This document shows positions 1 to 64,000 of a DNA stretch of 64,000 nt, piece by piece (position 1 is the stretch's first letter; each line of letters opens with the position of its first letter). The notes beneath the pieces were generated by a model. It saw only the letters and a list, made by a program, of their open reading frames with translations, was not told the origin of the DNA and did no database searches. The stretch lies in NCBI GenBank assembly GCA_963765205.1, contig CAVXVB010000007.1, positions 96,001 through 160,000 on the forward strand. The letters run 5' to 3'. The position numbers were made by a program, and so were the translations under genes. This DNA comes from an uncultured Verrucomicrobiae bacterium. GTDB taxonomy: Bacteria > Verrucomicrobiota > Verrucomicrobiia > Opitutales > JABDGR01.

Positions 1-496
1 CGACGACTATCAACAACCGATGCCAGCCCCGACGCCGCCGGTGGAACTGCCGTGGCGCTTCCGGCTGGACGCGGTGGTGCAAATCCCCGCGGAGGGCGCG
101 ACGCCTGGGCAAAACAAGACCCTGAGTTTTTATTTTACGGACGCACTGCATGGGTCGCAGCAAATCGGCGGGGCCAAGGAGCCCGCGCCGGGGGCCATTT
201 TCGACCTGGCCCCGGGCCTGATTTTCGACCTGGGCATGCTGACCCCGGACGCGAACCGGCCCGCGGTGGTGACGCAAATCCTGGAGCAGGTTTCGCAGCC
301 GATCAACCCGCTGCCGGGGCCGCCGGCGGCGACCCCTGCGCCGGGGCCGGCGCCTGTACCGGTGGAACCCGCAACGAATACGCCACCGCCCGCGGCCCCG
401 ACGCCCGTCCCGCCGGTGACGCCAACACCGGCAGCGACGGAAGCCGCCCCGGCGGGCAGCGCCGCACCGGCCGCGAATACGACGGGCACGCCGTGA
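1..496 (+). CDS. 5'-truncated CDS with Pro/Ala-rich tail (possibly DUF4340-like C-terminus)
   Basis: Frame open from window edge to TGA at 496; globular segment followed by P/A/T-rich tail. Confidence 0.55.
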   Translation, partial: DDYQQPMPAPTPPVELPWRFRLDAVVQIPAEGATPGQNKTLSFYFTDALHGSQQIGGAKEPAPGAIFDLAPGLIFDLGMLTPDANRPAVVTQILEQVSQPINPLPGPPAATPAPGPAPVPVEPATNTPPPAAPTPVPPVTPTPAATEAAPAGSAAPAANTTGTP

Positions 497-571
497 TGTT
501 TATAGATAGCCAGCGGCCAGGAGGGTTTTCGGCGAGCGACGCCCCTGGCGGCAATGGGGCGAAGGGCCGGG

Positions 572-2740
572 CTAGGACTTGGGCGGGGTGAGGGGCGTGC
601 CGTCGGGTTTGTAAAACTGGTTTAATTCGAGGCGGAGGTAGTCATAGACCACGCCGGTGGTGACATCGCCGGCGGGGACGGTGAGGGTCATGGTGTTTTC
701 GCCGGGTTTGAGGAGGGTGGCGTCGAAGGTCAAGGTGCGTTCCTGCCAGATGCCCATGTCGGTGTTGTAACGGATGGCGTTGGTGGACACAATCGGGGCG
801 TTGGCGACCGAGCTGTTGTCGCCGATGGCGCCAACGCTCCGGCCATTGACGGCCACGTCCAGCGTGCGGCCACCGTCGGCACCGGCCAGGGCCACGCGCA
901 AAGCCGCGAAACCTTGCGAGGGCTTGTCCATGTTAAATTTGATGGTCCAGGTGGTGGCGCGGCCCTGGCCATAGATGCGCCAGGGGCCGGTTTGGTCGGT
1001 TTGCGGATAGTCAGCCGGAGACTCGCCTTTGACCCAGCCGAAGCGCTGGTTGGCGGGATCTTTCGCCTTGGGGTTCACGAAGGAGAGGTTGGTGGCGTGC
1101 GGGACTTCCTCGAAGAACCAGTCTTTGTGGTAATCGCTTTTACCGATGGTGTAGGTGAGGTCGTTGGGAAAGAGGAGGGCATAGCGCAGGGGCCAGCCCC
1201 AGAGCCAGTAATCGGCGCCATCGCCTTTGAGGAATTTGCCGCCGGTGCGGTCGGGGTAGCCGATGTCCCAGACTTGCTGGCCGTAGCGGAGGGGCTTCCA
1301 CTCGATTTGGCCGAGGTCCAGGTTCTGGCCGGCGGCGACGGTGATGTTGGCCTGGGCGAATTCACCGAGCACGCCGTCGGCAAAGGCATGGAGGGTGTAG
1401 GTTCCGGGACGGACATTGGCGATGGAGAAGTGGCCGTCTTCGTGGCCGTTGGCCCAGAACTGGTAGTAATTGGCGTCGTGATCCCAAGTGACTTTGTTGC
1501 CGTTGCCGGAGCGCTGGGCAAAAGCGCCGCCCGCGCCGATGTAATCGGGGTGGGTGAGGCCGATGCTCAAGTGGGGCAATTTGGTGGAGGCGGCCTGGGG
1601 GTCGTTGAGGACCAACTGGCCGGTGACGGTGGCGCGCCCGTCTTTCTGCGGGTAGTCCACGCCTTGCACCCAGGTGAAGGGCCACTGGGCTTGGGTGACT
1701 TTGGCCTGGTTGAGGGCGTCTTGAAAGAGGGCGTTCGCGTTATTGGTCCAGGCGGCGGGGATGGTGGGGTTGCCGGCGGTGGCGGCAAGGGTGTCGAGGT
1801 CGGCCTGGGAGGGGGTCTGGGGGTTTTGGAGGGAATTGTAATAGACAAAGATGGGGCCGACGACCTTGTTCCAGACTTCGCCGGCGAGGATGTTGCATTC
1901 GGCGCCGCCGGCGTAATGGCCGGAGGTCCAGTAGTCGAGCATGGTGGCGCCCATGTGGCAGACGAGGTCAATGCGGGTGGGGCCGCCGCCGAGGTATTCG
2001 TTGGAGGGGTTGATGAACCAGACGCCGACGTGGTCCTTGATGCTGGACCAGCCGTAGGCGGGGAGCTGATACATGCGGGCGCAGTAGCTGTATTTGTGCT
2101 CGACGGAATTTTGATAGATGCCGGTGTTGAGGATGCGCTGTTCCTTGGCGTGGATGACGACGCCGGTGCGCTCGTCGGCGTTGCTGCACATGGGCATATT
2201 GCGGTCGGCATCCACCGAGAGCCAGTCGAAGTTGGCGGTGAGTTGGTTGATGAAGCGGCTTTCGCCTTCGCCGGCGGCGGGGTAGCCAGCGCCGTGCGAG
2301 TAAATGGCGTAGGTGTAAAAGCCGCTGACGCCGCGTTCGAGGGCATAGCGTACTTCGATGTCCATGCGGCCATCCACGCCTTTGACGGCGACTTCGGCGC
2401 GGGTGCCTCCGTTTTTAGCCGGGTCAATAGTCAGCGCCTGGGTGACGGTGCCGGAGGGGTATTGCTCCCAGCCTTCGGAGTTGCGGGTCAGCGTCTCGGC
2501 GCCGTGGTAAATCAAGGAGGTGAGTTTGCCGGAGCTTTTCAAGACGGTGGCCTTGATGATGCTGTTGTCGAGGATCCAGGAGGTGCCGTTGTCGGTGACG
2601 GTGACGGGGGAGTTGACGGCGGGTTGGGCGACGACGGGGGCGGCGGAGTCCGCCGCGTGAAGCGCCGGCTGGGCGAGCGCTCCGAAAACAAAAGCCAACG
2701 CCAACCAAGGGCGCAGGCCGGTTGAAACGACGATATGCAT
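572..2740 (-). CDS. Secreted polysaccharide lyase family 4 (rhamnogalacturonan lyase)
   Basis: Signal peptide; VEHKY, GVWFINPSNEY, NVRPGTYTLHAFADG, WDIGYPDR and YDYLRLEL motifs. Confidence 0.85.
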   Translation of the reverse strand: MHIVVSTGLRPWLALAFVFGALAQPALHAADSAAPVVAQPAVNSPVTVTDNGTSWILDNSIIKATVLKSSGKLTSLIYHGAETLTRNSEGWEQYPSGTVTQALTIDPAKNGGTRAEVAVKGVDGRMDIEVRYALERGVSGFYTYAIYSHGAGYPAAGEGESRFINQLTANFDWLSVDADRNMPMCSNADERTGVVIHAKEQRILNTGIYQNSVEHKYSYCARMYQLPAYGWSSIKDHVGVWFINPSNEYLGGGPTRIDLVCHMGATMLDYWTSGHYAGGAECNILAGEVWNKVVGPIFVYYNSLQNPQTPSQADLDTLAATAGNPTIPAAWTNNANALFQDALNQAKVTQAQWPFTWVQGVDYPQKDGRATVTGQLVLNDPQAASTKLPHLSIGLTHPDYIGAGGAFAQRSGNGNKVTWDHDANYYQFWANGHEDGHFSIANVRPGTYTLHAFADGVLGEFAQANITVAAGQNLDLGQIEWKPLRYGQQVWDIGYPDRTGGKFLKGDGADYWLWGWPLRYALLFPNDLTYTIGKSDYHKDWFFEEVPHATNLSFVNPKAKDPANQRFGWVKGESPADYPQTDQTGPWRIYGQGRATTWTIKFNMDKPSQGFAALRVALAGADGGRTLDVAVNGRSVGAIGDNSSVANAPIVSTNAIRYNTDMGIWQERTLTFDATLLKPGENTMTLTVPAGDVTTGVVYDYLRLELNQFYKPDGTPLTPPKS

Positions 2741-2894
2741 GGGGTTGCCTTTCCTAAACGGGGTGAAAACACATTATCCCAAACTGGGGGGAACGGGGAT
2801 GCCAGGTGCTTTTTACGTAGACCGTTGGGGCTGAGGAGGCAAGCCGGAAGATGGGGCGGGGTGGAGGGGAGTGGACGCGGGGTGAAGACCCGGC

Positions 2895-5889
2895 TTGGAA
2901 TCTGCGGGGGAATGGTTTAAATGGAAAGCTTCCCCGCCCGTGCCCGACCCCGCGCCCAACGCCGTTCCCGCCCGCCGCCGGACGCCGTGGTGGTTCCGGC
3001 TGTTGCGGCTGGTGCTGAACCTGGCGCTGCTGGCGGTGCTGGGTTTGCAGCTTTTCACGCTGGTGCTTTTGGGCACGGACCAGCATTTGCGGCTGCCGGG
3101 TTTTGCCCGCCACGCGCTCGAGGACCGGCTGAAGGAACAGGGGCTGGTGGTTTCCTTCAGCGGGCTGGATGTGAGTTTTTCCGGAAGTTTGTTATTGCAC
3201 GACCCGAAGATTTTCCTGGCGGGCTCAACCGAACCGGTGGCCGAGGCGGATTTGCTGTATGCGGAGCCGGACTGGCTGACGTTGCTGCTCGGGCACCGGC
3301 TGTCGTTCAGCGAGGTGCGGCTGGTCAACGCGAATTTTTATTGCCTGCCGGAAGATTCGCCCACGGGGTTGCGCGAGCCGTTTATCACGCGGCTGGACAC
3401 GGCTTTGTTGAGCCAGGGGGCGCATTGGTGGCTGCTGGACCATCTGCATGGGCACTTTCTCAATGTGCAGTTGTTTGCGCAGGGGACGTTTTTCCTCGAG
3501 CCGCTGACGGTGAGGCCCGCGCCGACGGCGACCCTCGCGGCGCTTTACCGGCAATTTGCGCGCGCGGTGCTGGACCTCGAGCCGCAATTTGCGCGCGCGG
3601 ACCATCCCTCGGTCGCGGTGCGGCTCGAGGGCGAAGAGCCCGGGCTGACAAAAATCCACCTTACCGCGCTGGTGGAGCAGGCCCAACCGCCGATACCCGG
3701 GCTCGAATTCGACGGGGAGTCGCTGCGGCTCAATGCGACGTGGGACGGGCAGGCCTTGCGCGCGAATGGCCCGCTCTTCACCTGGATAAAATCCGTCCAC
3801 TACGCGCCGGTGGCAGCGGACGGGACGAAGCACGAAATTTTCGCGGCGGAGGCGGTGGCGGCGCGCATTCCCCTGGCGGAGGGCGCGGCGGGAATATTCA
3901 GTGGCGCGCCGCCGCGTTGCGCGATCACGGCGGCGACCACGCAGCTGGGTGATTTTGCCTGCGACAGCGTGGCGGCCAAGCTGGATTTGCGCGCATGGCC
4001 GCGGCTGCCGTTTTCCGCGCATGTCACGCAGGGGTTGGACGCGGCGCAAGTTACCGGCACGGCGGAGCTGGCGCCGCACGACGGGACGCTCGACTGGCAT
4101 GGGGGCGATTTCGAGATCCGCGCGGAGGCGCACCTGGCGACGATCCTGGCGGCGACGCACCAGCAATTGCCCGAGCTGGCCGGGCCGCTGCAACTGGCCG
4201 GGCCGGTGCAGGTGAACGGCCACGTCGCCCTCGCGCCGGACCTTCAGATGCAGGCGGCGGATTTCACGGTGTTCGCCGATGATGTCCACTATGAACAAAT
4301 TAATTTGGACACCTTTTTTGCGCAGGGCGAACTGACGCGCGAGGCGGCGGGGGGCTATGTGCTGGAGCTGCCGCGGGTGGCGGGCGCGAACCGTTCGTGG
4401 CAGACTCGAGGCGGGGTATTTCGAGAATTTACGGACCCACGACTTCCGGATCGCCGCCTGGGGCGACATCGAGCCGCGCGTGCTGGATCCGTATTTCAAG
4501 TGGGCGGAGTGGTGGACGCCGCTGTGGGAGGCGATTGTGCCCGGCGGCCAGTGGCCGCAGATTGATTTTTCCTACCTGGGGAACTGGGACGCGCCGTTGC
4601 CGGAGAACACGGTGGATTTGGCGGTGGCCGCCGCGGGGGCGCGCGTGCGGGGCGTGCCGACGGACCGACTGAGCCTGCGCGCCCGGACCCGGCCCGATTA
4701 TATAGCAATTTATGATATTGACGCCCAGGCCAGCGGCGGGGGCGGCCTGACCGGCGCGCTGGTCTGGGCGATGAAGCCGAATTACATGCAGTTCATCGAG
4801 CAACGGGCCATCGTGGAGAGCACGCTGCCGCTGGCGACCGTGGCCGCGCTGGGCGGCCCCGAGATGGCCGCGGCGTTGCGGCCGCTGGATTGCCCGATCC
4901 CGCCCGTCACCCAGGTGGACCAGCGGGTGGGTGGCTCGGCGAATGCGCGGCCGGGCGCAATGGCCACCAAAATTCACGCCGAGCTGGCCACGCCCTTTCA
5001 CGCCTACCGGGTGCCGCTCGATTCCCTGGTGCTTGATTTCACGGATTATGGGACGTGGGCAGACGTGCCGCGCTGCGATTTTACCGTGGCGGGAGGCACG
5101 GTGCAGGCGCAAGCCAGGCTCGTGCATCATAAGGGGGCCGACGAATTAAGTTTTGCCGCGCTGCTGCGCTCGGCGCGGGCCACAGATTTTCTCGAGGCAT
5201 TGAGCCAGTTGGGTTACAGGGACAAATCGGCCCCGACCACTGCGCCGGCTCCGGCCGAGGCGGCGGCGGCGAAGAATCCCACGGTGGGCCCCGGCGACGC
5301 CGCGCATCCGGCGCTGCTGGATGTGGCGCTGGCGGGGCGGATGACGCTCAACCAGCCGGATTCGCTGGCCGCGCGCGGCACAGCGCGGCTGGCCGGCGCG
5401 CAACTCGGGCAGTTGCACCTGCTCGGCGGCCTCTCGCGCGCGCTGGAGGACTCGAAAGTGTCGCTGGGTAATTTCAATTTGACCGACGCAACGAGCGATT
5501 TGCAAATCGCGCATCAATTCGTGCGCTTGCCGAACCTGGTCGTCACGGGGCCGACGGCGCGGGTCGTCTCCGCCGGTGTTTACAATTACGGGGCGGACGA
5601 CCTGAATTTCAACGTGCTGATTTTTCCCCTGGGCGAATCCAATTCCTTTTTTTTCAAACAAATCTCCAACCTGACGAATCCCTTCAGCAACACGCTCACT
5701 TTCAAACTCCACGGCAAAATGGAAAATCCCACGTGGAATGTGAGCATGGATCCGCTGCGGCTGTTCAAGGACCAGACGGTCGAGTGCCCGGCGATTCCGG
5801 GCTATCCCGCGAACGCCGAGGGCGCGCCCGCGCTGCCGGACTTGCCAGCGGTACCCGACTTGCCGACGGCGGTGGTGGAGAAGAAATGA
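2895..5889 (+). CDS. AsmA-like/YhdP-type envelope protein, frameshifted near 4410
   Basis: ORFs 2895..4565 and 4357..5889 join (SWQTRGG/YFENLRT) at a G-run; N-terminal TM helix; AsmA-like C-terminus (LHGKMENPTW). Confidence 0.65.
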
Positions 5890-6066
5890 CCGGGGGAATT
5901 GCTGAGTGCTGAGTGCGGAATGCGGTCTGGCGAATGTGGCCCCTACCACCACTCAATCGCAAATGGACTGGATGGACTATATAGACTCTATGTAACGGAA
6001 TTGACGACCTTCCAAAAGGTTCATGGAATGGGAATTACGGGTGAAATTGTCCGGATCGCAATATTT

Positions 6067-6369
6067 ATGATACCGATTCGAAATTCAAAAAGAACCAGAT
6101 CAGCCCGCTACCTAGCGAGCGTCATATTCCTTCTGCTTCTGGCCGGTTGCGCATCGCCGGCGGCCACTCCAGAGCACACCTACACCATCGTCAGAGGCGA
6201 TAACTTCAGCATGGTCGCCAGCAAATTCAACATTAGCGTAAGGGCCATCGAAGAGGCCAACCCCGGGGTGGATTCCGCGCGCCTGCGCATCGGCCAGGTC
6301 CTCGTGATTCCGGCCGTGCCTCCCTTGTCCGGCGCTGCGAGTGTCCCCGTGGCGCCGGAACAAAAGTGA
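6067..6369 (+). CDS. LysM-domain lipoprotein
   Basis: Lipobox LLAGC; LysM motif YTIVRGDNFSMVASKFNISVRAIEEANPGVDSARLRIGQVLVIP. Confidence 0.85.
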   Translation: MIPIRNSKRTRSARYLASVIFLLLLAGCASPAATPEHTYTIVRGDNFSMVASKFNISVRAIEEANPGVDSARLRIGQVLVIPAVPPLSGAASVPVAPEQK

Positions 6370-6479
6370 CGGAAGGAATTGCTGGAAGCGATTCAGCTTA
6401 ACAGGTTTTCGGTGGGCGTGGTTGGTTTTTGGCTCTGGAATTCCGCACTCCGCACTCAGCAATCGGAAATTTGCGTTAC

Positions 6480-6556
6480 CCAACCGATCAAACCCATCCA
6501 ACCTAGCCAACGCAGCCAACCGAGCACTAACACTTTTTATTTTTCTGTGGTAAGGT
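6480..6556 (+). promoter_or_regulatory. Putative activator-dependent promoter: five 9-bp repeats, 20 nt, extended -10 (CTGTGGTAAGGT)
   Basis: ccaaccgat/caaacccat/ccaacctag/ccaacgcag/ccaaccgag at 6480-6524; CTGTGGTAA at 6545-6553; same layout at 38097-38155 (-). Confidence 0.55.
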
Positions 6557-6578
6557 GCATGGCGTCCCAAGACCGCCC

Positions 6579-7450
6579 ATGCCTTCCTCCGCCACTGCTT
6601 CCGCCAACGGCCGCACCCCGGTTGGCTCCGCCCCCGGCCCCGCGCCCTCGCCGCACTTCACGTGCGAGCGCATCACCAGCGACCGCCGCCTGCGCTTCAA
6701 CCCGATCCGGCATCTGTCGCCGGAGTCGCTGGCGCGGGCGCTCGACGCCTTTCATCTGGGCTACCTGCGGCCGGCGGCGCTGCTGTGGGATGCGATGGAG
6801 CGGCGCGACGACGTGTTGCAGGGGGTGGCGGCCAAGCGGAAGAAATCCGTCGCGCGGCTGGATGGGGAAATTCTGGCCGACGATGCTTCACCCGTCGCGC
6901 AACAACACCAGCGCGCGCTGGAGTTCTTTTATGGCAATCTGACCGCGACGCACGCCTGCGAACCCAACCAGCGCGGGGCCTGGCGCTGCTCGTCAAGCAG
7001 ATGCTCGATGCATTGGGCAAAAAATACGCCGTCCACGAAATTGTCTGGCAGCGTTGCGCGGCGCCGGCGGACTTTTCGAGCCAGGATGATTCCGCTTCCA
7101 ACTCGAAACTAAATTTACCGCGCACCATGCTGACGGCGACGTTTCGCTTTGCGCCGCTGTGGTTTTTTGAGGCGCGCTCCGGCCCGCTGCGATTTTTGCC
7201 GGATGAGCTGGCTTATGAAGGCGTGGACCTGGCGCCGGGCCAATGGCTCGTCACCGCCACCGATGGCTTGATGGAGAGTTGCTCCATTGTGTATTTATAT
7301 AAGCATCTGCCCTTGCGCGACTGGCTCATTTATTGCGAGCGCAACGGCATGCCCGGAGTGCGCGGAGTGACGGAAGCCGCGCCGGGCACGCCGGAATAGG
7401 AGGCGGCGCGCGAGGCCGTGCGCGATTTCGGCGCGGAGTTTTCCAGTCGC
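6579..7450 (+). pseudogene. Mu-like portal (gp29/DUF935-type) remnant
   Basis: ALLWDAMERRDDVLQGVAAKRKKSV, MLDALGKKYAVHEIVW and RDWLIYCERNGMPG motifs; frameshift ~6975, TAG at 7397-7399, truncated after DFGAEFSS. Confidence 0.7.
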
Positions 7451-7606
7451 GGCAACCGACAGTCATTCCTTGTTAAGGACGGAAAGATCGTCTGGTTGGA
7501 ACTGCAAGCCAGCACTGCTGAACAAGCGAACGATGTAAAAAAGGCCCTTGCCGCTCTAAAGACTCCCTCAATGTCAATGCCGACGAATTCGTCTACCGCT
7601 AAATAG
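7451..7606 (+). pseudogene. C-terminal remnant of a peroxiredoxin (BCP-like)
   Basis: RQSFLVKDGKIVWLELQASTAEQANDVKKALAAL, no catalytic N-terminus; GC drops at the junction. Confidence 0.5.
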
Positions 7607-7798
7607 CGTTGAGTGGTTTGGTGGCCATCAAATAGAAATAGACAAAAAGTTATTATAAACAATAATATATAATTTGTTTAATATTATTATACATATTTGA
7701 TGATTATCCAATACCTGAAATTTACTGATCCAAGTCGCCAAGCTACTAGGTTAAGACGCTATGGCCTAATAGGTTACGCGTTTAACCATGGGCGTAAA

Positions 7799-7977
7799 CC
7801 TGGACTTCAGTCCACGGAAGCTGGTCGGCGTTCCCCCGCGTCGCGTAGCGACGCTTGACGGAAGCGCAGCCGCGCGTTGGCGGGAACCTCAAGCGTCGCT
7901 ACGCGACGCACGGTGGAGGGCGTTCCGTTCCCATGGACTGAAGTCCATGGCTATTTTCGAGTCGTCACTCCGTGACT
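7799..7977. repeat. REP-like nested palindrome
   Basis: ctggacttcagtcca / tggactgaagtccatgg and gcgtcgcgtagcgacgcttga / tcaagcgtcgctacgcgacgc inverted pairs. Confidence 0.7.
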
Positions 7978-8071
7978 GCGCAAAACCCGAGATGAGCACC
8001 TAAATGCCCCTTGCCACCGTTCATTTTTTGCTTCTTGGGCGTTTGTGTGGTAGATTGCATCCTCTCACCCG

Positions 8072-8269
8072 ATGAATCTTCCCCAAATTATAGCTGAGGC
8101 TGGCCTTAACCAAGCTTCGCCGCTGATGCTGGCGGTGGTCGTCTTTATCGCCGTCGTGGCGCTAATCATCGCGGTCAAGGTGGCGGTTTTTATCATCCGT
8201 GTGATTTGCATCCTCGTTTGTCTCGCGCTAATCGGCGGGGTGGTCTGGCATTTGATGGGTGGGCTTTAA
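8072..8269 (+). CDS. Small membrane protein (2 TM)
   Basis: 65-aa hydrophobic ORF; upstream TGTGGTAGATT extended -10-like motif. Confidence 0.6.
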   Translation: MNLPQIIAEAGLNQASPLMLAVVVFIAVVALIIAVKVAVFIIRVICILVCLALIGGVVWHLMGGL

Positions 8270-8313
8270 GGTAGTCAGGAAAGAACATAGAATAACCCGA
8301 CCCCGTACGTCCC

Positions 8314-8805
8314 TTATTTGCTCGCCCAGACAATCTCCTTGAACCAACCGCCTCCTTTGAGGAACGTCAGTTCCCAGCGAAACAAGTATACAGGCCCTTT
8401 TGGCAGCACGAAATGTGCTCTAAGGGTGCTCTCGGTCTTGGGTTCCAAGATGCAACTAGGATATGTTTCATATGGATTCTGCTTGGTCACTAACTGAAGA
8501 TGCTGCCTGTTTTCTTCATTTAAGGGGCAGCTGCTCAGGTTTTGTGGAATGCTGTATGCTGACACTAAAATCTCTTTCGTATTGAGCTCGATAGGAGACT
8601 TGCCTCGGTTGTTCCATAAGGCACGAACCGTAACAACAACTGAAGCATTAGAAAGGTCATTTGAATCTATTTTTAAATCACCATCAAGTGACTCAATTTC
8701 AAATCGCTTCTTCAATACAAAGAGGTAAAAGGTCCAAATGCCGCCAATGATGATGGCGAAGGCTTCGACCCAATTCTTAACGATCTCTGAAATATCAGGA
8801 GGCAT
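8314..8805 (-). CDS. Low-GC hypothetical protein with N-terminal TM
   Basis: Clean ORF from ATG 8805; visibly lower GC than flanks. Confidence 0.6.
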   Translation of the reverse strand: MPPDISEIVKNWVEAFAIIIGGIWTFYLFVLKKRFEIESLDGDLKIDSNDLSNASVVVTVRALWNNRGKSPIELNTKEILVSAYSIPQNLSSCPLNEENRQHLQLVTKQNPYETYPSCILEPKTESTLRAHFVLPKGPVYLFRWELTFLKGGGWFKEIVWASK

Positions 8806-8867
8806 GGTGTTGTTTTGGATATTATGATTAAAGGCTAAAATCGCGGCGGGATTGATGAATTTCAAGT

Positions 8868-9833
8868 TTAAGAGGAATGAGCAGCGGCGGGCGCGGCGGA
8901 ATCGGCGGGTTTGGCGGCAGGGGCGGGGGCGTCAATTTTGGCGAGGAGGTCGAGCATGCGTTTCCAGGAGTCTTCGGCGGCTTTTTTGTTGGCGGCGTTG
9001 GTGTTGTCCAACTGGCCGAGGCGCATGAAGCCGTGGGCGGCGCCGGGATAAACAACGGCGTCGTAGGTTTTGCCGGCGGCTTTCATAGCGGTGGTTTCGG
9101 CGGGGACGGCGGCGGCGAGGTTGCGGTCGGTCTCGCCGTAGAAGCCGTAGATGGGGGCGTTGACCTTGGGCATGTCCGCGACGAGGAGCATGGGCGCGCC
9201 GTAGAACACGAAGGCGGCCTTGATGTCCTTGTTCACGGTCGAAAACGCGAAGGCCTTGCCGCCGCCCCAGCAAAATCCGGCGATGGCGAGGTTGCCGTCG
9301 CAGGCGTCCAATTTCTTGGCGTAGTCCATCACGGCGCCCAAATCGGCCAGGACTTGTTCCGGGGGCAACTTGCCGATGGCCACGGTGACTTGGGATTCAG
9401 GGAGGTCCGTCGTGCCGCCTTTGTTCGGGCCTTCGCCGGAGAGCAGGTCGGGGACGAGGACGATGTAGCCGGCTTCGGCGAGTTGGTCGGCGGCGGCGCG
9501 CACCCAATCGCTCAGGCCAAAAATCTCATGGACGAGGACGACGGCCATGGCTTTGTTTTTGTCCATCGGATAATAGACGAGGGTTTCCACTTCGCGGTCG
9601 CCCTGTTTGATTTTCACGACATCCATGTGCCGGGTGGATTTGGTGAGGCGGTCGGTGATGTTTTTGGAGATGGGGTGGACGATGGTGCCGGTGTTGGCGG
9701 CGGCGGCGGGCGCGGGGGCAGGCGCAGTCGCGGAAGCGGCGGGGGCGGCAGGCTGGGAAGTTTGGGCGAGGGCGAAGGCGGCGATGGCGCCAACGGCGAA
9801 GGCGGCGAGGATTTGGAGGGAGGGGGTTTTCAT
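8868..9833 (-). CDS. Secreted dienelactone hydrolase family protein
   Basis: HEIFGL, GFCWGG nucleophile motif, YPGAAHGF; signal peptide. Confidence 0.9.
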   Translation of the reverse strand: MKTPSLQILAAFAVGAIAAFALAQTSQPAAPAASATAPAPAPAAAANTGTIVHPISKNITDRLTKSTRHMDVVKIKQGDREVETLVYYPMDKNKAMAVVLVHEIFGLSDWVRAAADQLAEAGYIVLVPDLLSGEGPNKGGTTDLPESQVTVAIGKLPPEQVLADLGAVMDYAKKLDACDGNLAIAGFCWGGGKAFAFSTVNKDIKAAFVFYGAPMLLVADMPKVNAPIYGFYGETDRNLAAAVPAETTAMKAAGKTYDAVVYPGAAHGFMRLGQLDNTNAANKKAAEDSWKRMLDLLAKIDAPAPAAKPADSAAPAAAHSS

Positions 9834-10116
9834 GGGGAGCGGGGATTAAGAATTTTACCACAAAAAACGCAAAAGACACAAAAGGGGCAAAGGTGGGTCG
9901 GGACTGGAACTTACTCGATGACTAATGGGCAGCGGGGGATTGCGGCCAATTAAGCATTAATTTATGGCTTTGCCAAGTGCGGAGCGGCGGTTGGGTTTAT
10001 GGGATTATCCCCAGGAAAATTCGGGCGGGGTCAGTTTGAATCAAATTTGGCAAATTATCCGCCAGCCAAAAGGCATTGCCGGGGGGCAGGCTTTCGCGCT
10101 AGGGTGGGGGCGCGCC

Positions 10117-10950
10117 ATGTATCAACAGTTTTTCGGGTTCAAGGTGATGCCCTTCAACATCACCCCCGACCCCAACTTCCTCTACCTGAGCCCCACGCAT
10201 CAGGAGGCGCTCGCGCATTTGCGCTACGGGATGGCCCAGAAAAAGGGCTTCATCGTGCTCACCGGCGAAGTCGGCTGCGGCAAGACGACGCTGTGCCGCG
10301 TGTTCCTGAACGAACTCGACGCCGCGCGCACGGACACGGCGCTGATCCTCAACCCGCGCCTGACCGAGCGCGAGCTGCTCGCCGCGGTGTTGCGCGAGCT
10401 GGGCGAAATTCCGCCCGGCGCGGGCAGCGCGCCGCTGGCGCTCGACAACGCGGACCTGACCGGGCGGCTCAACGACGCGCTGCTGCGGCGCATTCGCGAC
10501 GGCAAGGACATCGTGCTCATCATTGACGAGGCGCAAAACCTCTCCTTTGAGGTCATGGAGCAAATCCGTTTGCTGTCGAATCTGGAGACGGACACGCAAA
10601 AACTGATGCAGATTATTTTGATCGGCCAGCCGGAGTTGAAGGCGCACCTCGCGGAGAAGCGCCTGCGGCAATTGCGCCAGCGCATTTTGGTTTTCTACGA
10701 ACTGCGCCCGCTCAAGCGCGCGCAGGTGGACGCCTATATCCAGCACCGCCTCACGCTTGCGGGCGCGAGCAGCCGGCCGCGCTTCACGAAGGCGGCGCTG
10801 CGCGCGATCAGCAGCCGCAGCCGCGGCATCCCGCGCCTGGTCAATTCACTGTGCGACAAGGCGCTGCTCGCGGCCTACGCGCGCGATTCGGAGGAAGTGA
10901 ACTGGTTCGACGTGCGCCGCGCGGCGAAAGACCAGGCGCAGTTGGACTGA
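10117..10950 (+). CDS. exeA: ExeA/GspA-type AAA ATPase
   Basis: MYQQFFGFKVMPFNITPDP, Walker A GEVGCGKTT, IIDEAQNL, GIPRLVNSLCD. Confidence 0.85.
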   Translation: MYQQFFGFKVMPFNITPDPNFLYLSPTHQEALAHLRYGMAQKKGFIVLTGEVGCGKTTLCRVFLNELDAARTDTALILNPRLTERELLAAVLRELGEIPPGAGSAPLALDNADLTGRLNDALLRRIRDGKDIVLIIDEAQNLSFEVMEQIRLLSNLETDTQKLMQIILIGQPELKAHLAEKRLRQLRQRILVFYELRPLKRAQVDAYIQHRLTLAGASSRPRFTKAALRAISSRSRGIPRLVNSLCDKALLAAYARDSEEVNWFDVRRAAKDQAQLD

Positions 10951-10954
10951 CCCC

Positions 10955-11302
10955 TCAGCGTGGCTTTTTCGGCGGGCGGGCCGGCGCGTGGCCGTAAGGG
11001 GCCGGGTCTTCGGCCACGCGCGGAGAGTCCAGCCGGGGCGCATCATAGGCCGACGCGGCCCGTTGCAGGGCATCCAACCGTTCGGAAATCCAATACTTGA
11101 TCATGGATTGCCGCGTGATGCCGAGGCGTCCGGCCTCGCGGTCGAGTGAGGCGACCATCCATTGTGGAAAGTCCACGTTGATGCGTTGCGCCTCGAGGCC
11201 CGGCCGGCGAGTAAGCGAGCGGTCTATATACGGAGTCATATCCACGCCGGCATCATGCAGGGCGTCGAGTTCTTCCGCGGTGAGTTGTTTTTTATTGGTC
11301 AT
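10955..11302 (-). CDS. brnA: BrnA-type (CopG/RHH) antitoxin
   Basis: RINVDFPQWMVASLDREAGRLGITRQSMIKYWISERL; start overlaps the toxin 3' end. Confidence 0.8.
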   Translation of the reverse strand: MTNKKQLTAEELDALHDAGVDMTPYIDRSLTRRPGLEAQRINVDFPQWMVASLDREAGRLGITRQSMIKYWISERLDALQRAASAYDAPRLDSPRVAEDPAPYGHAPARPPKKPR

Positions 11303-11555
11303 GATAACGCTCCTTTTCATATTTGCGCACGCGACGAACAGAGATCAGGCGGATGTTTTCTCCGCGATTGGTGAAAATGGCGGACCAAAGCGTGTCACCA
11401 ACCAGACCCACCATCTGGAATCTTGGCTCGGAAGGATTGGGCATGATGTCTTCGACGCGCTTCTCGTCCGCCCAGATAGCTTGGGCCTCGACAAAATCAA
11501 TCCCATGGTTGATTTTATTCGAGGCCGACTTGGCTGGATCAAACTCGAAGGGCGT
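11292..11555 (-). CDS. brnT: BrnT-family toxin (absent from ORF track; begins at ACG)
   Basis: Manual translation (T)PFEFDPAKSASNKINHGIDFVEAQAIW...IRLISVRRVRKYEKERY; in-frame TAA directly precedes ACG. Confidence 0.8.
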   Translation of the reverse strand, partial: TPFEFDPAKSASNKINHGIDFVEAQAIWADEKRVEDIMPNPSEPRFQMVGLVGDTLWSAIFTNRGENIRLISVRRVRKYEKERYHDQ

Positions 11556-11668
11556 TTATAGTATAGAAATAGCATACTTTTGGTGTATGTCAAGGGCTTT
11601 TTCGGCACAATTTGATTGACCTTTAATTCGACTGAACGATGATGTAAACTACCAACACAACACCTGCC

Positions 11669-12991
11669 ATGAGCCTGATCAGCGATGCCCTGAAGAAAGC
11701 CGAGCGCGACCGGCAGGCCGCGCAGGCGGCGGCCCAGGCGCCGGTGGCCGCACCACTGCCCCCGCCAGCCGCGCCTCCACCCACACCACAGCCCGTGGTG
11801 GTGACGCCGGCTCCCGCGCCCCTCAAGGTTGCGCCCAAGGTTCCGACGCCGATCCCGCTCCCGGTTAAGACGGTGCCGGCCCCGGTCGCGGCGAAGGTCG
11901 CGCCAGCAATAGTTGAGTCCGTGGAGATCGAGCCCAAAAAGTCGCCTGTGCGCGCGACGAATCGCCGGCCGATGATGTTTGCAGGCATCGGACTGTTAGT
12001 CGTGTTATTCGGATTGGGAGCGTATTTCCTGCTTCAGAGTGGAAATCCGCCGGAAAATGCTCCGCCGGTGAAAGTCGCGGCGAACCCGCCGCCGAAACCC
12101 GCCGCGCCCACGCCACCGCCGGCCATGGTTGCCGCGCAACCCGTGGCCCCGCCGCCGCTGCGACGCCCGATTGAAACGCCCCCACCCGCCATCAACGTTG
12201 CTTCGACCCCGGCGACGCCCACATCGGTTCCGGTGGTCGCGTCAATGCCTGCGCCCTTGCCGCCACCACCCAAACCGCAACCCGAACTGGCGATGGATAA
12301 TAAGCCGACCGAGCCGGTGGTTGCTGCGCCTGCGCAGCCGCCGGAGCAACCTCCAGCGCCTGTGGTGGCCATCTCGACTCCGCCTATTTCGACTCCTGCG
12401 CCTGTTGTAAGTCCTGCGGCTGTTTCCACGCCTGCGCCTGTTGCGGTCTCGCCCCCCGCGCCGGCTCCTGCGCCGGTCGTGGCCAGTTCGACGCCGAGCG
12501 TCGCACCGACTCCCGTTACGCCCGCACCCACGCCAATTTCGCCCGTTTCACTCCCGCTCCCGCCCAGCCCAGTGCCGACACAGGTTGCTTCGAGTCCTCC
12601 GCTGCCCATGCCCACGGCGACAGTGCCCGCTGCGACTTCGCCGACCGCGCCCATGTCCAGCCCGGTGCCACAGCCGGCACCCGCAGCGGTGCCGATTCCC
12701 GCCGTGGTTGCGCCACCGATGGTGGCGGTGGCCGCGCCGCCAGTCGCTCCCGCTATTCCGGCGGCTGCGCCCGCCGGCCCGAATCCCGCCGCGCAAGCCT
12801 TCGTGGATCAAATGCTGATCAATGGCGTGATGCTGGGCGCCGCCAATTCCCAACGCATTCTGGTGAAAGGCCAAACTTTCGGCAACGGCGATTTCGTAAA
12901 CCATGATTTGCAGTTGAAGCTCGCCGCCGTATTGCCGCACGATATTATTTTTGTCGATGGGTCCGGAATCCAATACCACAAGCGATACTAA
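11669..12991 (+). CDS. ExeB/GspB-like Pro-rich membrane protein
   Basis: MSLISDALKKAER start, TM helix, long Pro linker, small beta C-terminal domain; follows exeA. Confidence 0.7.
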   Translation: MSLISDALKKAERDRQAAQAAAQAPVAAPLPPPAAPPPTPQPVVVTPAPAPLKVAPKVPTPIPLPVKTVPAPVAAKVAPAIVESVEIEPKKSPVRATNRRPMMFAGIGLLVVLFGLGAYFLLQSGNPPENAPPVKVAANPPPKPAAPTPPPAMVAAQPVAPPPLRRPIETPPPAINVASTPATPTSVPVVASMPAPLPPPPKPQPELAMDNKPTEPVVAAPAQPPEQPPAPVVAISTPPISTPAPVVSPAAVSTPAPVAVSPPAPAPAPVVASSTPSVAPTPVTPAPTPISPVSLPLPPSPVPTQVASSPPLPMPTATVPAATSPTAPMSSPVPQPAPAAVPIPAVVAPPMVAVAAPPVAPAIPAAAPAGPNPAAQAFVDQMLINGVMLGAANSQRILVKGQTFGNGDFVNHDLQLKLAAVLPHDIIFVDGSGIQYHKRY

Positions 12992-13757
12992 TCCGAAGCC
13001 GCGGCTGCAAATTGCGCGCCCCAAGGAGGCGCCGGCCGCGCCGGAACCGGCATCGCCCGCCCCCGCGCCGGCCCCACCCGCCGCGTTGCCGCGCTTTGCC
13101 TTTGCCCGAAAAAAGGTCGTCGAGGAAGCGCCGCCCGCATCGCCCCCGACGGCGGCAGCACCGCCACCCGTGCCCCCGCCCGGGCCGGCCCCTGGGCGGC
13201 CCGCCTCCGGTTCGTCAGGCCTGCCGCTGAAACGCCCGCCGCCCGGCTCGCCGCTGATGGCGGCCAATGAACTCGCCGCACCCGATGGGCTGCAAACTGG
13301 GCCGTTGACGCGCGCCAGTTCGGCCACGCCATTTTCGGCCAAAGCGAAATCCAGGCCGGCGCCGCGCAGCCAGGTGCCGTTGCTGATCATTCTTGGCCTC
13401 CTGGTGTTGATCGTCGGGGGCGAATCCTACTATATTTTGATGCAGGATCAAAAGGACGCGGCCATCATCCAGGCCACGCCGCCGGTGGTCATCGGCGGCA
13501 ATGCGCCCGCGGCCAAGCCAACGGAAATCACCGCGAACGGCCCGGCGGAAACCGCCGCAGCCAAATATTTGCGGGCCATGCGGGTGGATTTTGTGGACGC
13601 CGGAGCCAGCCCCAAGCTGTCGGTCGGCGGCCAGATTTTTGAGCCGGGCCAAATTGTGGACAAGTCGACGGGGTTGAAATGGATGCTGATTGACGACAAG
13701 GCGCGACAATTGGAATTCGTGGATGGGCAGGGGCGGCACTACCTCATAAAATTTTAA
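12957..13757 (+). CDS. Pro-rich TM protein with GspB-like C-terminal domain
   Basis: C-terminus (GQIFEPGQIV...LEFVDGQGRHY) resembles that of the preceding gene. Confidence 0.55.
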   Translation: MGPESNTTSDTNPKPRLQIARPKEAPAAPEPASPAPAPAPPAALPRFAFARKKVVEEAPPASPPTAAAPPPVPPPGPAPGRPASGSSGLPLKRPPPGSPLMAANELAAPDGLQTGPLTRASSATPFSAKAKSRPAPRSQVPLLIILGLLVLIVGGESYYILMQDQKDAAIIQATPPVVIGGNAPAAKPTEITANGPAETAAAKYLRAMRVDFVDAGASPKLSVGGQIFEPGQIVDKSTGLKWMLIDDKARQLEFVDGQGRHYLIKF

Positions 13758-13868
13758 CGGGGTAAAGGGAGGGGGTGGGCGACATATGGAAATTTAATGT
13801 TTCCGCTCTAGCTTTTCCAGCGGGGACGGCTAACGTAGGGCCTTTCCGTCTTTTTACCCAACCCTGTC

Positions 13869-16670
13869 ATGGCTGCATCCGCCCCCAACCCGCCGGTTCC
13901 CGCCTCCGCACCGGGCCCGGGGAAAGAGTTCGCGCGGCTGGCGCCCGGCCAAAATGCGAGCGAAGCCTGGTTGCTCCAGGCGGCGAAGCTGGGCGCCCCC
14001 GAGCTGTTGGAGAAGCTACAAGTTTCGCCCGCCGGCCTGTCCTGGACGGCGGCGCGCGAACGCCTGGACGAATACGGGCACAACGTCGCGGTCCCGCACA
14101 AACTGGCGCCCTGGCCGCGGGTGCTCTGGCGCGCCTTTTGCAACCCCTTCAATTATATTCTATTGTTTTTGGCCATAATATCCTGGTTGACCGCCGACCC
14201 CGGCGACCCGGCGGCGGGCGATCCGGGCGACCCACGCTTTCTGGGGGTGCCCGACGACGCCCTGCTCATGTTCACAATGATCGCCGTTTCGACGATCCTG
14301 CGTTTCTGGCAGGAATACCGCTCGCAGGTGAAGGCGGACGTGCTGCGCAAAATGGTGCGCAACCTGGCCACCGTCTACCGCACGGAGAACGAGGGGGAAG
14401 AGCGCCAGCCGGACTCGATGGACCCGGCGGCCTCGGAAATTTTGATGCAGGACATAGCCCCCGGGGACATCGTCAAGCTTTCGGCCGGCGACATGATACC
14501 GGCCGAATGCCGCCTGCTGGAATCGCGCGATTTGTTTGTCAGCCAGTCCGCGCTCACCGGGGAGGCGATGCCGGTGGAAAAAGACGCGCGCCAGGGTGGC
14601 AATGAAGGGGGCGAAGGGGCGCTGCTGCAAACCCCCAATCTGTGTTTCATGGGCAGCTCCGTGGTCAGCGGCACGGCGAAGGCGGTGGTGCTGGCGACCG
14701 GGCCGAGCACGCAAATGGGCGCGCTGGCCTCGAAGCTGGTCGAGCAGCGCCCGCTGACCTCGTTTGACATTGGCGTCAACAAGGTCAGCATGCTGTTGAT
14801 CAAATTCATGGTCGTGATGGTGCCGATCGTCATCCTGATCAACGGCCTGACCACCAAAGGCGGCAGCGACGAGACGCTGGCCAAACACTGGCTGGAAGCC
14901 GGCATGTTTGGCGTGGCGGTGGCCGTGGGGCTGGTGCCGGAGATGCTGCCGATGATCGTCAACACCAACCTGGCGCGCGGCGCGGTGGCCATGGCCCGCG
15001 AAAAAGTCGTGGTCAAGCGCATCAACGCCATCCAGAACTTCGGAGCCATGGACGTGCTTTGCACGGACAAGACCGGCACGCTGACCCAGGACCGGGTGGC
15101 GCTGATCAAGCACCTCGACGTGCACGGGGAGGAGCGCGCGGAGGTGCTGGAAAAGGCCTATCTTAATAGTTTATATCAATCCGGATTAAAAAACCTGATT
15201 GACCGGGCGGTGATTGACCACGCGCGACTGTTCCCCGCCATGCAGGACGCGGCGCAGGCCTACGCGCGCATTGACGAGCTGCCGTTCGACTTTTTCCGCC
15301 GGCGCATGTCGGTGGTGATCAAGCCGACGAACGGCAGCGGGCCGACGCTGCTGGTGTGCAAGGGGGCGGTGGACGAGATGCTCGAAATCTGCTCCCACGT
15401 CGTCGAGGACGGCCGGGTGGCCCCGCTGTCGGATGAAACGGTCGCCTGCCTGCGCCAATTGCGCGACGACAACAACAACGACGGGCTGCGGCTGGTGGGC
15501 GTGGCCTATAAGGAGGTGACCAAGGCGGCTGGGGAATATAAAATCGCGGACGAGAGCGACCTGACCTTCAGTGGCTACATTGCGTTCCTTGACCCGGCTA
15601 AGGACAGCGCGCCGGAGGCGCTCCGGCTGCTGCGCTCACACGGCGTGGCGGTGATAATCCTCACCGGCGACAACGCCCTGGTGGCGCGCAAAGTCTGCCA
15701 CGACGTGGAATTGGAGGTGGAGGGGGTGGTGGTGGGCGAAGAGTTGAAAGCGTGGACGCCGCAGGACTGGAAAGAGCGCATCGAGCACACGACCATTTTC
15801 GCCAAGCTCACGCCCTCGCAAAAGGCCGACGTGGTGCGCGCGCTCAAGAAAAACGGCCACACGGTGGGCTTCATGGGGGACGGGATCAACGACTCGCTGG
15901 CGCTGCGCGAGGCGGACGTGGGGATATCGGTGGACACGGGCGTGGACATCGCGAAAGAGGCGGCGGACATCATCCTGCTGGAAAAGAGCCTGCTGGTGCT
16001 GGAGCGCGGCGTCATCTGGGGCCGCATCACCTACGGCAACATCATCAAGTATATCAAGATGGCGGCCAGCTCGAATTTTGGGAATGTTTTCAGCATGTTG
16101 GTGGCGAGCGCCTTCCTGCCCTTCTACCCCATGCTGCCGGTGCAGATCCTGCTGCAAAATCTTTTTTACGACATTTCACAAATCGCCATCCCGTGGGATC
16201 GGATGGACGAGGACTGGTTGAAAATTCCGCGGCGCTGGGCGCCGGGCAGCATCGCCCGCTACATGGTCTGCATCGGCCCGATCAGCTCGATTTTCGACAT
16301 CACCACGTTTCTGGGGATGTGGTATCTCTTCGGCGTGGGCCTGAACCCGGCGGACGAGCACAACATCTCGCTGTTCCAGTCGGCCTGGTTTGTCGAGGGG
16401 CTGATCACGCAGACGCTGATCGTGCACATGATCCGCACGGAAAAAATCCCTTTCGTGCAAAGTCGGGCGTCCACGCCGGTGATCCTGCTCACGCTGTCCG
16501 TCATTGCGGCGGGGTGCTACCTGCCGTTTTCGCCGATGGCGAAGGCGATCCGGATGGTGGCGCTGCCGCCGGCCTACTGGCCGTTGCTGGCCGCGACGAT
16601 CTTCGGCTACTGCGTGCTGACGCAAATCGGCAAGCACTACTACATCAAGAAGTTTAAGGAGTGGATGTGA
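13869..16670 (+). CDS. mgtA: Mg2+-transporting P-type ATPase
   Basis: TGEAMPVEK, PEMLPMIV, DKTGTLT, GDGIND, ASSNFGNVFS. Confidence 0.95.
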   Translation: MAASAPNPPVPASAPGPGKEFARLAPGQNASEAWLLQAAKLGAPELLEKLQVSPAGLSWTAARERLDEYGHNVAVPHKLAPWPRVLWRAFCNPFNYILLFLAIISWLTADPGDPAAGDPGDPRFLGVPDDALLMFTMIAVSTILRFWQEYRSQVKADVLRKMVRNLATVYRTENEGEERQPDSMDPAASEILMQDIAPGDIVKLSAGDMIPAECRLLESRDLFVSQSALTGEAMPVEKDARQGGNEGGEGALLQTPNLCFMGSSVVSGTAKAVVLATGPSTQMGALASKLVEQRPLTSFDIGVNKVSMLLIKFMVVMVPIVILINGLTTKGGSDETLAKHWLEAGMFGVAVAVGLVPEMLPMIVNTNLARGAVAMAREKVVVKRINAIQNFGAMDVLCTDKTGTLTQDRVALIKHLDVHGEERAEVLEKAYLNSLYQSGLKNLIDRAVIDHARLFPAMQDAAQAYARIDELPFDFFRRRMSVVIKPTNGSGPTLLVCKGAVDEMLEICSHVVEDGRVAPLSDETVACLRQLRDDNNNDGLRLVGVAYKEVTKAAGEYKIADESDLTFSGYIAFLDPAKDSAPEALRLLRSHGVAVIILTGDNALVARKVCHDVELEVEGVVVGEELKAWTPQDWKERIEHTTIFAKLTPSQKADVVRALKKNGHTVGFMGDGINDSLALREADVGISVDTGVDIAKEAADIILLEKSLLVLERGVIWGRITYGNIIKYIKMAASSNFGNVFSMLVASAFLPFYPMLPVQILLQNLFYDISQIAIPWDRMDEDWLKIPRRWAPGSIARYMVCIGPISSIFDITTFLGMWYLFGVGLNPADEHNISLFQSAWFVEGLITQTLIVHMIRTEKIPFVQSRASTPVILLTLSVIAAGCYLPFSPMAKAIRMVALPPAYWPLLAATIFGYCVLTQIGKHYYIKKFKEWM

Positions 16671-16676
16671 GGGGGA

Positions 16677-16764
16677 GGGACAGAGGGACAGAGGGACAGA
16701 GGGACAGAGGGACAGAGGGACAGAGGGACAGAGGGACAGAGGGACAGAGGGACAGAGGGACAGA
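16677..16764 (+). repeat. (GGGACAGA)x11 tandem repeat; left arm of composite element to ~16910
   Basis: 11 units counted; followed by TTCAGCAATCAG core and an inverted CTCTGTGCCTCTGCTCCTTTGTCCC arm. Confidence 0.95.
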
Positions 16765-16912
16765 GGCTGAAGAGCGTAGGCGGGATTGATTTTTGTCGAG
16801 TGCGAAATTAATTCTGCACAATCTAATTTCTTGATTGTTCAGCAATCAGGACTCAGCAATCAGAAATTTTCCTCAGCCGCCTCTGTGCCTCTGCTCCTTT
16901 GTCCCTTCCGCC

Positions 16913-18416
16913 TCAGTCGCCCAGCTCGAAGAAGGCGCGGAGGTGGCGAATGATGCTTTCGCGGGATTTCGGGGGGCGCGGCCGGGGCGGCGCCGGGCAT
17001 TGGCTCGACGTTGGCCTGCTGGCGTTGGGCCAGCAGCTCGCCGAGCCGGTTGAGGACTTCGGGGTTGTGGCGCACGAAGGCCGAAAAGGCCGCATGGGTG
17101 ATTTCGACGGCCTCGACTTCCGCCAGCGCCACCACCGTGGCCGACCGGCGTTCCCCGGTGAGCACCGACATTTCGCCGAGGCAGTCGCCAGGGCCGAGTT
17201 GGGTGACGACCTTCGTCACGCCGTTGCGCGCGACGCGGACATCCACGTAGCCCTGGACGACGAGGAACATGCTCGCGCCGTGTTCGCCCTGTTCGACGAG
17301 CGGCTCGGCGGGGGCAAAGAGCACGACGGAGCTGTGCTGCACCAAGTCGTCCACCTGGGCGGTGGAGAGGAAACTGAAGATGGAATGGGCCCGCAGGGCG
17401 GCGGCGGCGGCGGCGCGGGCCTCGGCGGCGGGGTCGCGCGGGCCGGGCTGGTGGAGGGTGATGGTGGGGAAGGGAATTTCCATGCCGGCGCGGCGCACGG
17501 CATACCAGCAATGGGAAAGCACCTCGCTCGTCACGCGGTTCATCAGCCGGTGGTCCTCGACCCAAAATTTGATTTCATAATTAACGGAGGAGGCGGCGAA
17601 CTCCTTGATGTAAACTTCCGGTGGCGGCTCGGGGCAGACACCCGGCACCGTGATGGCGGCGTGGCGCAGCACGATCAGCGCGCGCGCAGGCGGCACGTTG
17701 TAGTGCAACCCGAGGGCCGCGCGCAGGGCGTGGCGCGGCGCCGGTTGGTGAAAATTAATGATGGGGCGCTTGACGAGGTCGCTGTTGGGCACTTCGAGGA
17801 CGACTTCGTCGTTGGTGAGCAGGCGGGTCGAGCGCCAGGCGACTTCGAGAACGCGCGCATGGTAAGTGTCCACCAGCAGCCAGTCGCCGACTTTGAAGGG
17901 CTTCGAGACGTAAAGGGCGAAGCCGGCCAGGATGTTGCCCAGCAAGTCCTGCATCGCAAAACCGATGATGAAGGCCGCGACGCCGGAGCCAGCGAGGAGG
18001 GTGGTGGGGAGCGTGTTCTTGTAAATAACGCTCCAGACCACCACCGCTGCAGCGAGGAGGACGAGGAGGCCGGTGGTGTCCGCCAGCAGGCGCGGGGCGT
18101 CGGCGCGGCGGCCGTCAGGTAGGGTGCGCGTCCAGAGCACGCGATTGAGCAGCGCGATGAGGGGGAAGGCGGAGAGGAGGACGGTGATCGCGCCGACGTT
18201 GAGGACGAGGTTGGGATTCCAGGAAGGGACCCAGCCGGAGAGGGTGAGGCCGCCCAGGAGCGCGGCGGCGGCGGCGAAGGCGTGGTAGAAGCGGCCGAAC
18301 TGGAGGTTGTGCGAGCGGCGGAGCAATTGCGCGCACCCGATGAGCGCGAGGTAATAAACGAGGCCCGCGACGGCCAGCACGAGCGTCTGGTGCAAAGTGG
18401 GAAACGGAAGTTTCAT
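16913..18416 (-). CDS. MscS mechanosensitive channel with cNMP-binding domain (frameshift near C-terminus)
   Basis: GFAMQDLLGNILAG, PFKVGDW, LGPGDCLGEMSVLTGERRSATV; natural end SRESIIRHLRAFFELGD in another frame. Confidence 0.85.
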
Positions 18417-18540
18417 GCCGGTAGATTGCGGCCCCAATAAAGTGGGTCGGCCGCGCGGTGTCACGATAATCCGCCGGCGTTGAAACGGGGTTGTCAAGCG
18501 GGGGGCGCGGGACTAGGGTGGGCGTAACTCCCCAAGGCGA

Positions 18541-18623
18541 TTCACCGCCAAGGCGCGGAGGGCGCAAAGAAAGGATGCCGAATTAAAAATCCTCCTTTAC
18601 GTTCTTCGCGTCTTTGCGGTGAA
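18541..18623. repeat. TTCACCGC...GCGGTGAA 9-mer hairpin family
   Basis: Inverted arms; related copies at 21151-21224, 23866-23944 and 39717-39799. Confidence 0.75.
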
Positions 18624-18664
18624 TGGTCTTGAGGTTAGCCGCACCTCCCGCCCCGCCTGCGCCC

Positions 18665-19372
18665 ATGAAAGAAATCCCCCTCCGCGAGTTGATGAGCATG
18701 GCCGACCCCGACGCGCATGAGGGGATCGGCGAATTGTGGAACCAGAAGACCATCCACTATCTCGTCGTATTCACCAGCGCGGACGCGGATTTCGAGATCA
18801 TCGGCGTGGGGCCGACGCTGCCGTATGCCACTTTGGAGGCGGCCGGCCAGCATCACATTCCGGGAAAAATGGCGGAGTATTACATCAAGTGCCCCGGCGC
18901 GATTGCCGGGCGGCTGCAACCGAAGCTCGCGCCGGGGCCGAGGCGATCGGCAACGCCGTCGCCGCTACCTGCGGCGCGGAGCAGGGAGCAGGGAGCGGGG
19001 AGCGGGGAGCGGAAAACGCCAATAATGGAAGATGGAAAAAGGAAAATGGAAGAAACGGCAGCCGCGACGCCGGTCGCCGACCCCGCCACGCCCTGCCCAA
19101 AACTCGAAACCCAAAACTCGAAACCCGAAACTATTTCCCCGGCCGCCCGACCCGCAACTGCTACTCCCGTCGCGCAACCTGCAACTTGCAACCTGCAACC
19201 CGCAACCCCGCCCGATTTAGCCGCCCGCGAAAAAGCCATCGGGCAGCGCGAGCAGGAATTGGCCGCGCTGTTCGACAGCCTGAAAATCCGCGAAGCGTCC
19301 TTGCGCGAGCGGGAAACAGCCATCGCGGCCATGGAAGAGCGATTGCTCAACCCGACGCGAAAATCCGAATAA
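18665..19372 (+). CDS. Hypothetical protein with C-terminal coiled coil and in-frame heptamer repeats
   Basis: Globular N-terminus, repeat-derived linker, AREKAIGQREQEL coiled coil. Confidence 0.6.
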   Translation: MKEIPLRELMSMADPDAHEGIGELWNQKTIHYLVVFTSADADFEIIGVGPTLPYATLEAAGQHHIPGKMAEYYIKCPGAIAGRLQPKLAPGPRRSATPSPLPAARSREQGAGSGERKTPIMEDGKRKMEETAAATPVADPATPCPKLETQNSKPETISPAARPATATPVAQPATCNLQPATPPDLAAREKAIGQREQELAALFDSLKIREASLRERETAIAAMEERLLNPTRKSE

Positions 19373-19394
19373 CCCCCACTTTTTGGCAACGGCC

Positions 19395-20075
19395 ATGAAA
19401 AAAATTCTTGGTGCGATGGCGGCTCTCGCCGTGGCTGGAGCCCTACTTTGGTGGTTTAAGCATTCCGCCCAAGACGCTTCCGCGCCTGGCAAAGGCGCCA
19501 CGGTCGCCCCATTGGCACCAAGTCAAGGTGCCCAAGCCAAGCCTAACCAAGTCGCGCTAGCCACTTACCCGCCCGCGCCGGTGGTGGCGGACTGGCCGAA
19601 TGTTCCGTTGCACCGAGGGATTCCGTTTGCCCTGAACCCCGATCCCAAAGCAACCGCTGACCCGCGCGCGGAACTCAAATCCGCGATTGATGATATGGTG
19701 CGCCGGCTCGAAACGGGCGATGATATTGGATTCATCCAGCTCGATGAAGCGCCCGGCATGATCGCTTCTTGGGAAAGGGATATTACCCAGGCCGATATAG
19801 ACAGCAGTCCAAATATCAAGGCTTATTATCAACAAAAGTTGGCATATCTGCGGTTGTTTCAGCGCGCTTGGCCCGCCAGAACTGGGACCACACCGGAAGG
19901 GGAGGTGGTCGAATTTGAAATACCGGTGGCTATCAGTACCGAAACCTCTCCCGATGGGATTGTTATCGATGTTGCCGTGCCACGAAGTGGGGATAATGGG
20001 GCGGGGGCCAAAGAAGGCGCCTTTGCCGATGGCTGGTTTATAAAAATCAACGGCCTTTGGTATGACGATGATTAG
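19395..20075 (+). CDS. Membrane-anchored protein of the 'KIDGxWY' paralog family
   Basis: ELKSAIDDMVRRLETGD and FIKINGLWY shared with genes at 21358-23374. Confidence 0.65.
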   Translation: MKKILGAMAALAVAGALLWWFKHSAQDASAPGKGATVAPLAPSQGAQAKPNQVALATYPPAPVVADWPNVPLHRGIPFALNPDPKATADPRAELKSAIDDMVRRLETGDDIGFIQLDEAPGMIASWERDITQADIDSSPNIKAYYQQKLAYLRLFQRAWPARTGTTPEGEVVEFEIPVAISTETSPDGIVIDVAVPRSGDNGAGAKEGAFADGWFIKINGLWYDDD

Positions 20076-20133
20076 CTCAACATTTTCGTCGCCGAAATTT
20101 TGACAAAGCGCGGCGAGTGACATACGGTGAAAC

Positions 20134-20658
20134 ATGCACCGCAAAGTTTTCCGCGTCGTTTGGGTTCCGCTGCTATTCACGCTCGCGGGCTGCGGGCAGT
20201 CGGCCGCACCGCCGGCGGCGGCTGCGCCCGCGACGGGGCCGGTGGACGCGGAGATTCCGTCCATCATGAATGGGAGCCAGCAGGTGGTCCAGGTCACGGC
20301 GGAGGATGCGATGCGCTTCAACGGCAATCGCTTCACGGTGCATACGGGGCAGGCGGTGCGGGTCGAGCTGACGAATATCGGGCACCGGCCGCGCGTGGAA
20401 ATGGAGCATGACTTTGTCATCCTGCAACCGGGGACGGATGCGCGGATGTTCAACCTCACCACGGCCCAGGCGAAGGCGGCGGGGTATTTGCCGCCGGAGC
20501 AGATGGACAAGGTCTTCGCGCACACGGAGCTGGCCGGGCCGGGGCAGCTGGTGGCGGTGGAGTTCACCGCGCCCGCGCCGGGGAAATACCCGTTTTTGTG
20601 TAATTTTCCCGGTCATTACGCCGCCGGGATGCACGGGACGATGACGGTGGAGCCGTGA
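20134..20658 (+). CDS. Azurin/auracyanin-like blue copper lipoprotein
   Basis: Lipobox LAGC; MEHDFV; CNFPGHYAAGM copper-ligand motif. Confidence 0.9.
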   Translation: MHRKVFRVVWVPLLFTLAGCGQSAAPPAAAAPATGPVDAEIPSIMNGSQQVVQVTAEDAMRFNGNRFTVHTGQAVRVELTNIGHRPRVEMEHDFVILQPGTDARMFNLTTAQAKAAGYLPPEQMDKVFAHTELAGPGQLVAVEFTAPAPGKYPFLCNFPGHYAAGMHGTMTVEP

Positions 20659-20879
20659 GGAGGGAAGAGGAGGAAATGCGGAATGCGGAAAAGAGAAAGC
20701 CGATAGATGATTTTGCGCGGGTTGGCCACGCAAAGCATTCCAGGAGGGGGCGGAATTCAGCATTCAGAACCCAGCATTCAGCAATAGCACTGGCACGCTC
20801 TATGCTCAGTTTAACGAAGACAGACCCTATCGGATGATGTTCTCGATGGGACGCTGCCTTGCCGCCGCATTGGTTCGCC

Positions 20880-21143
20880 ATGAAAAAGTCCGTTTACGTG
20901 GGCAATTTGCCCTTCTCCGCCACTGAAACCGAAATTCACGACCTGTTCGCCGGATTCAGCCCGGTGTATGGGGTGAAGATTATCGTGGATCGGGAGACGA
21001 ACCGTTCGCGCGGCTTCGCCTTTGTCGAGGTGGACGCCGACAAGGCGGAGGCGGCGATCAAGGGGCTGGAGGGCAAGGACATGAAGGGCCGGCCGTTGAA
21101 GGTGAACGAGGCGCGGCACCGGGTCAAAGTTGGCGCGGTGTGA
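20880..21143 (+). CDS. RRM RNA-binding protein
   Basis: RNP2 VYVGNL, RNP1 RGFAFVEV, GRPLKVNEA. Confidence 0.92.
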   Translation: MKKSVYVGNLPFSATETEIHDLFAGFSPVYGVKIIVDRETNRSRGFAFVEVDADKAEAAIKGLEGKDMKGRPLKVNEARHRVKVGAV

Positions 21144-21357
21144 GGAGGGGTTCACCGCCAAGTCGCGAAGATCGCCAAGGCTGATTTTTTTGGCAGAATT
21201 TATTCCTGGCGTCCGGGCGGTGAAATAGGGAGCGGGGTGGACAAGGTGACGTTATAAACAGGAGGCTGATTTATTCTGGGCAAAGCAGGGAATTTGTCGT
21301 AAACAGACAGGCGAGGGCCGACCCGCGGCCGGGCCGGCGCCCGGCCCACTTTTTCTT

Positions 21358-21984
21358 ATGCGCAAATTATGGCTGATTGTCCTGGTGATCGCGATCACGG
21401 TTTTGGCGGTCTGGCTGTTCCGACAGCCGACGGCGGCGGCGACGCCCAAGCTGGCGATGGCCCCCGCGCCGGTCAATATTGCCGCGCCCGCGCCGAACAA
21501 GGTTGAGCCGCCGAAACTGGCCCCGCCGGTGGTGCCCAAATCGGTGGCCGAGGCTCCCGTGGCGGCGCCCGCGGCGGTGGAAGCCGCGCCGGCCGCGGAG
21601 GGCACGCAGGCGGAATTGAATGCCACGATTGACGATATTGCTTCGATGATGCAGGCCGGCGACCTTGTGGGCCTGTTCGAAAAATATGCTTCGCCGGAAG
21701 ACCAGGCCAAGATGACGCCCCAGGATAAAGCGGAAATGGAGCAGGGTATGCAGCAAGCGATGGCCGATCCCCAAGCGCAGCAGATGATCCAGGGGATGAC
21801 GCGGATGTTCCAATCCCTGAAGGATCAAACGCCGCAAATGAACGCGACCGGCGACCAGGCCACCTACCAGATGACGCCGACGGCGGACATGCTGCAGCCC
21901 GGCATGGCGTTGCCGCCGTCCCAGCCGATGACTTTTGAAAAGATTGACGGCCGGTGGTATATCAAGGGTGGCGAGGGTTTTTAG
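21358..21984 (+). CDS. 'KIDGxWY' family paralog
   Basis: Signal anchor, Pro/Ala linker, QAGD...FEKIDGRWY. Confidence 0.75.
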   Translation: MRKLWLIVLVIAITVLAVWLFRQPTAAATPKLAMAPAPVNIAAPAPNKVEPPKLAPPVVPKSVAEAPVAAPAAVEAAPAAEGTQAELNATIDDIASMMQAGDLVGLFEKYASPEDQAKMTPQDKAEMEQGMQQAMADPQAQQMIQGMTRMFQSLKDQTPQMNATGDQATYQMTPTADMLQPGMALPPSQPMTFEKIDGRWYIKGGEGF

Positions 21985-22000
21985 CTTGCGCCAACCCGCC

Positions 22001-22642
22001 ATGAAACCGCGGCATTTTGCGATGGTCTTGGCGGGCATCTTCGCCGTCGTGGGAATGGCATGGCTCCTACGTAGTTCGGTGCCAGCGACAACGCCGCTGA
22101 AAGCCGCCGAGGGTTTTGGGTCCGCGCCGGTAAACGTCGAAACAGCGGCGTTAAGCAAAGTCGAAGCGCCAGGCCTTGCGCCGCCGGTCGCCCCGCGCGC
22201 GACGAAAGCCGGAGCGGCCACGGCGCCAAGGGTGGCGGCCGATGATACAGACAAACAGGCAACCGCGGCGGAGTTGAGTGCGGTCGTTGACGACATGGTT
22301 GATTTGGTGCAGGCTGGCGATGTGGTTGCGTTTTTTGATAAATACACCCCGCCGGAAGAATTGGCCCAGATGACGCCGGAGGCAAAAGCGCAAATGGTGC
22401 AAAATGCACAGCAATGGATGACGGATTCGGCGACGGAGCCATTTGCCCGCGCCTTGCTGCTGGGTTGGCAATCCCTGCAAAACCAGGCACCCGTCCTGAA
22501 TGCCGCCAGGGATGAGGCGAGCTACCAGATGAAACTCCCGGCGATCATTGATCCCTCCCGCGGGTTGGACATTCCGGCCATGACGCGACCCATGGTCTTT
22601 GAAAAAATTGACGGCCATTGGTATGTTAAGGGCAATAACTGA
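22001..22642 (+). CDS. 'KIDGxWY' family paralog
   Basis: QAGDVVAFFDKY...FEKIDGHWY. Confidence 0.75.
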   Translation: MKPRHFAMVLAGIFAVVGMAWLLRSSVPATTPLKAAEGFGSAPVNVETAALSKVEAPGLAPPVAPRATKAGAATAPRVAADDTDKQATAAELSAVVDDMVDLVQAGDVVAFFDKYTPPEELAQMTPEAKAQMVQNAQQWMTDSATEPFARALLLGWQSLQNQAPVLNAARDEASYQMKLPAIIDPSRGLDIPAMTRPMVFEKIDGHWYVKGNN

Positions 22643-22758
22643 CGCTGGGGCGCGTTTTGGCCGGTCAGCTTTTGCGCCGATTTCACAAATTTCTTGTTCG
22701 TTTTCCCGCGTTGATGGTGTCTAAATAAGAAGGAGCCACAGGATTTGATGAAACCGCC

Positions 22759-23374
22759 ATGAGCCGCCGTAATTTTGCCGTCATTTTGATGAGCGCCATC
22801 GCCGTGGTGGCGCTGGCGTGGCTGTTCCACACCCCGGCCCCGGCGGCGATGCCGGAAAAGACGGTGGCCACGCCCAAGCCCGCACCCCAACAGATCCAAG
22901 CGCCGAAGCTGGCGCCGACGCAAATCGCCCCGCCGGTGGCCGGCCCGGCGAACGGGCCGGCGGAGCCGACGGGCGAGGTGGCGGCCCGCGCCTGCGGAGA
23001 CGGACCCGCAGGGGGAATTGGGCACTTCGATTGATGACATCATTGGCCTCTTGCAAGCCGGCGACCTGTATACGGCGATGATGCGCTATTTCCCGCCCGA
23101 CAAGCTGGCGGAGATATCGCCGGCGGACATGGCGGGCATGCAGCAAAACTTGCAGCAGATGATGGCCCAGCCGGAGGCGCAGATGGGCATCCAGATGATG
23201 GTGCAGGTGCTGCAAAACATGAAAACCATGACGCCGACGATGAATGACGCCGGCGACAAGGCTACTTATGACGTGTCCGACCCCACCGGGCAGGACACGC
23301 GCACGCAGCCGTTCTCATTCGAGAAAATTGAGGGGAAATGGTATGTGGACCCCGACAAAATGGGCGGGATGTGA
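22759..23374 (+). CDS. 'KIDGxWY' family paralog, frameshifted near 22985
   Basis: ORFs 22759..23034 and 23018..23374 join; ends FEKIEGKWY. Confidence 0.7.
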
Positions 23375-23461
23375 GGCCAGCGGCGACCATTTTTCGAAAA
23401 TTAAATCCACCTATTCCAAAATTTTCCGTTACCAACTCCAACCTCAACCCAACCCGCTCCC

Positions 23462-23851
23462 ATGAATCCATCCACGAATCCTCCGCCCCTGCCCAACCTG
23501 GGCTTGGCCCCGCTGCTCGTCGCCCTGGCCTTTTGCTGCCTGGTATTCGCCTTTATGTTCTGGAAAATTTTCACCAAGGCGGGGCAACCGGGGTGGGCCA
23601 GCCTCATTCCGATTTACAACTGGTATGTGCTGCTGAAGGTGTCGGGCAAGCCCGGCTGGTGGCTGATTCTATACTTTATTCCCCTGGTGAGTTTCATCAT
23701 GTGGATTCTGACGTGCCTGGCGGTGGCGGAAAAATTCGGCAAAGGCGCGGGCTTTGGCGTGGGGCTGGCGTTCCTGTCCATTATCTTCTTCCCGATTCTC
23801 TGGCTTCGGCGGCGCGCAATACCAGGGGACGACGGGCGGGTAGGTGTTTGA
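23462..23851 (+). CDS. DUF5684-like membrane protein (frameshift near 23800)
   Basis: WKIFTKAGQPGWASLIPIYN, FGKGAGFGVGL; expected FGGAQYQG end lies in another frame. Confidence 0.75.
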   Translation: MNPSTNPPPLPNLGLAPLLVALAFCCLVFAFMFWKIFTKAGQPGWASLIPIYNWYVLLKVSGKPGWWLILYFIPLVSFIMWILTCLAVAEKFGKGAGFGVGLAFLSIIFFPILWLRRRAIPGDDGRVGV

Positions 23852-24152
23852 AGCCGAAGACCATGCACCGCCAAGACGCGAAGAACGCAAAGGAGGCTTT
23901 TGCATAAGAGGCCGGCTTGGCGCTCTTTGCGGCTGGGCGGTGAAGTTTTGGCAAACGGGCGTTTGAATTGGTGCGGAAACCGCGCGGAGGGGGCGGGGTT
24001 GCAAGAATCTTGGTTCGCGTAAAACTTTTACGAAGAATAAAGACAACTATCCGCGGGCGCTGAGGTTTATCTGGGCAAGTTCCTCGCCCCCGGAAGCCGC
24101 TGACCGCGGCCACGGCGGGCTTTCCAACCGCAATCCTCAAAAAAGAAAATTT

Positions 24153-24680
24153 ATGAATACACTTTTCAAACTGATAGCGATGACCCTGGCCCTGGGCCTC
24201 GGGGGCAACCTTGCATTCGCCCAGGATGCTCCCGCCGTAACCCAAGCCCCGGCGGGCGTGGGCGACCAAAATCCCAATGCCGGCCCCGGCGGCCCTGGCG
24301 ATCAAGGTGGTCCCGGTGGGCCGGGCGGATTTCGCGGTGGGCCGGGCGGCCCCGGCGGCCCCGGTGGGCCTGGCGGTCCGGGCTTTGGCCCGCCGCCCGC
24401 GGGCGCGCAAGATGGCCCGCCTCCGGCCGGTGATTCGGTTTCGGGGAATGGCGCGGACAACCCGGATGGAGCGCCTCCACAAGGCGGTCCGGGCTTTGGC
24501 CCCGGTCGCGGTGGCCCGGGTGGTCGGGGTGGCCCGCGTGATGGTCGCGGTGGGCTTGGCGGACGTGGTGGCCCGGGTGGGCCTGGCGGTCGCGGTGGCC
24601 CGGGTGGCCCCGGTTTTGGCCCGCCGCCTGATGGCGCACCGGTGGAGGCCGGTTCGGCTCCCGCCGGCAGCGGGGCGTAA
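24153..24680 (+). CDS. Secreted Gly/Pro-rich low-complexity protein
   Basis: Signal peptide ending AFA; GGPG/GGRGG repeats. Confidence 0.65.
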   Translation: MNTLFKLIAMTLALGLGGNLAFAQDAPAVTQAPAGVGDQNPNAGPGGPGDQGGPGGPGGFRGGPGGPGGPGGPGGPGFGPPPAGAQDGPPPAGDSVSGNGADNPDGAPPQGGPGFGPGRGGPGGRGGPRDGRGGLGGRGGPGGPGGRGGPGGPGFGPPPDGAPVEAGSAPAGSGA

Positions 24681-24789
24681 TTCCGCGAAAACAATTTAGG
24701 GGTAAGGACGCAAACAGGGGCGTCCGAGCACGGAGGCCGGGCCGATGCAGTCGGCCCGGCCTCTTCATTTTAAGGATGAGCGACGGCCT

Positions 24790-26031
24790 TCACACTTTGG
24801 TAAAGAGGGCGAGGGTGGCGCTGTAGCCGTGGATGAAATTGTGGGGGCCGACGGGGCCGAATTCGCCGTTGCCGAAAAAGCCGGCGAAGGCGAGGGGGCC
24901 GAGCGAGCGGGCGATCAGCCCGGCGTCGTGGTCGGGCCGGCCAAAGAGGTGGGTGCCGCGGCCGTTGCACACGCAGAGGCAGCCGCCGTAAACGAGGCGG
25001 CCGGCCAGGTCGGCGCGGGTTTGCGCGAGGTGCTCGGCGAGGTCCGCCGCCGCCGCCGTGGCGTCGCGCAACTGGAACTGGAGGGTCTGCCCGGGGCGGG
25101 GAAAGGCGGCCACCGCGAGCGCGCCGGACTGCTGGTCGCCGCCGAGGATATTGCGTATTAAAAAATCTCCGCGGCGAAATTCGTCCGTGTATTCATTGAC
25201 GGCGAGGCCGACAAAGATGTTGCCTTTGGCGCGCTGGCGCTGGGCCTCGGGCAGGTTCTGGAAGGTTTCCTGGAGGACTTGATAGGCGGGGCGGTTGCCG
25301 ATTTGGTGGATGACGTAGCCTTCGGCGCGCGTGATCGTCCACGTCTCGCCCACCGGCTCGCAGCCCTGGGCGACGAGGCCGGCGAGGCCGACCGCGCCGC
25401 CCACGGAGAGGGCGACGCCGCCTTCCTCGTAAACGTGGCCGTTCAAATACAACTGGCTGGCAAATTCGCCGTCGCGCCCGGCGGCGAGGCCGCCGAGGAT
25501 GGGCCGCGGGGCGTAGGCGGCATTCCAGCCGCTGAGCCATTGGTCGGTGCGCATATGGAACGGGTCGGCAAAAACGAGCCAGCCGCGCGCGTGCTCGGGC
25601 GCGACGCCGGATTGGCGCACCCAATAGCCGGCGCCGACATCGGCCTCGACGTCGCGCGCGGGGAAATGGAAGCCGTGCAGTTCCGCGCCGGGCAAATGAA
25701 AGAGGGCCAGCGCGAGGCCTGCGTGGCGCTCGATTTCGTGGCCGGTGGCGACGAGGGCGTGGCTCGAGCAGCCGACGAGCAAGGGGGTGTGCGCGTGGAG
25801 GCGGATGATTTCGAGCGCCTCACGGGCGGCGGCGTAAAACGGCGGCGCCATGAAAACAAGGCCGAGTGTGGGCGGCCCGGCGGTCACGCGCTCGCGCAAT
25901 TGCGTGGCAAATTGGACGAGGGCCTCCTCATTGAACGGCCCGGGCAGGTGGCCGGCCGCGGCGTGCCCCGGCGCCAGCTCGAGCGGCGGCAGGGGTTCGG
26001 CGGGCGAAAAATGGGCCGGCGGCGTTTCCAT
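24790..26031 (-). CDS. FIST signal-transduction domain protein
   Basis: LVGCSS, VAQGCEPVG, CNGRG, AGFFGNGEFGP. Confidence 0.9.
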   Translation of the reverse strand: METPPAHFSPAEPLPPLELAPGHAAAGHLPGPFNEEALVQFATQLRERVTAGPPTLGLVFMAPPFYAAAREALEIIRLHAHTPLLVGCSSHALVATGHEIERHAGLALALFHLPGAELHGFHFPARDVEADVGAGYWVRQSGVAPEHARGWLVFADPFHMRTDQWLSGWNAAYAPRPILGGLAAGRDGEFASQLYLNGHVYEEGGVALSVGGAVGLAGLVAQGCEPVGETWTITRAEGYVIHQIGNRPAYQVLQETFQNLPEAQRQRAKGNIFVGLAVNEYTDEFRRGDFLIRNILGGDQQSGALAVAAFPRPGQTLQFQLRDATAAAADLAEHLAQTRADLAGRLVYGGCLCVCNGRGTHLFGRPDHDAGLIARSLGPLAFAGFFGNGEFGPVGPHNFIHGYSATLALFTKV

Positions 26032-26095
26032 GCCCAACAGCATAACAAGATTTCCACGTTTGGCAATGGTTTCGGGGGGGTGTCGTGACGCATTT

Positions 26096-26174
26096 TCGTA
26101 GCGTTGAGCTTTAGCCAGCGCTTTTTCAATACTCCTGCAACTCGGAGCGCTGGCTAAAGCTCAGCGCTACGAAA
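26096..26174. repeat. REP-like palindrome (CGTAGCG..CTTTAG / CTAAAG..CGCTACG family)
   Basis: Inverted arms; relatives at 37532-37605, 40979-42035 (split by IS) and 46421-46497. Confidence 0.75.
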
Positions 26175-26228
26175 CAAACCCTGTCCCACAATGCGAGATC
26201 CGAAAACACGGGACGGTATGGTTGGGGT

Positions 26229-26423
26229 TCAGCCATGGGCAATCTTGGTTTCCAATTCCTCGGCGGAGACGCGCCGCCAGGCCTTCATGGCCCGGATGCG
26301 ACTGGCGGTGGCGCGACGCCACTCGGGCGTCTCGTGTTTCAGGCGCAAAAGGGAGGCGAACAATTCCTGCCGATCGCGTTTCCCCAGGCGGCAAACTTCT
26401 TGTTTAAGTTCCAGCAGACTCAT
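26229..26423 (-). CDS. Small hypothetical protein
   Basis: 64-aa ATG ORF with helical character. Confidence 0.5.
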   Translation of the reverse strand: MSLLELKQEVCRLGKRDRQELFASLLRLKHETPEWRRATASRIRAMKAWRRVSAEELETKIAHG

Positions 26424-26678
26424 GGAGACATCCTAGCCGCCGGGTGGCTTTCGTCAAGGACACAGCGGCGGTGGAACTGATAGATGAACGAGGAAGGCAT
26501 CGAAGGTTCTTTTGAGCTCACGGCGGGCTGGTCGAACTGCGCCAAGGCAGAATTTTTTTCGGCTAGCATCGCGGCGAAGGCGGGTGGGGAAATTAAAATA
26601 ATGGCAATGATCGTGAGAGACGCATGGGGGCAGGGACGCCTTGGAGAAGCGTCCCTTGTCGCGCAACACCCAAGGGGA

Positions 26679-27179
26679 CTATTCCGTGAGGGTGAGAGTC
26701 ACGTCGGTGTTGGGGGATTTCACGGTGGTGACCGGTTGCCCCGGTTTGAGGAAAACCCAGCCCGATGCGCCAGGTTGGGGACCCGCCCTAGGTAAATTGA
26801 CATTGGCGCCCGCCTCGTAATTCACCAGATAGCCATCACCACTTTGGGTTATAGATATTACCCGGACATCCATCGTTTCGTCGTCCGGGCTGGCACCCTG
26901 CGCGGTCACGGTAACGTCCAGCTTGACGTTGGTATTCACCATGCCCGTGAAATGGATGGCCAGGGAACCCATATTTGGCGGGGCGGCCGGCTGGGGCGCG
27001 TTGAAGTTCTGCCCTCGGGCACCTTGGGCGACGGCGCCAGGGGGGAGCGGTCCGATTGTGCGTCGAGGGCCAGTTGGCGCGGGGGGAGCGGCCTCCGGTA
27101 CGGAGGCCGGAGCGTCTTGCGCGGCCAGTGTCAAAGTTAACAAAGTGAGCAAGAGGATGGCGAAATGAGGCGTTTTCAT
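26679..27179 (-). CDS. Secreted protein with one copy of the beta-domain repeated in the upstream ECF extension
   Basis: Signal peptide; GYLVNY...SGWVFLKPGQ...VTLTLTE. Confidence 0.6.
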   Translation of the reverse strand: MKTPHFAILLLTLLTLTLAAQDAPASVPEAAPPAPTGPRRTIGPLPPGAVAQGARGQNFNAPQPAAPPNMGSLAIHFTGMVNTNVKLDVTVTAQGASPDDETMDVRVISITQSGDGYLVNYEAGANVNLPRAGPQPGASGWVFLKPGQPVTTVKSPNTDVTLTLTE

Positions 27180-27229
27180 ATAAGGGGAATAAAGTAAAGG
27201 GTTGGAAAGGATGGAAGGCGTTGATTCCA

Positions 27230-29111
27230 TTAATAAGCGGCGGAGGTGAGGGTTATATTGAGGCTGCCCAAACCTTGGGCGTCCTGCACGGTGATCGTCT
27301 GGCCAACTTTGAGCAGGACCGAACCACTGCAAAGGTCGTCCCCGCCACCTAAAACGATGACGCTACCTGAGGGAGTGGTGGTGGGGACGTTAATTGAAAA
27401 ATCCGCGCTATATCCCACCTGATAAGTGCCCGGATCCGCCGCTGCACTCGGAGCGGGCTTCATGATCGTGACGCGGTTTGATGCATGCGAGGCTGGGCTG
27501 TTGGCCAGTGGCACCGCGGCCACTTGATACAATTCTTCGACCCCCTGGCCAAGCCCCGCCATCGTGGTGGTCAAGGCGACATTAACCGGGATATCTGGAG
27601 CCAAGGCACCTTGGATGTTCACTGTAAAATTTTGCGTGGGGCTTCCCCCGGTTCCCGCGGGTGGGCCGGCGTTGGGCACTTCGGTGAGGGTCACTTTGAG
27701 GTTTATTAGGCCATCGTCGCTGGCGACAGAGGCCGTTTCCCCGGATTTCAGAACCAATGAGCTATTGGCGGTAATGAAGCCGTTGGGTTTGGCGTCAAGT
27801 GAACTCGCGGCAGAGGCAAAACTTATTTGATAGCTGTCTGCAACCAGCGAAATATTGCCTCGGATCGTTCCTTGGACAGCCTCTTGCACAGGATAAGGCC
27901 CGCCGTTGAATTGTGCGGTGCCAAAGACGAACTCTCGCAAAAAATGTCCAATGCCCACGAAGGTGACATCCACGGGATGGTCCGGCCCCAGATTGCCGGT
28001 GACGCGCACGACCACATTATGGGAAAGCGGCTGGCTGGCCGATGCGCCGGCACCGGCCCGCCCGCGCTGGGCGGGAGGCGCGGAGATGGTTCTGGCGGGT
28101 GGAACTGCTGGCACGCTGCCCGACGAATTTGGCGTGGTTGCGGTGGGGGGCGGGCTGGACTCGGCCACCAGCAAGGGAGGCGAACCCGGCGTGCCGGCGG
28201 GCGTGGGTGCAACCAACGGCGTAGATTGAGCAAGCGCCAAAGTTGGCGATGGTTGGCTTGGCGACGTGGCCGGTGCGGGAACGGGCGGGGTTGCTTGGTT
28301 GGCGACGGCGGCAACTGTCGGGGTCGTGAGTATCTTATTATCTGGGAGATTGGCTGAGCGTAAAAACGGCAGCGCAATCAAACTGGCCGCCACCAGCGCA
28401 AGGGCGATTTGGGTTTTGGTGTTCATGGTGAGAAAAAACTTGAGCAACATATCGCCCATGCCCAACGCCGCGCCGGAACCGGCCAGCGCCGCCCCTGTGA
28501 CGCTGGCGGCGAGACCTGGCCGGCACCGCCTGGCTGGACGGCGCGGTGAGCGCGGTCACGACCGCGGTCGAGGCCACGGTGACGCCCGAGCGCGCGAAAT
28601 ACCGGCGCATTTTCTTGATGGCGCGGGCTATGCGGTTGTGCGCGGCCTGCTCGCTCAACGCCGCCGCGGCGCCGGCTTCGCGCAGGCTCTTGTTCTCAAA
28701 AAAGCGCAGGATGATGAGGTTTTGGTCGCGGGGGCTTAATTGGCCCAGCGCCTCGTCCAGCAGGGGCAGGAGTTGGGCGAGCATGGGCGAGGCGCCTGAG
28801 TCGAGTTCGGCGTTGTTCATGGCTGCGGTCTCGCGTTGGCGGCGGCGGTGTTCCTTGCGCAATTCATTGAGGGCGGTGCGGTGCGTCGTGCGGTAGAGCC
28901 AGCCCGGCAGCGCGCGGCCGTGGCGCACCATCCAGCTTTTGCGGGCCAGGAGCAAAAAGACCGCCTGCACGACGTTTTGCGCCGCCTGCGATTCGCCGGT
29001 GAGGCGCAAGGCCGTCGCATAGACGAGGCGGACATGGCGCGCCACCAGTTCGGCAAAGGCGGTCTCCGACTGGCGCTCGCGGTATTCCTGCAACAGGGCG
29101 TGGTCATCCAT
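27230..29111 (-). CDS. ECF sigma factor with TM and extracytoplasmic extension, frameshifted near 28520
   Basis: AFAELVARHVRLVYATALR, region 4 LILRFFENKSLREAG; joins AVPA/GLAASVTGAALAG into ORF 27230..28465. Confidence 0.8.
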
Positions 29112-29249
29112 GAGGGTGCTTTATTATAATGACACCGCCGAAGCTGCAAACTACACAAACCCATGCCAAAGGGCGGGCGATAGAGGCGTTTCTGGAGGGT
29201 AGGGACGCCCTACCGTGCGTTGATTAAATTGCTGACGATATTACCGCCC

Positions 29250-31388
29250 TCAGGGCGGGCTGGTCGAACTTCGCTGCGGCAGGGTTCCGGCGGTCGGCGT
29301 GGCCGCGAAGGCCAGCGGCGAAATTGTCGCCGTCGGTTGCATCGCCGGCGCGGCGGAGATCTTGGTGCCGTCGGGTTTATACAAGGAATTCAATTCGAGG
29401 CGCAGGTAATCATACATGATGCCGTTGGTGAGGGGGCCGGCGCGGATGGTGAGCTGGATGTTGTTGTCGCCGGCCTTGAGCATTCCGGCGTCAAAGGTCA
29501 CGTCGCGCTCGGTCCAATAGCCGCCGATGCTGTCGCGGCTGGTGGCGTTGATGTAGCGCAGGCGGTTGACAGTGGTGACGGCCTGGCTGTTGGCGGCGAC
29601 GTTAATGACGGTGTTGTTGCCTGCCCCGCAAATCGCTAGGCGCAGGATCGCCGAGCCGACCGGCGCGGTGTCGAGGTGGAAATTGATGGTCCAGGTGGTG
29701 GCGCGGCCCTGGGTATCGCTATTGGCGCCGTCGAAGCTCTCGACGTGCGGCACCTGCTCGAAGAACCAGTCTTTTTTATAATCACTTTTTCCGATGGTGT
29801 AATTTACGTCGTTGGGGAAGAGCTTGGCATACTGGATATACCAGCCCCAGTGCCAGAAGTTGTCGCCGTCGAGGAACTCCGAGCCGAAGCGGTTGGGGAT
29901 GCCGATGTCCCAGACTTGGGTGCCGTAGCGCACGGGCTGCCAGTTGAGTTTGCCGAGATCGAGGGTCTGGCCTTCGGCGAGGGTGACGTTAGCCTTGGCA
30001 TATTCGCCGAGGACGCCGTCGGCGATGGCGTGGAGTTCATAGGTGCCGGGCCGCACTTTCGGGATGGTGAACTGGCCGTTCTCGTCGCCGCGGACCCAAA
30101 ACTCATAGTGCTTGGCGTCCTTCTGCCAGTCCTGGCCGCTGTCGTCGGTAGTTTCATCGGGATAGGTGAGGCCCACAAAAAGGTTCGGCAGCCTGGTCGT
30201 TTTCGCCTGCGGGTCGTTGAGCACGAGCTGGCCGGTGACGGTGGCGCGCTGGGCGGCGTGCGGGTAATCCACGCCGTTGACCCACTCGTAGGGCCACGCG
30301 GTGTTTTCCTTCTGCGCCTGCTGGAGGGCGTCAAGGAAGAGGGCGTTCGAGTTGTCCGCGACGTCGGCCGAGGGCTGCGCGACGGAATTGCAATAGAGAT
30401 AAATCGGGCCGACGACCTTGCTCCAGACCTCACCGGCGGCGACGTTGCAGTTGCAGCCGCCGTAGTGGGTGCCTTTCCAGTAGTCGAGGATGAGCGGGTC
30501 GCCGCCGGTATTGTCGTCGAGGTGGCAATCTAGTTCGTCCTTGGTGACGCCGCCGCCGAGGAATTCAATGGTGGGGTTGATGAACCAGAAGCCGAGGTGC
30601 TGCTTGGTGCTCGACCAGCCGAAGGCGGGGGTGAAGAACTGGTAGCCGCAGTAATCGTATTTGTGTTCGACCTGGCCCTGGTGGATGCCGGTGTTGAGGT
30701 AGCGCGCCTCCTTCATGCCGCCCATCTGCGTGCCGGCGTCCCAGTCCGCGCTGGTCGCCATGAGCAAATTGCGGTTTGCGTCCACGCTCAGCCAGTCGAA
30801 AATCGCGGGGTTGAGTTTCGTGCCGTAGCGGTTTTCGCCCATGGAGGCGCCGCCCATGTCGGCGGTGTGCGAGTAAATGGCGTAAGTGTAAACGCCGCTT
30901 TCGCCGCGGCCCATCGCATAGCGCACTTCCTGAATGAAGTTGCCGCTCGGGCCTTTGACGGAAACCTCGGCGCGCGCGCCGGCGTTGCTGGCCGGGTCAA
31001 TTGTCACGGAGGCGACTGCGCGGCTGGGGTTGGTTTCCCAATAACCGGCGGGCACGCCGGAGTTGTGGCCCATCAAATCCAGGCCGTGATACATGAGCGT
31101 CGTCATATGGCCGTTCGATTTGCTGATGGTCGCGGTGACGACGCCGTTGCTGAGGACGTAGTTTTGCGCGTCCTGCGTAATCGTCACCGGCTGGCTGACG
31201 ACGGGCGCGATGGCGGGGAGCTGGCCGAGATGGGGAATCGGCGGGACGGGAATGCCGGGCACGGCGGGCTGGGGCAGCGGCCCGGAGTAAGCGGCGGGAG
31301 TAGATTGGGCGGCGAGGGTGGCTGCGCCAAAAAGGGCGGCGATGGAAATTAGGAACAAAACACGAAGGTAACTGAACGGGAATTTCAT
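29250..31388 (-). CDS. Second PL4 rhamnogalacturonan lyase
   Basis: VEHKYDY, GFWFINPT, VRPGTYELHA, YDYLRLEL; paralog of 572..2740. Confidence 0.85.
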   Translation of the reverse strand: MKFPFSYLRVLFLISIAALFGAATLAAQSTPAAYSGPLPQPAVPGIPVPPIPHLGQLPAIAPVVSQPVTITQDAQNYVLSNGVVTATISKSNGHMTTLMYHGLDLMGHNSGVPAGYWETNPSRAVASVTIDPASNAGARAEVSVKGPSGNFIQEVRYAMGRGESGVYTYAIYSHTADMGGASMGENRYGTKLNPAIFDWLSVDANRNLLMATSADWDAGTQMGGMKEARYLNTGIHQGQVEHKYDYCGYQFFTPAFGWSSTKQHLGFWFINPTIEFLGGGVTKDELDCHLDDNTGGDPLILDYWKGTHYGGCNCNVAAGEVWSKVVGPIYLYCNSVAQPSADVADNSNALFLDALQQAQKENTAWPYEWVNGVDYPHAAQRATVTGQLVLNDPQAKTTRLPNLFVGLTYPDETTDDSGQDWQKDAKHYEFWVRGDENGQFTIPKVRPGTYELHAIADGVLGEYAKANVTLAEGQTLDLGKLNWQPVRYGTQVWDIGIPNRFGSEFLDGDNFWHWGWYIQYAKLFPNDVNYTIGKSDYKKDWFFEQVPHVESFDGANSDTQGRATTWTINFHLDTAPVGSAILRLAICGAGNNTVINVAANSQAVTTVNRLRYINATSRDSIGGYWTERDVTFDAGMLKAGDNNIQLTIRAGPLTNGIMYDYLRLELNSLYKPDGTKISAAPAMQPTATISPLAFAATPTAGTLPQRSSTSPP

Positions 31389-31512
31389 GGGGCAACGGGG
31401 GTGGGAAAAGATAATTGTAGTGCGGAGGCGGCGTCCGGCAAGCTTGCAGTGGAGCGGGTGAAATGGGGAGGGTGGAGTGGGGAGTGCAGCAGGGGTGATT
31501 GGGGTGCGAGGG

Positions 31513-31659
31513 GATTTGAGATTTCAGTTTTCAAAACTCAAAACTCAAAATGCAGAATGCAAAATGAAAAATGAGGAATGAGGAATGAGGAATGAGGAAG
31601 GCAGAATGTGAATCTTGAACTCGAAACTCGAAACCTGGAACCCGAAACCCGAAATCCGA
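31513..31659 (+). repeat. 21-unit heptamer array with drifting sequence
   Basis: gatttga...aaactca...gaatgag...aactcga...aacccga in continuous 7-bp register. Confidence 0.85.
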
Positions 31660-31783
31660 AACTAACCCGCCCAATGGCCGCTCCCGGCCCTCGTTACCCG
31701 GCTTGGAGAGCAGGTGAACACCCCATGTGGGCAGGTCCGATTGCGGTTCTGTTGGGCGCGATTCGATGCGAGAATACGCGCGA

Positions 31784-33542
31784 ATGAAAAAGTACCCGCG
31801 CCCAACCCGCCGCCCCGGCCACCTTGTTGCCCAAATGCCGCACAGGCATCCAGGGCTTGGATGAAATCACCGGTGGCGGGTTGCCGCGCGGACGGCCCAC
31901 GCTGGTGTGCGGCGGCGCGGGTTGCGGCAAGACGCTCCTCGGCGCGGAGTTCCTCGTGCGCGGCGCGACGCTGTTCAATGAGCCGGGCGTGTTGATGGCC
32001 TTCGAGGAGACCGAAGTGGAGATGAAGGCCAATGTCGCCTCGCTCGGTTTTGATCTGGCGGGCTTGGTCCGGCGCAAAAAAATTTTGGTGGACTATGTGC
32101 ATATCGAGCGCAGCGAAGTCCAGGAAAGCGGCGAGTATGACCTCGAGGGATTGTTCGTCCGGCTCAATCACGCGATTAATTCCATTGGCGCCAAGCGCGT
32201 GGTGCTGGACACGCTCGAGGCCTTGTTTGCCAGCCTGCACAACGAAGCCATCCTGCGCGCGGAGTTGCGCCGGCTCTTCCGCTGGCTCAAGGACAAGGGC
32301 GTGACCGCCGTCATCACCGCCGAGCGCGGGCGCGAGCAATTTACCCGCCACGGGCTGGAGGAATACGTGTCCGACTGCGTCATCCTGCTCGACCACCGCG
32401 TCAATGACCAGATTGCCACGCGGCACCTGCGCGTGGTCAAGTATCGCGGCGCGCTGCACGGCACCAACGAATTTCCCTTCCTCATCGGCGAGACGGGCAT
32501 CAGCGTGCTGCCCATCACGTCGCTGGGTCTGAACCACAAAATCTCGAGCGAGCGGATTGGCACCGGCATCCCCCGGCTGGACGCCATGCTGGGCGGGAAA
32601 GGGTTTTTTCGCGGCAGCAGCATTTTGCTGACGGGCACGCCCGGCACGGGCAAGACCATTGTCGCCGCCAACTTTGCGCAAGCCGCCGCCCGGCGCGGGG
32701 AACGCGTGCTCTTCTTCTCCTTCGAGGAATCGCCCAATCAAATCATCCGCAACCTGCATTCCATTGGGTTGCGCCTGGAGCCGCTGGTCAAGAAAGACTT
32801 GCTGCGTTTCCACTCGGCGCGGCCTTCGCTTTACGGCTTGGAAATGCACCTGGCGACGATGTTTAAGGAAATCGACGCGTTTCAACCCGCCGTCGTCGTC
32901 ATAGACCCGATTACCAGCCTGATGGACGCCGGCACCGACTCCGAAAGCAAGGGCATGGTGACCCGGCTGATTGATTATCTCAAGGGCAGCCAAGTCACTT
33001 CGCTGTTCACGAGTTTGACCCAAGGCGGCCACGCGCTGCAACAAAGCGAAATGGCCATGTCCTCGCTGATGGACTCCTGGCTGTTGTTGCAGGACTTTGA
33101 AGGCAACGGCGAACGCAACCGCGTGCTCTACGTGCTCAAGGCGCGCGGCATGGCCCACTCAAACCAAATCCGCGAGTTCCTGATTTCCAACCGGGGCATT
33201 GACCTCGTGGACGCCTATATCGGCCCCAGTGGCGTGTTGACCGGCTCCGCCCGCGTGGCCCAAAGCGCCCTCGAAAAAGCCGGCATTCTCGCCAGCCACC
33301 AGGAAGCCGCCCGCCGCAAGCGCGAACTCGAGCACAAACGCGAGGCGCTCGAACGGCAAATCAGCGGCTTGCGCTCCGAGCACGAAGCCAGCGCCGACGA
33401 ACTGCGGCAAATTGACGAGCAGGTTGGCACGCAAACGCGTTTGCTGAAGACCGAGCGGACGGAGTTGGGGCGCTTGCGCCAGGCGGATGTCGCGGTCGCG
33501 GGCAGCGCGGTTGGCAAACACCGCAATGGGAGGCGAAACTAA
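31784..33542 (+). CDS. kaiC: Circadian clock-family ATPase KaiC (KaiC2-like); ATG 31784 out of frame by one A, ORF track start TTG 31824
   Basis: Two Walker A motifs GGAGCGKT and GTPGTGKT, two FEE motifs, [22 protein letters not shown] at the phosphosite position. Confidence 0.95.
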
Positions 33543-33871
33543 TGAAAGCCAAAACAATAAAACGACCCGCCGCCGGCTCCCCTCGCCCGCGTGCCAAATT
33601 CTGGCAACTGCGTCTTTATGTGATGGACCAGACGCCCAAATCCGTGACGGCCTTTTCCAACCTCAAGAAAATTTGCGAAAGCCACCTCAAAGGCCGCTAT
33701 CGCATCACCGTGATTGATTTGCAGAAGCACCCCCATCTGGCCAAAGGCGACCAAATCCTGGCCGTGCCCACGGTCGTGCGCAAGTTGCCGATCCCCGTGC
33801 GCATCCTCATCGGCAACCTTTCCGAAACCGACCGCCTGCTGGTCGGCCTGGATTTGCGGCTGGCGGATTAA
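33542..33871 (+). CDS. kaiB: KaiB
   Basis: [34 protein letters not shown]. Confidence 0.92.
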
Positions 33872-33886
33872 CCGAGACGAACGCGC

Positions 33887-34234
33887 GTGAAAAACAGCAA
33901 AACCAGAAACCCGGCGGCGGCGAAGGCCCGGCCCCCCCGGCCCGAGGGCCAATACGTTTTGCGGCTCTTCGTGGCGGGGGCCACGACCCGCTCGCGTGAA
34001 GCGGTCCTGCGCGTCCGGCAATTATGCGCCGTCGAATTGCAGGGCAACTGCCAACTCGAAGTGATTGACATCTATCAACAGCCCGAGCTGGCGCGCGCCA
34101 ACCAGATCGTCGCGACCCCGACGCTGATCAAGGAATTTCCCCGGCCGATCCGCCGGTTCATCGGCAACCTGCTCAACCTCACCGGCCTGCTGGTCGAGAT
34201 GGATTTGAACTCCGCAGCTAAAAGCACCGTTTGA
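33887..34234 (+). CDS. kaiB: Second KaiB-like protein
   Basis: YVLRLFVAGATTRS, QIVATPTLIKEFPRPIRRFIGNL. Confidence 0.88.
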   Translation: MKNSKTRNPAAAKARPPRPEGQYVLRLFVAGATTRSREAVLRVRQLCAVELQGNCQLEVIDIYQQPELARANQIVATPTLIKEFPRPIRRFIGNLLNLTGLLVEMDLNSAAKSTV

Positions 34235-35493
34235 AAGCCCGCCGCCATAAGGGTTCAGCCCACCCCAAGCCGTCCCGCGAACTCGCGGAACTGCGGCTCC
34301 GCCTGGCCGACGCGGAGGAAACCCTCCGCGCCATTCGCACCGGCGAGGTGGACACGGTGCTGGTCGCGGGGAGGCAAGGCCCGCAAGTGTTCACGCTGCA
34401 AGGCGCCGAGCACGCCTACCGGATGCTCATCGAATCCATGAACGAAGGGGCGCTGACGCTGACGGCGGACAAGACGATTCTTTACGCCAACCAGTGTTTC
34501 GCCCGCATGGTTCAATGTCCGCTCGAGCAAGTGATGGGCAGTTCCTTTCGCCGTTTCCTCTCGGCGGAGGATTTGGCCGCCTTCCGGCCCCTGCTGAAAC
34601 GGGCCGGTCAATCCGGCGCAAAAATCCAGGTGCGATTGAAAGTTGCCGACGGCTCGCAAATGTCGGCGCAAATCTCCATTCGCCGGCTGCGCAAAAATGG
34701 CTATACGCGTGCCCCCGTCGGCCTCGTGGTGACGGATCTGACGGAGGCCCGGCGCACTGAGGAACTCCTGCGGGCGTTGACCCACCGCGTGGTGCAAGTG
34801 CAGGAGGCCGAGCGCGGGCGCGTGGCCCTTGAACTGCACGACAACATCACCCAACTGCTGTGCGCCATTCTCTTTCGCAGCCAGGCGCTGGCGGACAGTC
34901 TGTCCGTGCGCGAAGGGCCGGCGAAGCAGGAGGCGATGATCCTGCGCGAGCTGCTCGGCCAGACGGCCGCGGAAGTCGAGCGCATCTCGCGCAATCTGCG
35001 GCCCGGGGTTCTGGATCAACTGGGTCTGGCCGCCGTTTTGGGCGCCACCAGCACGGAATTTGCGGCGCGGACGGGGGTGTTGGTCAAGCTGGCCTGTGTG
35101 GAACTGACCGCGCGGTTGCCGGTCGACACCGAGTTGGCGCTCTACCGCATCCTCCAGGAAGCCTTGAACAACGTGGAGCAGCACGCCAGCGCCCGCCACG
35201 TCGAGGTACACCTGACCAAGCTGGGCGATCTCGTGCAGTTGGTGATCCAGGATGATGGGGACGGCTTTGATTCGGATGACCACCCGGCCCGACGGAAAGG
35301 CAAGGGCGACCTCGGCCTGCTCAGCATGCGCGAGCGCGCGACCTACGTGGGGGGCGCGCTCACGGTCAAATCCGGCCGCCGCCATGTCGGCACGGAAATC
35401 AAGGTGCGCATTCCGCTGCCGCCCACGGTGGTGGCGGTCGGGGCGCGCAGCCCGGCGCGGGGCCGCTTCAAGCAGGAGAACAAGAAAAAATGA
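34231..35493 (+). CDS. Cytoplasmic PAS histidine kinase (HisKA_3 type)
   Basis: PAS LIESMNEG..ILYANQ; ERGRVALELHD; QEALNN..QDDGDGF..LGLLSMRERA. Confidence 0.9.
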   Translation: MKARRHKGSAHPKPSRELAELRLRLADAEETLRAIRTGEVDTVLVAGRQGPQVFTLQGAEHAYRMLIESMNEGALTLTADKTILYANQCFARMVQCPLEQVMGSSFRRFLSAEDLAAFRPLLKRAGQSGAKIQVRLKVADGSQMSAQISIRRLRKNGYTRAPVGLVVTDLTEARRTEELLRALTHRVVQVQEAERGRVALELHDNITQLLCAILFRSQALADSLSVREGPAKQEAMILRELLGQTAAEVERISRNLRPGVLDQLGLAAVLGATSTEFAARTGVLVKLACVELTARLPVDTELALYRILQEALNNVEQHASARHVEVHLTKLGDLVQLVIQDDGDGFDSDDHPARRKGKGDLGLLSMRERATYVGGALTVKSGRRHVGTEIKVRIPLPPTVVAVGARSPARGRFKQENKKK

Positions 35494-36176
35494 GCGTGGC
35501 GAAACAGATCACCGTCCTCCTGGCCGAAGATCACATCGTCGTCCGGCAGGGATTGTGCGCGCTGCTAAAGCTGGACGGGGATTTTAAAATTGTGGGCGAG
35601 GCGCGAACGGGCCGCGAAGCGGTGCAACTGGCGCAGGCCCTGCGGCCGGATGTCATCCTGATGGACATTGCCATGGCGCTGCTCAATGGCCTGGAGGCGA
35701 CGCGGCAAATTCTCGCCGCCCAGCCGGCCGCGCGGGTGCTCATTTTGTCGGCGCACAGCGACGATGCGTATGTCGAGCGCATGAACGCGGTCGGCGCGGC
35801 CGGGTTCCTGGAAAAACAGTCGTCGGGCAAAATTCTGGCCCAGGCGGTCCACGCCGTCGCGCAAGGCAAAGCCTTTTTCAGCCCCGCCATCGCCCGGCGC
35901 CTGCGGCATAACCAAAACCAACCGGGTGGCCGGGCCGGCCTGCGCAAGGCCAAGGGCGCCCTGCTGACGTCCCGCGAAGCCGAGGTGCTGCAACTGGTGG
36001 CCGAGGGCGCGGCCAACAAACAAGTCGCGGCGGAACTTGGCCTCAGCATCAAGACGGTTGAGAAGCACCGGCAGAGCCTCATGAGCAGGCTCAACCTCCA
36101 TGACACCGCCGGCCTGACCCGCTATGCGATCGCCACCGGCGTCATCGAGTGCAGTGTGCAATTGACCATTGTGTAG
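35490..36176 (+). CDS. NarL/LuxR-family response regulator
   Basis: REC domain (AEDH, LMDIAM) plus LTSREAEVLQLVAEG..KTVEKHR. Confidence 0.92.
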   Translation: MSVAKQITVLLAEDHIVVRQGLCALLKLDGDFKIVGEARTGREAVQLAQALRPDVILMDIAMALLNGLEATRQILAAQPAARVLILSAHSDDAYVERMNAVGAAGFLEKQSSGKILAQAVHAVAQGKAFFSPAIARRLRHNQNQPGGRAGLRKAKGALLTSREAEVLQLVAEGAANKQVAAELGLSIKTVEKHRQSLMSRLNLHDTAGLTRYAIATGVIECSVQLTIV

Positions 36177-36202
36177 CCGCCGGCGGTGGTGGGTCGTTTT
36201 GC

Positions 36203-36337
36203 AGGGCGGCGTGGGGAATCAGGGACAAAACACGGGGGTAAATCAACGGGGATTTCATGGGGGCAACGCGGGGGGTGGGGAAGGGTAATTGTAGTGTGCG
36301 AGCGTCGCCCGGCAAGCCCGCAGTGGGGGGGTGGAAA
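36203..36337 (-). repeat. Degenerate copy of the PL4 5' end/promoter (31333-31463)
   Basis: Shared acaaaacacg..ggta..aacggg.atttcatggg..taattgtagtg..cggcaagc..gcagtgg. Confidence 0.8.
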
Positions 36338-36505
36338 AAAGTACTAATTTGCAGGCGCTAATTCTACGGTTGGATTTTCGCTGATCTCCAGACAGGACAA
36401 TTTCGTCAGCTTTTCCCATTGAATCAGGTTATTGCCGTCGCAAAACTGTTCCCGGAATGAGTTCGTGAAGCTAGGGGAGGAAGAGCATGGGACGGAAGGA
36501 GCAGA

Positions 36506-36601
36506 GGGACAAAGGGACAAAGGGACAAAGGGACAAAGGGACAAAGGGACAAAGGGACAAAGGGACAAAGGGACAAAGGGACAAAGGGACAAAGGGACAA
36601 A
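36506..36601 (+). repeat. (GGGACAAA)x12 tandem repeat; composite element to ~36770
   Basis: 12 units counted; followed by TGAATATTCAGCAATCAGCATTCAGAACTCAGCAAT core. Confidence 0.95.
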
Positions 36602-36773
36602 GGCGACTGAGGATGGGAAAGGGGTGGGGAATTTGATTTTTGCGAGCCTTAACCGAACCGAGCTGCCCGCGAGTTGTTATGAATATTCAGCAATCAGCAT
36701 TCAGAACTCAGCAATTAGTCTTGGCCCATCAGTCGCCTCAGTGCCCTTAGTCGCTTCAGTCGCCTCGGCCGCT

Positions 36774-37178
36774 TCATCCCATAATGTGCAATTCCCGCTC
36801 CAATTGTTCGCGCATTTCCGCGGGCAGGCCGGGATTTTGCACCAGAACCTGGAGTGCTTTTTCCGCCGCGACGTGACGCGCGCTGAGTTGCTCTTCATAT
36901 TCACGGGTATCGTGTTCCAACTTCTTCAAGCCCTGGGCGCTTTGCGCGAGTTTGGAGATGGCACCGGCCACGGTGTTCAGGTCGGTGAGTTTCGGTTTTT
37001 TGCCTTTCCAGCGGGTCAAAAGGTCGAAAAGGAATTGCCAGGTCATGGTCAGCGCCTCGCTGGCGTATTCGTGGCCGGGGCCCAGCAAGCGAACCGCTTC
37101 GTCGGTCTGGCAGCGGGCATTGCGCAAGTGGTCCGGATGCTCGGCGAACGGCGCGGGGGTGGCGGTTTTTTTTGCTAT
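36774..37178 (-). pseudogene. Mu gp27/DUF3486-like protein; expected start codon reads ATA
   Basis: Helical protein ending GLPAEMREQLERELHIMG; TAAcATA junction with the upstream gene; gene order. Confidence 0.45.
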
Positions 37179-37179
37179 G

Positions 37180-37448
37180 TTAAATCAAGTGTTCGGCTTC
37201 AAGATAATCGCGGCCGGCGGCGGTGAGGCGGGCGCGGGGGAGGCCGCGGGAGAGGGCGGCGGGGACGATTTCCAGGAGATTTTTTCCGGCGAGGTAGTCC
37301 AGCTCGGCGGCGAGGGCGTCCTCCGCGAGGCGAAAGCCGGCGAGGAGGACGCCGTGGCGGAGGGTGGCGGGGGCAGGGAAGCGGGCGCGGCGGCGGCGAG
37401 CTGGCGCAGGAGGGCGTGGCGCAGGAGCAGGTGTTGTTCGGGGGACAT
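37180..37448 (-). pseudogene. Mu gp26-like small protein, frameshifted near 37370
   Basis: Joined translation LLRHALLRQL...AELDYLAGKNLLE...RLTAAGRDYLEAEHLI. Confidence 0.55.
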
Positions 37449-37665
37449 GGGAGGGGGAAGTGTTTTGGTTTTCTGGTGCTTGGTTGCTTGGTTCTTGGTT
37501 TTGGAGATGGTTTCTTCAAATGGGCTTAATCCGGAGCGCGGTGCTTCAGCCCGCGCTCTACATCGTTGTTGGTTAGAAGCGCGGGCCAAAGCACCGCGCT
37601 CCGGAAGGCTGGATGAATGGATTCATGAGGTGTCAAGAGAGGTTTTCGTGTCGGTAATACGTCGC

Positions 37666-38082
37666 TCAGCCTTCCGCGTTCCGGGCGCCGCGCTCGATGA
37701 GGCGGTCGAGTTTGGCGTCGAGGTGGTGGAGGCGCTGGGTGAGGAGTTCGGCTTCTTTTTGCAGGGCGGCGACGCCGCGTTCGAGGGCGCGGATGCTTTC
37801 GTAAACTTTTTCGCGGGAGGTGGCGGAGGCGCGGTGGTTGTCCTCGGCCTTGCGCTCGAAGTCGGCGACGAGGCCGTCGAGGCGGGCGTCGAGGTCGGCG
37901 AGGTTTTCGCGGGAGGCATATTCCTTGTGGAGGGGCGGGACCGGGTCGGGCTGGCGCAGGTGGCCCTTCCACAGGTCGAGCGCGTGCTTGAGCGCGACCA
38001 GGATGGCGGCGGTGATGACAAAGTATTGGTAGTATTCGGTCGCGCCGGGGTCGCCGGCGGCCGGGAGGGCGGAGGGATTCTT
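37666..38082 (-). CDS. Mu gp25/DUF2730-like TM plus coiled-coil protein; no ATG (AAG at the likely start)
   Basis: TM YFVITAAILVAL, EYASRENL, coiled coil ending LDAKLDRLIER; first gene of the triplet. Confidence 0.5.
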   Translation of the reverse strand, partial: KNPSALPAAGDPGATEYYQYFVITAAILVALKHALDLWKGHLRQPDPVPPLHKEYASRENLADLDARLDGLVADFERKAEDNHRASATSREKVYESIRALERGVAALQKEAELLTQRLHHLDAKLDRLIERGARNAEG

Positions 38083-38096
38083 GCGGGAAATGGGCG

Positions 38097-38155
38097 AGTT
38101 TACCACAGGTTGCGTCTTTTGGGAAATGATGCGTTGGTTGCGTTGGATAGGTTTG
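38097..38155 (-). promoter_or_regulatory. Putative promoter: three 9-bp repeats, 20 nt, CTGTGGTAAACT
   Basis: caaacctat/ccaacgcaa/ccaacgcat on the minus strand; same spacing as 6480-6556. Confidence 0.55.
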
Positions 38156-38175
38156 ATTAAAGTTTCGAGTGTAGA

Positions 38176-38356
38176 GGGACAGAGGGACAGAGGGACAGAG
38201 GGACAGAGGGACAGAGGGACAGAGGGACAGAGGGACAGAGGGACAGAGGGACAGAGGGACAGAGGGACAGAGGGACAGAGGGACAGAGGGACAGAGGGAC
38301 AGAGGGACAGAGGGACAGAGGGACAGAGGGACAGAGGGACAGAGGGACAGAGGGAC
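38176..38356 (+). repeat. (GGGACAGA)x22 tandem repeat; composite element to ~38505
   Basis: 22 full units plus a partial one; same core and inverted arm downstream. Confidence 0.95.
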
Positions 38357-38588
38357 GGTGCCGGCGAGGGGGAATTTTACTTTTGTCCAGCTTTAAGGGG
38401 GCCGGGTCGCAACAGAGTTTTTGAATATTCAGCAATCAGCATTCAGAACTCAGCAATCCGCCTTGGCCCCTCAGTGCCTTTGTGCCTCTGCCCCTTTGTC
38501 CCTTCGGGCTTTCTTTTTGCATTGCCCGCCGGGCGCGGGGCGTGCATGGTTCTTGCTCCACGGATTCCGCCAACCCATCCCTGCCCTC

Positions 38589-39707
38589 GTGAGCACCAAA
38601 ACCGCCACCCGCGCCCCGGCGTCAAAGCCTGAATTGGAACCGCGTGCCATGGCCGCCCTGGCCAAAGACCCGGTCAACGCCGTGTTGACCGCGGCGGACA
38701 AGCTGCGCCTTTACCGCGACATGATCCGCATCCGGCGTTTTGAGGAGCGGTGCGTGCCGGTTTACCAAAAGGGCAAAATTGGCGGCTTCCTGCACTTATA
38801 TATAGGCCAGGAGGCGGTGGCTGTCGGCGCGGTTTCGCTGTTGGGCGAACACGACCACATCATCACGGCTTACCGCGACCACGGGCACGCGCTCGCCGTC
38901 GGCATGAGCATGAACGAGTGCATGGCGGAGTTGACGGGCAAGGTCACGGGCTGCTCGAAGGGCAAGGGCGGCTCGATGCACTTTTTCGCTCCGGACAAGA
39001 AATACTGGGGCGGGCACGGCATCGTCGGCGGCCAGGTTCCGCTCGGGACGGGGCTGGCCTACGCGCTGAAATACAAGGGCGTCAAGGGCTGCTGCCTCAC
39101 CTTCATGGGCGACGGGGCGGTGAACCAGGGCGCGGTGCATGAGGCGTATAATTTGGCGGCGCTGTGGAGTTTGCCGGTGGTGTTCATCATCGAGAACAAC
39201 AAATACTCGATGGGCACGAGTCAGGAACGTTCCAGCGCGGGCGAGCCGCTGGCCAAGCGCGCCGAGGGCTACGACATGGCGTGGGAATTGTGCAACGGCA
39301 ACATCCTTTACGAGGTCCGCCAGAAAACCGCCGAGGCGATCAAGCGCGCGCACGAGGAATCCAAGCCGACCATTTTGGAAATTTACACCTACCGCTATCG
39401 CGGCCACTCCGTGGCCGACCCGGACAATACTTACCGCGCCAAGCAGGAAATCTCCGATTACCGCGAAAACAAGGACCCGATCACGTTGTTTCAAAAATGC
39501 CTTCAGTTCGAAGACGTGCTCGATGACGCCGCGATCGCGAAAATTGACGAGGAGGCCCGCGCCGAAGCCGAGGCCTCCGCCAAATTCGCCGACGACTCGC
39601 CCTTCCCCCAGCCGGAATCCATCATGCAGGATATCTATTGGGAAGAGGACAACCGCACGGAGAAAACAAACTCCAAGGGGCGGATTAGTTTTCAGGATTT
39701 GGAGTAA
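38589..39707 (+). CDS. pdhA: Pyruvate dehydrogenase E1 alpha
   Basis: GGFLHLYIGQEA, GKGGSMH, GDGAVNQG..NN, YRYRGHS. Confidence 0.95.
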   Translation: MSTKTATRAPASKPELEPRAMAALAKDPVNAVLTAADKLRLYRDMIRIRRFEERCVPVYQKGKIGGFLHLYIGQEAVAVGAVSLLGEHDHIITAYRDHGHALAVGMSMNECMAELTGKVTGCSKGKGGSMHFFAPDKKYWGGHGIVGGQVPLGTGLAYALKYKGVKGCCLTFMGDGAVNQGAVHEAYNLAALWSLPVVFIIENNKYSMGTSQERSSAGEPLAKRAEGYDMAWELCNGNILYEVRQKTAEAIKRAHEESKPTILEIYTYRYRGHSVADPDNTYRAKQEISDYRENKDPITLFQKCLQFEDVLDDAAIAKIDEEARAEAEASAKFADDSPFPQPESIMQDIYWEEDNRTEKTNSKGRISFQDLE

Positions 39708-39815
39708 ACCCGATTTTTCACCGCGAAGACGCAAAGGACGCAAAGAAAATTTTCCCACCAAGAACAACCCCTTCGCGCGCTTTGCGCCTTGGCGGTGAAT
39801 TCCCAAACTTCTCCC

Positions 39816-40790
39816 ATGCCTGTCATCACCTACCGCGAAGCGTTGCGCCATGCCATGGCCGAGGAACTGGACCGTGATCCGAACGTCGTGATCATGGGCG
39901 AGGAGGTCGCGCAGTTCAACGGCGCCTACAAAGTCACCGAGGGCCTGCTCGAAAAATACGGGCCGAAGCGGATTGTGGACACGCCGATCAGCGAGGCGGG
40001 CTTCATCGGCCTGGGCATCGGGGCCTCGATGCTGGGCATCCGGCCGGTGATGGAATTGATGTTTTGGTCGTTCAGCTACGTCGCCTTCGACCAGGCGTTC
40101 AACAACGCGGCGAGCATCCGCTACATGTCGGGCGGGTTGATCAACCTGCCCATCGTCATCCGCGGGCCGGCCAACGGCGGCACCAACGTCGGCGCGACGC
40201 ACTCGCACACGCCGGAGAATTTCATCGCCAACACGCCGGGCCTCAAGGTCGTCTGCCCCACGACGCCCTATGACGCCAAGGGGCTGCTCAAGGCCGCCAT
40301 CCGCGACAACGACCCGGTTTATGTGATGGAAAATACGATTTTGTATAATGACAAGGGCGAGGTGCCCGACGAGGACTACGTGATTCCGCTAGGCGTGGCC
40401 GACGTGAAGCGCGCGGGGACGGACCTGACCATCATCGCGCATGGGCGCGCGGTGCTTACCGCGTTGAAGGCGGCGGAAATTTTGCAGGCCGAGCACGATG
40501 TGTCCGCTGAGGTGGTGGACCTGCGCTCGATCCGCCCGCTGGACACGGAGACGATCCTGCAATCCGTGCGCAAGACGCACCGGGTGCTGCTGGTCGAAGA
40601 AAACAAGCCTTTCTGCGGAGTCGGCGCGCAAATCTCGCACTTGATTCAATCGGAGGCGTTTGACGACCTTGATGCGCCGGTGAAGCGCGTCTCGGCGCTG
40701 GACGCTCCGCAAATTTATTCGATGCCGCTGGAAAAATTCCAAATTCCCGACCCGCAGCGGGTGGTGCGCGCGGCGTTGAGCGTGGGATAA
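39816..40790 (+). CDS. pdhB: Pyruvate dehydrogenase E1 beta
   Basis: ITYREAL, DTPISEAGF, VVDLRSIRPLD. Confidence 0.95.
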   Translation: MPVITYREALRHAMAEELDRDPNVVIMGEEVAQFNGAYKVTEGLLEKYGPKRIVDTPISEAGFIGLGIGASMLGIRPVMELMFWSFSYVAFDQAFNNAASIRYMSGGLINLPIVIRGPANGGTNVGATHSHTPENFIANTPGLKVVCPTTPYDAKGLLKAAIRDNDPVYVMENTILYNDKGEVPDEDYVIPLGVADVKRAGTDLTIIAHGRAVLTALKAAEILQAEHDVSAEVVDLRSIRPLDTETILQSVRKTHRVLLVEENKPFCGVGAQISHLIQSEAFDDLDAPVKRVSALDAPQIYSMPLEKFQIPDPQRVVRAALSVG

Positions 40791-40804
40791 AGAAGGCTAA
40801 GGCA

Positions 40805-40932
40805 TTCAACGCTCAACGTTTAACGTTCAACATTCAACGCTCAATTAAGAAAGCCCTTTCGGCGGGTTCACTGGGCGAAAATCCTTCTGGACTTCAAACT
40901 TGAGCGTTGAGCGTTAAACGTTAAATGTTGAG
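40805..40932. repeat. TTCAACG/CGTTGAG heptamer hairpin
   Basis: Inverted heptamer arms; second copy at 43860-43962. Confidence 0.8.
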
Positions 40933-40995
40933 CCTTCGGTTCGGATATAAAATGCAGAGATCCATGCAACCCATCTTCCGTAGCGCGGTGCTTTA

Positions 40996-41974
40996 GAGCA
41001 TTTTCAAAAATAGTGTAGCCATTTGGCAGGGAAGCTGCTACAGTTTGGGAGATGAAAACCACCTCGTTGGATTTGCGGGAACGCATCCTCGCCGCGTATG
41101 ACGCGGACGAAGGCCCGCGGGCGGAGGTCGCTTGGCGGTTTCGGGTGTCGCTGGGCTTGGTCAAGAAGCTGTTGCAGCAACGTCGGCGCAGGGGGGCGAC
41201 GGCCCCCAGCACCACCGCAGCGGGCGCAAGCCGCGCCTGCGCGAACAACACCGTCAGCGCCTGCGGCGGTTGGTCGCCGAGAAGCCTGACCGCACCTTGC
41301 GCGAATTGCGGGAGGCGTTGGGCCTGGACTGCGCGCTGCCAACGATCCATTACGCCCTGGCCGCGCTGGGCCTGACCTATAAAAAAAACGCTGCGCGCCG
41401 CCGAGCAAGAGCGGCCCGACCTCGCGCGGTTGCGGCGACGGTGGGTGCGGCGCCAACGCGGCTGGGATCCCGCGCGGCTGGTCTTCCTTGATGAATCGGC
41501 CGCCAAGACGAACATGACACGTTTGCACGGACGGGCTCCGCGCGGCCAGCGGTTGCGGGCGAAGTGCCCGCACGGACACTGGCGCACCACCACGATGCTC
41601 TCCTCCATCCGGCTGGACGGTTCGACCGCCTGCCTGACCATCGAGGCGGCCACCGACACCGACGTTTTGCGAAATCCTCGCCCCCGCGCTGCGTCCCGGC
41701 GACGTGGTGGTCCTGGACAACCTCAGCCCGCACAAAAACGACCACACCCTCGCGCTGATCCGCGCTGCCGGCGCGAGCGTCGAGTTCCTGCCCGCCTACT
41801 CGCCCGACTTTAACCCCATCGAACGGATGGGGAGCAAAGTCAAGGCCAGCCTGCGCGCCGCCGCGGCCCGCACCGCGGCTGACTTGTTCGCCGCCATCGG
41901 ACGGGCCCTGCGCCAAGTCACCGCCGCCGCCCATTGGTTTGCCCACTGCGGCTACAGTTTTGTCTAAAATGCTC
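40996..41974 (+). mobile_element. IS630-family element, degenerate
   Basis: TA-GAGCATTTT...AAAATGCTC-TA ends; orfA MKTTSLDLRERI, A8 slip site, FLDES/DNLSPH/YSPDFNPIE; small internal deletions. Confidence 0.9.
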
Positions 41975-42053
41975 TAGCCCGAGCTTTGAGACTGGCGAAT
42001 GTCCCCCGAGCGCGGGCTAAAGCACCGCGCCACGAAGAGCGTGCTCCTTCAAA

Positions 42054-42938
42054 TTATCTCGCCAGTTGCCCGTTGGTGCCGTTGCGCTGGCCGTGGCCGT
42101 TGGCGAAAAATTTCAGCAGGGCGGTCACGGTTTCTTTCATTTGCTTGCGGGGGACAATCTGGTCCACGAGGCCGTGTTCGAGCAAAAATTCGGCGGTCTG
42201 GAAGCCTTCGGGTAATTTTTTCTGCGTGGTTTCCTCGATGACGCGCGGGCCGGCGAAGCCGATGCGCGCGCCGGGTTCGGCGAGGATCACGTCACCGAGG
42301 GAGGCGAAGCTCGCCATGACGCCAGCCATGGTCGGGTCGGTCAGGATCGAAAGGTAGGGGAGGCGAGCCTGGGAGTGGCGGGCGAGCGCGGCGCTGGTCT
42401 TGGCCATTTGCATGAGGCTGAGGATGCCTTCATACATGCGGGCGCCGCCGGAGGCCGCGACAATGATGACGGGGATTTTCCGCTCGGTGGCGCGCTCGAT
42501 GGCACGGGTGATTTTTTCGCCGACGACCGCGCCCATGCTCGCGCCGAGGAAGCGGAAGTCCATCACGGCGAGGCTGGCGGGCAGGCCGTTGATGTGGCCG
42601 GCGCCGGTGATGACGGCGTCGGTGAGGCCGGTGCGTTTGCGGTGCTGGGCGAGCTTATCGGTGTAGGAGGACTCGCCGGTGAAATTGAGGGGGTCGGCGG
42701 CGCGCAGGCCGGTGTCGAATTCCTGCCAGGTGCCTTCGTCCACCAGGAGGGTGACGCGGCGCTGGCATTCGAGCGGGAAATGGTAACCGCTGAGGGGCAC
42801 GACGTTCCAGTTCGCCTCGAGGTCTTTACGATAGACGATCTCACCGCTGAGGGGACATTTCTCCCACAGCCCTTTCGGGATGTCCTTCTTCTTGACCGTA
42901 ACGGTCGAATACCTGGGTTTGGTGAAAAGCGGGGCCAT
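42054..42938 (-). CDS. accD: Acetyl-CoA carboxylase carboxyltransferase beta subunit
   Basis: [49 protein letters not shown]. Confidence 0.95.
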
Positions 42939-43099
42939 GCGGAAAGCGGCGGAGGTTCTGGTTCAAGGGACACGCAGGAGAGTGTCCTTGTTCAAAAATA
43001 GTTTCGGCAACAAGTCTGAGTGCTTTAGTGTTCTGGTGCTTAGTGCTTGGTTAAGAAACTGTTTCGATAGGGTAATCTGAGATGACTCGCTGTTGAAGG

Positions 43100-43843
43100 T
43101 CAGCCGTGGCCAAGGCTCGCAACATCCAAATGAGCCGCGCCGGCTTGGCGCAGAACTTTGGCGCAGGCGTTGAACGTCGCCCCGGTGGTGAAGACATCGT
43201 CCACCAGAACATAACGCTGGGTGGACTTTACCACCGCGCCGGGGCGCAAGGCAAAGGCATTTTTCATGTTCAACTCGCGCGCCGCGCGGTCGAGGCGCGT
43301 CTGGGTCGGCGTGTCGCGCACGCGGTCGAGGAGTTCCTCGAGGCCCGCCGCGCCGCCGTCGGCCGCGAGGGCTTCGGCGACCCAGCGCGCCTGGTTGAAC
43401 CCGCGCCAGCGCCGCCGCCGGGGATGCAACGGCACGGGGACGAGCACGGCGCCGCGCACGAAATTTTTCAGCGGCCCCATGCGTTGCGCGAGCCCGCGCA
43501 AATCGCCGCGGAGGTGCCAGCCGGCGTGGTATTTCAACTCATGCACGAAAGCGCGCGCGGCGTCTTTCAAAAGCATGCCAGTGCGGCCTTCACCGAAGGC
43601 CGGGTCTAAATCCAGGCAACTCGGGCAGCGCCGCGCGCCGCCGACTTCGCCGGGAAAGGGCCAGCCGCAGGTCGCGCAATGCGGCGCACGCGAGAAGACA
43701 ATGTTCGCCTGGCAGGCTTCGCACATGTGTTGGAGCGGCCCGGTGGGCACCACCCCGGCGCAGCCGACGCACCAGCGCGGGAAGACAACGTCGAGCACGG
43801 CGCGGCCGGCGGACGTGAGTTGCTTTTCGATGGCCGGAGGCAT
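43100..43843 (-). CDS. comF: ComF-family protein
   Basis: Zn-ribbon CxxC motifs, PVPLH..RGFNQA, LVDDVFTTGAT. Confidence 0.9.
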   Translation of the reverse strand: MPPAIEKQLTSAGRAVLDVVFPRWCVGCAGVVPTGPLQHMCEACQANIVFSRAPHCATCGWPFPGEVGGARRCPSCLDLDPAFGEGRTGMLLKDAARAFVHELKYHAGWHLRGDLRGLAQRMGPLKNFVRGAVLVPVPLHPRRRRWRGFNQARWVAEALAADGGAAGLEELLDRVRDTPTQTRLDRAARELNMKNAFALRPGAVVKSTQRYVLVDDVFTTGATFNACAKVLRQAGAAHLDVASLGHG

Positions 43844-43939
43844 CGGGAGGATTTTGGGGAACGCTCAACGCTTAACATTTAACGTTTAACGCTCAAGTAA
43901 GAAATGCCCGTATGATGTCTTTGACTTGAGGGTTGAGCG

Positions 43940-44965
43940 TTAAATGTTAAGCGTTGAGCGTTCATTCCGTCGAATCGTGATAACCAACGTCAAAAGGACC
44001 ACCAGCACGCCCGCCGCCGCCCAGCCGTCCGCCAGGCCGCTGCCGCGGTAATAATACATGGCCGTGACCAAGCCGGCGTGCAGGCCGATGGCCGGCCAGA
44101 GCGAGGCGGTGCGCAGCGTCAGCGCGCCGAGCACCAGGCCGAGGAGCCAGAGCGCGGTGAATTGCGCGAGGTCGAAATTCTCGGTGATGCCGAACGTGGT
44201 CCAGAACGCGACGAAGAAGCCGGTGTCGCCATGCACGCCAGGGGCGATGTGCTGCCACACGGATGCGGGCACCTTGAAATGGGTGTAGGCGTAAAATGCG
44301 GACATGGTGGCGAGCGCCAGCCAGGGGCGGCGCGTGGCGGTGTAGCAAATCCGCAGAATCAGGCCGCGAAAAATCACTTCCTCGAGGAAGCCCAAAATCA
44401 GCCCGGCGAACAGCGCGGTGGGCAATCTGCCCAGGATTTGTCTGGCGGACATCGCAGGTGAGGCATTTTCCCACCACGCCAAGCCGAGGATCAGGGCCAG
44501 GCCGCCGAGCCACCAAAATGTGCCCGCGCGCAGAGTTGGTTTGTTGAACGCCAGGCCCAGGTCGCGCCACGACCACAAGTGGCAAACCGACATCAACCAC
44601 GGCAATCCCAGCACAATCGCGGCCATCCTGAGCCGGTCAAAATAAACATCCACGCCCTTGCCGAGCAGCCATGTCGCGGTGGCGGAGTTGGTTTGGTTGT
44701 GCCACCACTCGACGAGCCAATAGGCCGGCGGCGTCAGCACGGCCGCGAGGAGGAGTGAGCCAATAAAAACGACGGCGAGGAGCCCGACCCCGCGCCAGGA
44801 AGTCTGTTCCGCGTCGAGGCCGAAAAGGAGGAAGCGCGGGTCGCGCCGAAAAAGAAATTTATGAACCACGGAGGACACGGAGAACACGGAGAAGCTAAGA
44901 ACGAAAGACAAGAAATGGAAGACGGAAAAACCCCCTCTGTGTTCTCCGTGTCCTCCGTGGTTCAA
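43940..44965 (-). CDS. CPBP (Abi/CAAX) intramembrane metalloprotease; start uncertain
   Basis: EEVIFRG, THF, AIGLHAG; first ~35 codons are a hairpin repeat (44863-44963). Confidence 0.8.
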   Translation of the reverse strand: MNHGGHGEHRGGFSVFHFLSFVLSFSVFSVSSVVHKFLFRRDPRFLLFGLDAEQTSWRGVGLLAVVFIGSLLLAAVLTPPAYWLVEWWHNQTNSATATWLLGKGVDVYFDRLRMAAIVLGLPWLMSVCHLWSWRDLGLAFNKPTLRAGTFWWLGGLALILGLAWWENASPAMSARQILGRLPTALFAGLILGFLEEVIFRGLILRICYTATRRPWLALATMSAFYAYTHFKVPASVWQHIAPGVHGDTGFFVAFWTTFGITENFDLAQFTALWLLGLVLGALTLRTASLWPAIGLHAGLVTAMYYYRGSGLADGWAAAGVLVVLLTLVITIRRNERSTLNI

Positions 44966-44966
44966 T

Positions 44967-46343
44967 TTACTGATCGAAGATTTTCCCCGGATTCAAAAGG
45001 TTCTCCGGGTCGAGCGCGCGCTTGATGGTCTTTAACAAGGCATAGGAGCCGGCGTCGCGCTGGAGGGGCAGGTAGGCTTTTTTGGCCAGGCCGATGCCGT
45101 GCTCGCCGCTGACGGTGCCGCCGCGGCGGAGGGCCTCGACCGCGATCTCGCGCGAGGCGGCGCGGACGCGCGCCATCGCCGCGGGGTCGCGCTCGTCGGT
45201 CAAATACGTCGGGTGGAAATTCCCGTCGCCGGCATGGCCGAAGGTGGCGCACTCGACACCGTGCCGCTGCGTCGCCGCCTCGATGAAGCGCACCATGGCC
45301 GCGAGTTCGCTGCGCGGCACCGTCACGTCCTCGAGGATGGCGGTGTGGCGCATTTGCGCGAGCGCGGGGTAGGCGAGGCGGCGTGCGGAGGTGAGCAAGG
45401 CCGCCTCGGTTTCGTTCGCGGCCTGGCGCACTTCGAGGGCGCGGTGCGCGAGCGCGATTTGCTTCATCTGGGCGGCCTCGTCGGCCACGGCGGCGGGATG
45501 GCCGTCCGTCTCCATCAGCAACAACGCGCCGGCTTGCACCGGCAGGCCGAGGCAGGCGACGGTCTCGACGCAGTGGAGGGTTTTGCGGTCGAGAAATTCG
45601 AGCGTGCAGGGCAGGAGGCGCGCGGCGATGATGGCGGAAACCGCGGCGGCGGCGTCTTCGAGCGCGGGGAAGGTGGCGAGCAGCGTGGCCTTGGCGGCGG
45701 GGCGGGGGAGGAGTTTGAGCAGGATTTTGGTGATGACGCCCAGCGTGCCCTCCGAGCCGATGAACAAATCGCGCAGCGAGTAACCCGCGGCGTCCTTGCG
45801 GCATTGCGAGCCGAGCCACGCGAGCTCGCCGTCCGGCAGCGCGACTTCGAGGGCGAGGACGTAGTCGCGCGTGACGCCGTATTTGATGCCGCGCAGGCCG
45901 CCCGCGTTGCTGGCGACGTTGCCGCCGATGGTCGAGATTTTCAACGAGCCAGGATCGGGCGGATAAAAGAGGCCGTGGGCCGCCGCCGCCTCGTCAATCC
46001 GTTCGGTGATGACGCCCGGCTCGGTGAGCAGGGTGAGGTTATGCGCGTCAATTTCCAGAATGCGGTTGAATTTTTCGAGACTGAGCACGACCGCGCCCGG
46101 CATTGGCACCGCGCCGCCGCTCAAGCTCGTGCCCCCGCCGCGCGGCACCACCGGCGTGCGTGCCGCCCGGCACGCGCGCAACACGGCGGCCACCTGCGCC
46201 GCGTCACCGGGAAAAACGACCGCGGCGGGCACCTGCGCGTAACCCGCCGTTGCATCGCGCGCATAGCGCTCGAGGTCGGCCGGCAAAGTCAGGACGTGTT
46301 CCGGCCCGACAACTTCGCGCAACGCATCGGCCAGGGGGGGCAT
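44967..46343 (-). CDS. FAD-linked oxidase (GlcD / D-lactate dehydrogenase-like)
   Basis: PRGGGTSLSGG, YPPDPGS, GSEGTLG, HAGDGNFH, SGEHGIG, LNPGKIF. Confidence 0.9.
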   Translation of the reverse strand: MPPLADALREVVGPEHVLTLPADLERYARDATAGYAQVPAAVVFPGDAAQVAAVLRACRAARTPVVPRGGGTSLSGGAVPMPGAVVLSLEKFNRILEIDAHNLTLLTEPGVITERIDEAAAAHGLFYPPDPGSLKISTIGGNVASNAGGLRGIKYGVTRDYVLALEVALPDGELAWLGSQCRKDAAGYSLRDLFIGSEGTLGVITKILLKLLPRPAAKATLLATFPALEDAAAAVSAIIAARLLPCTLEFLDRKTLHCVETVACLGLPVQAGALLLMETDGHPAAVADEAAQMKQIALAHRALEVRQAANETEAALLTSARRLAYPALAQMRHTAILEDVTVPRSELAAMVRFIEAATQRHGVECATFGHAGDGNFHPTYLTDERDPAAMARVRAASREIAVEALRRGGTVSGEHGIGLAKKAYLPLQRDAGSYALLKTIKRALDPENLLNPGKIFDQ

Positions 46344-46383
46344 GGGCGGATTCTGCGCCACGCCCGCCCCCCCTGCACGCCTG

Positions 46384-46539
46384 AAATTTTGGTAGTGGTA
46401 TAGTTTGAAGGATAGGTTTCTTCGTAGCGCGGTGCTTTAGCCCGCGCTGCTTCCCGCGGGGACACTACTGGGCGCGGGCTAAAGCACCGCGCTACGAAAA
46501 GAACGGCTGTCGAACCGCACTCTACTACTACCGAAATTT
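46384..46539. mobile_element. MITE-like inverted-repeat element enclosing a REP palindrome
   Basis: aaattttggtagtggtatagt pairs with actctactactaccgaaattt; internal REP at 46421-46497. Confidence 0.55.
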
Positions 46540-46580
46540 TGCCCAGCTCGGCGACGGAGCGGGCGAATTATCGGGTCAAC

Positions 46581-46769
46581 TTACGCGCTCGCCGCTTCCG
46601 CGCGCTCTTTCGGGCTGAGTGTTTCCAGATAAAGCAGGGCGGCTTCGCGCAGATGGTCCAAAACTTCTTCCACGGTGTCGCCCTGAGTCTGGCATCCTTT
46701 TAATTCGGGGCAGTAGGCGTAAAAGCCATGCTTGTCCTGTTCAATGATGGCGGTAAATTTGGTGTTCAT
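46581..46769 (-). CDS. Solo HicB-family antitoxin
   Basis: AYCPELKGCQTQGDTVEEVLDHLREA; no hicA adjacent. Confidence 0.85.
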   Translation of the reverse strand: MNTKFTAIIEQDKHGFYAYCPELKGCQTQGDTVEEVLDHLREAALLYLETLSPKERAEAASA

Positions 46770-46796
46770 GGCGGGGATATGTTTGCAAGTGAATTC

Positions 46797-47672
46797 CTAC
46801 GCGCTGGCCGCTTCCGCGCCGTAGCGCGCGCTTTGCTCGTCCGCGTGATACGACGAACGCACGAGCGGCCCGGATTCCACGACGCCGAAGCCAAGTTCGT
46901 TCATGCCGAAGTCGCGCCAGCGCACAAATTCCTCCGGCGGCGCCCAGCGCGCGATGGGGGCGTGCGCGGGCGACGGTTGCAGATACTGGCCAATCGTCAC
47001 GATGTCCACGCCGGCGGTGCGCAGGTCGCGCAGGGCCTGGGCGATTTCGTCCTCGCGCTCGCCGAGGCCGAGCATGATGCCCGATTTGGTGACGAAGCCG
47101 CGGCCTTTCGCATGGCGCAGGACTTCGAGCGTGCGGTCGTAGCGCGCGGTTTTGCGGATGGGCCGCTGGAGGCGCTCGACGGTTTCGAGATTGTGGTTGA
47201 GGATGTCCGGCTGTGCGTCGAGCACGGTGTCGAGCGGTTCAACTTGCCCGCGAAAATCGGGGATGAGCACCTCGATGGCCGTCTGGGGATTGCGGTGGCG
47301 CACCGCGCGGATCGTCGCCGCCCAGACGCTCGCGCCGCCGTCCTGCAAATCATCGCGGGCGACGGAGGTGATGACCGCATGGCGCAGGCCCATTTTCGCG
47401 ACGGCGTCGGCCACGCGCGCCGGTTCGCCGAAATCAAGTTCCGTCGGCCGCCCGGTTTGCACGGCGCAAAACGAGCACGAGCGCGTGCAGATGTTGCCCA
47501 AAATCATGATCGTGGCCGTGCCGCGCGACCAGCATTCCCCCATGTTCGGGCATTGGGCGGACTGGCAGACGGTGTGCAGCCCATGGCTGTCCACCAGCTC
47601 CCGCGTTTGGCGGTAACGCGGGCCGGCGGGCAATTTGGCGCGCAGCCAGTCGGGCTTGCGGAGGGTGGGCAT
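46797..47672 (-). CDS. lipA: Lipoyl synthase
   Basis: RKPDWLR, CQSAQCPNMGEC, CTRSCSFC, VRSSYHA. Confidence 0.95.
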   Translation of the reverse strand: MPTLRKPDWLRAKLPAGPRYRQTRELVDSHGLHTVCQSAQCPNMGECWSRGTATIMILGNICTRSCSFCAVQTGRPTELDFGEPARVADAVAKMGLRHAVITSVARDDLQDGGASVWAATIRAVRHRNPQTAIEVLIPDFRGQVEPLDTVLDAQPDILNHNLETVERLQRPIRKTARYDRTLEVLRHAKGRGFVTKSGIMLGLGEREDEIAQALRDLRTAGVDIVTIGQYLQPSPAHAPIARWAPPEEFVRWRDFGMNELGFGVVESGPLVRSSYHADEQSARYGAEAASA

Positions 47673-47777
47673 CAGGGAATTAGAGCAGAAAGGGACCGGG
47701 AAGGAAAGGGCGAAGGAGTTGAGGTACTGAAGGACAAAGGGACAGAGGCACAAAGGGAAGAGAAAAAGCCAATACAA

Positions 47778-48494
47778 CTATTTGCCTGTGTGTCTTTGTC
47801 CCTCTGTCCCTTTGTCCCTGCGATCCTTCTTGGCCACCGAATATTCCCGCAACTGCCCCCAAAACTCCGCCGCCAAAACACTTTTGATTTCGTCTTTTGA
47901 CGGCAGATTTTTCTCGCCGAGTTCATTAGCCAGCGAAGTAACTTCCCCTACCTCTGGGCCAAGGCCGCAGGGCACTATACCGGCGAAGGGCGCGAGGTCG
48001 CCGTCCACGTTGAGCGCAAAGCCGTGCCAGGCAATCCATGCGCGCGCGGCGACGCCGATGGCCGCGATTTTGCGCCGGCCGACCCACACGCCCGTTTGCC
48101 CCGCGCGCCGCGCCGCCGCCAGGCCGAAGCAGCCGAGGGTGTTGATCAGCGTCTGCTCGAGCGCGCGCAGGTAGGCGTGCAAATCGCGGCGCGGTTCGAG
48201 GCTGACCACCGGGTAGCCGACAATCTGGCCCGGCCCGTGGTAGGTCACATCGCCGCCGCGCGTGGTCTCGACTACGGCGAGGCCATGCTTCTTTAGCTCC
48301 GCGGCGTTCCACAAAACATTTTGCGCCGCGCCGGGCCGTGCACCGAGGGTGAAGACCGGGTCGTGCTCGGTGAAGACCAGCGTGTCAGGCACGCGCCCCT
48401 CACGCCGCGCCTCGACGAGCGCAACCTGCCGGGCCAGCGCCGCGCGGTAATCCGTGCGGCCCCAGTCCACGAACAGCGGAGAAGCGGCTTTCAC
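47778..48494 (-). CDS. lipB: Octanoyltransferase
   Basis: EHDPVFTLG, RGGDVTYHGPGQ, KIAAIG, HGFALN, IVPCG. Confidence 0.95.
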   Translation of the reverse strand: MKAASPLFVDWGRTDYRAALARQVALVEARREGRVPDTLVFTEHDPVFTLGARPGAAQNVLWNAAELKKHGLAVVETTRGGDVTYHGPGQIVGYPVVSLEPRRDLHAYLRALEQTLINTLGCFGLAAARRAGQTGVWVGRRKIAAIGVAARAWIAWHGFALNVDGDLAPFAGIVPCGLGPEVGEVTSLANELGEKNLPSKDEIKSVLAAEFWGQLREYSVAKKDRRDKGTEGQRHTGK

Positions 48495-48502
48495 GGAAGA
48501 TT

Positions 48503-48595
48503 TTTTAGACAGAATTAATAGAATTAACAAAATTAAACGAAGGTTCCCTTCGGGCCGGAATTGGGCAATTCTTAATTCTGTTAATTCTGTCTAAA
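48503..48595. repeat. AGAATTAAC 9-mer hairpin
   Basis: tttagacagaattaa / ttaattctgtctaaa; related copy at 55271-55400. Confidence 0.7.
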
Positions 48596-48612
48596 CTTCT
48601 TTAGGGTTTTCC

Positions 48613-49548
48613 ATGCCTGAATTAGCCGAAGTCGAATTTTTCCGGCGGCGGTGGTGGGAGGCCGGCGCGCGCCAGACCGTGCGCGCCGCGCAAGTCCAGC
48701 CGCGCTCGCGCGTCTATCGCCAGCTCGCCCGCGAATTCCCCGGCGGCGCGGCGGCGCTGGCGAAAACCCTGGCCGGCGCGCGGTTGGTGGATTCCGCCAC
48801 GCATGGGAAGCAAATGTGGTTTGTGTTTCAGCCCACGTCGGCTCGCCGGGAAATTCTCTGGCTCGGCCTGCACATGGGGATGACCGGCGAATTGCGCGTC
48901 GAGGGGCCGGATTATCGCGCGCAGAAGCACGACGCGTTGATTTTGCGGTTGGCGCGGCGGACCTTGGTGTTTCGTGACCCGCGGCAATTTGGGCGGGTCA
49001 GGGCATGGACGTCAAACGAACGCATCCGACGGATCCCGCTAAAGCGGGAGAGAGGCGTCCCTACCGTTCGGCCTGCCGGCCGTCCAGGCGTTTGCCCGCC
49101 GTGGCTGCAAAATTTGCCGGCGGAAATTTTGTCGGGCGAGTTCACGGCGGAACGGGTGCACGCGGTGCTGGCGCGGCATGCCCGTGCGCCGGTCAAGGCG
49201 GTGTTGCTCGACCAGCGCCATTTTCCCGGTGTGGGCAACTGGATGGCGGACGAGATTTTGTGGCGCGCGGAAATCCATCCCGCGCGGCCGGCGGGGCGCG
49301 CGGCGGCGAAAAAAATCGCGGCGCGGCTGCACGCGACGATTCAGGAAGTGACGCGCGACGCCTTGCGCGTAATTGCGGGTGTCGGCGGGAAATTGCCGCC
49401 GGATTTAAATGTTCATATTCCCGATACGTGGTTGTTCAACCATCGTTGGAGGGGCGGCGGCGTGTGCCCGAAAACAAAAAAGCTGCTGCAGCGCGCGGAA
49501 ATTGGCGGCCGCACGACCTGCTGGTCGCCCGCGCGGCAAAAACGGTAA
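48613..49548 (+). CDS. mutM: Fpg/Nei DNA glycosylase
   Basis: N-terminal PELAEVE, HMGMTG, DPRQFG, H2TH GVGNWMADE. Confidence 0.85.
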   Translation: MPELAEVEFFRRRWWEAGARQTVRAAQVQPRSRVYRQLAREFPGGAAALAKTLAGARLVDSATHGKQMWFVFQPTSARREILWLGLHMGMTGELRVEGPDYRAQKHDALILRLARRTLVFRDPRQFGRVRAWTSNERIRRIPLKRERGVPTVRPAGRPGVCPPWLQNLPAEILSGEFTAERVHAVLARHARAPVKAVLLDQRHFPGVGNWMADEILWRAEIHPARPAGRAAAKKIAARLHATIQEVTRDALRVIAGVGGKLPPDLNVHIPDTWLFNHRWRGGGVCPKTKKLLQRAEIGGRTTCWSPARQKR

Positions 49549-49847
49549 ATGGGGGCCGGTGTGGGAAGCGATGAAGTGATGGCGTTTTTAAGAATGACGA
49601 GAAACGTTGAATGGCGGGCAGAGCACGTCTTCGAGCGTAGGCGGCGAGGGATGCGCGGCGGACTTTTGAAAAAAAGCGGTCGGCGAGACGCCGACCGCAG
49701 CGACCGGGACGGTCGCGCCCCCCGGGACGAAGAAATGCACCAACTCAGCCATGCGGCCAGACCCTCCCCGGGACGAAGAAAGCCGCCGGCACCGTTTAGG
49801 CACGATGGGCTACACAACACAATTCATTTAAGATAAAGCATGATTAT

Positions 49848-52407
49848 TTACGGCGAGTAATTGCCGAACATTTTGATTTCGGCGATGGCGGCGGGCTGGC
49901 CGGGGGGCAGGCCGGTAAAGGTTACGCGGACAAACTGGGAATGGTCGTTTTTGGCGCAAGCGTCGGTGCGGACCGGGCCGGTGCCGGTGGATTGGGACTG
50001 ATTGGCGAGCAAGGTCCAGGCGGCGCCGTCGGGGGAGCCTTCGATTTTGTATTGAAAGGGGCCGGCGCCGGTGAAGGTCGTTTCGATGGAGGTGAGGTTG
50101 TAGGGATGCTCCAAATCCACCTGCAGCCAGGCGCCGGACTGTGGGTTGGACGCGGACCAAAAAGTGGCGGGGTTGCCATCCACGGCGGCGGCCGCGGTGT
50201 GGCCCGGGGCTTCACTGCTGGCGCTGGTGGGGCGGTTGAGGGCGATGTTCTGGATATCCGTGGCTGCGGCGCCGGGCTTGACGTAGCGGACGTAGGGGCG
50301 GTCGGGCGCGAGCGGCGTTTGCCCGGCGACGAAGGCCGGCTCGCCTTCGGTCGTGATGGTGATGGTGGCATCGGTCAGGCCGGGCGAGGTTGCCCGAATC
50401 ACCGACTGGCCACCGTCATAGGAGCGGAACTCGATGGCGGCCTGGCCGTCGCGGATGGCGATGTCGGATTGCGGATCAAAGGTGATCGAGCGCCCGGTGG
50501 GGAATTCGCCCGGCCCGGATTCGATGGTGAAGGTCACCGGGGGTGAATTGCTGAGAGGCTGGCCGGCGCGGTCCTCGACGGTGACGAGCAACTGGCAATC
50601 GTCGGTCGCATTGGTGCCATGAATGACGGTCTTATCCGCCGTCAACGCCAACTGGGCGGGGAGGCCGGGCTGGGGCCAGGCGGGCGGCGGGATATGGGCA
50701 TACTCGTTGCGATACCAATACCAGGAGCGCTTCGGGATGCGGAAATAATCCACGAGTCCCTTCGAGCCCGCGGCCGGCCCGACGATGGTGCCATAATCGA
50801 AGCCGCACCAGACGACCTGCCCGCTGCGCCAGGGAAATTCCGGCGTGTCAAAGTTCAATTGATCGGAGGGTTTGAACTGGCCGTTGTAATTGCCGGGACG
50901 GGTGGAGGTGACGCTGCCGTATTCGGTCACGGCGTTGGGGATGCCGGGGTTGATGAAGAGGCGCGCGCCGTCGCCGTTATAGCCTGCGACATCGCCGAGT
51001 TTGTCCACGCCGCCGCGTTGCGCCCCGCCGATGGCGGCGGGCCGCGTGGGGTCGAGCTGATGGGTGAGATTAACCAGCTTGGTGAGCAGGCCCCGGACTT
51101 GGTCCAAATTGGCGGAAAAGAAAACCTCGTTGCACATGCTCCAGGCGATGATGGAAGGATGGTTGCGGAAGATGCGGATTTCGTCGCGGAGGGTGGCGAG
51201 GGCGTTTTGTTCAAAGGCGGGCTGGTCGGCGGGGTTGGGCGGGTAGGCATTGGCGGTCCAGTTACCCTCCTGATGGGCACCGCCGAGGCCCCAGAAACAA
51301 TTTTCCGACCAGAAGAGGACGCCCAACTGGTCGCAGGCGTCGGCAAAGGCGGGCTGGTGGGGGTAATGGGAGCCGCGAATAAAATCCAGGCCGGCGTCCT
51401 TCATCAATTTCACATCGCGATACGAGCCATATTCCGTGACGGCATCGGCCCAGCCGGCATGGTCCTGATGCACGTCAGCGCCGTGAAAATAGTAGTGACC
51501 GCCATTGATAAAGAGGCCCTGGTCGGCGGTCCATTGGATGGAACGGATTCCGAAAGTGGTTTGGTAATCATCCACCGGTTGGGCGACGTCGGAGACGGTG
51601 GTTCGGGCGGTGTAGAGAAAGGGGTGGTCGGGATGCCAGAGTTTGGGTGCGGCGATGGCGGGGCTGGTTTGGTCGAAAGTCACAGTGGCCCCGGCGGCGA
51701 TGATTTGCGTGGAGGTGAGATGGGCGACGGGTTGGCCGGCGGGGTCGAGCAGGTCGGTGGTGACGACGCAGTTTTTGGGCACGGGGTATTGGTTTTGCAT
51801 TTCGGTTTTGACGTTGACGGTGGCGGCTTCCGCGGAGACGTTCGGGGTCGTGACGAAGGTTCCATACCAGGTGACGTGGAGCGGGTCGGTGACGACGAGA
51901 GACACGTCGCGATAAATACCGCCGATGAAATTAAAGTCGCCGGCGCGGGGCTCGATTTGGGCGTTCCAGTTGTTGTTGAGGCGGACGGCGAGCAGGTTGT
52001 CGCCGGGGTGGATGGCGGCGGTGATGTCCAGCGAGAAGCCGGTGTAGCCGCCTTGATGCCCGCCGATGAGGTGGCCGTTGACAAAGACCTGGGCGTCCTG
52101 AAAAGCGCCGGCGAATTCGCAGAAAGACGCGCTGGGCGGCCCACTCGGGTTTGAGGTCCAAATGTTTGCGATACCAGCCATAGCCGACGTAAAAATCCTT
52201 GCCCTGAAAATAGGGAGTGCTGAAGGAGTGGGGCAGGCCGATGGCGTCCCAGGCGGAGTCGTCAAATTTGGGCGCTTCGGCGCCGGGAAAATCGCCCAAT
52301 TTGAATCTCCAGTCGCGGTTAATATTGAGATTTTGCCGCAGGGGCGCGGCGGCGGCGAGCGGGCCGGCCAGCAAGAGCAAGCCGAGGGCGGCGAACAAGT
52401 ATTTCAT
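49848..52407 (-). CDS. GH2 glycoside hydrolase with C-terminal F5/8 (CBM32-like) domain, frameshifted near 52120
   Basis: Signal peptide, GWYRKH / EFAGAFQ join, IRGSHYP, NHPSIIAWSMCNE, NIALNRP..AVDGN. Confidence 0.88.
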
Positions 52408-52591
52408 AAAAGTCCGGGGGTGGGCCGAAACTAGCGGGCCGTGGCAGCTATTGGCGACGAAAATACCAACAGAAATAAAATCCAGGCTGGCGGCGGGGGG
52501 CGCGGACGAGGAGCCATGACGACTCGGATAAACAGCAAGGGCGTGCATCCGCCGATGCGGAAGCACGCCCTTGGAGGAAAAACCCGGGAAA

Positions 52592-53278
52592 TTAATTCCC
52601 GCCATTCTTGGTGTAGGTCGCCTTGGCGTTCATGGGGTCTTCAGCCGCCCGGCCAATCGGCTTGTCGTTATAAGTCGCGCTGACGTAATAACCCCAGAGT
52701 TGCACCACGGTGCTCGAGGAGGAACCCCCGCCGCCGCCGCCGCCACCTTTTTTGCCCCCGCCGCCGCCGCCCATGGTGGATGAGATGTTTGACTCGGTGG
52801 TGACGGGGTCGGAAATTACCAAGGTGGTTTTGCCCGCGTCAAGGTCCACGGTTTGCGAACCGGACAGGGACGACCAGGCGATGCTGGCGCCGCCCGAGGC
52901 GGCCGTGCTGGTTTTGACGTAAACGTTCCAATTGACGACGAGGCCGGTGGCCGGGCCGCCCAAATTACGCACGGTGACTTCAATCCAGGATTTGCCCTTG
53001 GCGTCGGAGGACACGGTGTTGCCGCCACCACCCTTGCCACCACCGCCGCCACCACCACCGCCCTTGCCACCCTTGCCTTGTTGCGCGGCCTGGGCGGTCA
53101 CCGCCACGGCGTAGTCGCCCTGGTTGCGTTTCACGGAGAGAGAAATCAGCGGCGGCTTGGCGGGCGCGTTTTGCGCGTCGAGGGTAGCGCCGGAGTTGAA
53201 CCAAAGCGCGGCGGCGAAAAGAACGCCGCCGGTGGTGAGTAAGGAAGCAAAGGATAGGGAGCGCAGGGGTGTGTTCAT
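52592..53278 (-). CDS. Secreted protein, 'WxEIxVRNxG / GWYIE' paralog family
   Basis: Signal peptide, WIEVTVRNLG..GLVVNWNVY, LWGYYV; Gly-rich loops. Confidence 0.65.
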   Translation of the reverse strand: MNTPLRSLSFASLLTTGGVLFAAALWFNSGATLDAQNAPAKPPLISLSVKRNQGDYAVAVTAQAAQQGKGGKGGGGGGGGGKGGGGNTVSSDAKGKSWIEVTVRNLGGPATGLVVNWNVYVKTSTAASGGASIAWSSLSGSQTVDLDAGKTTLVISDPVTTESNISSTMGGGGGGKKGGGGGGGGSSSSTVVQLWGYYVSATYNDKPIGRAAEDPMNAKATYTKNGGN

Positions 53279-53407
53279 GGCAACAGGGTATAAACCAGCG
53301 GGGAGTTGATAGGTTGCAGAAATTCTCCAACGTTAACTTCGTGTTAAAGTTAAGCGATTTTTGGGCCAAAAATCAACCTTATTACGAAAAAACCGACTGG
53401 GCCATCC

Positions 53408-54097
53408 TCATTGATTGCCGTTCTGACTTTGCAGGCTTTCGAACATTTGGACGATGCCGGTGGGATTTTCGATGGCTTTGATCGGTTTGTTCGGGTCGGT
53501 GGTGACCGCCTCGATATACCAGCCGGCAATGTCCGTCACCGTCGAGGAAGTGACGGCGGAGGATTTGGCGCCTTTTTTCGCGGTGGTCTGGGTGCCGCCG
53601 CCATTACCGCGATTGCCGGAGGTCGGCAGCCCGCTGCTAATCTGTTTGGTGATGGGCGGGGTTTTCACGACGACACTTTTCTCGAACGGGATGTCCACAT
53701 TTTGCGTGCCCGAGTCATCCTTCATGGTCACGGTCGCGGTCTTGCCCTCGGTGGAAGTCTTGGAAAAGACGTGGTAATTGACGGTCAGGCCGGTAATGCC
53801 ACCATCGCCGACATTGCTGACGGTGATTTCGAGCCAGGTTTGCTCGCTGGTGGGGGAGGGGGCGTAGGTGCTGCCCGCAGCGCCTTTGCCGACCGGGAGG
53901 GCAGGGCCAGTCGAGGTGGCGGTCGGGAGAGGGCCAAACTTCTGAACGGCCTTGATGACGACCAAGGGGGGTGCGCTAAAGGACGCCGGCGCGGCGCGCG
54001 TGCGGTTGGGAATCAAGCAAAAGACGGTGGCCGCGGCGGCCAAACCGCTGATGGCCAGGAGGGAAACCAGTCGAAAGGAATGAAAGGGGGAGTGCAT
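53408..54097 (-). CDS. Secreted paralog of the same family
   Basis: WLEITVSNVGDGGITGLTVNYHVF..DIAGWYIE. Confidence 0.65.
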   Translation of the reverse strand: MHSPFHSFRLVSLLAISGLAAAATVFCLIPNRTRAAPASFSAPPLVVIKAVQKFGPLPTATSTGPALPVGKGAAGSTYAPSPTSEQTWLEITVSNVGDGGITGLTVNYHVFSKTSTEGKTATVTMKDDSGTQNVDIPFEKSVVVKTPPITKQISSGLPTSGNRGNGGGTQTTAKKGAKSSAVTSSTVTDIAGWYIEAVTTDPNKPIKAIENPTGIVQMFESLQSQNGNQ

Positions 54098-54285
54098 GTC
54101 AAGGGGCGGAGACGGCCAAGCCCACGGCCAAACTAGGCGCACTATGGCATATTTTTTCCGTCAAACAAAACTTTTTTTAGGGGCACCCCGCCCCGACCCG
54201 TAAAATAGGCTTGCCTCTTCCGCCCGGCCCTCTACCTTGGTTAGCTTTTTCCCATCACTGCGACCATTCCGCGTCTTCCCACTCC

Positions 54286-54672
54286 ATGCCTACCATCAAC
54301 CAGCTCGTCCGGCACCCCCGACGCGCGCCGCGCTTCAAGTCCAAGGCTCCCGCCCTGGCGGGTAATCCGTTCAAGCGCGGCGTGTGCGTGCAGGTCATGA
54401 CCCGCACGCCCAAGAAACCGAATTCCGCCATCCGCAAAGTCGCCAAGGTGCGCCTGACCAACGGCTATGAAGTCATCGCCTACATACCGGACGAGGGCCA
54501 CAACCTGCAGGAGCACAGCGTGGTGCTGGTGCGCGGCGGGCGCGTGAAGGATCTGCCGGGCGTGCGGTATCATATTGTGCGCGGGCCGCTGGACTGCGTG
54601 GGCGTGGAAAAGCGCCGCCGCAGCCGCTCGAAATACGGCGTCAAGCGCCCCAAGGAAAAAAAGGCGGCGTAA
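54286..54672 (+). CDS. rpsL: 30S ribosomal protein S12
   Basis: [28 protein letters not shown]. Confidence 0.98.
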
Positions 54673-54790
54673 TTGCCGAAGGGGCAGAGGGACAAAGGGA
54701 CTGAGGCCAAACCTTTTTTTCTTCTTTTGCCGGAATTATATTTTTCAAACCAAGCACTAGAGCACCAAGCACTAAAACACTTTACCTCCC

Positions 54791-55264
54791 ATGTCCCGCC
54801 GCCGCCGAGCCGTCAAACGAGAACGCGCCATTGACCCGCGCTATAACAGCCCGTTGGTCACCCACCTCGTGAGCACCATCATGCGCGAGGGCAAGAAGAC
54901 CGTCGCCCAACGCATCGTCTATGGCGCGTTCGAGAAGGTCAGCGAGAAGCTCGAAAAGGGCGACCCGGTGGATTTGCTGCTGGGCGCGCTGGAAAACTGC
55001 CGGCCGAAGCTCGAGGTGAAGAGCCGCCGCGTCGGCGGCGCGACCTACCAGGTGCCCGTTGAAATCACCTTTGAGCGCCAGCAGAGCCTGGCGTTCCGCT
55101 GGCTGGTCGAGGCGGCCCTGGGCCGCAAGGGGCTGCCGATGCGCGAGGCGCTGGCCGCGGAAATCGTGGACGCCTACAACAACACCGGCACGGTGGTGAA
55201 GCGCCGCGAGGACGCGCACCGCATGGCCCAGGCCAACCGCGCCTTCGCGCATTTGCGCTGGTAG
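54791..55264 (+). CDS. rpsG: 30S ribosomal protein S7
   Basis: EVKSRRVGGATYQVP, HRMAQANRAFAH. Confidence 0.98.
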   Translation: MSRRRRAVKRERAIDPRYNSPLVTHLVSTIMREGKKTVAQRIVYGAFEKVSEKLEKGDPVDLLLGALENCRPKLEVKSRRVGGATYQVPVEITFERQQSLAFRWLVEAALGRKGLPMREALAAEIVDAYNNTGTVVKRREDAHRMAQANRAFAHLRW

Positions 55265-55421
55265 TTTATATTTTTAGACGGAATTTACAGAATTAACAGA
55301 ATTAGCGAAGAGAAAACGCCCCTCGGGCCACGCTGTTGATTTTATTAATTCTATCCGAAGATTTCCCCTTAATTTTGTAAATGCTGTTCATTCTTTCCCA
55401 AAATCTTTCCCCGTTTAAGTC

Positions 55422-57590
55422 ATGAGTGCCACCGACGCCCTGCCCGCCCTATCGCCCGCCAATTCGCCGAACCGCCGCTTTCCGCTGGAATACACGCGGA
55501 ACATCGGCATCGCCGCGCACATTGACGCGGGCAAGACGACCACCACCGAGCGCGTGCTTTTCTACGCGGGCGTCATCCACAAAATGGGCGACGTGGACGA
55601 GGGCAACACGACGACGGACTGGATGGAGCAGGAGCGCGAGCGCGGCATCACCATCACCGCCGCCGCCATCTCCGCGGGCTGGACGACCAAGGAAGGCCGC
55701 TGGGCGAAAATCCCCCACGCCATCAACATCATTGACACGCCGGGCCACGTGGACTTCACCGCCGAGGTCGAGCGTTCCTTGCGCGTGCTCGACGGCGCCA
55801 TCGCCGTTTTTTGCGCGGTAGCGGGCGTGCAGCCGCAGTCGGAAACCGTCTGGCGGCAGATGAACAAATACAAGGTGTGCCGCATCGCCTATGTCAATAA
55901 AATGGACCGCACGGGCGCGAACTTTTTCAAGGCGCTGGACGACATCCGCACCAAGCTCCGCGGCAACGCCCACCCGATCTTCATTCCCTATGGCGCGGGT
56001 GAGACCTTCACCGGCATCATTGACTTGGTAAAAATGGTCCTCTGCGAATACGACCCGACCGACCCGAGCGGCGTGCGCTTCCACGAAAAAGAAATCCCCG
56101 CCACCCACCTGGCCGATGCGAAACTCTGGCGCGACAAGCTCATCGAAGCCCTCGCCGACTTCGACGACGGCGTCGCGGAAAAATTCCTCGATGGCCAGGA
56201 AGTCAGCATTGACGAAATTCGCGCGGCTATCCGCAAGGCCACGCTGACCCAGGAATTTGTCGCCGTCATCCCCGGCAGCGCGCTCAAGAACAAGGGCGTG
56301 CAAATGGTGCTCGATGGCGTGGTCAATTACCTGCCCAACCCGCTCGAAGCGCGCCCGATGACCGCGCACCGGGACGACGAAACCACCACCGAGATCGTCC
56401 CTGACGACAAGCACAAGCCGATTGGCCTGGTCTTCAAACTCTGGACCGACCAGTTCGTCGGCCGGCTCGTCTTTTTCCGCCTCTATTCCGGGACCCTCAA
56501 AAAAGGCGACACCCTCTACAACCCGCGCACGCGGCGCTCGGAGCGCATCTCGCGCCTGTTGTTTTTGAAGGCCGATGAGCGGGTGGACGTGGACGCGATT
56601 TATTCCGGCGACATTTGCGCCATCGTCGGCGCGAAAGACGTGGTCACCGGCGACACGCTGTGCGACGAGGACCTCGAGCTGCGCCTGGAGCCGCCGACAT
56701 TCCCCGAGCCGGTCATCTCAATGTCCATCGAGCCGAAGACGAAGGCCGACCAGGAAAAACTCTCGATTGGGCTGCAACGCCTGGCCGAGGAAGACCCGAC
56801 CTTCAAGCTCTCCTCGAATTCCGAAACCGGCCAGACCATCATCGCCGGCATGGGCGAGCTGCATTTGGAAATCATCCGCGACCGCCTGTTCCGCGAGTTC
56901 AAGGTCGAGGCCGACGCCGGCCGCCCGCAAATCGCCTATCGCGAAACCATCACCGCGCATTCGGAGGGCGTGGGCAAGTTCATCCGCCAGTCCGGCGGCC
57001 GCGGCCAATACGGCCACGTCGAGATCAAGCTCCAGCCGAATGTCAAAGGCAAGGGCGTGGAAGTCATCAACGACATCGTGGGCGGCGTGATTCCGAAGGA
57101 ATTCATCAAGCCCAGCATCGAAGGCATCGAGGAAGCCGCCAAGAACGGCACCATCGCGGGCTATCCGGTGATTGATTTCATCGCGACCATCGTCTTCGGC
57201 TCGTTCCACGAAGTGGACTCGAACGAAATGGCGTTCAAGATGGCCGGCATCTTTGCGTTCAAGGACGCCATGCAGCAGGCCAAGCCGATTTTCCTCGAGC
57301 CGATCATGAAGGTCGAAGTCGTCACGCCCAGCCAGTATCAGGGGGACGTCGTCGGCGACCTCAACCGGCGCCGCGGGCAAATCCAGGGCATGGAAACCAA
57401 GAACGACCTGGTCTATATCAACGCCAACGTGCCGCTCGAAACCATGTTCGGCTACGCGACGGACGTGCGCTCCCTGTCGAAGGGGCGCGCCTCGTACACC
57501 ATGGAACCCTCGCATTTCGAGCAGGTGCCCAACAGCCTGCTGACGAAGATCGTGGACTCGTCCACGCGCAAAGTCGCGCGCACGATTTGA
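55422..57590 (+). CDS. fusA: Elongation factor G
   Basis: AHIDAGKTT, RGITI, DTPGHVDF, NKMD, GMGELHL, QSGGRGQYGHV. Confidence 0.98.
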   Translation: MSATDALPALSPANSPNRRFPLEYTRNIGIAAHIDAGKTTTTERVLFYAGVIHKMGDVDEGNTTTDWMEQERERGITITAAAISAGWTTKEGRWAKIPHAINIIDTPGHVDFTAEVERSLRVLDGAIAVFCAVAGVQPQSETVWRQMNKYKVCRIAYVNKMDRTGANFFKALDDIRTKLRGNAHPIFIPYGAGETFTGIIDLVKMVLCEYDPTDPSGVRFHEKEIPATHLADAKLWRDKLIEALADFDDGVAEKFLDGQEVSIDEIRAAIRKATLTQEFVAVIPGSALKNKGVQMVLDGVVNYLPNPLEARPMTAHRDDETTTEIVPDDKHKPIGLVFKLWTDQFVGRLVFFRLYSGTLKKGDTLYNPRTRRSERISRLLFLKADERVDVDAIYSGDICAIVGAKDVVTGDTLCDEDLELRLEPPTFPEPVISMSIEPKTKADQEKLSIGLQRLAEEDPTFKLSSNSETGQTIIAGMGELHLEIIRDRLFREFKVEADAGRPQIAYRETITAHSEGVGKFIRQSGGRGQYGHVEIKLQPNVKGKGVEVINDIVGGVIPKEFIKPSIEGIEEAAKNGTIAGYPVIDFIATIVFGSFHEVDSNEMAFKMAGIFAFKDAMQQAKPIFLEPIMKVEVVTPSQYQGDVVGDLNRRRGQIQGMETKNDLVYINANVPLETMFGYATDVRSLSKGRASYTMEPSHFEQVPNSLLTKIVDSSTRKVARTI

Positions 57591-57680
57591 GGTATGAATT
57601 AAGATTTATGATTTATGAAGTCCTGAATGCTGGGTTCTGAATGCTGAATCCCCAATACCGCACCCGGCTTTCGTTTTTTC

Positions 57681-57785
57681 ATCTCAAATCCGAAATCCCA
57701 AATCTGAAATTTCAAATTCTGCATTTTGCGTTTTACATTCTGCATTTCACCCTCTACCCTCCACTCTCCAACTTCTTAATTCCTT
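57681..57785 (+). repeat. 15-unit drifting heptamer array between fusA and rpsJ
   Basis: atctcaa atccgaa atcccaa atctgaa atttcaa attctgc ... cctccac in unbroken register. Confidence 0.85.
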
Positions 57786-57905
57786 CCGGCTTCCCCGTTC
57801 TTTCCCAGTTTGATGCCATCCGGTTTGGGCGCCCGCCGCGACCCAACCCAGAACGCTGGCGCATTTCCCAACTCGAAACCCAAAACCCGAAACTAATTTC
57901 CTCCC

Positions 57906-58214
57906 ATGGCCAGCCAACGCATCCGCATCAAACTCAAAGGCTTCGACTACCGCATCATTGACCAGTCGGCCGTTGACATCGTGGAAACCGCCAAGCGCTC
58001 CGGCGCCCGCGTCGCCGGCCCCGTGCCGCTGCCGGTGCGCATCGAGAAACTCTCCGTCAACCGCTCCCCGCATGTGGACAAGAAGTCCATGGAGCAATTT
58101 GAATTGCGCACGCACAAGCGCATCATTGACATCGTGGAACCCACGGCCCAAACCGTGGACGAACTGAAAAAACTGAACCTCCCCGCCGGCGTGGATATTC
58201 AGATTACGGTGTAG
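57906..58214 (+). CDS. rpsJ: 30S ribosomal protein S10
   Basis: [30 protein letters not shown]. Confidence 0.98.
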
Positions 58215-58357
58215 GCGGCGGCTTCAATCTTCATTCCGCAGTTCAATTTGACCACGGATGCCACGGATAACACGGATGTAAGGACAGGGATGGCTATTTA
58301 TGGCAATACCCATTTACCCCATGGGTCAGCAGTCGAAATTCTTCACGCTCAGGTCTA

Positions 58358-59355
58358 TAGCATTTTAAATAAAACTATAACCACAATGGGCAAACCAATG
58401 AGTGGCGTCCTGTCCGGTGACGCTGCCTAGGGCGGTGGCGATGGCGGCGAGCAAGTCTGCCTGGGTGCGTGCTTCGAGAGCCCGCAACCGGGCTTTGACT
58501 TTGCTCCGCATCAGTTCGATCGGATTGAGGTCGGGTGAGTAGGCGGGCAGGAATCGCACTTGCGCTCCGGCTGCTTCGATCAGCGCGAGGGTTTGCGGGT
58601 TTTTATGCGGGGCAAGGTTGTCCATGGCCACAATGTCCCCGGGCCGCAAGGTTGGGCAGAGCACCTCGCGCACATAGGCCCGGAAGACTTCCGTATCGGT
58701 GGCCGCTTCGACGGTTAGACAGGCCGTCGTGCCGTCCCTGCGAATGGAGGAGATCATGGTCGTGGTGCACCAGTGCCCCTGGGGGCGTTGGGCCAGCAGA
58801 CGTTGCGCCCGGGGCGCGCGCCCATATAAACGGGTCATGTTCGTCTTGGCCGCCGATTCATCAAGGAAGACCAGCCGCGCGGGATCCAGTCCGGCCTGCC
58901 CGCGCACCCACCGCCGCCGTGCCCGGACGATGTCGGGCCGCCCTTGCTCGGCGGCGCGCAGCGTTTTTTAAAGGTCAGGCCCAGCTGGGCCAAAACGTAA
59001 TGAATGGCCGGCAGCGTGCACTTTAAACCCAAGGCCGCGCGCATCTGTTCCAGCGTAAGGTCGGGCTTGGACTGCACCAGCCGGCGCAACTTCTCTCCAA
59101 ACTGGGGCAGCAGCCACGCCTTGCGTCCCGCGAAGTGGTGCCGGGGCGCGATATCACCCTTATGCCGGCGCTGCTGCAGCAGCTTTTTGACCATGCCGAG
59201 CGACACCCTAAACCGGTGCGCGATTTCCTCCCTTGTTCCCTCCTGCCGATCATAGGCCGCCACAATACGTTCCCGCAAGTCCAAGGATAGAGTTTTCATT
59301 CCCCCTACAGTAGCACAACTCATGCCAGGCGGCTACATAATTATTTAAAATGCTC
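58358..59355 (-). mobile_element. IS630-family element, apparently complete
   Basis: TA-flanked (G/T)AGCATTTTAAATAA inverted ends; orfA from 59299, TTTAAAAAA slip site, orfB FLDES/DNLAPH/YSPDLNPIE. Confidence 0.92.
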
Positions 59356-59467
59356 TATCCGTGTTATCTGTGAAATCCGTGGTTTCAACAGCGGTTTTGG
59401 GGATTAAACCGGATTGCGAGAATCCCCGTCAATGCCAGGCACGCTGAGTAAACTTGGGGGAGAAAAA

Positions 59468-60751
59468 ATGAAACTCCCTGTGAAGAAATGGGGTTATACG
59501 GAGATCCCCGTGTTTTTGCCCCGAAATTTTGCCTGCGGCGCAGTGGTTGCGGCGTTGCTGGCTGGCTTGATCGCTTCCGTGACCTCGGCTGCGGATGGGG
59601 CGCCAAGCTCGGCTGCGACAGGCTCCGCCCCGGCGGCAACCGCGCCCGCACTGCCGCCTCTCCCACCCCCGCCGCCGATGTCACCCCCCGCGTTTGGAGC
59701 GGTTCCGAAGGTTCCACCGGCTCCGCTCCCGGAAGCTTTGGCCGCCGCCATCGCGGAAGCCAAACGGAAAGCCCTTAGCGGCGAAGACACGGCGACGACC
59801 CGGTTGCAGGCACTGGCCACGGACTTGGACACGGCCCTTGCCGCGCTTAAACAGTTACCTCCCGATTCGACGAAATATTTTGCCCCGACCCTGGGATCCC
59901 TCTTGCAGGCCCAAACGGCAGTGTCGCACGGCCTCGACTACGTCAAAGCCCACCCCGAGGATAATTCGCTGGCCTCGCGCGTCCGCGAGCTCAACTATTA
60001 TGGCGCGTATGATGGCGCGTCCGGGGGGTCATGGGGGGCGGGGGGATGGGCTCCGCCCGGTTCGGCTCCTCTTGTTATAACTGGCGGCAAAAATTTGGCC
60101 ACGGTAGAAAAATCGTTAAGGGCTGGGTATGACGTATTTATTGGCTTTCCCCAGCAGGGGCGCCCCATCATCGGGGAAATCGGTGGAAACCGCGACCTCA
60201 TCATGCGCGCGGTGGTCGTGGCGAATATGGATTTGGTGGCAAATAATGTAGACTTAGGCTATGCCACCAGAGGGTCACGGGCGACCGCATTGGCGCCAGC
60301 AAGCGCAACAACGACCGTGTCGGCCGCGACCGCCACCCGCGGGTTACCGCCCGCGGCATCGGCGTCCTCGAGTCAAAAAATCACCTTGGCGGCCCTGGCG
60401 AAGGGCTTGGGCGATCCTGACCATACGGGCTCTATTGCCGGCACCGCGGAGCCGACGGATCCCGTACTTTTCGTCTATGCCTTGGTCTGTGTCACAGCGC
60501 TGGAGAATTCGATGGACCCTTCCTTGACCGGTCGCGGCGGTATCTTTGCCAACGTGCCGGCGACCTACGCCGATGATAAGGGAAACTTTGTGATTAAGAA
60601 TCTGCCGCCGGGCTTTTATGTAATTACGGCGACCGGCGGCTCGATGACCGGAAGCGCCAATCACGTCGTGGTCGAGGTCAAGGAAGGGGCCGAAACTAAA
60701 TTGCCTGCACCGCTCAAATATACTTTCGAGCGTCCCATGGTGGGCGGCTGA
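59468..60751 (+). CDS. Secreted hypothetical protein with C-terminal carboxypeptidase-regulatory-like domain
   Basis: Signal-like N-terminus; GSIAGT..ADDKGNFVIKNLPPGFYVITA. Confidence 0.65.
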   Translation: MKLPVKKWGYTEIPVFLPRNFACGAVVAALLAGLIASVTSAADGAPSSAATGSAPAATAPALPPLPPPPPMSPPAFGAVPKVPPAPLPEALAAAIAEAKRKALSGEDTATTRLQALATDLDTALAALKQLPPDSTKYFAPTLGSLLQAQTAVSHGLDYVKAHPEDNSLASRVRELNYYGAYDGASGGSWGAGGWAPPGSAPLVITGGKNLATVEKSLRAGYDVFIGFPQQGRPIIGEIGGNRDLIMRAVVVANMDLVANNVDLGYATRGSRATALAPASATTTVSAATATRGLPPAASASSSQKITLAALAKGLGDPDHTGSIAGTAEPTDPVLFVYALVCVTALENSMDPSLTGRGGIFANVPATYADDKGNFVIKNLPPGFYVITATGGSMTGSANHVVVEVKEGAETKLPAPLKYTFERPMVGG

Positions 60752-61137
60752 TTGTCGCCAACGGGCGGAATCCGCAGCGCGAGAGCAGGTCCATTTTTTT
60801 GTGCTTTGAAGAAAACAGGCGGTTTCTTGATTCCAAGCCGGGGTCGTCGGCAAGCGACGCCCTTACAGTGCCGCGCAGGCGATTGTGGGCTGCGTGGGAG
60901 GGGAAGGGCGCGCCATGCGCCCGGACAAATCATTTACAAATAAACGGCCAACTTATACCTTGCAAAAATTGGGTAATGAACGATAGTTAGCCCCATCCTT
61001 TCCCATGACCTGCCGTGGGCTTTGAGCGGCCAAAGAGCGTGGCCAGTCCAAAAGTGCTGCCTACCCCCGGATGCGCCATCATGATGGACATGATTCGTGC
61101 AACTTATAGCCCCCCCTTCATGTTTAACCCCCATACC

Positions 61138-61770
61138 ATGAATGCAACCCCACGTTCGACATCGGTGAGTTTGTTGGTGTTGGTGGCCGTCCTGGCCGTC
61201 GCCGCCCTCGCGGGCCGCTTCTCTCTGGCGCAAGCCGCCAACGTCCCCGGCGCGGTTCCCCTAGTTTCGATCAACGTGGAAAAGAAGAACGGCACCTTCA
61301 AAGTGGCGCCGACGAGCGGATCGGGCACCGGGTCGGGCAGCGGCAAGAGCAAAAGTGGTTCATCGAACAGCACGGATGCGACGGCGTCCAAGTGGCTCGA
61401 GATCTCGATTCGCAATGTGGGCGACGGGGACATCAAGGGCCTGACGGTTAATTATCATGTTTATGTGCGGACGATTGCGTCCAGTTCCACCAGCAACACG
61501 GACACGCTCACCGACAGCTCGGGCAGCGCCACGATTGACATTCCGCACGCGGGCGTCAAACAGGTTGAAACCACGCCGATCACCGCGCAATTTTCCAGTT
61601 CAACGTCGAGCTCCAAGTCGAAAAAGGTGTCGAGCAGCTCGACATCCATCTCGAGCACGGACATTGCGGGCTGGTACATTGAGGTAGATTACGACGGCAA
61701 GTCCATCACCCGGCCCAACGAAAGCCCCTCGGGCATCAAGGCCCGCTACGAGAAGTCGCAGGGCAACTGA
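61138..61770 (+). CDS. Third paralog of the 'WLEI / DIAGWYIE' family
   Basis: WLEISIRNVGDGDIKGLTVNYHVY..DIAGWYIEV; Ser-rich loops. Confidence 0.7.
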   Translation: MNATPRSTSVSLLVLVAVLAVAALAGRFSLAQAANVPGAVPLVSINVEKKNGTFKVAPTSGSGTGSGSGKSKSGSSNSTDATASKWLEISIRNVGDGDIKGLTVNYHVYVRTIASSSTSNTDTLTDSSGSATIDIPHAGVKQVETTPITAQFSSSTSSSKSKKVSSSSTSISSTDIAGWYIEVDYDGKSITRPNESPSGIKARYEKSQGN

Positions 61771-61892
61771 ACCGGCGGGGCGGGTGCGCGGCCCGCGCGG
61801 CTCGCCGCCGACCCAGCGCCCACCGCAAATTCCGCCCCGTGATTTTAACCACGGAGAACACGGAGAACACGGAGGGGGCGAGGGGGCGAGGC

Positions 61893-62938
61893 TATTGATA
61901 CCTGCATAAGTAAAGTCCTATTGGAGGCCGACAAAAAGGGGACTGTGATTGAGGAAGGCGCGCAGGAGATTGGGTCGTCGCTGGAGGGTGCGGGCGTGGC
62001 CGTGGGCGTGGCGGTTTAGTTCTGCGGCGTCCACGGGGGCGTAGTTGGCGAGGGGATTGCGTTTGAGCCAGCTCCACACGCCCTCGACCGGATTTAACTG
62101 CGGAGCATAAGGGGGCAGGAACACGAAGTGGAAACGCGGGTTTTGCGCGGCGAAGCCGCGTGCTGGCGCGCTGAGGTGCCCGGCCAGGCGATCCCACAAC
62201 AACACCACCGGGCCGCGCAGTTGTCGCCGCACCTGGTTGAGGAACGCCCGGATGCGCGGGCCGGTGATATTCACCTTGGGATGCAGCCGGAAAAACAACC
62301 GGGCCGGCCCACGCTCGCCCCGCACGGCCAGGGCGGCGATGACGGAGACCTTCTCGTGGTGGCGCGTGCGCTGCAGGAGGACCGGGGTTGGTCCGCGCGG
62401 ACTCCAGGTGCGGCGCAACAGCGGCGCGAGGAGCAGCCCGCTCTTGTCGATAAACACCAGCGTGGCGTTCAACTGCCGGAGTTTTTTTCACCCGCACCCA
62501 GGTCGTTCGCCGCCACTGCCGCACCAGCGCCGGGTCTTGCTCGCGGGCCTGCCGCCGAGGCCGTTGCGGACTCCAGCCCAGCGCCCGCAGCAGCCGCCCG
62601 ACGTGATCCACCTGGTAACTCACGCCAAACTGCTGGCGCAGCAGCGTCACGATGCGCGGACAAGTCCACAGATCCGTTGCAAACCCCGCCGCTTGCGCCC
62701 CGCGCAACAACGCACGTTCCAACCGTGGCCGCTGCCGCGGCGCCAACGTGGGCGGACGGCCACTGGCCGGGCGCGCGCCCGCCAGCGCCGCACGCTGCGG
62801 CGCTCCACCCCGAGTTGCTCCGCCACGTCCACCGGTCGCCAGCCGTCATCCAACAAAGCGAGCGCCTTGCGACGCCGCTGCTCCAACTGTTCGGGACTGC
62901 CATAAGGTCTCATGGGTTAGCCTCCTTAACCCATAGAA
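61893..62938 (-). mobile_element. Different IS630-family element (winged-HTH type), degenerate and truncated
   Basis: orfA MRPYGSPEQLEQRR with internal deletion, A7 slip site, orfB FIDKSG/WDRL/PYAPQLNPVE; upstream end abuts the next IS. Confidence 0.85.
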
Positions 62939-62940
62939 TA

Positions 62941-63942
62941 GAGCATTTTAGATAAAGCTGTAGCCACAATGGGCCAACCAATGGGCGGCATCCTGGGCGG
63001 TGACCTGGCGCAGGGCCGCGCCGATGGCGGTGAGCAGTTCGGGCGCGGTGCGGGCCTCGGCGGCGCGCAGCAGGGATTTGACTTTGCTCCACATCATTTC
63101 GATGGGGTTGAGGTCGGGCGAGTAGGCGGGCAGGAACTCGATGCTCGCGCCGGCGGCGCGGATCAGCGTGCGGGTGTGGTCGTTTTTGTGCGGGCTGAGG
63201 TTGTCCATGATCACCACATCGCCGGGGCGCAGGGTGGGCGCAAGCACTGCGCGCACATAGGCGCGGAAAACGTCCGTGTCGGTGGCCGCCTCGATGGTCA
63301 GGCAGGCGGTCGAACCGTCCAGCCGGATGGAGGAGAGCATCGTGGTGGTGCGCCAGTGCCCGTGCGGACATTTGGCCCGCAGCCGCTGGCCGCGGGGGGC
63401 GCGGCCGCGCAGGCGCGTCATATTGGTTTTGGCCGCCGGCTTCATCGAGGAAAACGAGCCGCGCGGGGTCCCAGCCGCCTTGCCGGCGCCGCCAGCGCCG
63501 CCGCCGCCGGGCGAGGTCGGGCCGGTCTTGCTCGGCGGCGCGCAGCGTTTTTTTTATAGGTCAGGCCCAGCGTGGCCAGGGCATAATGAATCGTCGGCAG
63601 CGCGCAGTCCAGGCCCAACGCCTCCCGCAATTCGCGCAAGGTGCGGTCAGGCTTCTCGGCGACCAGCCGGCGCAGGCGCTGACGGTGTTGTTCGCGCAGG
63701 CGCGGCTTGCGCCCGCTGCGGTGGCGCTGGGGGCGCAGGTCGCCGAGGCGGCGGCGCTGCTGGAGCAGCTTCTTGACCAGCCCCAGGGAAACCCGGAAGC
63801 GCCAAGCCACCTCCTCCCGCGTGCCCTCGTCCGCGTCATACGCGGCCAGGATGCGTTCCCGTAAATCCAGCGAGATGGTTTTCATGCGCCCGCAATATAA
63901 CACACCTTTCTAAAAATGGCTACACTATTTTTGAAAATTCTC
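62941..63942 (-). mobile_element. IS630-family element, close relative of 40996..41974
   Basis: TA-GAGCATTTT / AAAATTCTC-TA ends; orfA MKTISLDLRERI from 63885; orfB ends HCGYSFI. Confidence 0.92.
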
Positions 63943-64000
63943 TAAATGCTGATTGCTGAATATTCAAAAGCTCGATTGCTCTTGAGTTCAGTTAGAACTG

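Follow-up and report, generated by a model that had tools for sequence, protein, structure and literature searches.

Comparative analyses of the Opitutales revealed a Mu-like set of head, packaging and tail-tip genes, which in our moderately confident reading would form a gene transfer agent-like (GTA-like) particle switched on by a regulator binding 9-bp repeats. The two promoters suggest a common on-switch, and the set probably represents a gene transfer agent that has not been described before, both "activator-dependent" and "GTA" being terms that we infer. The window, the 64,000-nucleotide stretch of DNA analysed here, holds a decayed copy in two pieces. Literature searches, covering the listed records and the beginnings of their abstracts, found no paper describing this system, whose promoter code, candidate activator and operon splitting appear to be new.

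A decayed copy of the particle genes

The following features of the window, in order of position, are used below.

3264..5877, + strand: host gene that in relatives precedes the head operon, a synteny anchor (tblastn of the G001 neighbour; blastn with the G001, G002 and G005 loci)
6480..6524, + strand: array of five direct repeats of 9 bp, C[CA]AACnnAn, spanning about -83 to -39 relative to the portal promoter
6528..6556, + strand: sigma70-type core before the portal gene, with a weak -35 TAACAC (6528-6533), 17 nt, an extended -10 TG (6548-6549) and TAAGGT (6551-6556)
6579..7459, + strand: pseudogene of a Mu-type portal, lacking one base near 6969 and with an in-frame TAG at 7397-7399
36774..37178, - strand: gp27-like small terminase gene, starting with ATA and devoid of the N-terminal segment of prophage gp27
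37184..37448, - strand: gp26-like gene, frameshifted near 37366
37666..38082, - strand: gp25-like gene (membrane segment and coiled coil), with AAG at the start codon of the G002 orthologue
38097..38125, - strand: sigma70-type core before the packaging operon, with a weak -35 TTCCCA (38125-38120), 17 nt, an extended -10 TG and TAAACT (38102-38097)
38129..38155, - strand: three 9-bp repeats before the packaging operon
38173..38455, no strand: short module of tandem repeats, ahead of the packaging promoter
38649..39707, + strand: pdhA, host gene adjacent to and divergent from the packaging operon in G000, G002 and G008, a synteny anchor

The four phage genes are all pseudogenes, in agreement with the decay that the first-pass annotation had noted. 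Its portal-like gene is a genuine Portal_Mu member (PF06074, E 1.6e-19), whose homology stops near residue 276 of 420 and downstream of which the protease, cement, capsid, connector and tail-tip genes have been deleted. The portal frameshift is spanned without differences by contigs of X1 (6748-7477) and of X3, from another study (6848-7059); an assembly error is unlikely. The gp27-like assignment also stands, on weaker matches (phrog_426, terminase small subunit, E 1e-4; PF11985, E 0.006), and the gp26-like orthologue matches phrog_436. The large terminase gene that comes next in relatives is deleted after the window gp27, which matched a single weak and unrelated locus in a scan of genome contigs, and the rest of the particle gene set is gone from this genome. 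The host gene at 3264..5877, which we presume to be AsmA-like, had no Pfam match.

Repeat arrays and core promoters

Tandem repeats occur as first described, with five units at 6480-6524 (+) and three at 38155-38129 (-), each array being followed by 20 nt and then by CTGTGGTAA (6545-6553 on the + strand, 38108-38100 on the - strand). This full pattern is present exactly twice in the 4.02-Mb genome, but the module itself occurs at about 18 sites (15 by rule and three added). The view of CTGTGGTAA as a conserved promoter part had to be abandoned: the orthologous portal promoters of G002 (ATCGTA-TAAGCT) and G006 (ATCTG-TACAGT) do not keep CTGTGG, and it is the -10/-35 geometry that is fixed. As a motif, CTGTGGTAA has eight copies in the genome, only two of them after arrays, and is not conserved in orthologues.

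The conserved unit consists of an array of 9-bp CCAACnnAn units, 3 nt, a weak -35, 17 nt and a -10. A TAnnnT hexamer lies exactly 26 nt past the last unit in 11 of the 14 window-genome arrays with at least three units, whereas any other offset from 15 to 39 accounts for at most two of them. Among 49 pattern-selected sites, T is found at -35 in 48 and G at -14 in 38, and the three-unit pattern has four matches in the window versus none in 100 shuffles. Both sigma70-type cores thus described may act as promoters, and the 6480-6524 array is a putative binding site of the winged-helix (wHTH) regulator presented below. Orthologues of this array are kept before the portal gene in G001, G002, G004, G005, G006, G008 and G009, and the packaging array is kept before gp25 in G002, G004, G006 and G008. 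A tandem-repeat module related to that at 38173..38455 lies at 36505-36713, so that the gp25/26/27 triplet is bracketed by direct repeats.

Content and distribution of the cluster in Opitutales

Relatives have the operons intact behind these promoters, as a Mu-like cluster of head, packaging and stub-tail genes, and scanning their genomes placed the motif before scattered portal/capsid and terminase operons, as had been anticipated. Among 301 Opitutales genomes, distributed family by family and mostly in single copy, the capsid was found in 134, the terminase in 138 and the regulator in 127, all three together in 105; of regulator and capsid, both occur in 110 genomes, only the regulator in 17, only the capsid in 24, and neither in 150. 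The cluster is kept in genomes of 0.7-1.0 Mb, including an 878-kb single-contig genome where it is intact and host-flanked. Across the phylum the capsid was detected in 22 of 251 genomes, with mostly weak matches outside the order, and had no match in GenBank phages or PDB sequences; in the cultured strains Ruficoccus sp. ZRK36, Rubellicoccus peritrichatus and Opitutia bacterium KCR 482 the family is annotated only as hypothetical protein.

The cluster portal (PF06074) and protease (PF10123) are of Mu type. MuF, MuG and the tail tube were found in 0/35, 0/35 and 3/35 clusters, compared with 8/11, 6/11 and 2/11 prophage loci, "tube" being a label given by position and weak alignment to prophage genes; the tube-like gene had no match in a profile search of PDB sequences and its single-sequence fold (pLDDT 32) was unusable. 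Gene maps of the clusters leave no room for a tape measure, and its absence rests on these maps, the tblastn query having matched only one of 11 prophage loci. A hub/Tal-like protein is present in 24/35 clusters and a fibre in 21/35, some f11 and f13 clusters also being devoid of the hub gene. The G007 cluster carries a Pam3-gp28 holin and the first gene of other clusters gives a holin-like lead; a holin was thus recognised in some clusters only, and an endolysin in none of those examined.

The host-flanked clusters showed no integrase, primase or attachment context and, like GTAs, appear to have no replication or integration module of their own. MuA was detected in 18 of the 301 genomes and in 8 of the 105 full carriers, at other loci where comparable (a single query, which remote transposases could escape), and in 0/17, 0/18 and 0/14 genomes of families f3, f7 and f19. 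Cluster gp27 has a median length of 120 aa (n = 17) versus 201 aa in prophages (n = 3) and misses the N-terminal part; judged by alignment and by lengths against these three prophage proteins, the cluster small terminase appears to lack the sequence-specific N-terminal domain, another GTA trait. Pfam by itself cannot tell the two forms apart, since one prophage gp27 likewise aligned only with the C-terminal end of PF11985.

Inheritance and selection

The capsid tree follows that of RpoB, as vertical inheritance would predict: over 44 genomes, all 21 splits with support of at least 0.95 are shared, as are 26 of 41 splits overall versus a maximum of three with shuffled labels (the G052 capsid is a prophage's, and leaving it out changes nothing). 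In the concatenated TerL, portal and capsid tree, 34 clusters group in a single clade (0.90) that is separate from the 10 prophages, with one strong conflict (f7/f37/f3) and weak deep branches; both are FastTree trees with local supports, row PH_G007 not being counted in the latter. The dN/dS ratios of capsid, portal, TerL and regulator range from 0.03 to 0.26 (45 of 50 pairs estimable), indicating purifying selection in relatives. These phage-derived structural and packaging genes are host-kept and vertically inherited.

A simply broken prophage, scattered by rearrangement and bearing a chance motif match, would account for four window pseudogenes and for a CTGTGG match between the two copies that is not conserved. 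It is refuted by the relatives, whose orthologues are intact, syntenic and promoter-led, and by order-wide single copy, co-phylogeny and dN/dS; purifying selection is absent in the window genome itself, where the particle genes are broken, but the window portal still has a dN/dS of 0.06-0.11 versus relatives, so its decay is recent. We give this explanation practically no credit. The domesticated multi-locus system proposed instead by the first-pass annotation is supported by the relatives, with the qualification that most families have a single operon and the split is derived.

Since tube and tape measure are missing, DNA delivery is not obvious, and domesticated, co-regulated, stub-tailed heads could rather serve as decoys, to release DNA or nutrients, or as vehicles directed at a eukaryotic host. 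The f11 and f13 clusters without hub gene agree with this reading, as does retention in genomes of 0.7-1.0 Mb in an order with reduced symbiont families, according to 10.1101/2025.05.29.656868. We consider it rather unlikely, because purifying selection on the large terminase, portal and shortened small terminase implies DNA packaging, and the retained hub/Tal-like protein and fibre imply docking on cells.

Capsid-forming satellites borrow phage functions, and the cell might likewise make heads and tail tips and take tubes and lysis from infecting Mu-like phages. The lack of tube, tape measure and detected endolysin, and the co-occurrence of related Mu-like prophages in some carriers, would suit such a helper-dependent module; the clusters' missing integrase, primase and attachment context, their co-divergence with RpoB and the null MuA counts in f3, f7 and f19 make it very improbable.

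The candidate regulator

The candidate regulator is a 120-aa gene whose homologues sit before MuA/MuB in prophages, and towards which an array points in five of eight loci of the window genome's family. No Pfam match was obtained. Its predicted model (pLDDT 75.7) aligns with Pukovnik Xis (Z 7.3, rmsd 1.7, 54 aligned) and BldC-whiI (Z 6.8, rmsd 1.8, 52 aligned), Z-scores below 8 being of a size that can arise by chance; no Foldseek match reached E <= 0.001. With these middling scores, the model is consistent with a MerR-like wHTH fold of the Xis/BldC type. The sites that BldC binds at whiI are 9-bp direct repeats (PMC11963761), and head-to-tail binding with transcriptional effects is described for these repeats and for Cox, whose 9-nt boxes activate P4 PLL (PMC11963761, PMC3936717). 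The predicted fold resembles those of BldC, P2 Cox, RdfS and Pukovnik Xis, from which the Opitutales protein is set apart by an additional, conserved helical region at its C-terminus (residues about 71-121); the spacing of Cox boxes is 10-11 bp, versus 9 bp in the Opitutales arrays.

The promoter module across genomes

All 10 genomes of the window genome's family have the module, 29 of the 38 sites in relatives being at places not common to the window genome. Outside this family, a matrix trained on the window genome scored at least 25 upstream of 10 of 28 clusters, in seven further families, against 0 of 564 control windows; 18 of the 28 scored below 25 and 14 below 20. The same scan found no promoter in G154, in f13 or before the f2 terminase operons, though these genomes keep the regulator. 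The two-unit pattern occurs in 37/160 carrier genomes versus 10/141 non-carriers, its reversed control in 33/301, and in one of 15 chosen genomes, where a looser form recovered more. In IMG/VR the strict pattern gave 50 matches, nearly all simple repeats, and 0/50 were followed by a cluster gene. Two of nine prophages tested have a variant before their late operon. The operon is split in three lineages: the window genome's family, f17 and, with a diverged motif, f2. In G058, each of three cluster pieces has its own promoter.

The motif had been taken as the mark of a regulon. It does precede virion operons, but most family copies stand before host genes at non-conserved places, which is unexpected for a conserved regulon; the presence of the motif is by itself no sign of regulon membership. 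The module could alternatively be mainly a selfish or neutrally spreading intergenic repeat, with an operon split by chance and a winged-helix protein that represses or does not bind. Gene-less copies turn over between genomes, the copies of G058 share a near-identical 80-nt block, and many copies terminate with a further array, of 10-bp units, and an A-tract, an ending that also follows stand-alone gp27-like genes. Near-consensus -35 elements (TTGACG), frequent in f17 copies, fit repression as well as activation. Nevertheless, the cluster promoter is the only genome-wide match in the single- or two-contig genomes G011 and G019, and all 16 genomes with at least three pattern matches carry capsid, terminase or regulator. 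Together with the geometry found before clusters of seven further families and its variant before two prophage late operons, this renders the selfish repeat improbable.

A proposed Mu-derived, GTA-like particle and its switch

In the GTA-like reading that we favour, an ancestor of a large part of the Opitutales would have domesticated a Mu-like prophage, which lost transposition, MuF/MuG, the tape measure and usually the tail tube. The retained virion operon comprises the holin-like gene, gp25, gp26, the shortened small terminase, large terminase, portal, protease, cement, capsid, connector and tail-tip parts. A separate switch would stem from the phage early region, where a cI-like repressor faces a small ORF and the Xis/BldC-like winged-helix protein. 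The latter may polymerise head-to-tail on the 9-bp repeats beside the weak -35 and recruit sigma70 RNA polymerase, and a repeat promoter reading towards the regulator gene, antisense through the repressor, could establish positive feedback in a subpopulation. With the shortened small terminase, a headful motor would pack random host DNA into short-tailed particles. The promoter module of about 80 bp would be portable, giving operon pieces their own promoter in the window genome's family, f17 and f2. The window genome has recently lost the particle, keeping the regulator and about 16 orphan copies of the promoter beside four remaining, broken genes.

A more elaborate version is put forward only tentatively, as a possibility we think will rather prove wrong: an independent, tube-less Mu-derived GTA in about 40% of sampled Opitutales, down to 0.7-0.9 Mb, governed by one Xis/BldC-like switch by way of a portable promoter of 80 bp, by which the operon was split repeatedly and host genes were captured, the gene-less copies (phased 10-bp repeats and A-tract) being packaging starts read by stand-alone gp27-like proteins with a DNA-binding head.

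The Opitutales cluster shares with RcGTA and CcGTA of Alphaproteobacteria a head-tail cluster that is maintained by the host and has no replication genes, with accessory and regulatory genes elsewhere on the chromosome in those systems (PMC11150451), and, with RcGTA, a small terminase short of its N-terminal part, which in RcGTA TerS is the HTH/DNA-binding part (PMC6854486). It differs by its phylum, its Mu-type portal and protease, the lack of tape measure and usually of tube, and a candidate activator that would be an Xis/BldC-like winged helix on 9-bp repeats instead of GafA/GafYZ; judged by portal, protease and gene maps, it appears to fall outside the RcGTA family. Mu-like Verrucomicrobiota prophages (for example G004:C11, G080:C24 and G254:C23) have the same late order, gp25-26-27-TerL-portal-protease-cement-capsid, and an early region in which a repressor gene and a winged-helix gene face each other. 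Unlike the domesticated clusters, which form their own clade, they are contiguous and sporadic (as the MuA distribution indicates), and keep MuA/MuB, MuF, MuG and a longer gp27 and portal, so the cluster does not appear to be a transposable prophage of this kind.

Few independent GTA lineages are known, and the difficulty of telling GTAs from prophages limits new finds (PMC6854486). The present candidate would add one in Verrucomicrobiota, with a Mu-type ancestor and a named switch, and the 120-aa gene and defined promoter make particle production and cargo directly testable. Repeated splitting by promoter duplication may represent a route to a multi-locus GTA regulon, and retention in genomes below 1 Mb bears on why reduced bacteria would keep GTA-like machinery.

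A probable repeat-borne promoter and its family loci

Reading of the window sequence bore out the first-pass annotation on the two arrays of 9-bp C[CA]AACnnAn units, ahead of the portal gene (+, 6480) and the gp25/26/27-like triplet (-, 38155), and on both CTGTGGTAA words, and the genome scan that it proposed retrieved the full pattern (array, N20, word) twice, both times inside the window. CTGTGG, taken there as a conserved part of the motif, is absent from orthologous portal promoters. The three-unit pattern has 4 window matches vs 0 in 100 shuffles, and the host genome (G000) carries 14 arrays of at least three units, 11 of them with TAnnnT exactly 26 nt past the last unit, vs at most 2 at each other offset from 15 to 39. 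Among 49 pattern-selected sites from the host genome and its nine relatives, T occupies spacer position 4 in 48 and G position 25 in 38, and an ATG lies 5-11 nt downstream of the -10 in 16. The offset and spacer counts give the order repeats, 3 nt, weak -35, 17 nt, extended -10; this geometry, with the ATG positions, suggests that such arrays act as promoters. The strict pattern is present in all 10 family genomes and in 0 of 31 others.

Portal_Mu was found in 9/10 family genomes and terminase in seven of the nine relatives, where one promoter-led operon encodes the head and is intact (portal, protease, cement, capsid, connector, tail completion, fibre, hub) and a second, separate one is gp25-26-27-terminase. 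Conservation of the host neighbours is partial: the portal locus has a common upstream host gene in G000, G001, G002, G004 and G005, and the packaging operon neighbours pdhA in G000, G002 and G008. At a third locus, after metF, a cI-like gene faces the gene of a 124-aa Xis/BldC-like winged-helix protein, hereafter the regulator, at which an array is directed in five of eight family loci (G001, G003, G004, G005, G006). In G000 this array is degenerate and the repressor is lost too.

Decay of the phage genes in the window

The earlier description of this copy as decayed holds for all four genes. The portal-like gene, which matches PF06074 (Portal_Mu), lacks 1 base near 6969, contains a stop codon at 7397 and ends near residue 276 of 420; contigs of two studies span the frameshift without differences (run X1, used for this cross-check, being possibly the source sample). 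In gp25, AAG replaces the start codon of G002, gp26 is frameshifted and gp27 starts with ATA. The reported lack of terminase and tail genes in the window extends to the whole assembly (92% complete), in which tblastn detected neither terminase nor protease, cement, capsid, connector or tail-tip genes. Comparison with relatives (5 pairs) still gives the portal a dN/dS of 0.06-0.11, so the decay is recent.

Several other features of the window were recorded. The packaging triplet sits between a pair of related, directly oriented short-repeat modules (36505-36713 and 38173-38455), each with 8-bp arrays and a common block of about 35 nt, and the terminase deletion endpoint adjoins one of them. A kaiC-kaiB-PAS kinase-LuxR response regulator block (31824-36176) occupies the place where terminase would come; in G006 (L010), an orphan promoter copy, that is, one not leading cluster genes, faces a response regulator similar to this LuxR type. 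The host gene upstream of portal (3264-5877) is in two frames, split near 4400, and since the X1 contig is one base short at 4404, this interruption may reflect misassembly or variation between strains. Family-4 rhamnogalacturonate lyase is encoded by two paralogues (572-2740 and 29250-31388) separated by 27 kb.

Distribution, inheritance and selection

An evenly drawn set of 301 Opitutales genomes, with counts that take in some true prophage hits, gave 134 with capsid, 138 with terminase and 127 with the 124-aa gene, mostly in single copy and family by family; 105 have all three. The regulator is found together with capsid in 110 genomes, with 17 regulator only, 24 capsid only and 150 neither, kin not being independent; a single MuA query matched 18/301. 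Across the phylum the capsid query matched 22/251 genomes, mostly weakly outside the order. In most families the cluster is one host-flanked operon, including in an 878-kb single-contig genome. MuF and MuG were found in none of the 35 clusters examined, a tube-like gene in 3, a hub in 24 and a fibre in 21; the predicted hub structure is similar to phage tail hub/GPD proteins, and the first cluster gene is, as a lead, holin-like.

The vertical inheritance anticipated in the first-pass annotation is reflected in the trees. Over 44 genomes, 21/21 capsid splits with support of at least 0.95 are present in the RpoB tree, and 26/41 splits are shared vs at most 3 across 1000 label shuffles (patristic r = 0.45; 0/2000 permutations as high). 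A terminase+portal+capsid tree groups 34 clusters in one clade (0.90) separate from 10 prophages, with 20/22 strong splits agreeing with RpoB and one conflicting; in the capsid-only tree, prophages are not cleanly outside. The dN/dS values (NG86), also proposed there as a check, are 0.03-0.26 for capsid (15/18 pairs estimable), 0.05-0.11 for portal (13/14), 0.06-0.24 for terminase (10/11), 0.06-0.23 for the regulator (7/7), and 0.07 and 0.38 for the hub (2/5). We hold with great confidence that the cluster is domesticated and vertically inherited.

The promoter pattern outside the family

A matrix trained on the host genome and applied to the 2.6 kb before terminase scored at least 25 in 10/28 non-family clusters vs 0/564 control windows, and at least 20 in 14/28 vs 2/564. 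It failed before the terminase operons of f2, in G154, in family f13 and in several genomes of f7 and f39. In 4/4 split f2 clusters, portal is preceded at 73-89 nt by a diverged form whose scores are not above controls. In G011 and G019 the sole genome-wide match is the cluster promoter. Order-wide, the two-unit pattern occurs in 37/160 carriers vs 10/141 non-carriers (reversed control 33/301), and all 16 genomes with at least three matches are carriers. The arrays are very probably the promoter of the cluster, and a variant ahead of the late operon in 2/9 prophages suggests a phage origin.

The scattered, promoter-led pieces predicted from the window recur as the two operons of the family relatives and, in G058 (f17), as three pieces (the holin-like gene, gp27 through capsid, and everything from connector on) with a promoter before each and about ten further copies ahead of host genes. 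G058 is an independent repeat of the scattered-locus observation. The 1.3-Mb genome G034 (f26) has 10 copies of a CAAAC variant, one immediately before the terminase operon, and is a third lineage with promoter module expansion.

A candidate switch protein

The predicted fold of the regulator (pLDDT 75.7) resembles that of Pukovnik Xis (Z 7.3) and of whiI-bound BldC (Z 6.8), whereas Cox and RdfS score lower; the scores are middling, and a Foldseek search with this model gave no significant match. At whiI, BldC occupies 9-bp direct repeats, and it forms head-to-tail filaments (PMC11963761). Cox activates P4 PLL via repeated 9-nt boxes spaced 10-11 bp (PMC3936717), compared with 9-bp units here. 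Regulator homologues are present in 6 retrieved prophage loci, and three prophage gene maps place them in the early operon, ahead of MuA/MuB-like genes. The host would have retained a phage early switch and late promoter and discarded transposition. We consider it slightly better than even that the winged-helix protein is the activator of the repeat promoters; the near-consensus -35 boxes of the f17 promoter copies would also fit repression.

G019 (L155, L156) has two regulator paralogues, one beside a cI-like gene and a small ORF, the second opposite another DNA-binding gene. In the compact Mu-like element L180 (G044:C74), the winged-helix gene is divergent from a late operon without MuF and MuG; this element falls outside the domesticated clade and is possibly a parallel reduction.

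Orphan copies and gp27 cassettes

Among 38 promoter sites of relatives, 5 lead portal or gp25, 2 lead the regulator locus, 2 adjoin the same host gene as a G000 site and 29 are elsewhere, two of these leading stand-alone gp27-like genes. Many copies have a 10-bp-period array and A-tract 70-180 nt downstream, a tail that is also seen after stand-alone gp27-like genes (G000 has 10 arrays of this kind, vs 0 in 3 shuffles). Three G000 cassettes pair a small ORF, which we take to be KTSC-like, with a stand-alone gp27/DUF3486-like gene:

C1:9607-10534, 10-bp array at end, without 9-bp promoter
C12:23149-24322, 10-bp array at end, without 9-bp promoter
C9:363231-364135, 10-bp array at end, without 9-bp promoter

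Orphan copies resemble a promoter-gp27-tail cassette from which the gene is missing. They may be inert, rewire host genes or, given what we assume to be a likeness to phage pac sites, mark packaging starts.

In G003 (L016, L017), two promoter copies are followed, at about 50 nt, by a palindrome that we presume, from the parS consensus, to be parS-like; none of the four such sites of G000 has an array ahead. The system may have one more member, a short promoter-led ORF for a coiled coil that is conserved between G000 (C9:1070548-1070715) and G006 (L005) and is apparently leaderless in G006.

Nature of the system

Cluster gp27 is without the ~60 N-terminal residues of prophage and stand-alone forms (median 120 aa, vs 201 aa for prophage gp27, of which only 3 were compared). 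The RcGTA small terminase likewise misses an N-terminal part, its HTH, a loss that the authors propose as an explanation for random packaging (PMC6854486). The Opitutales cluster is neither a member of the RcGTA family nor a Mu-like prophage, and the portions of the literature searched give no description of it. By genomic criteria the system can be called GTA-like, and gene transfer is its moderately probable function. The window itself is a relic, the value of which is to reveal the control element of a system living in its relatives.
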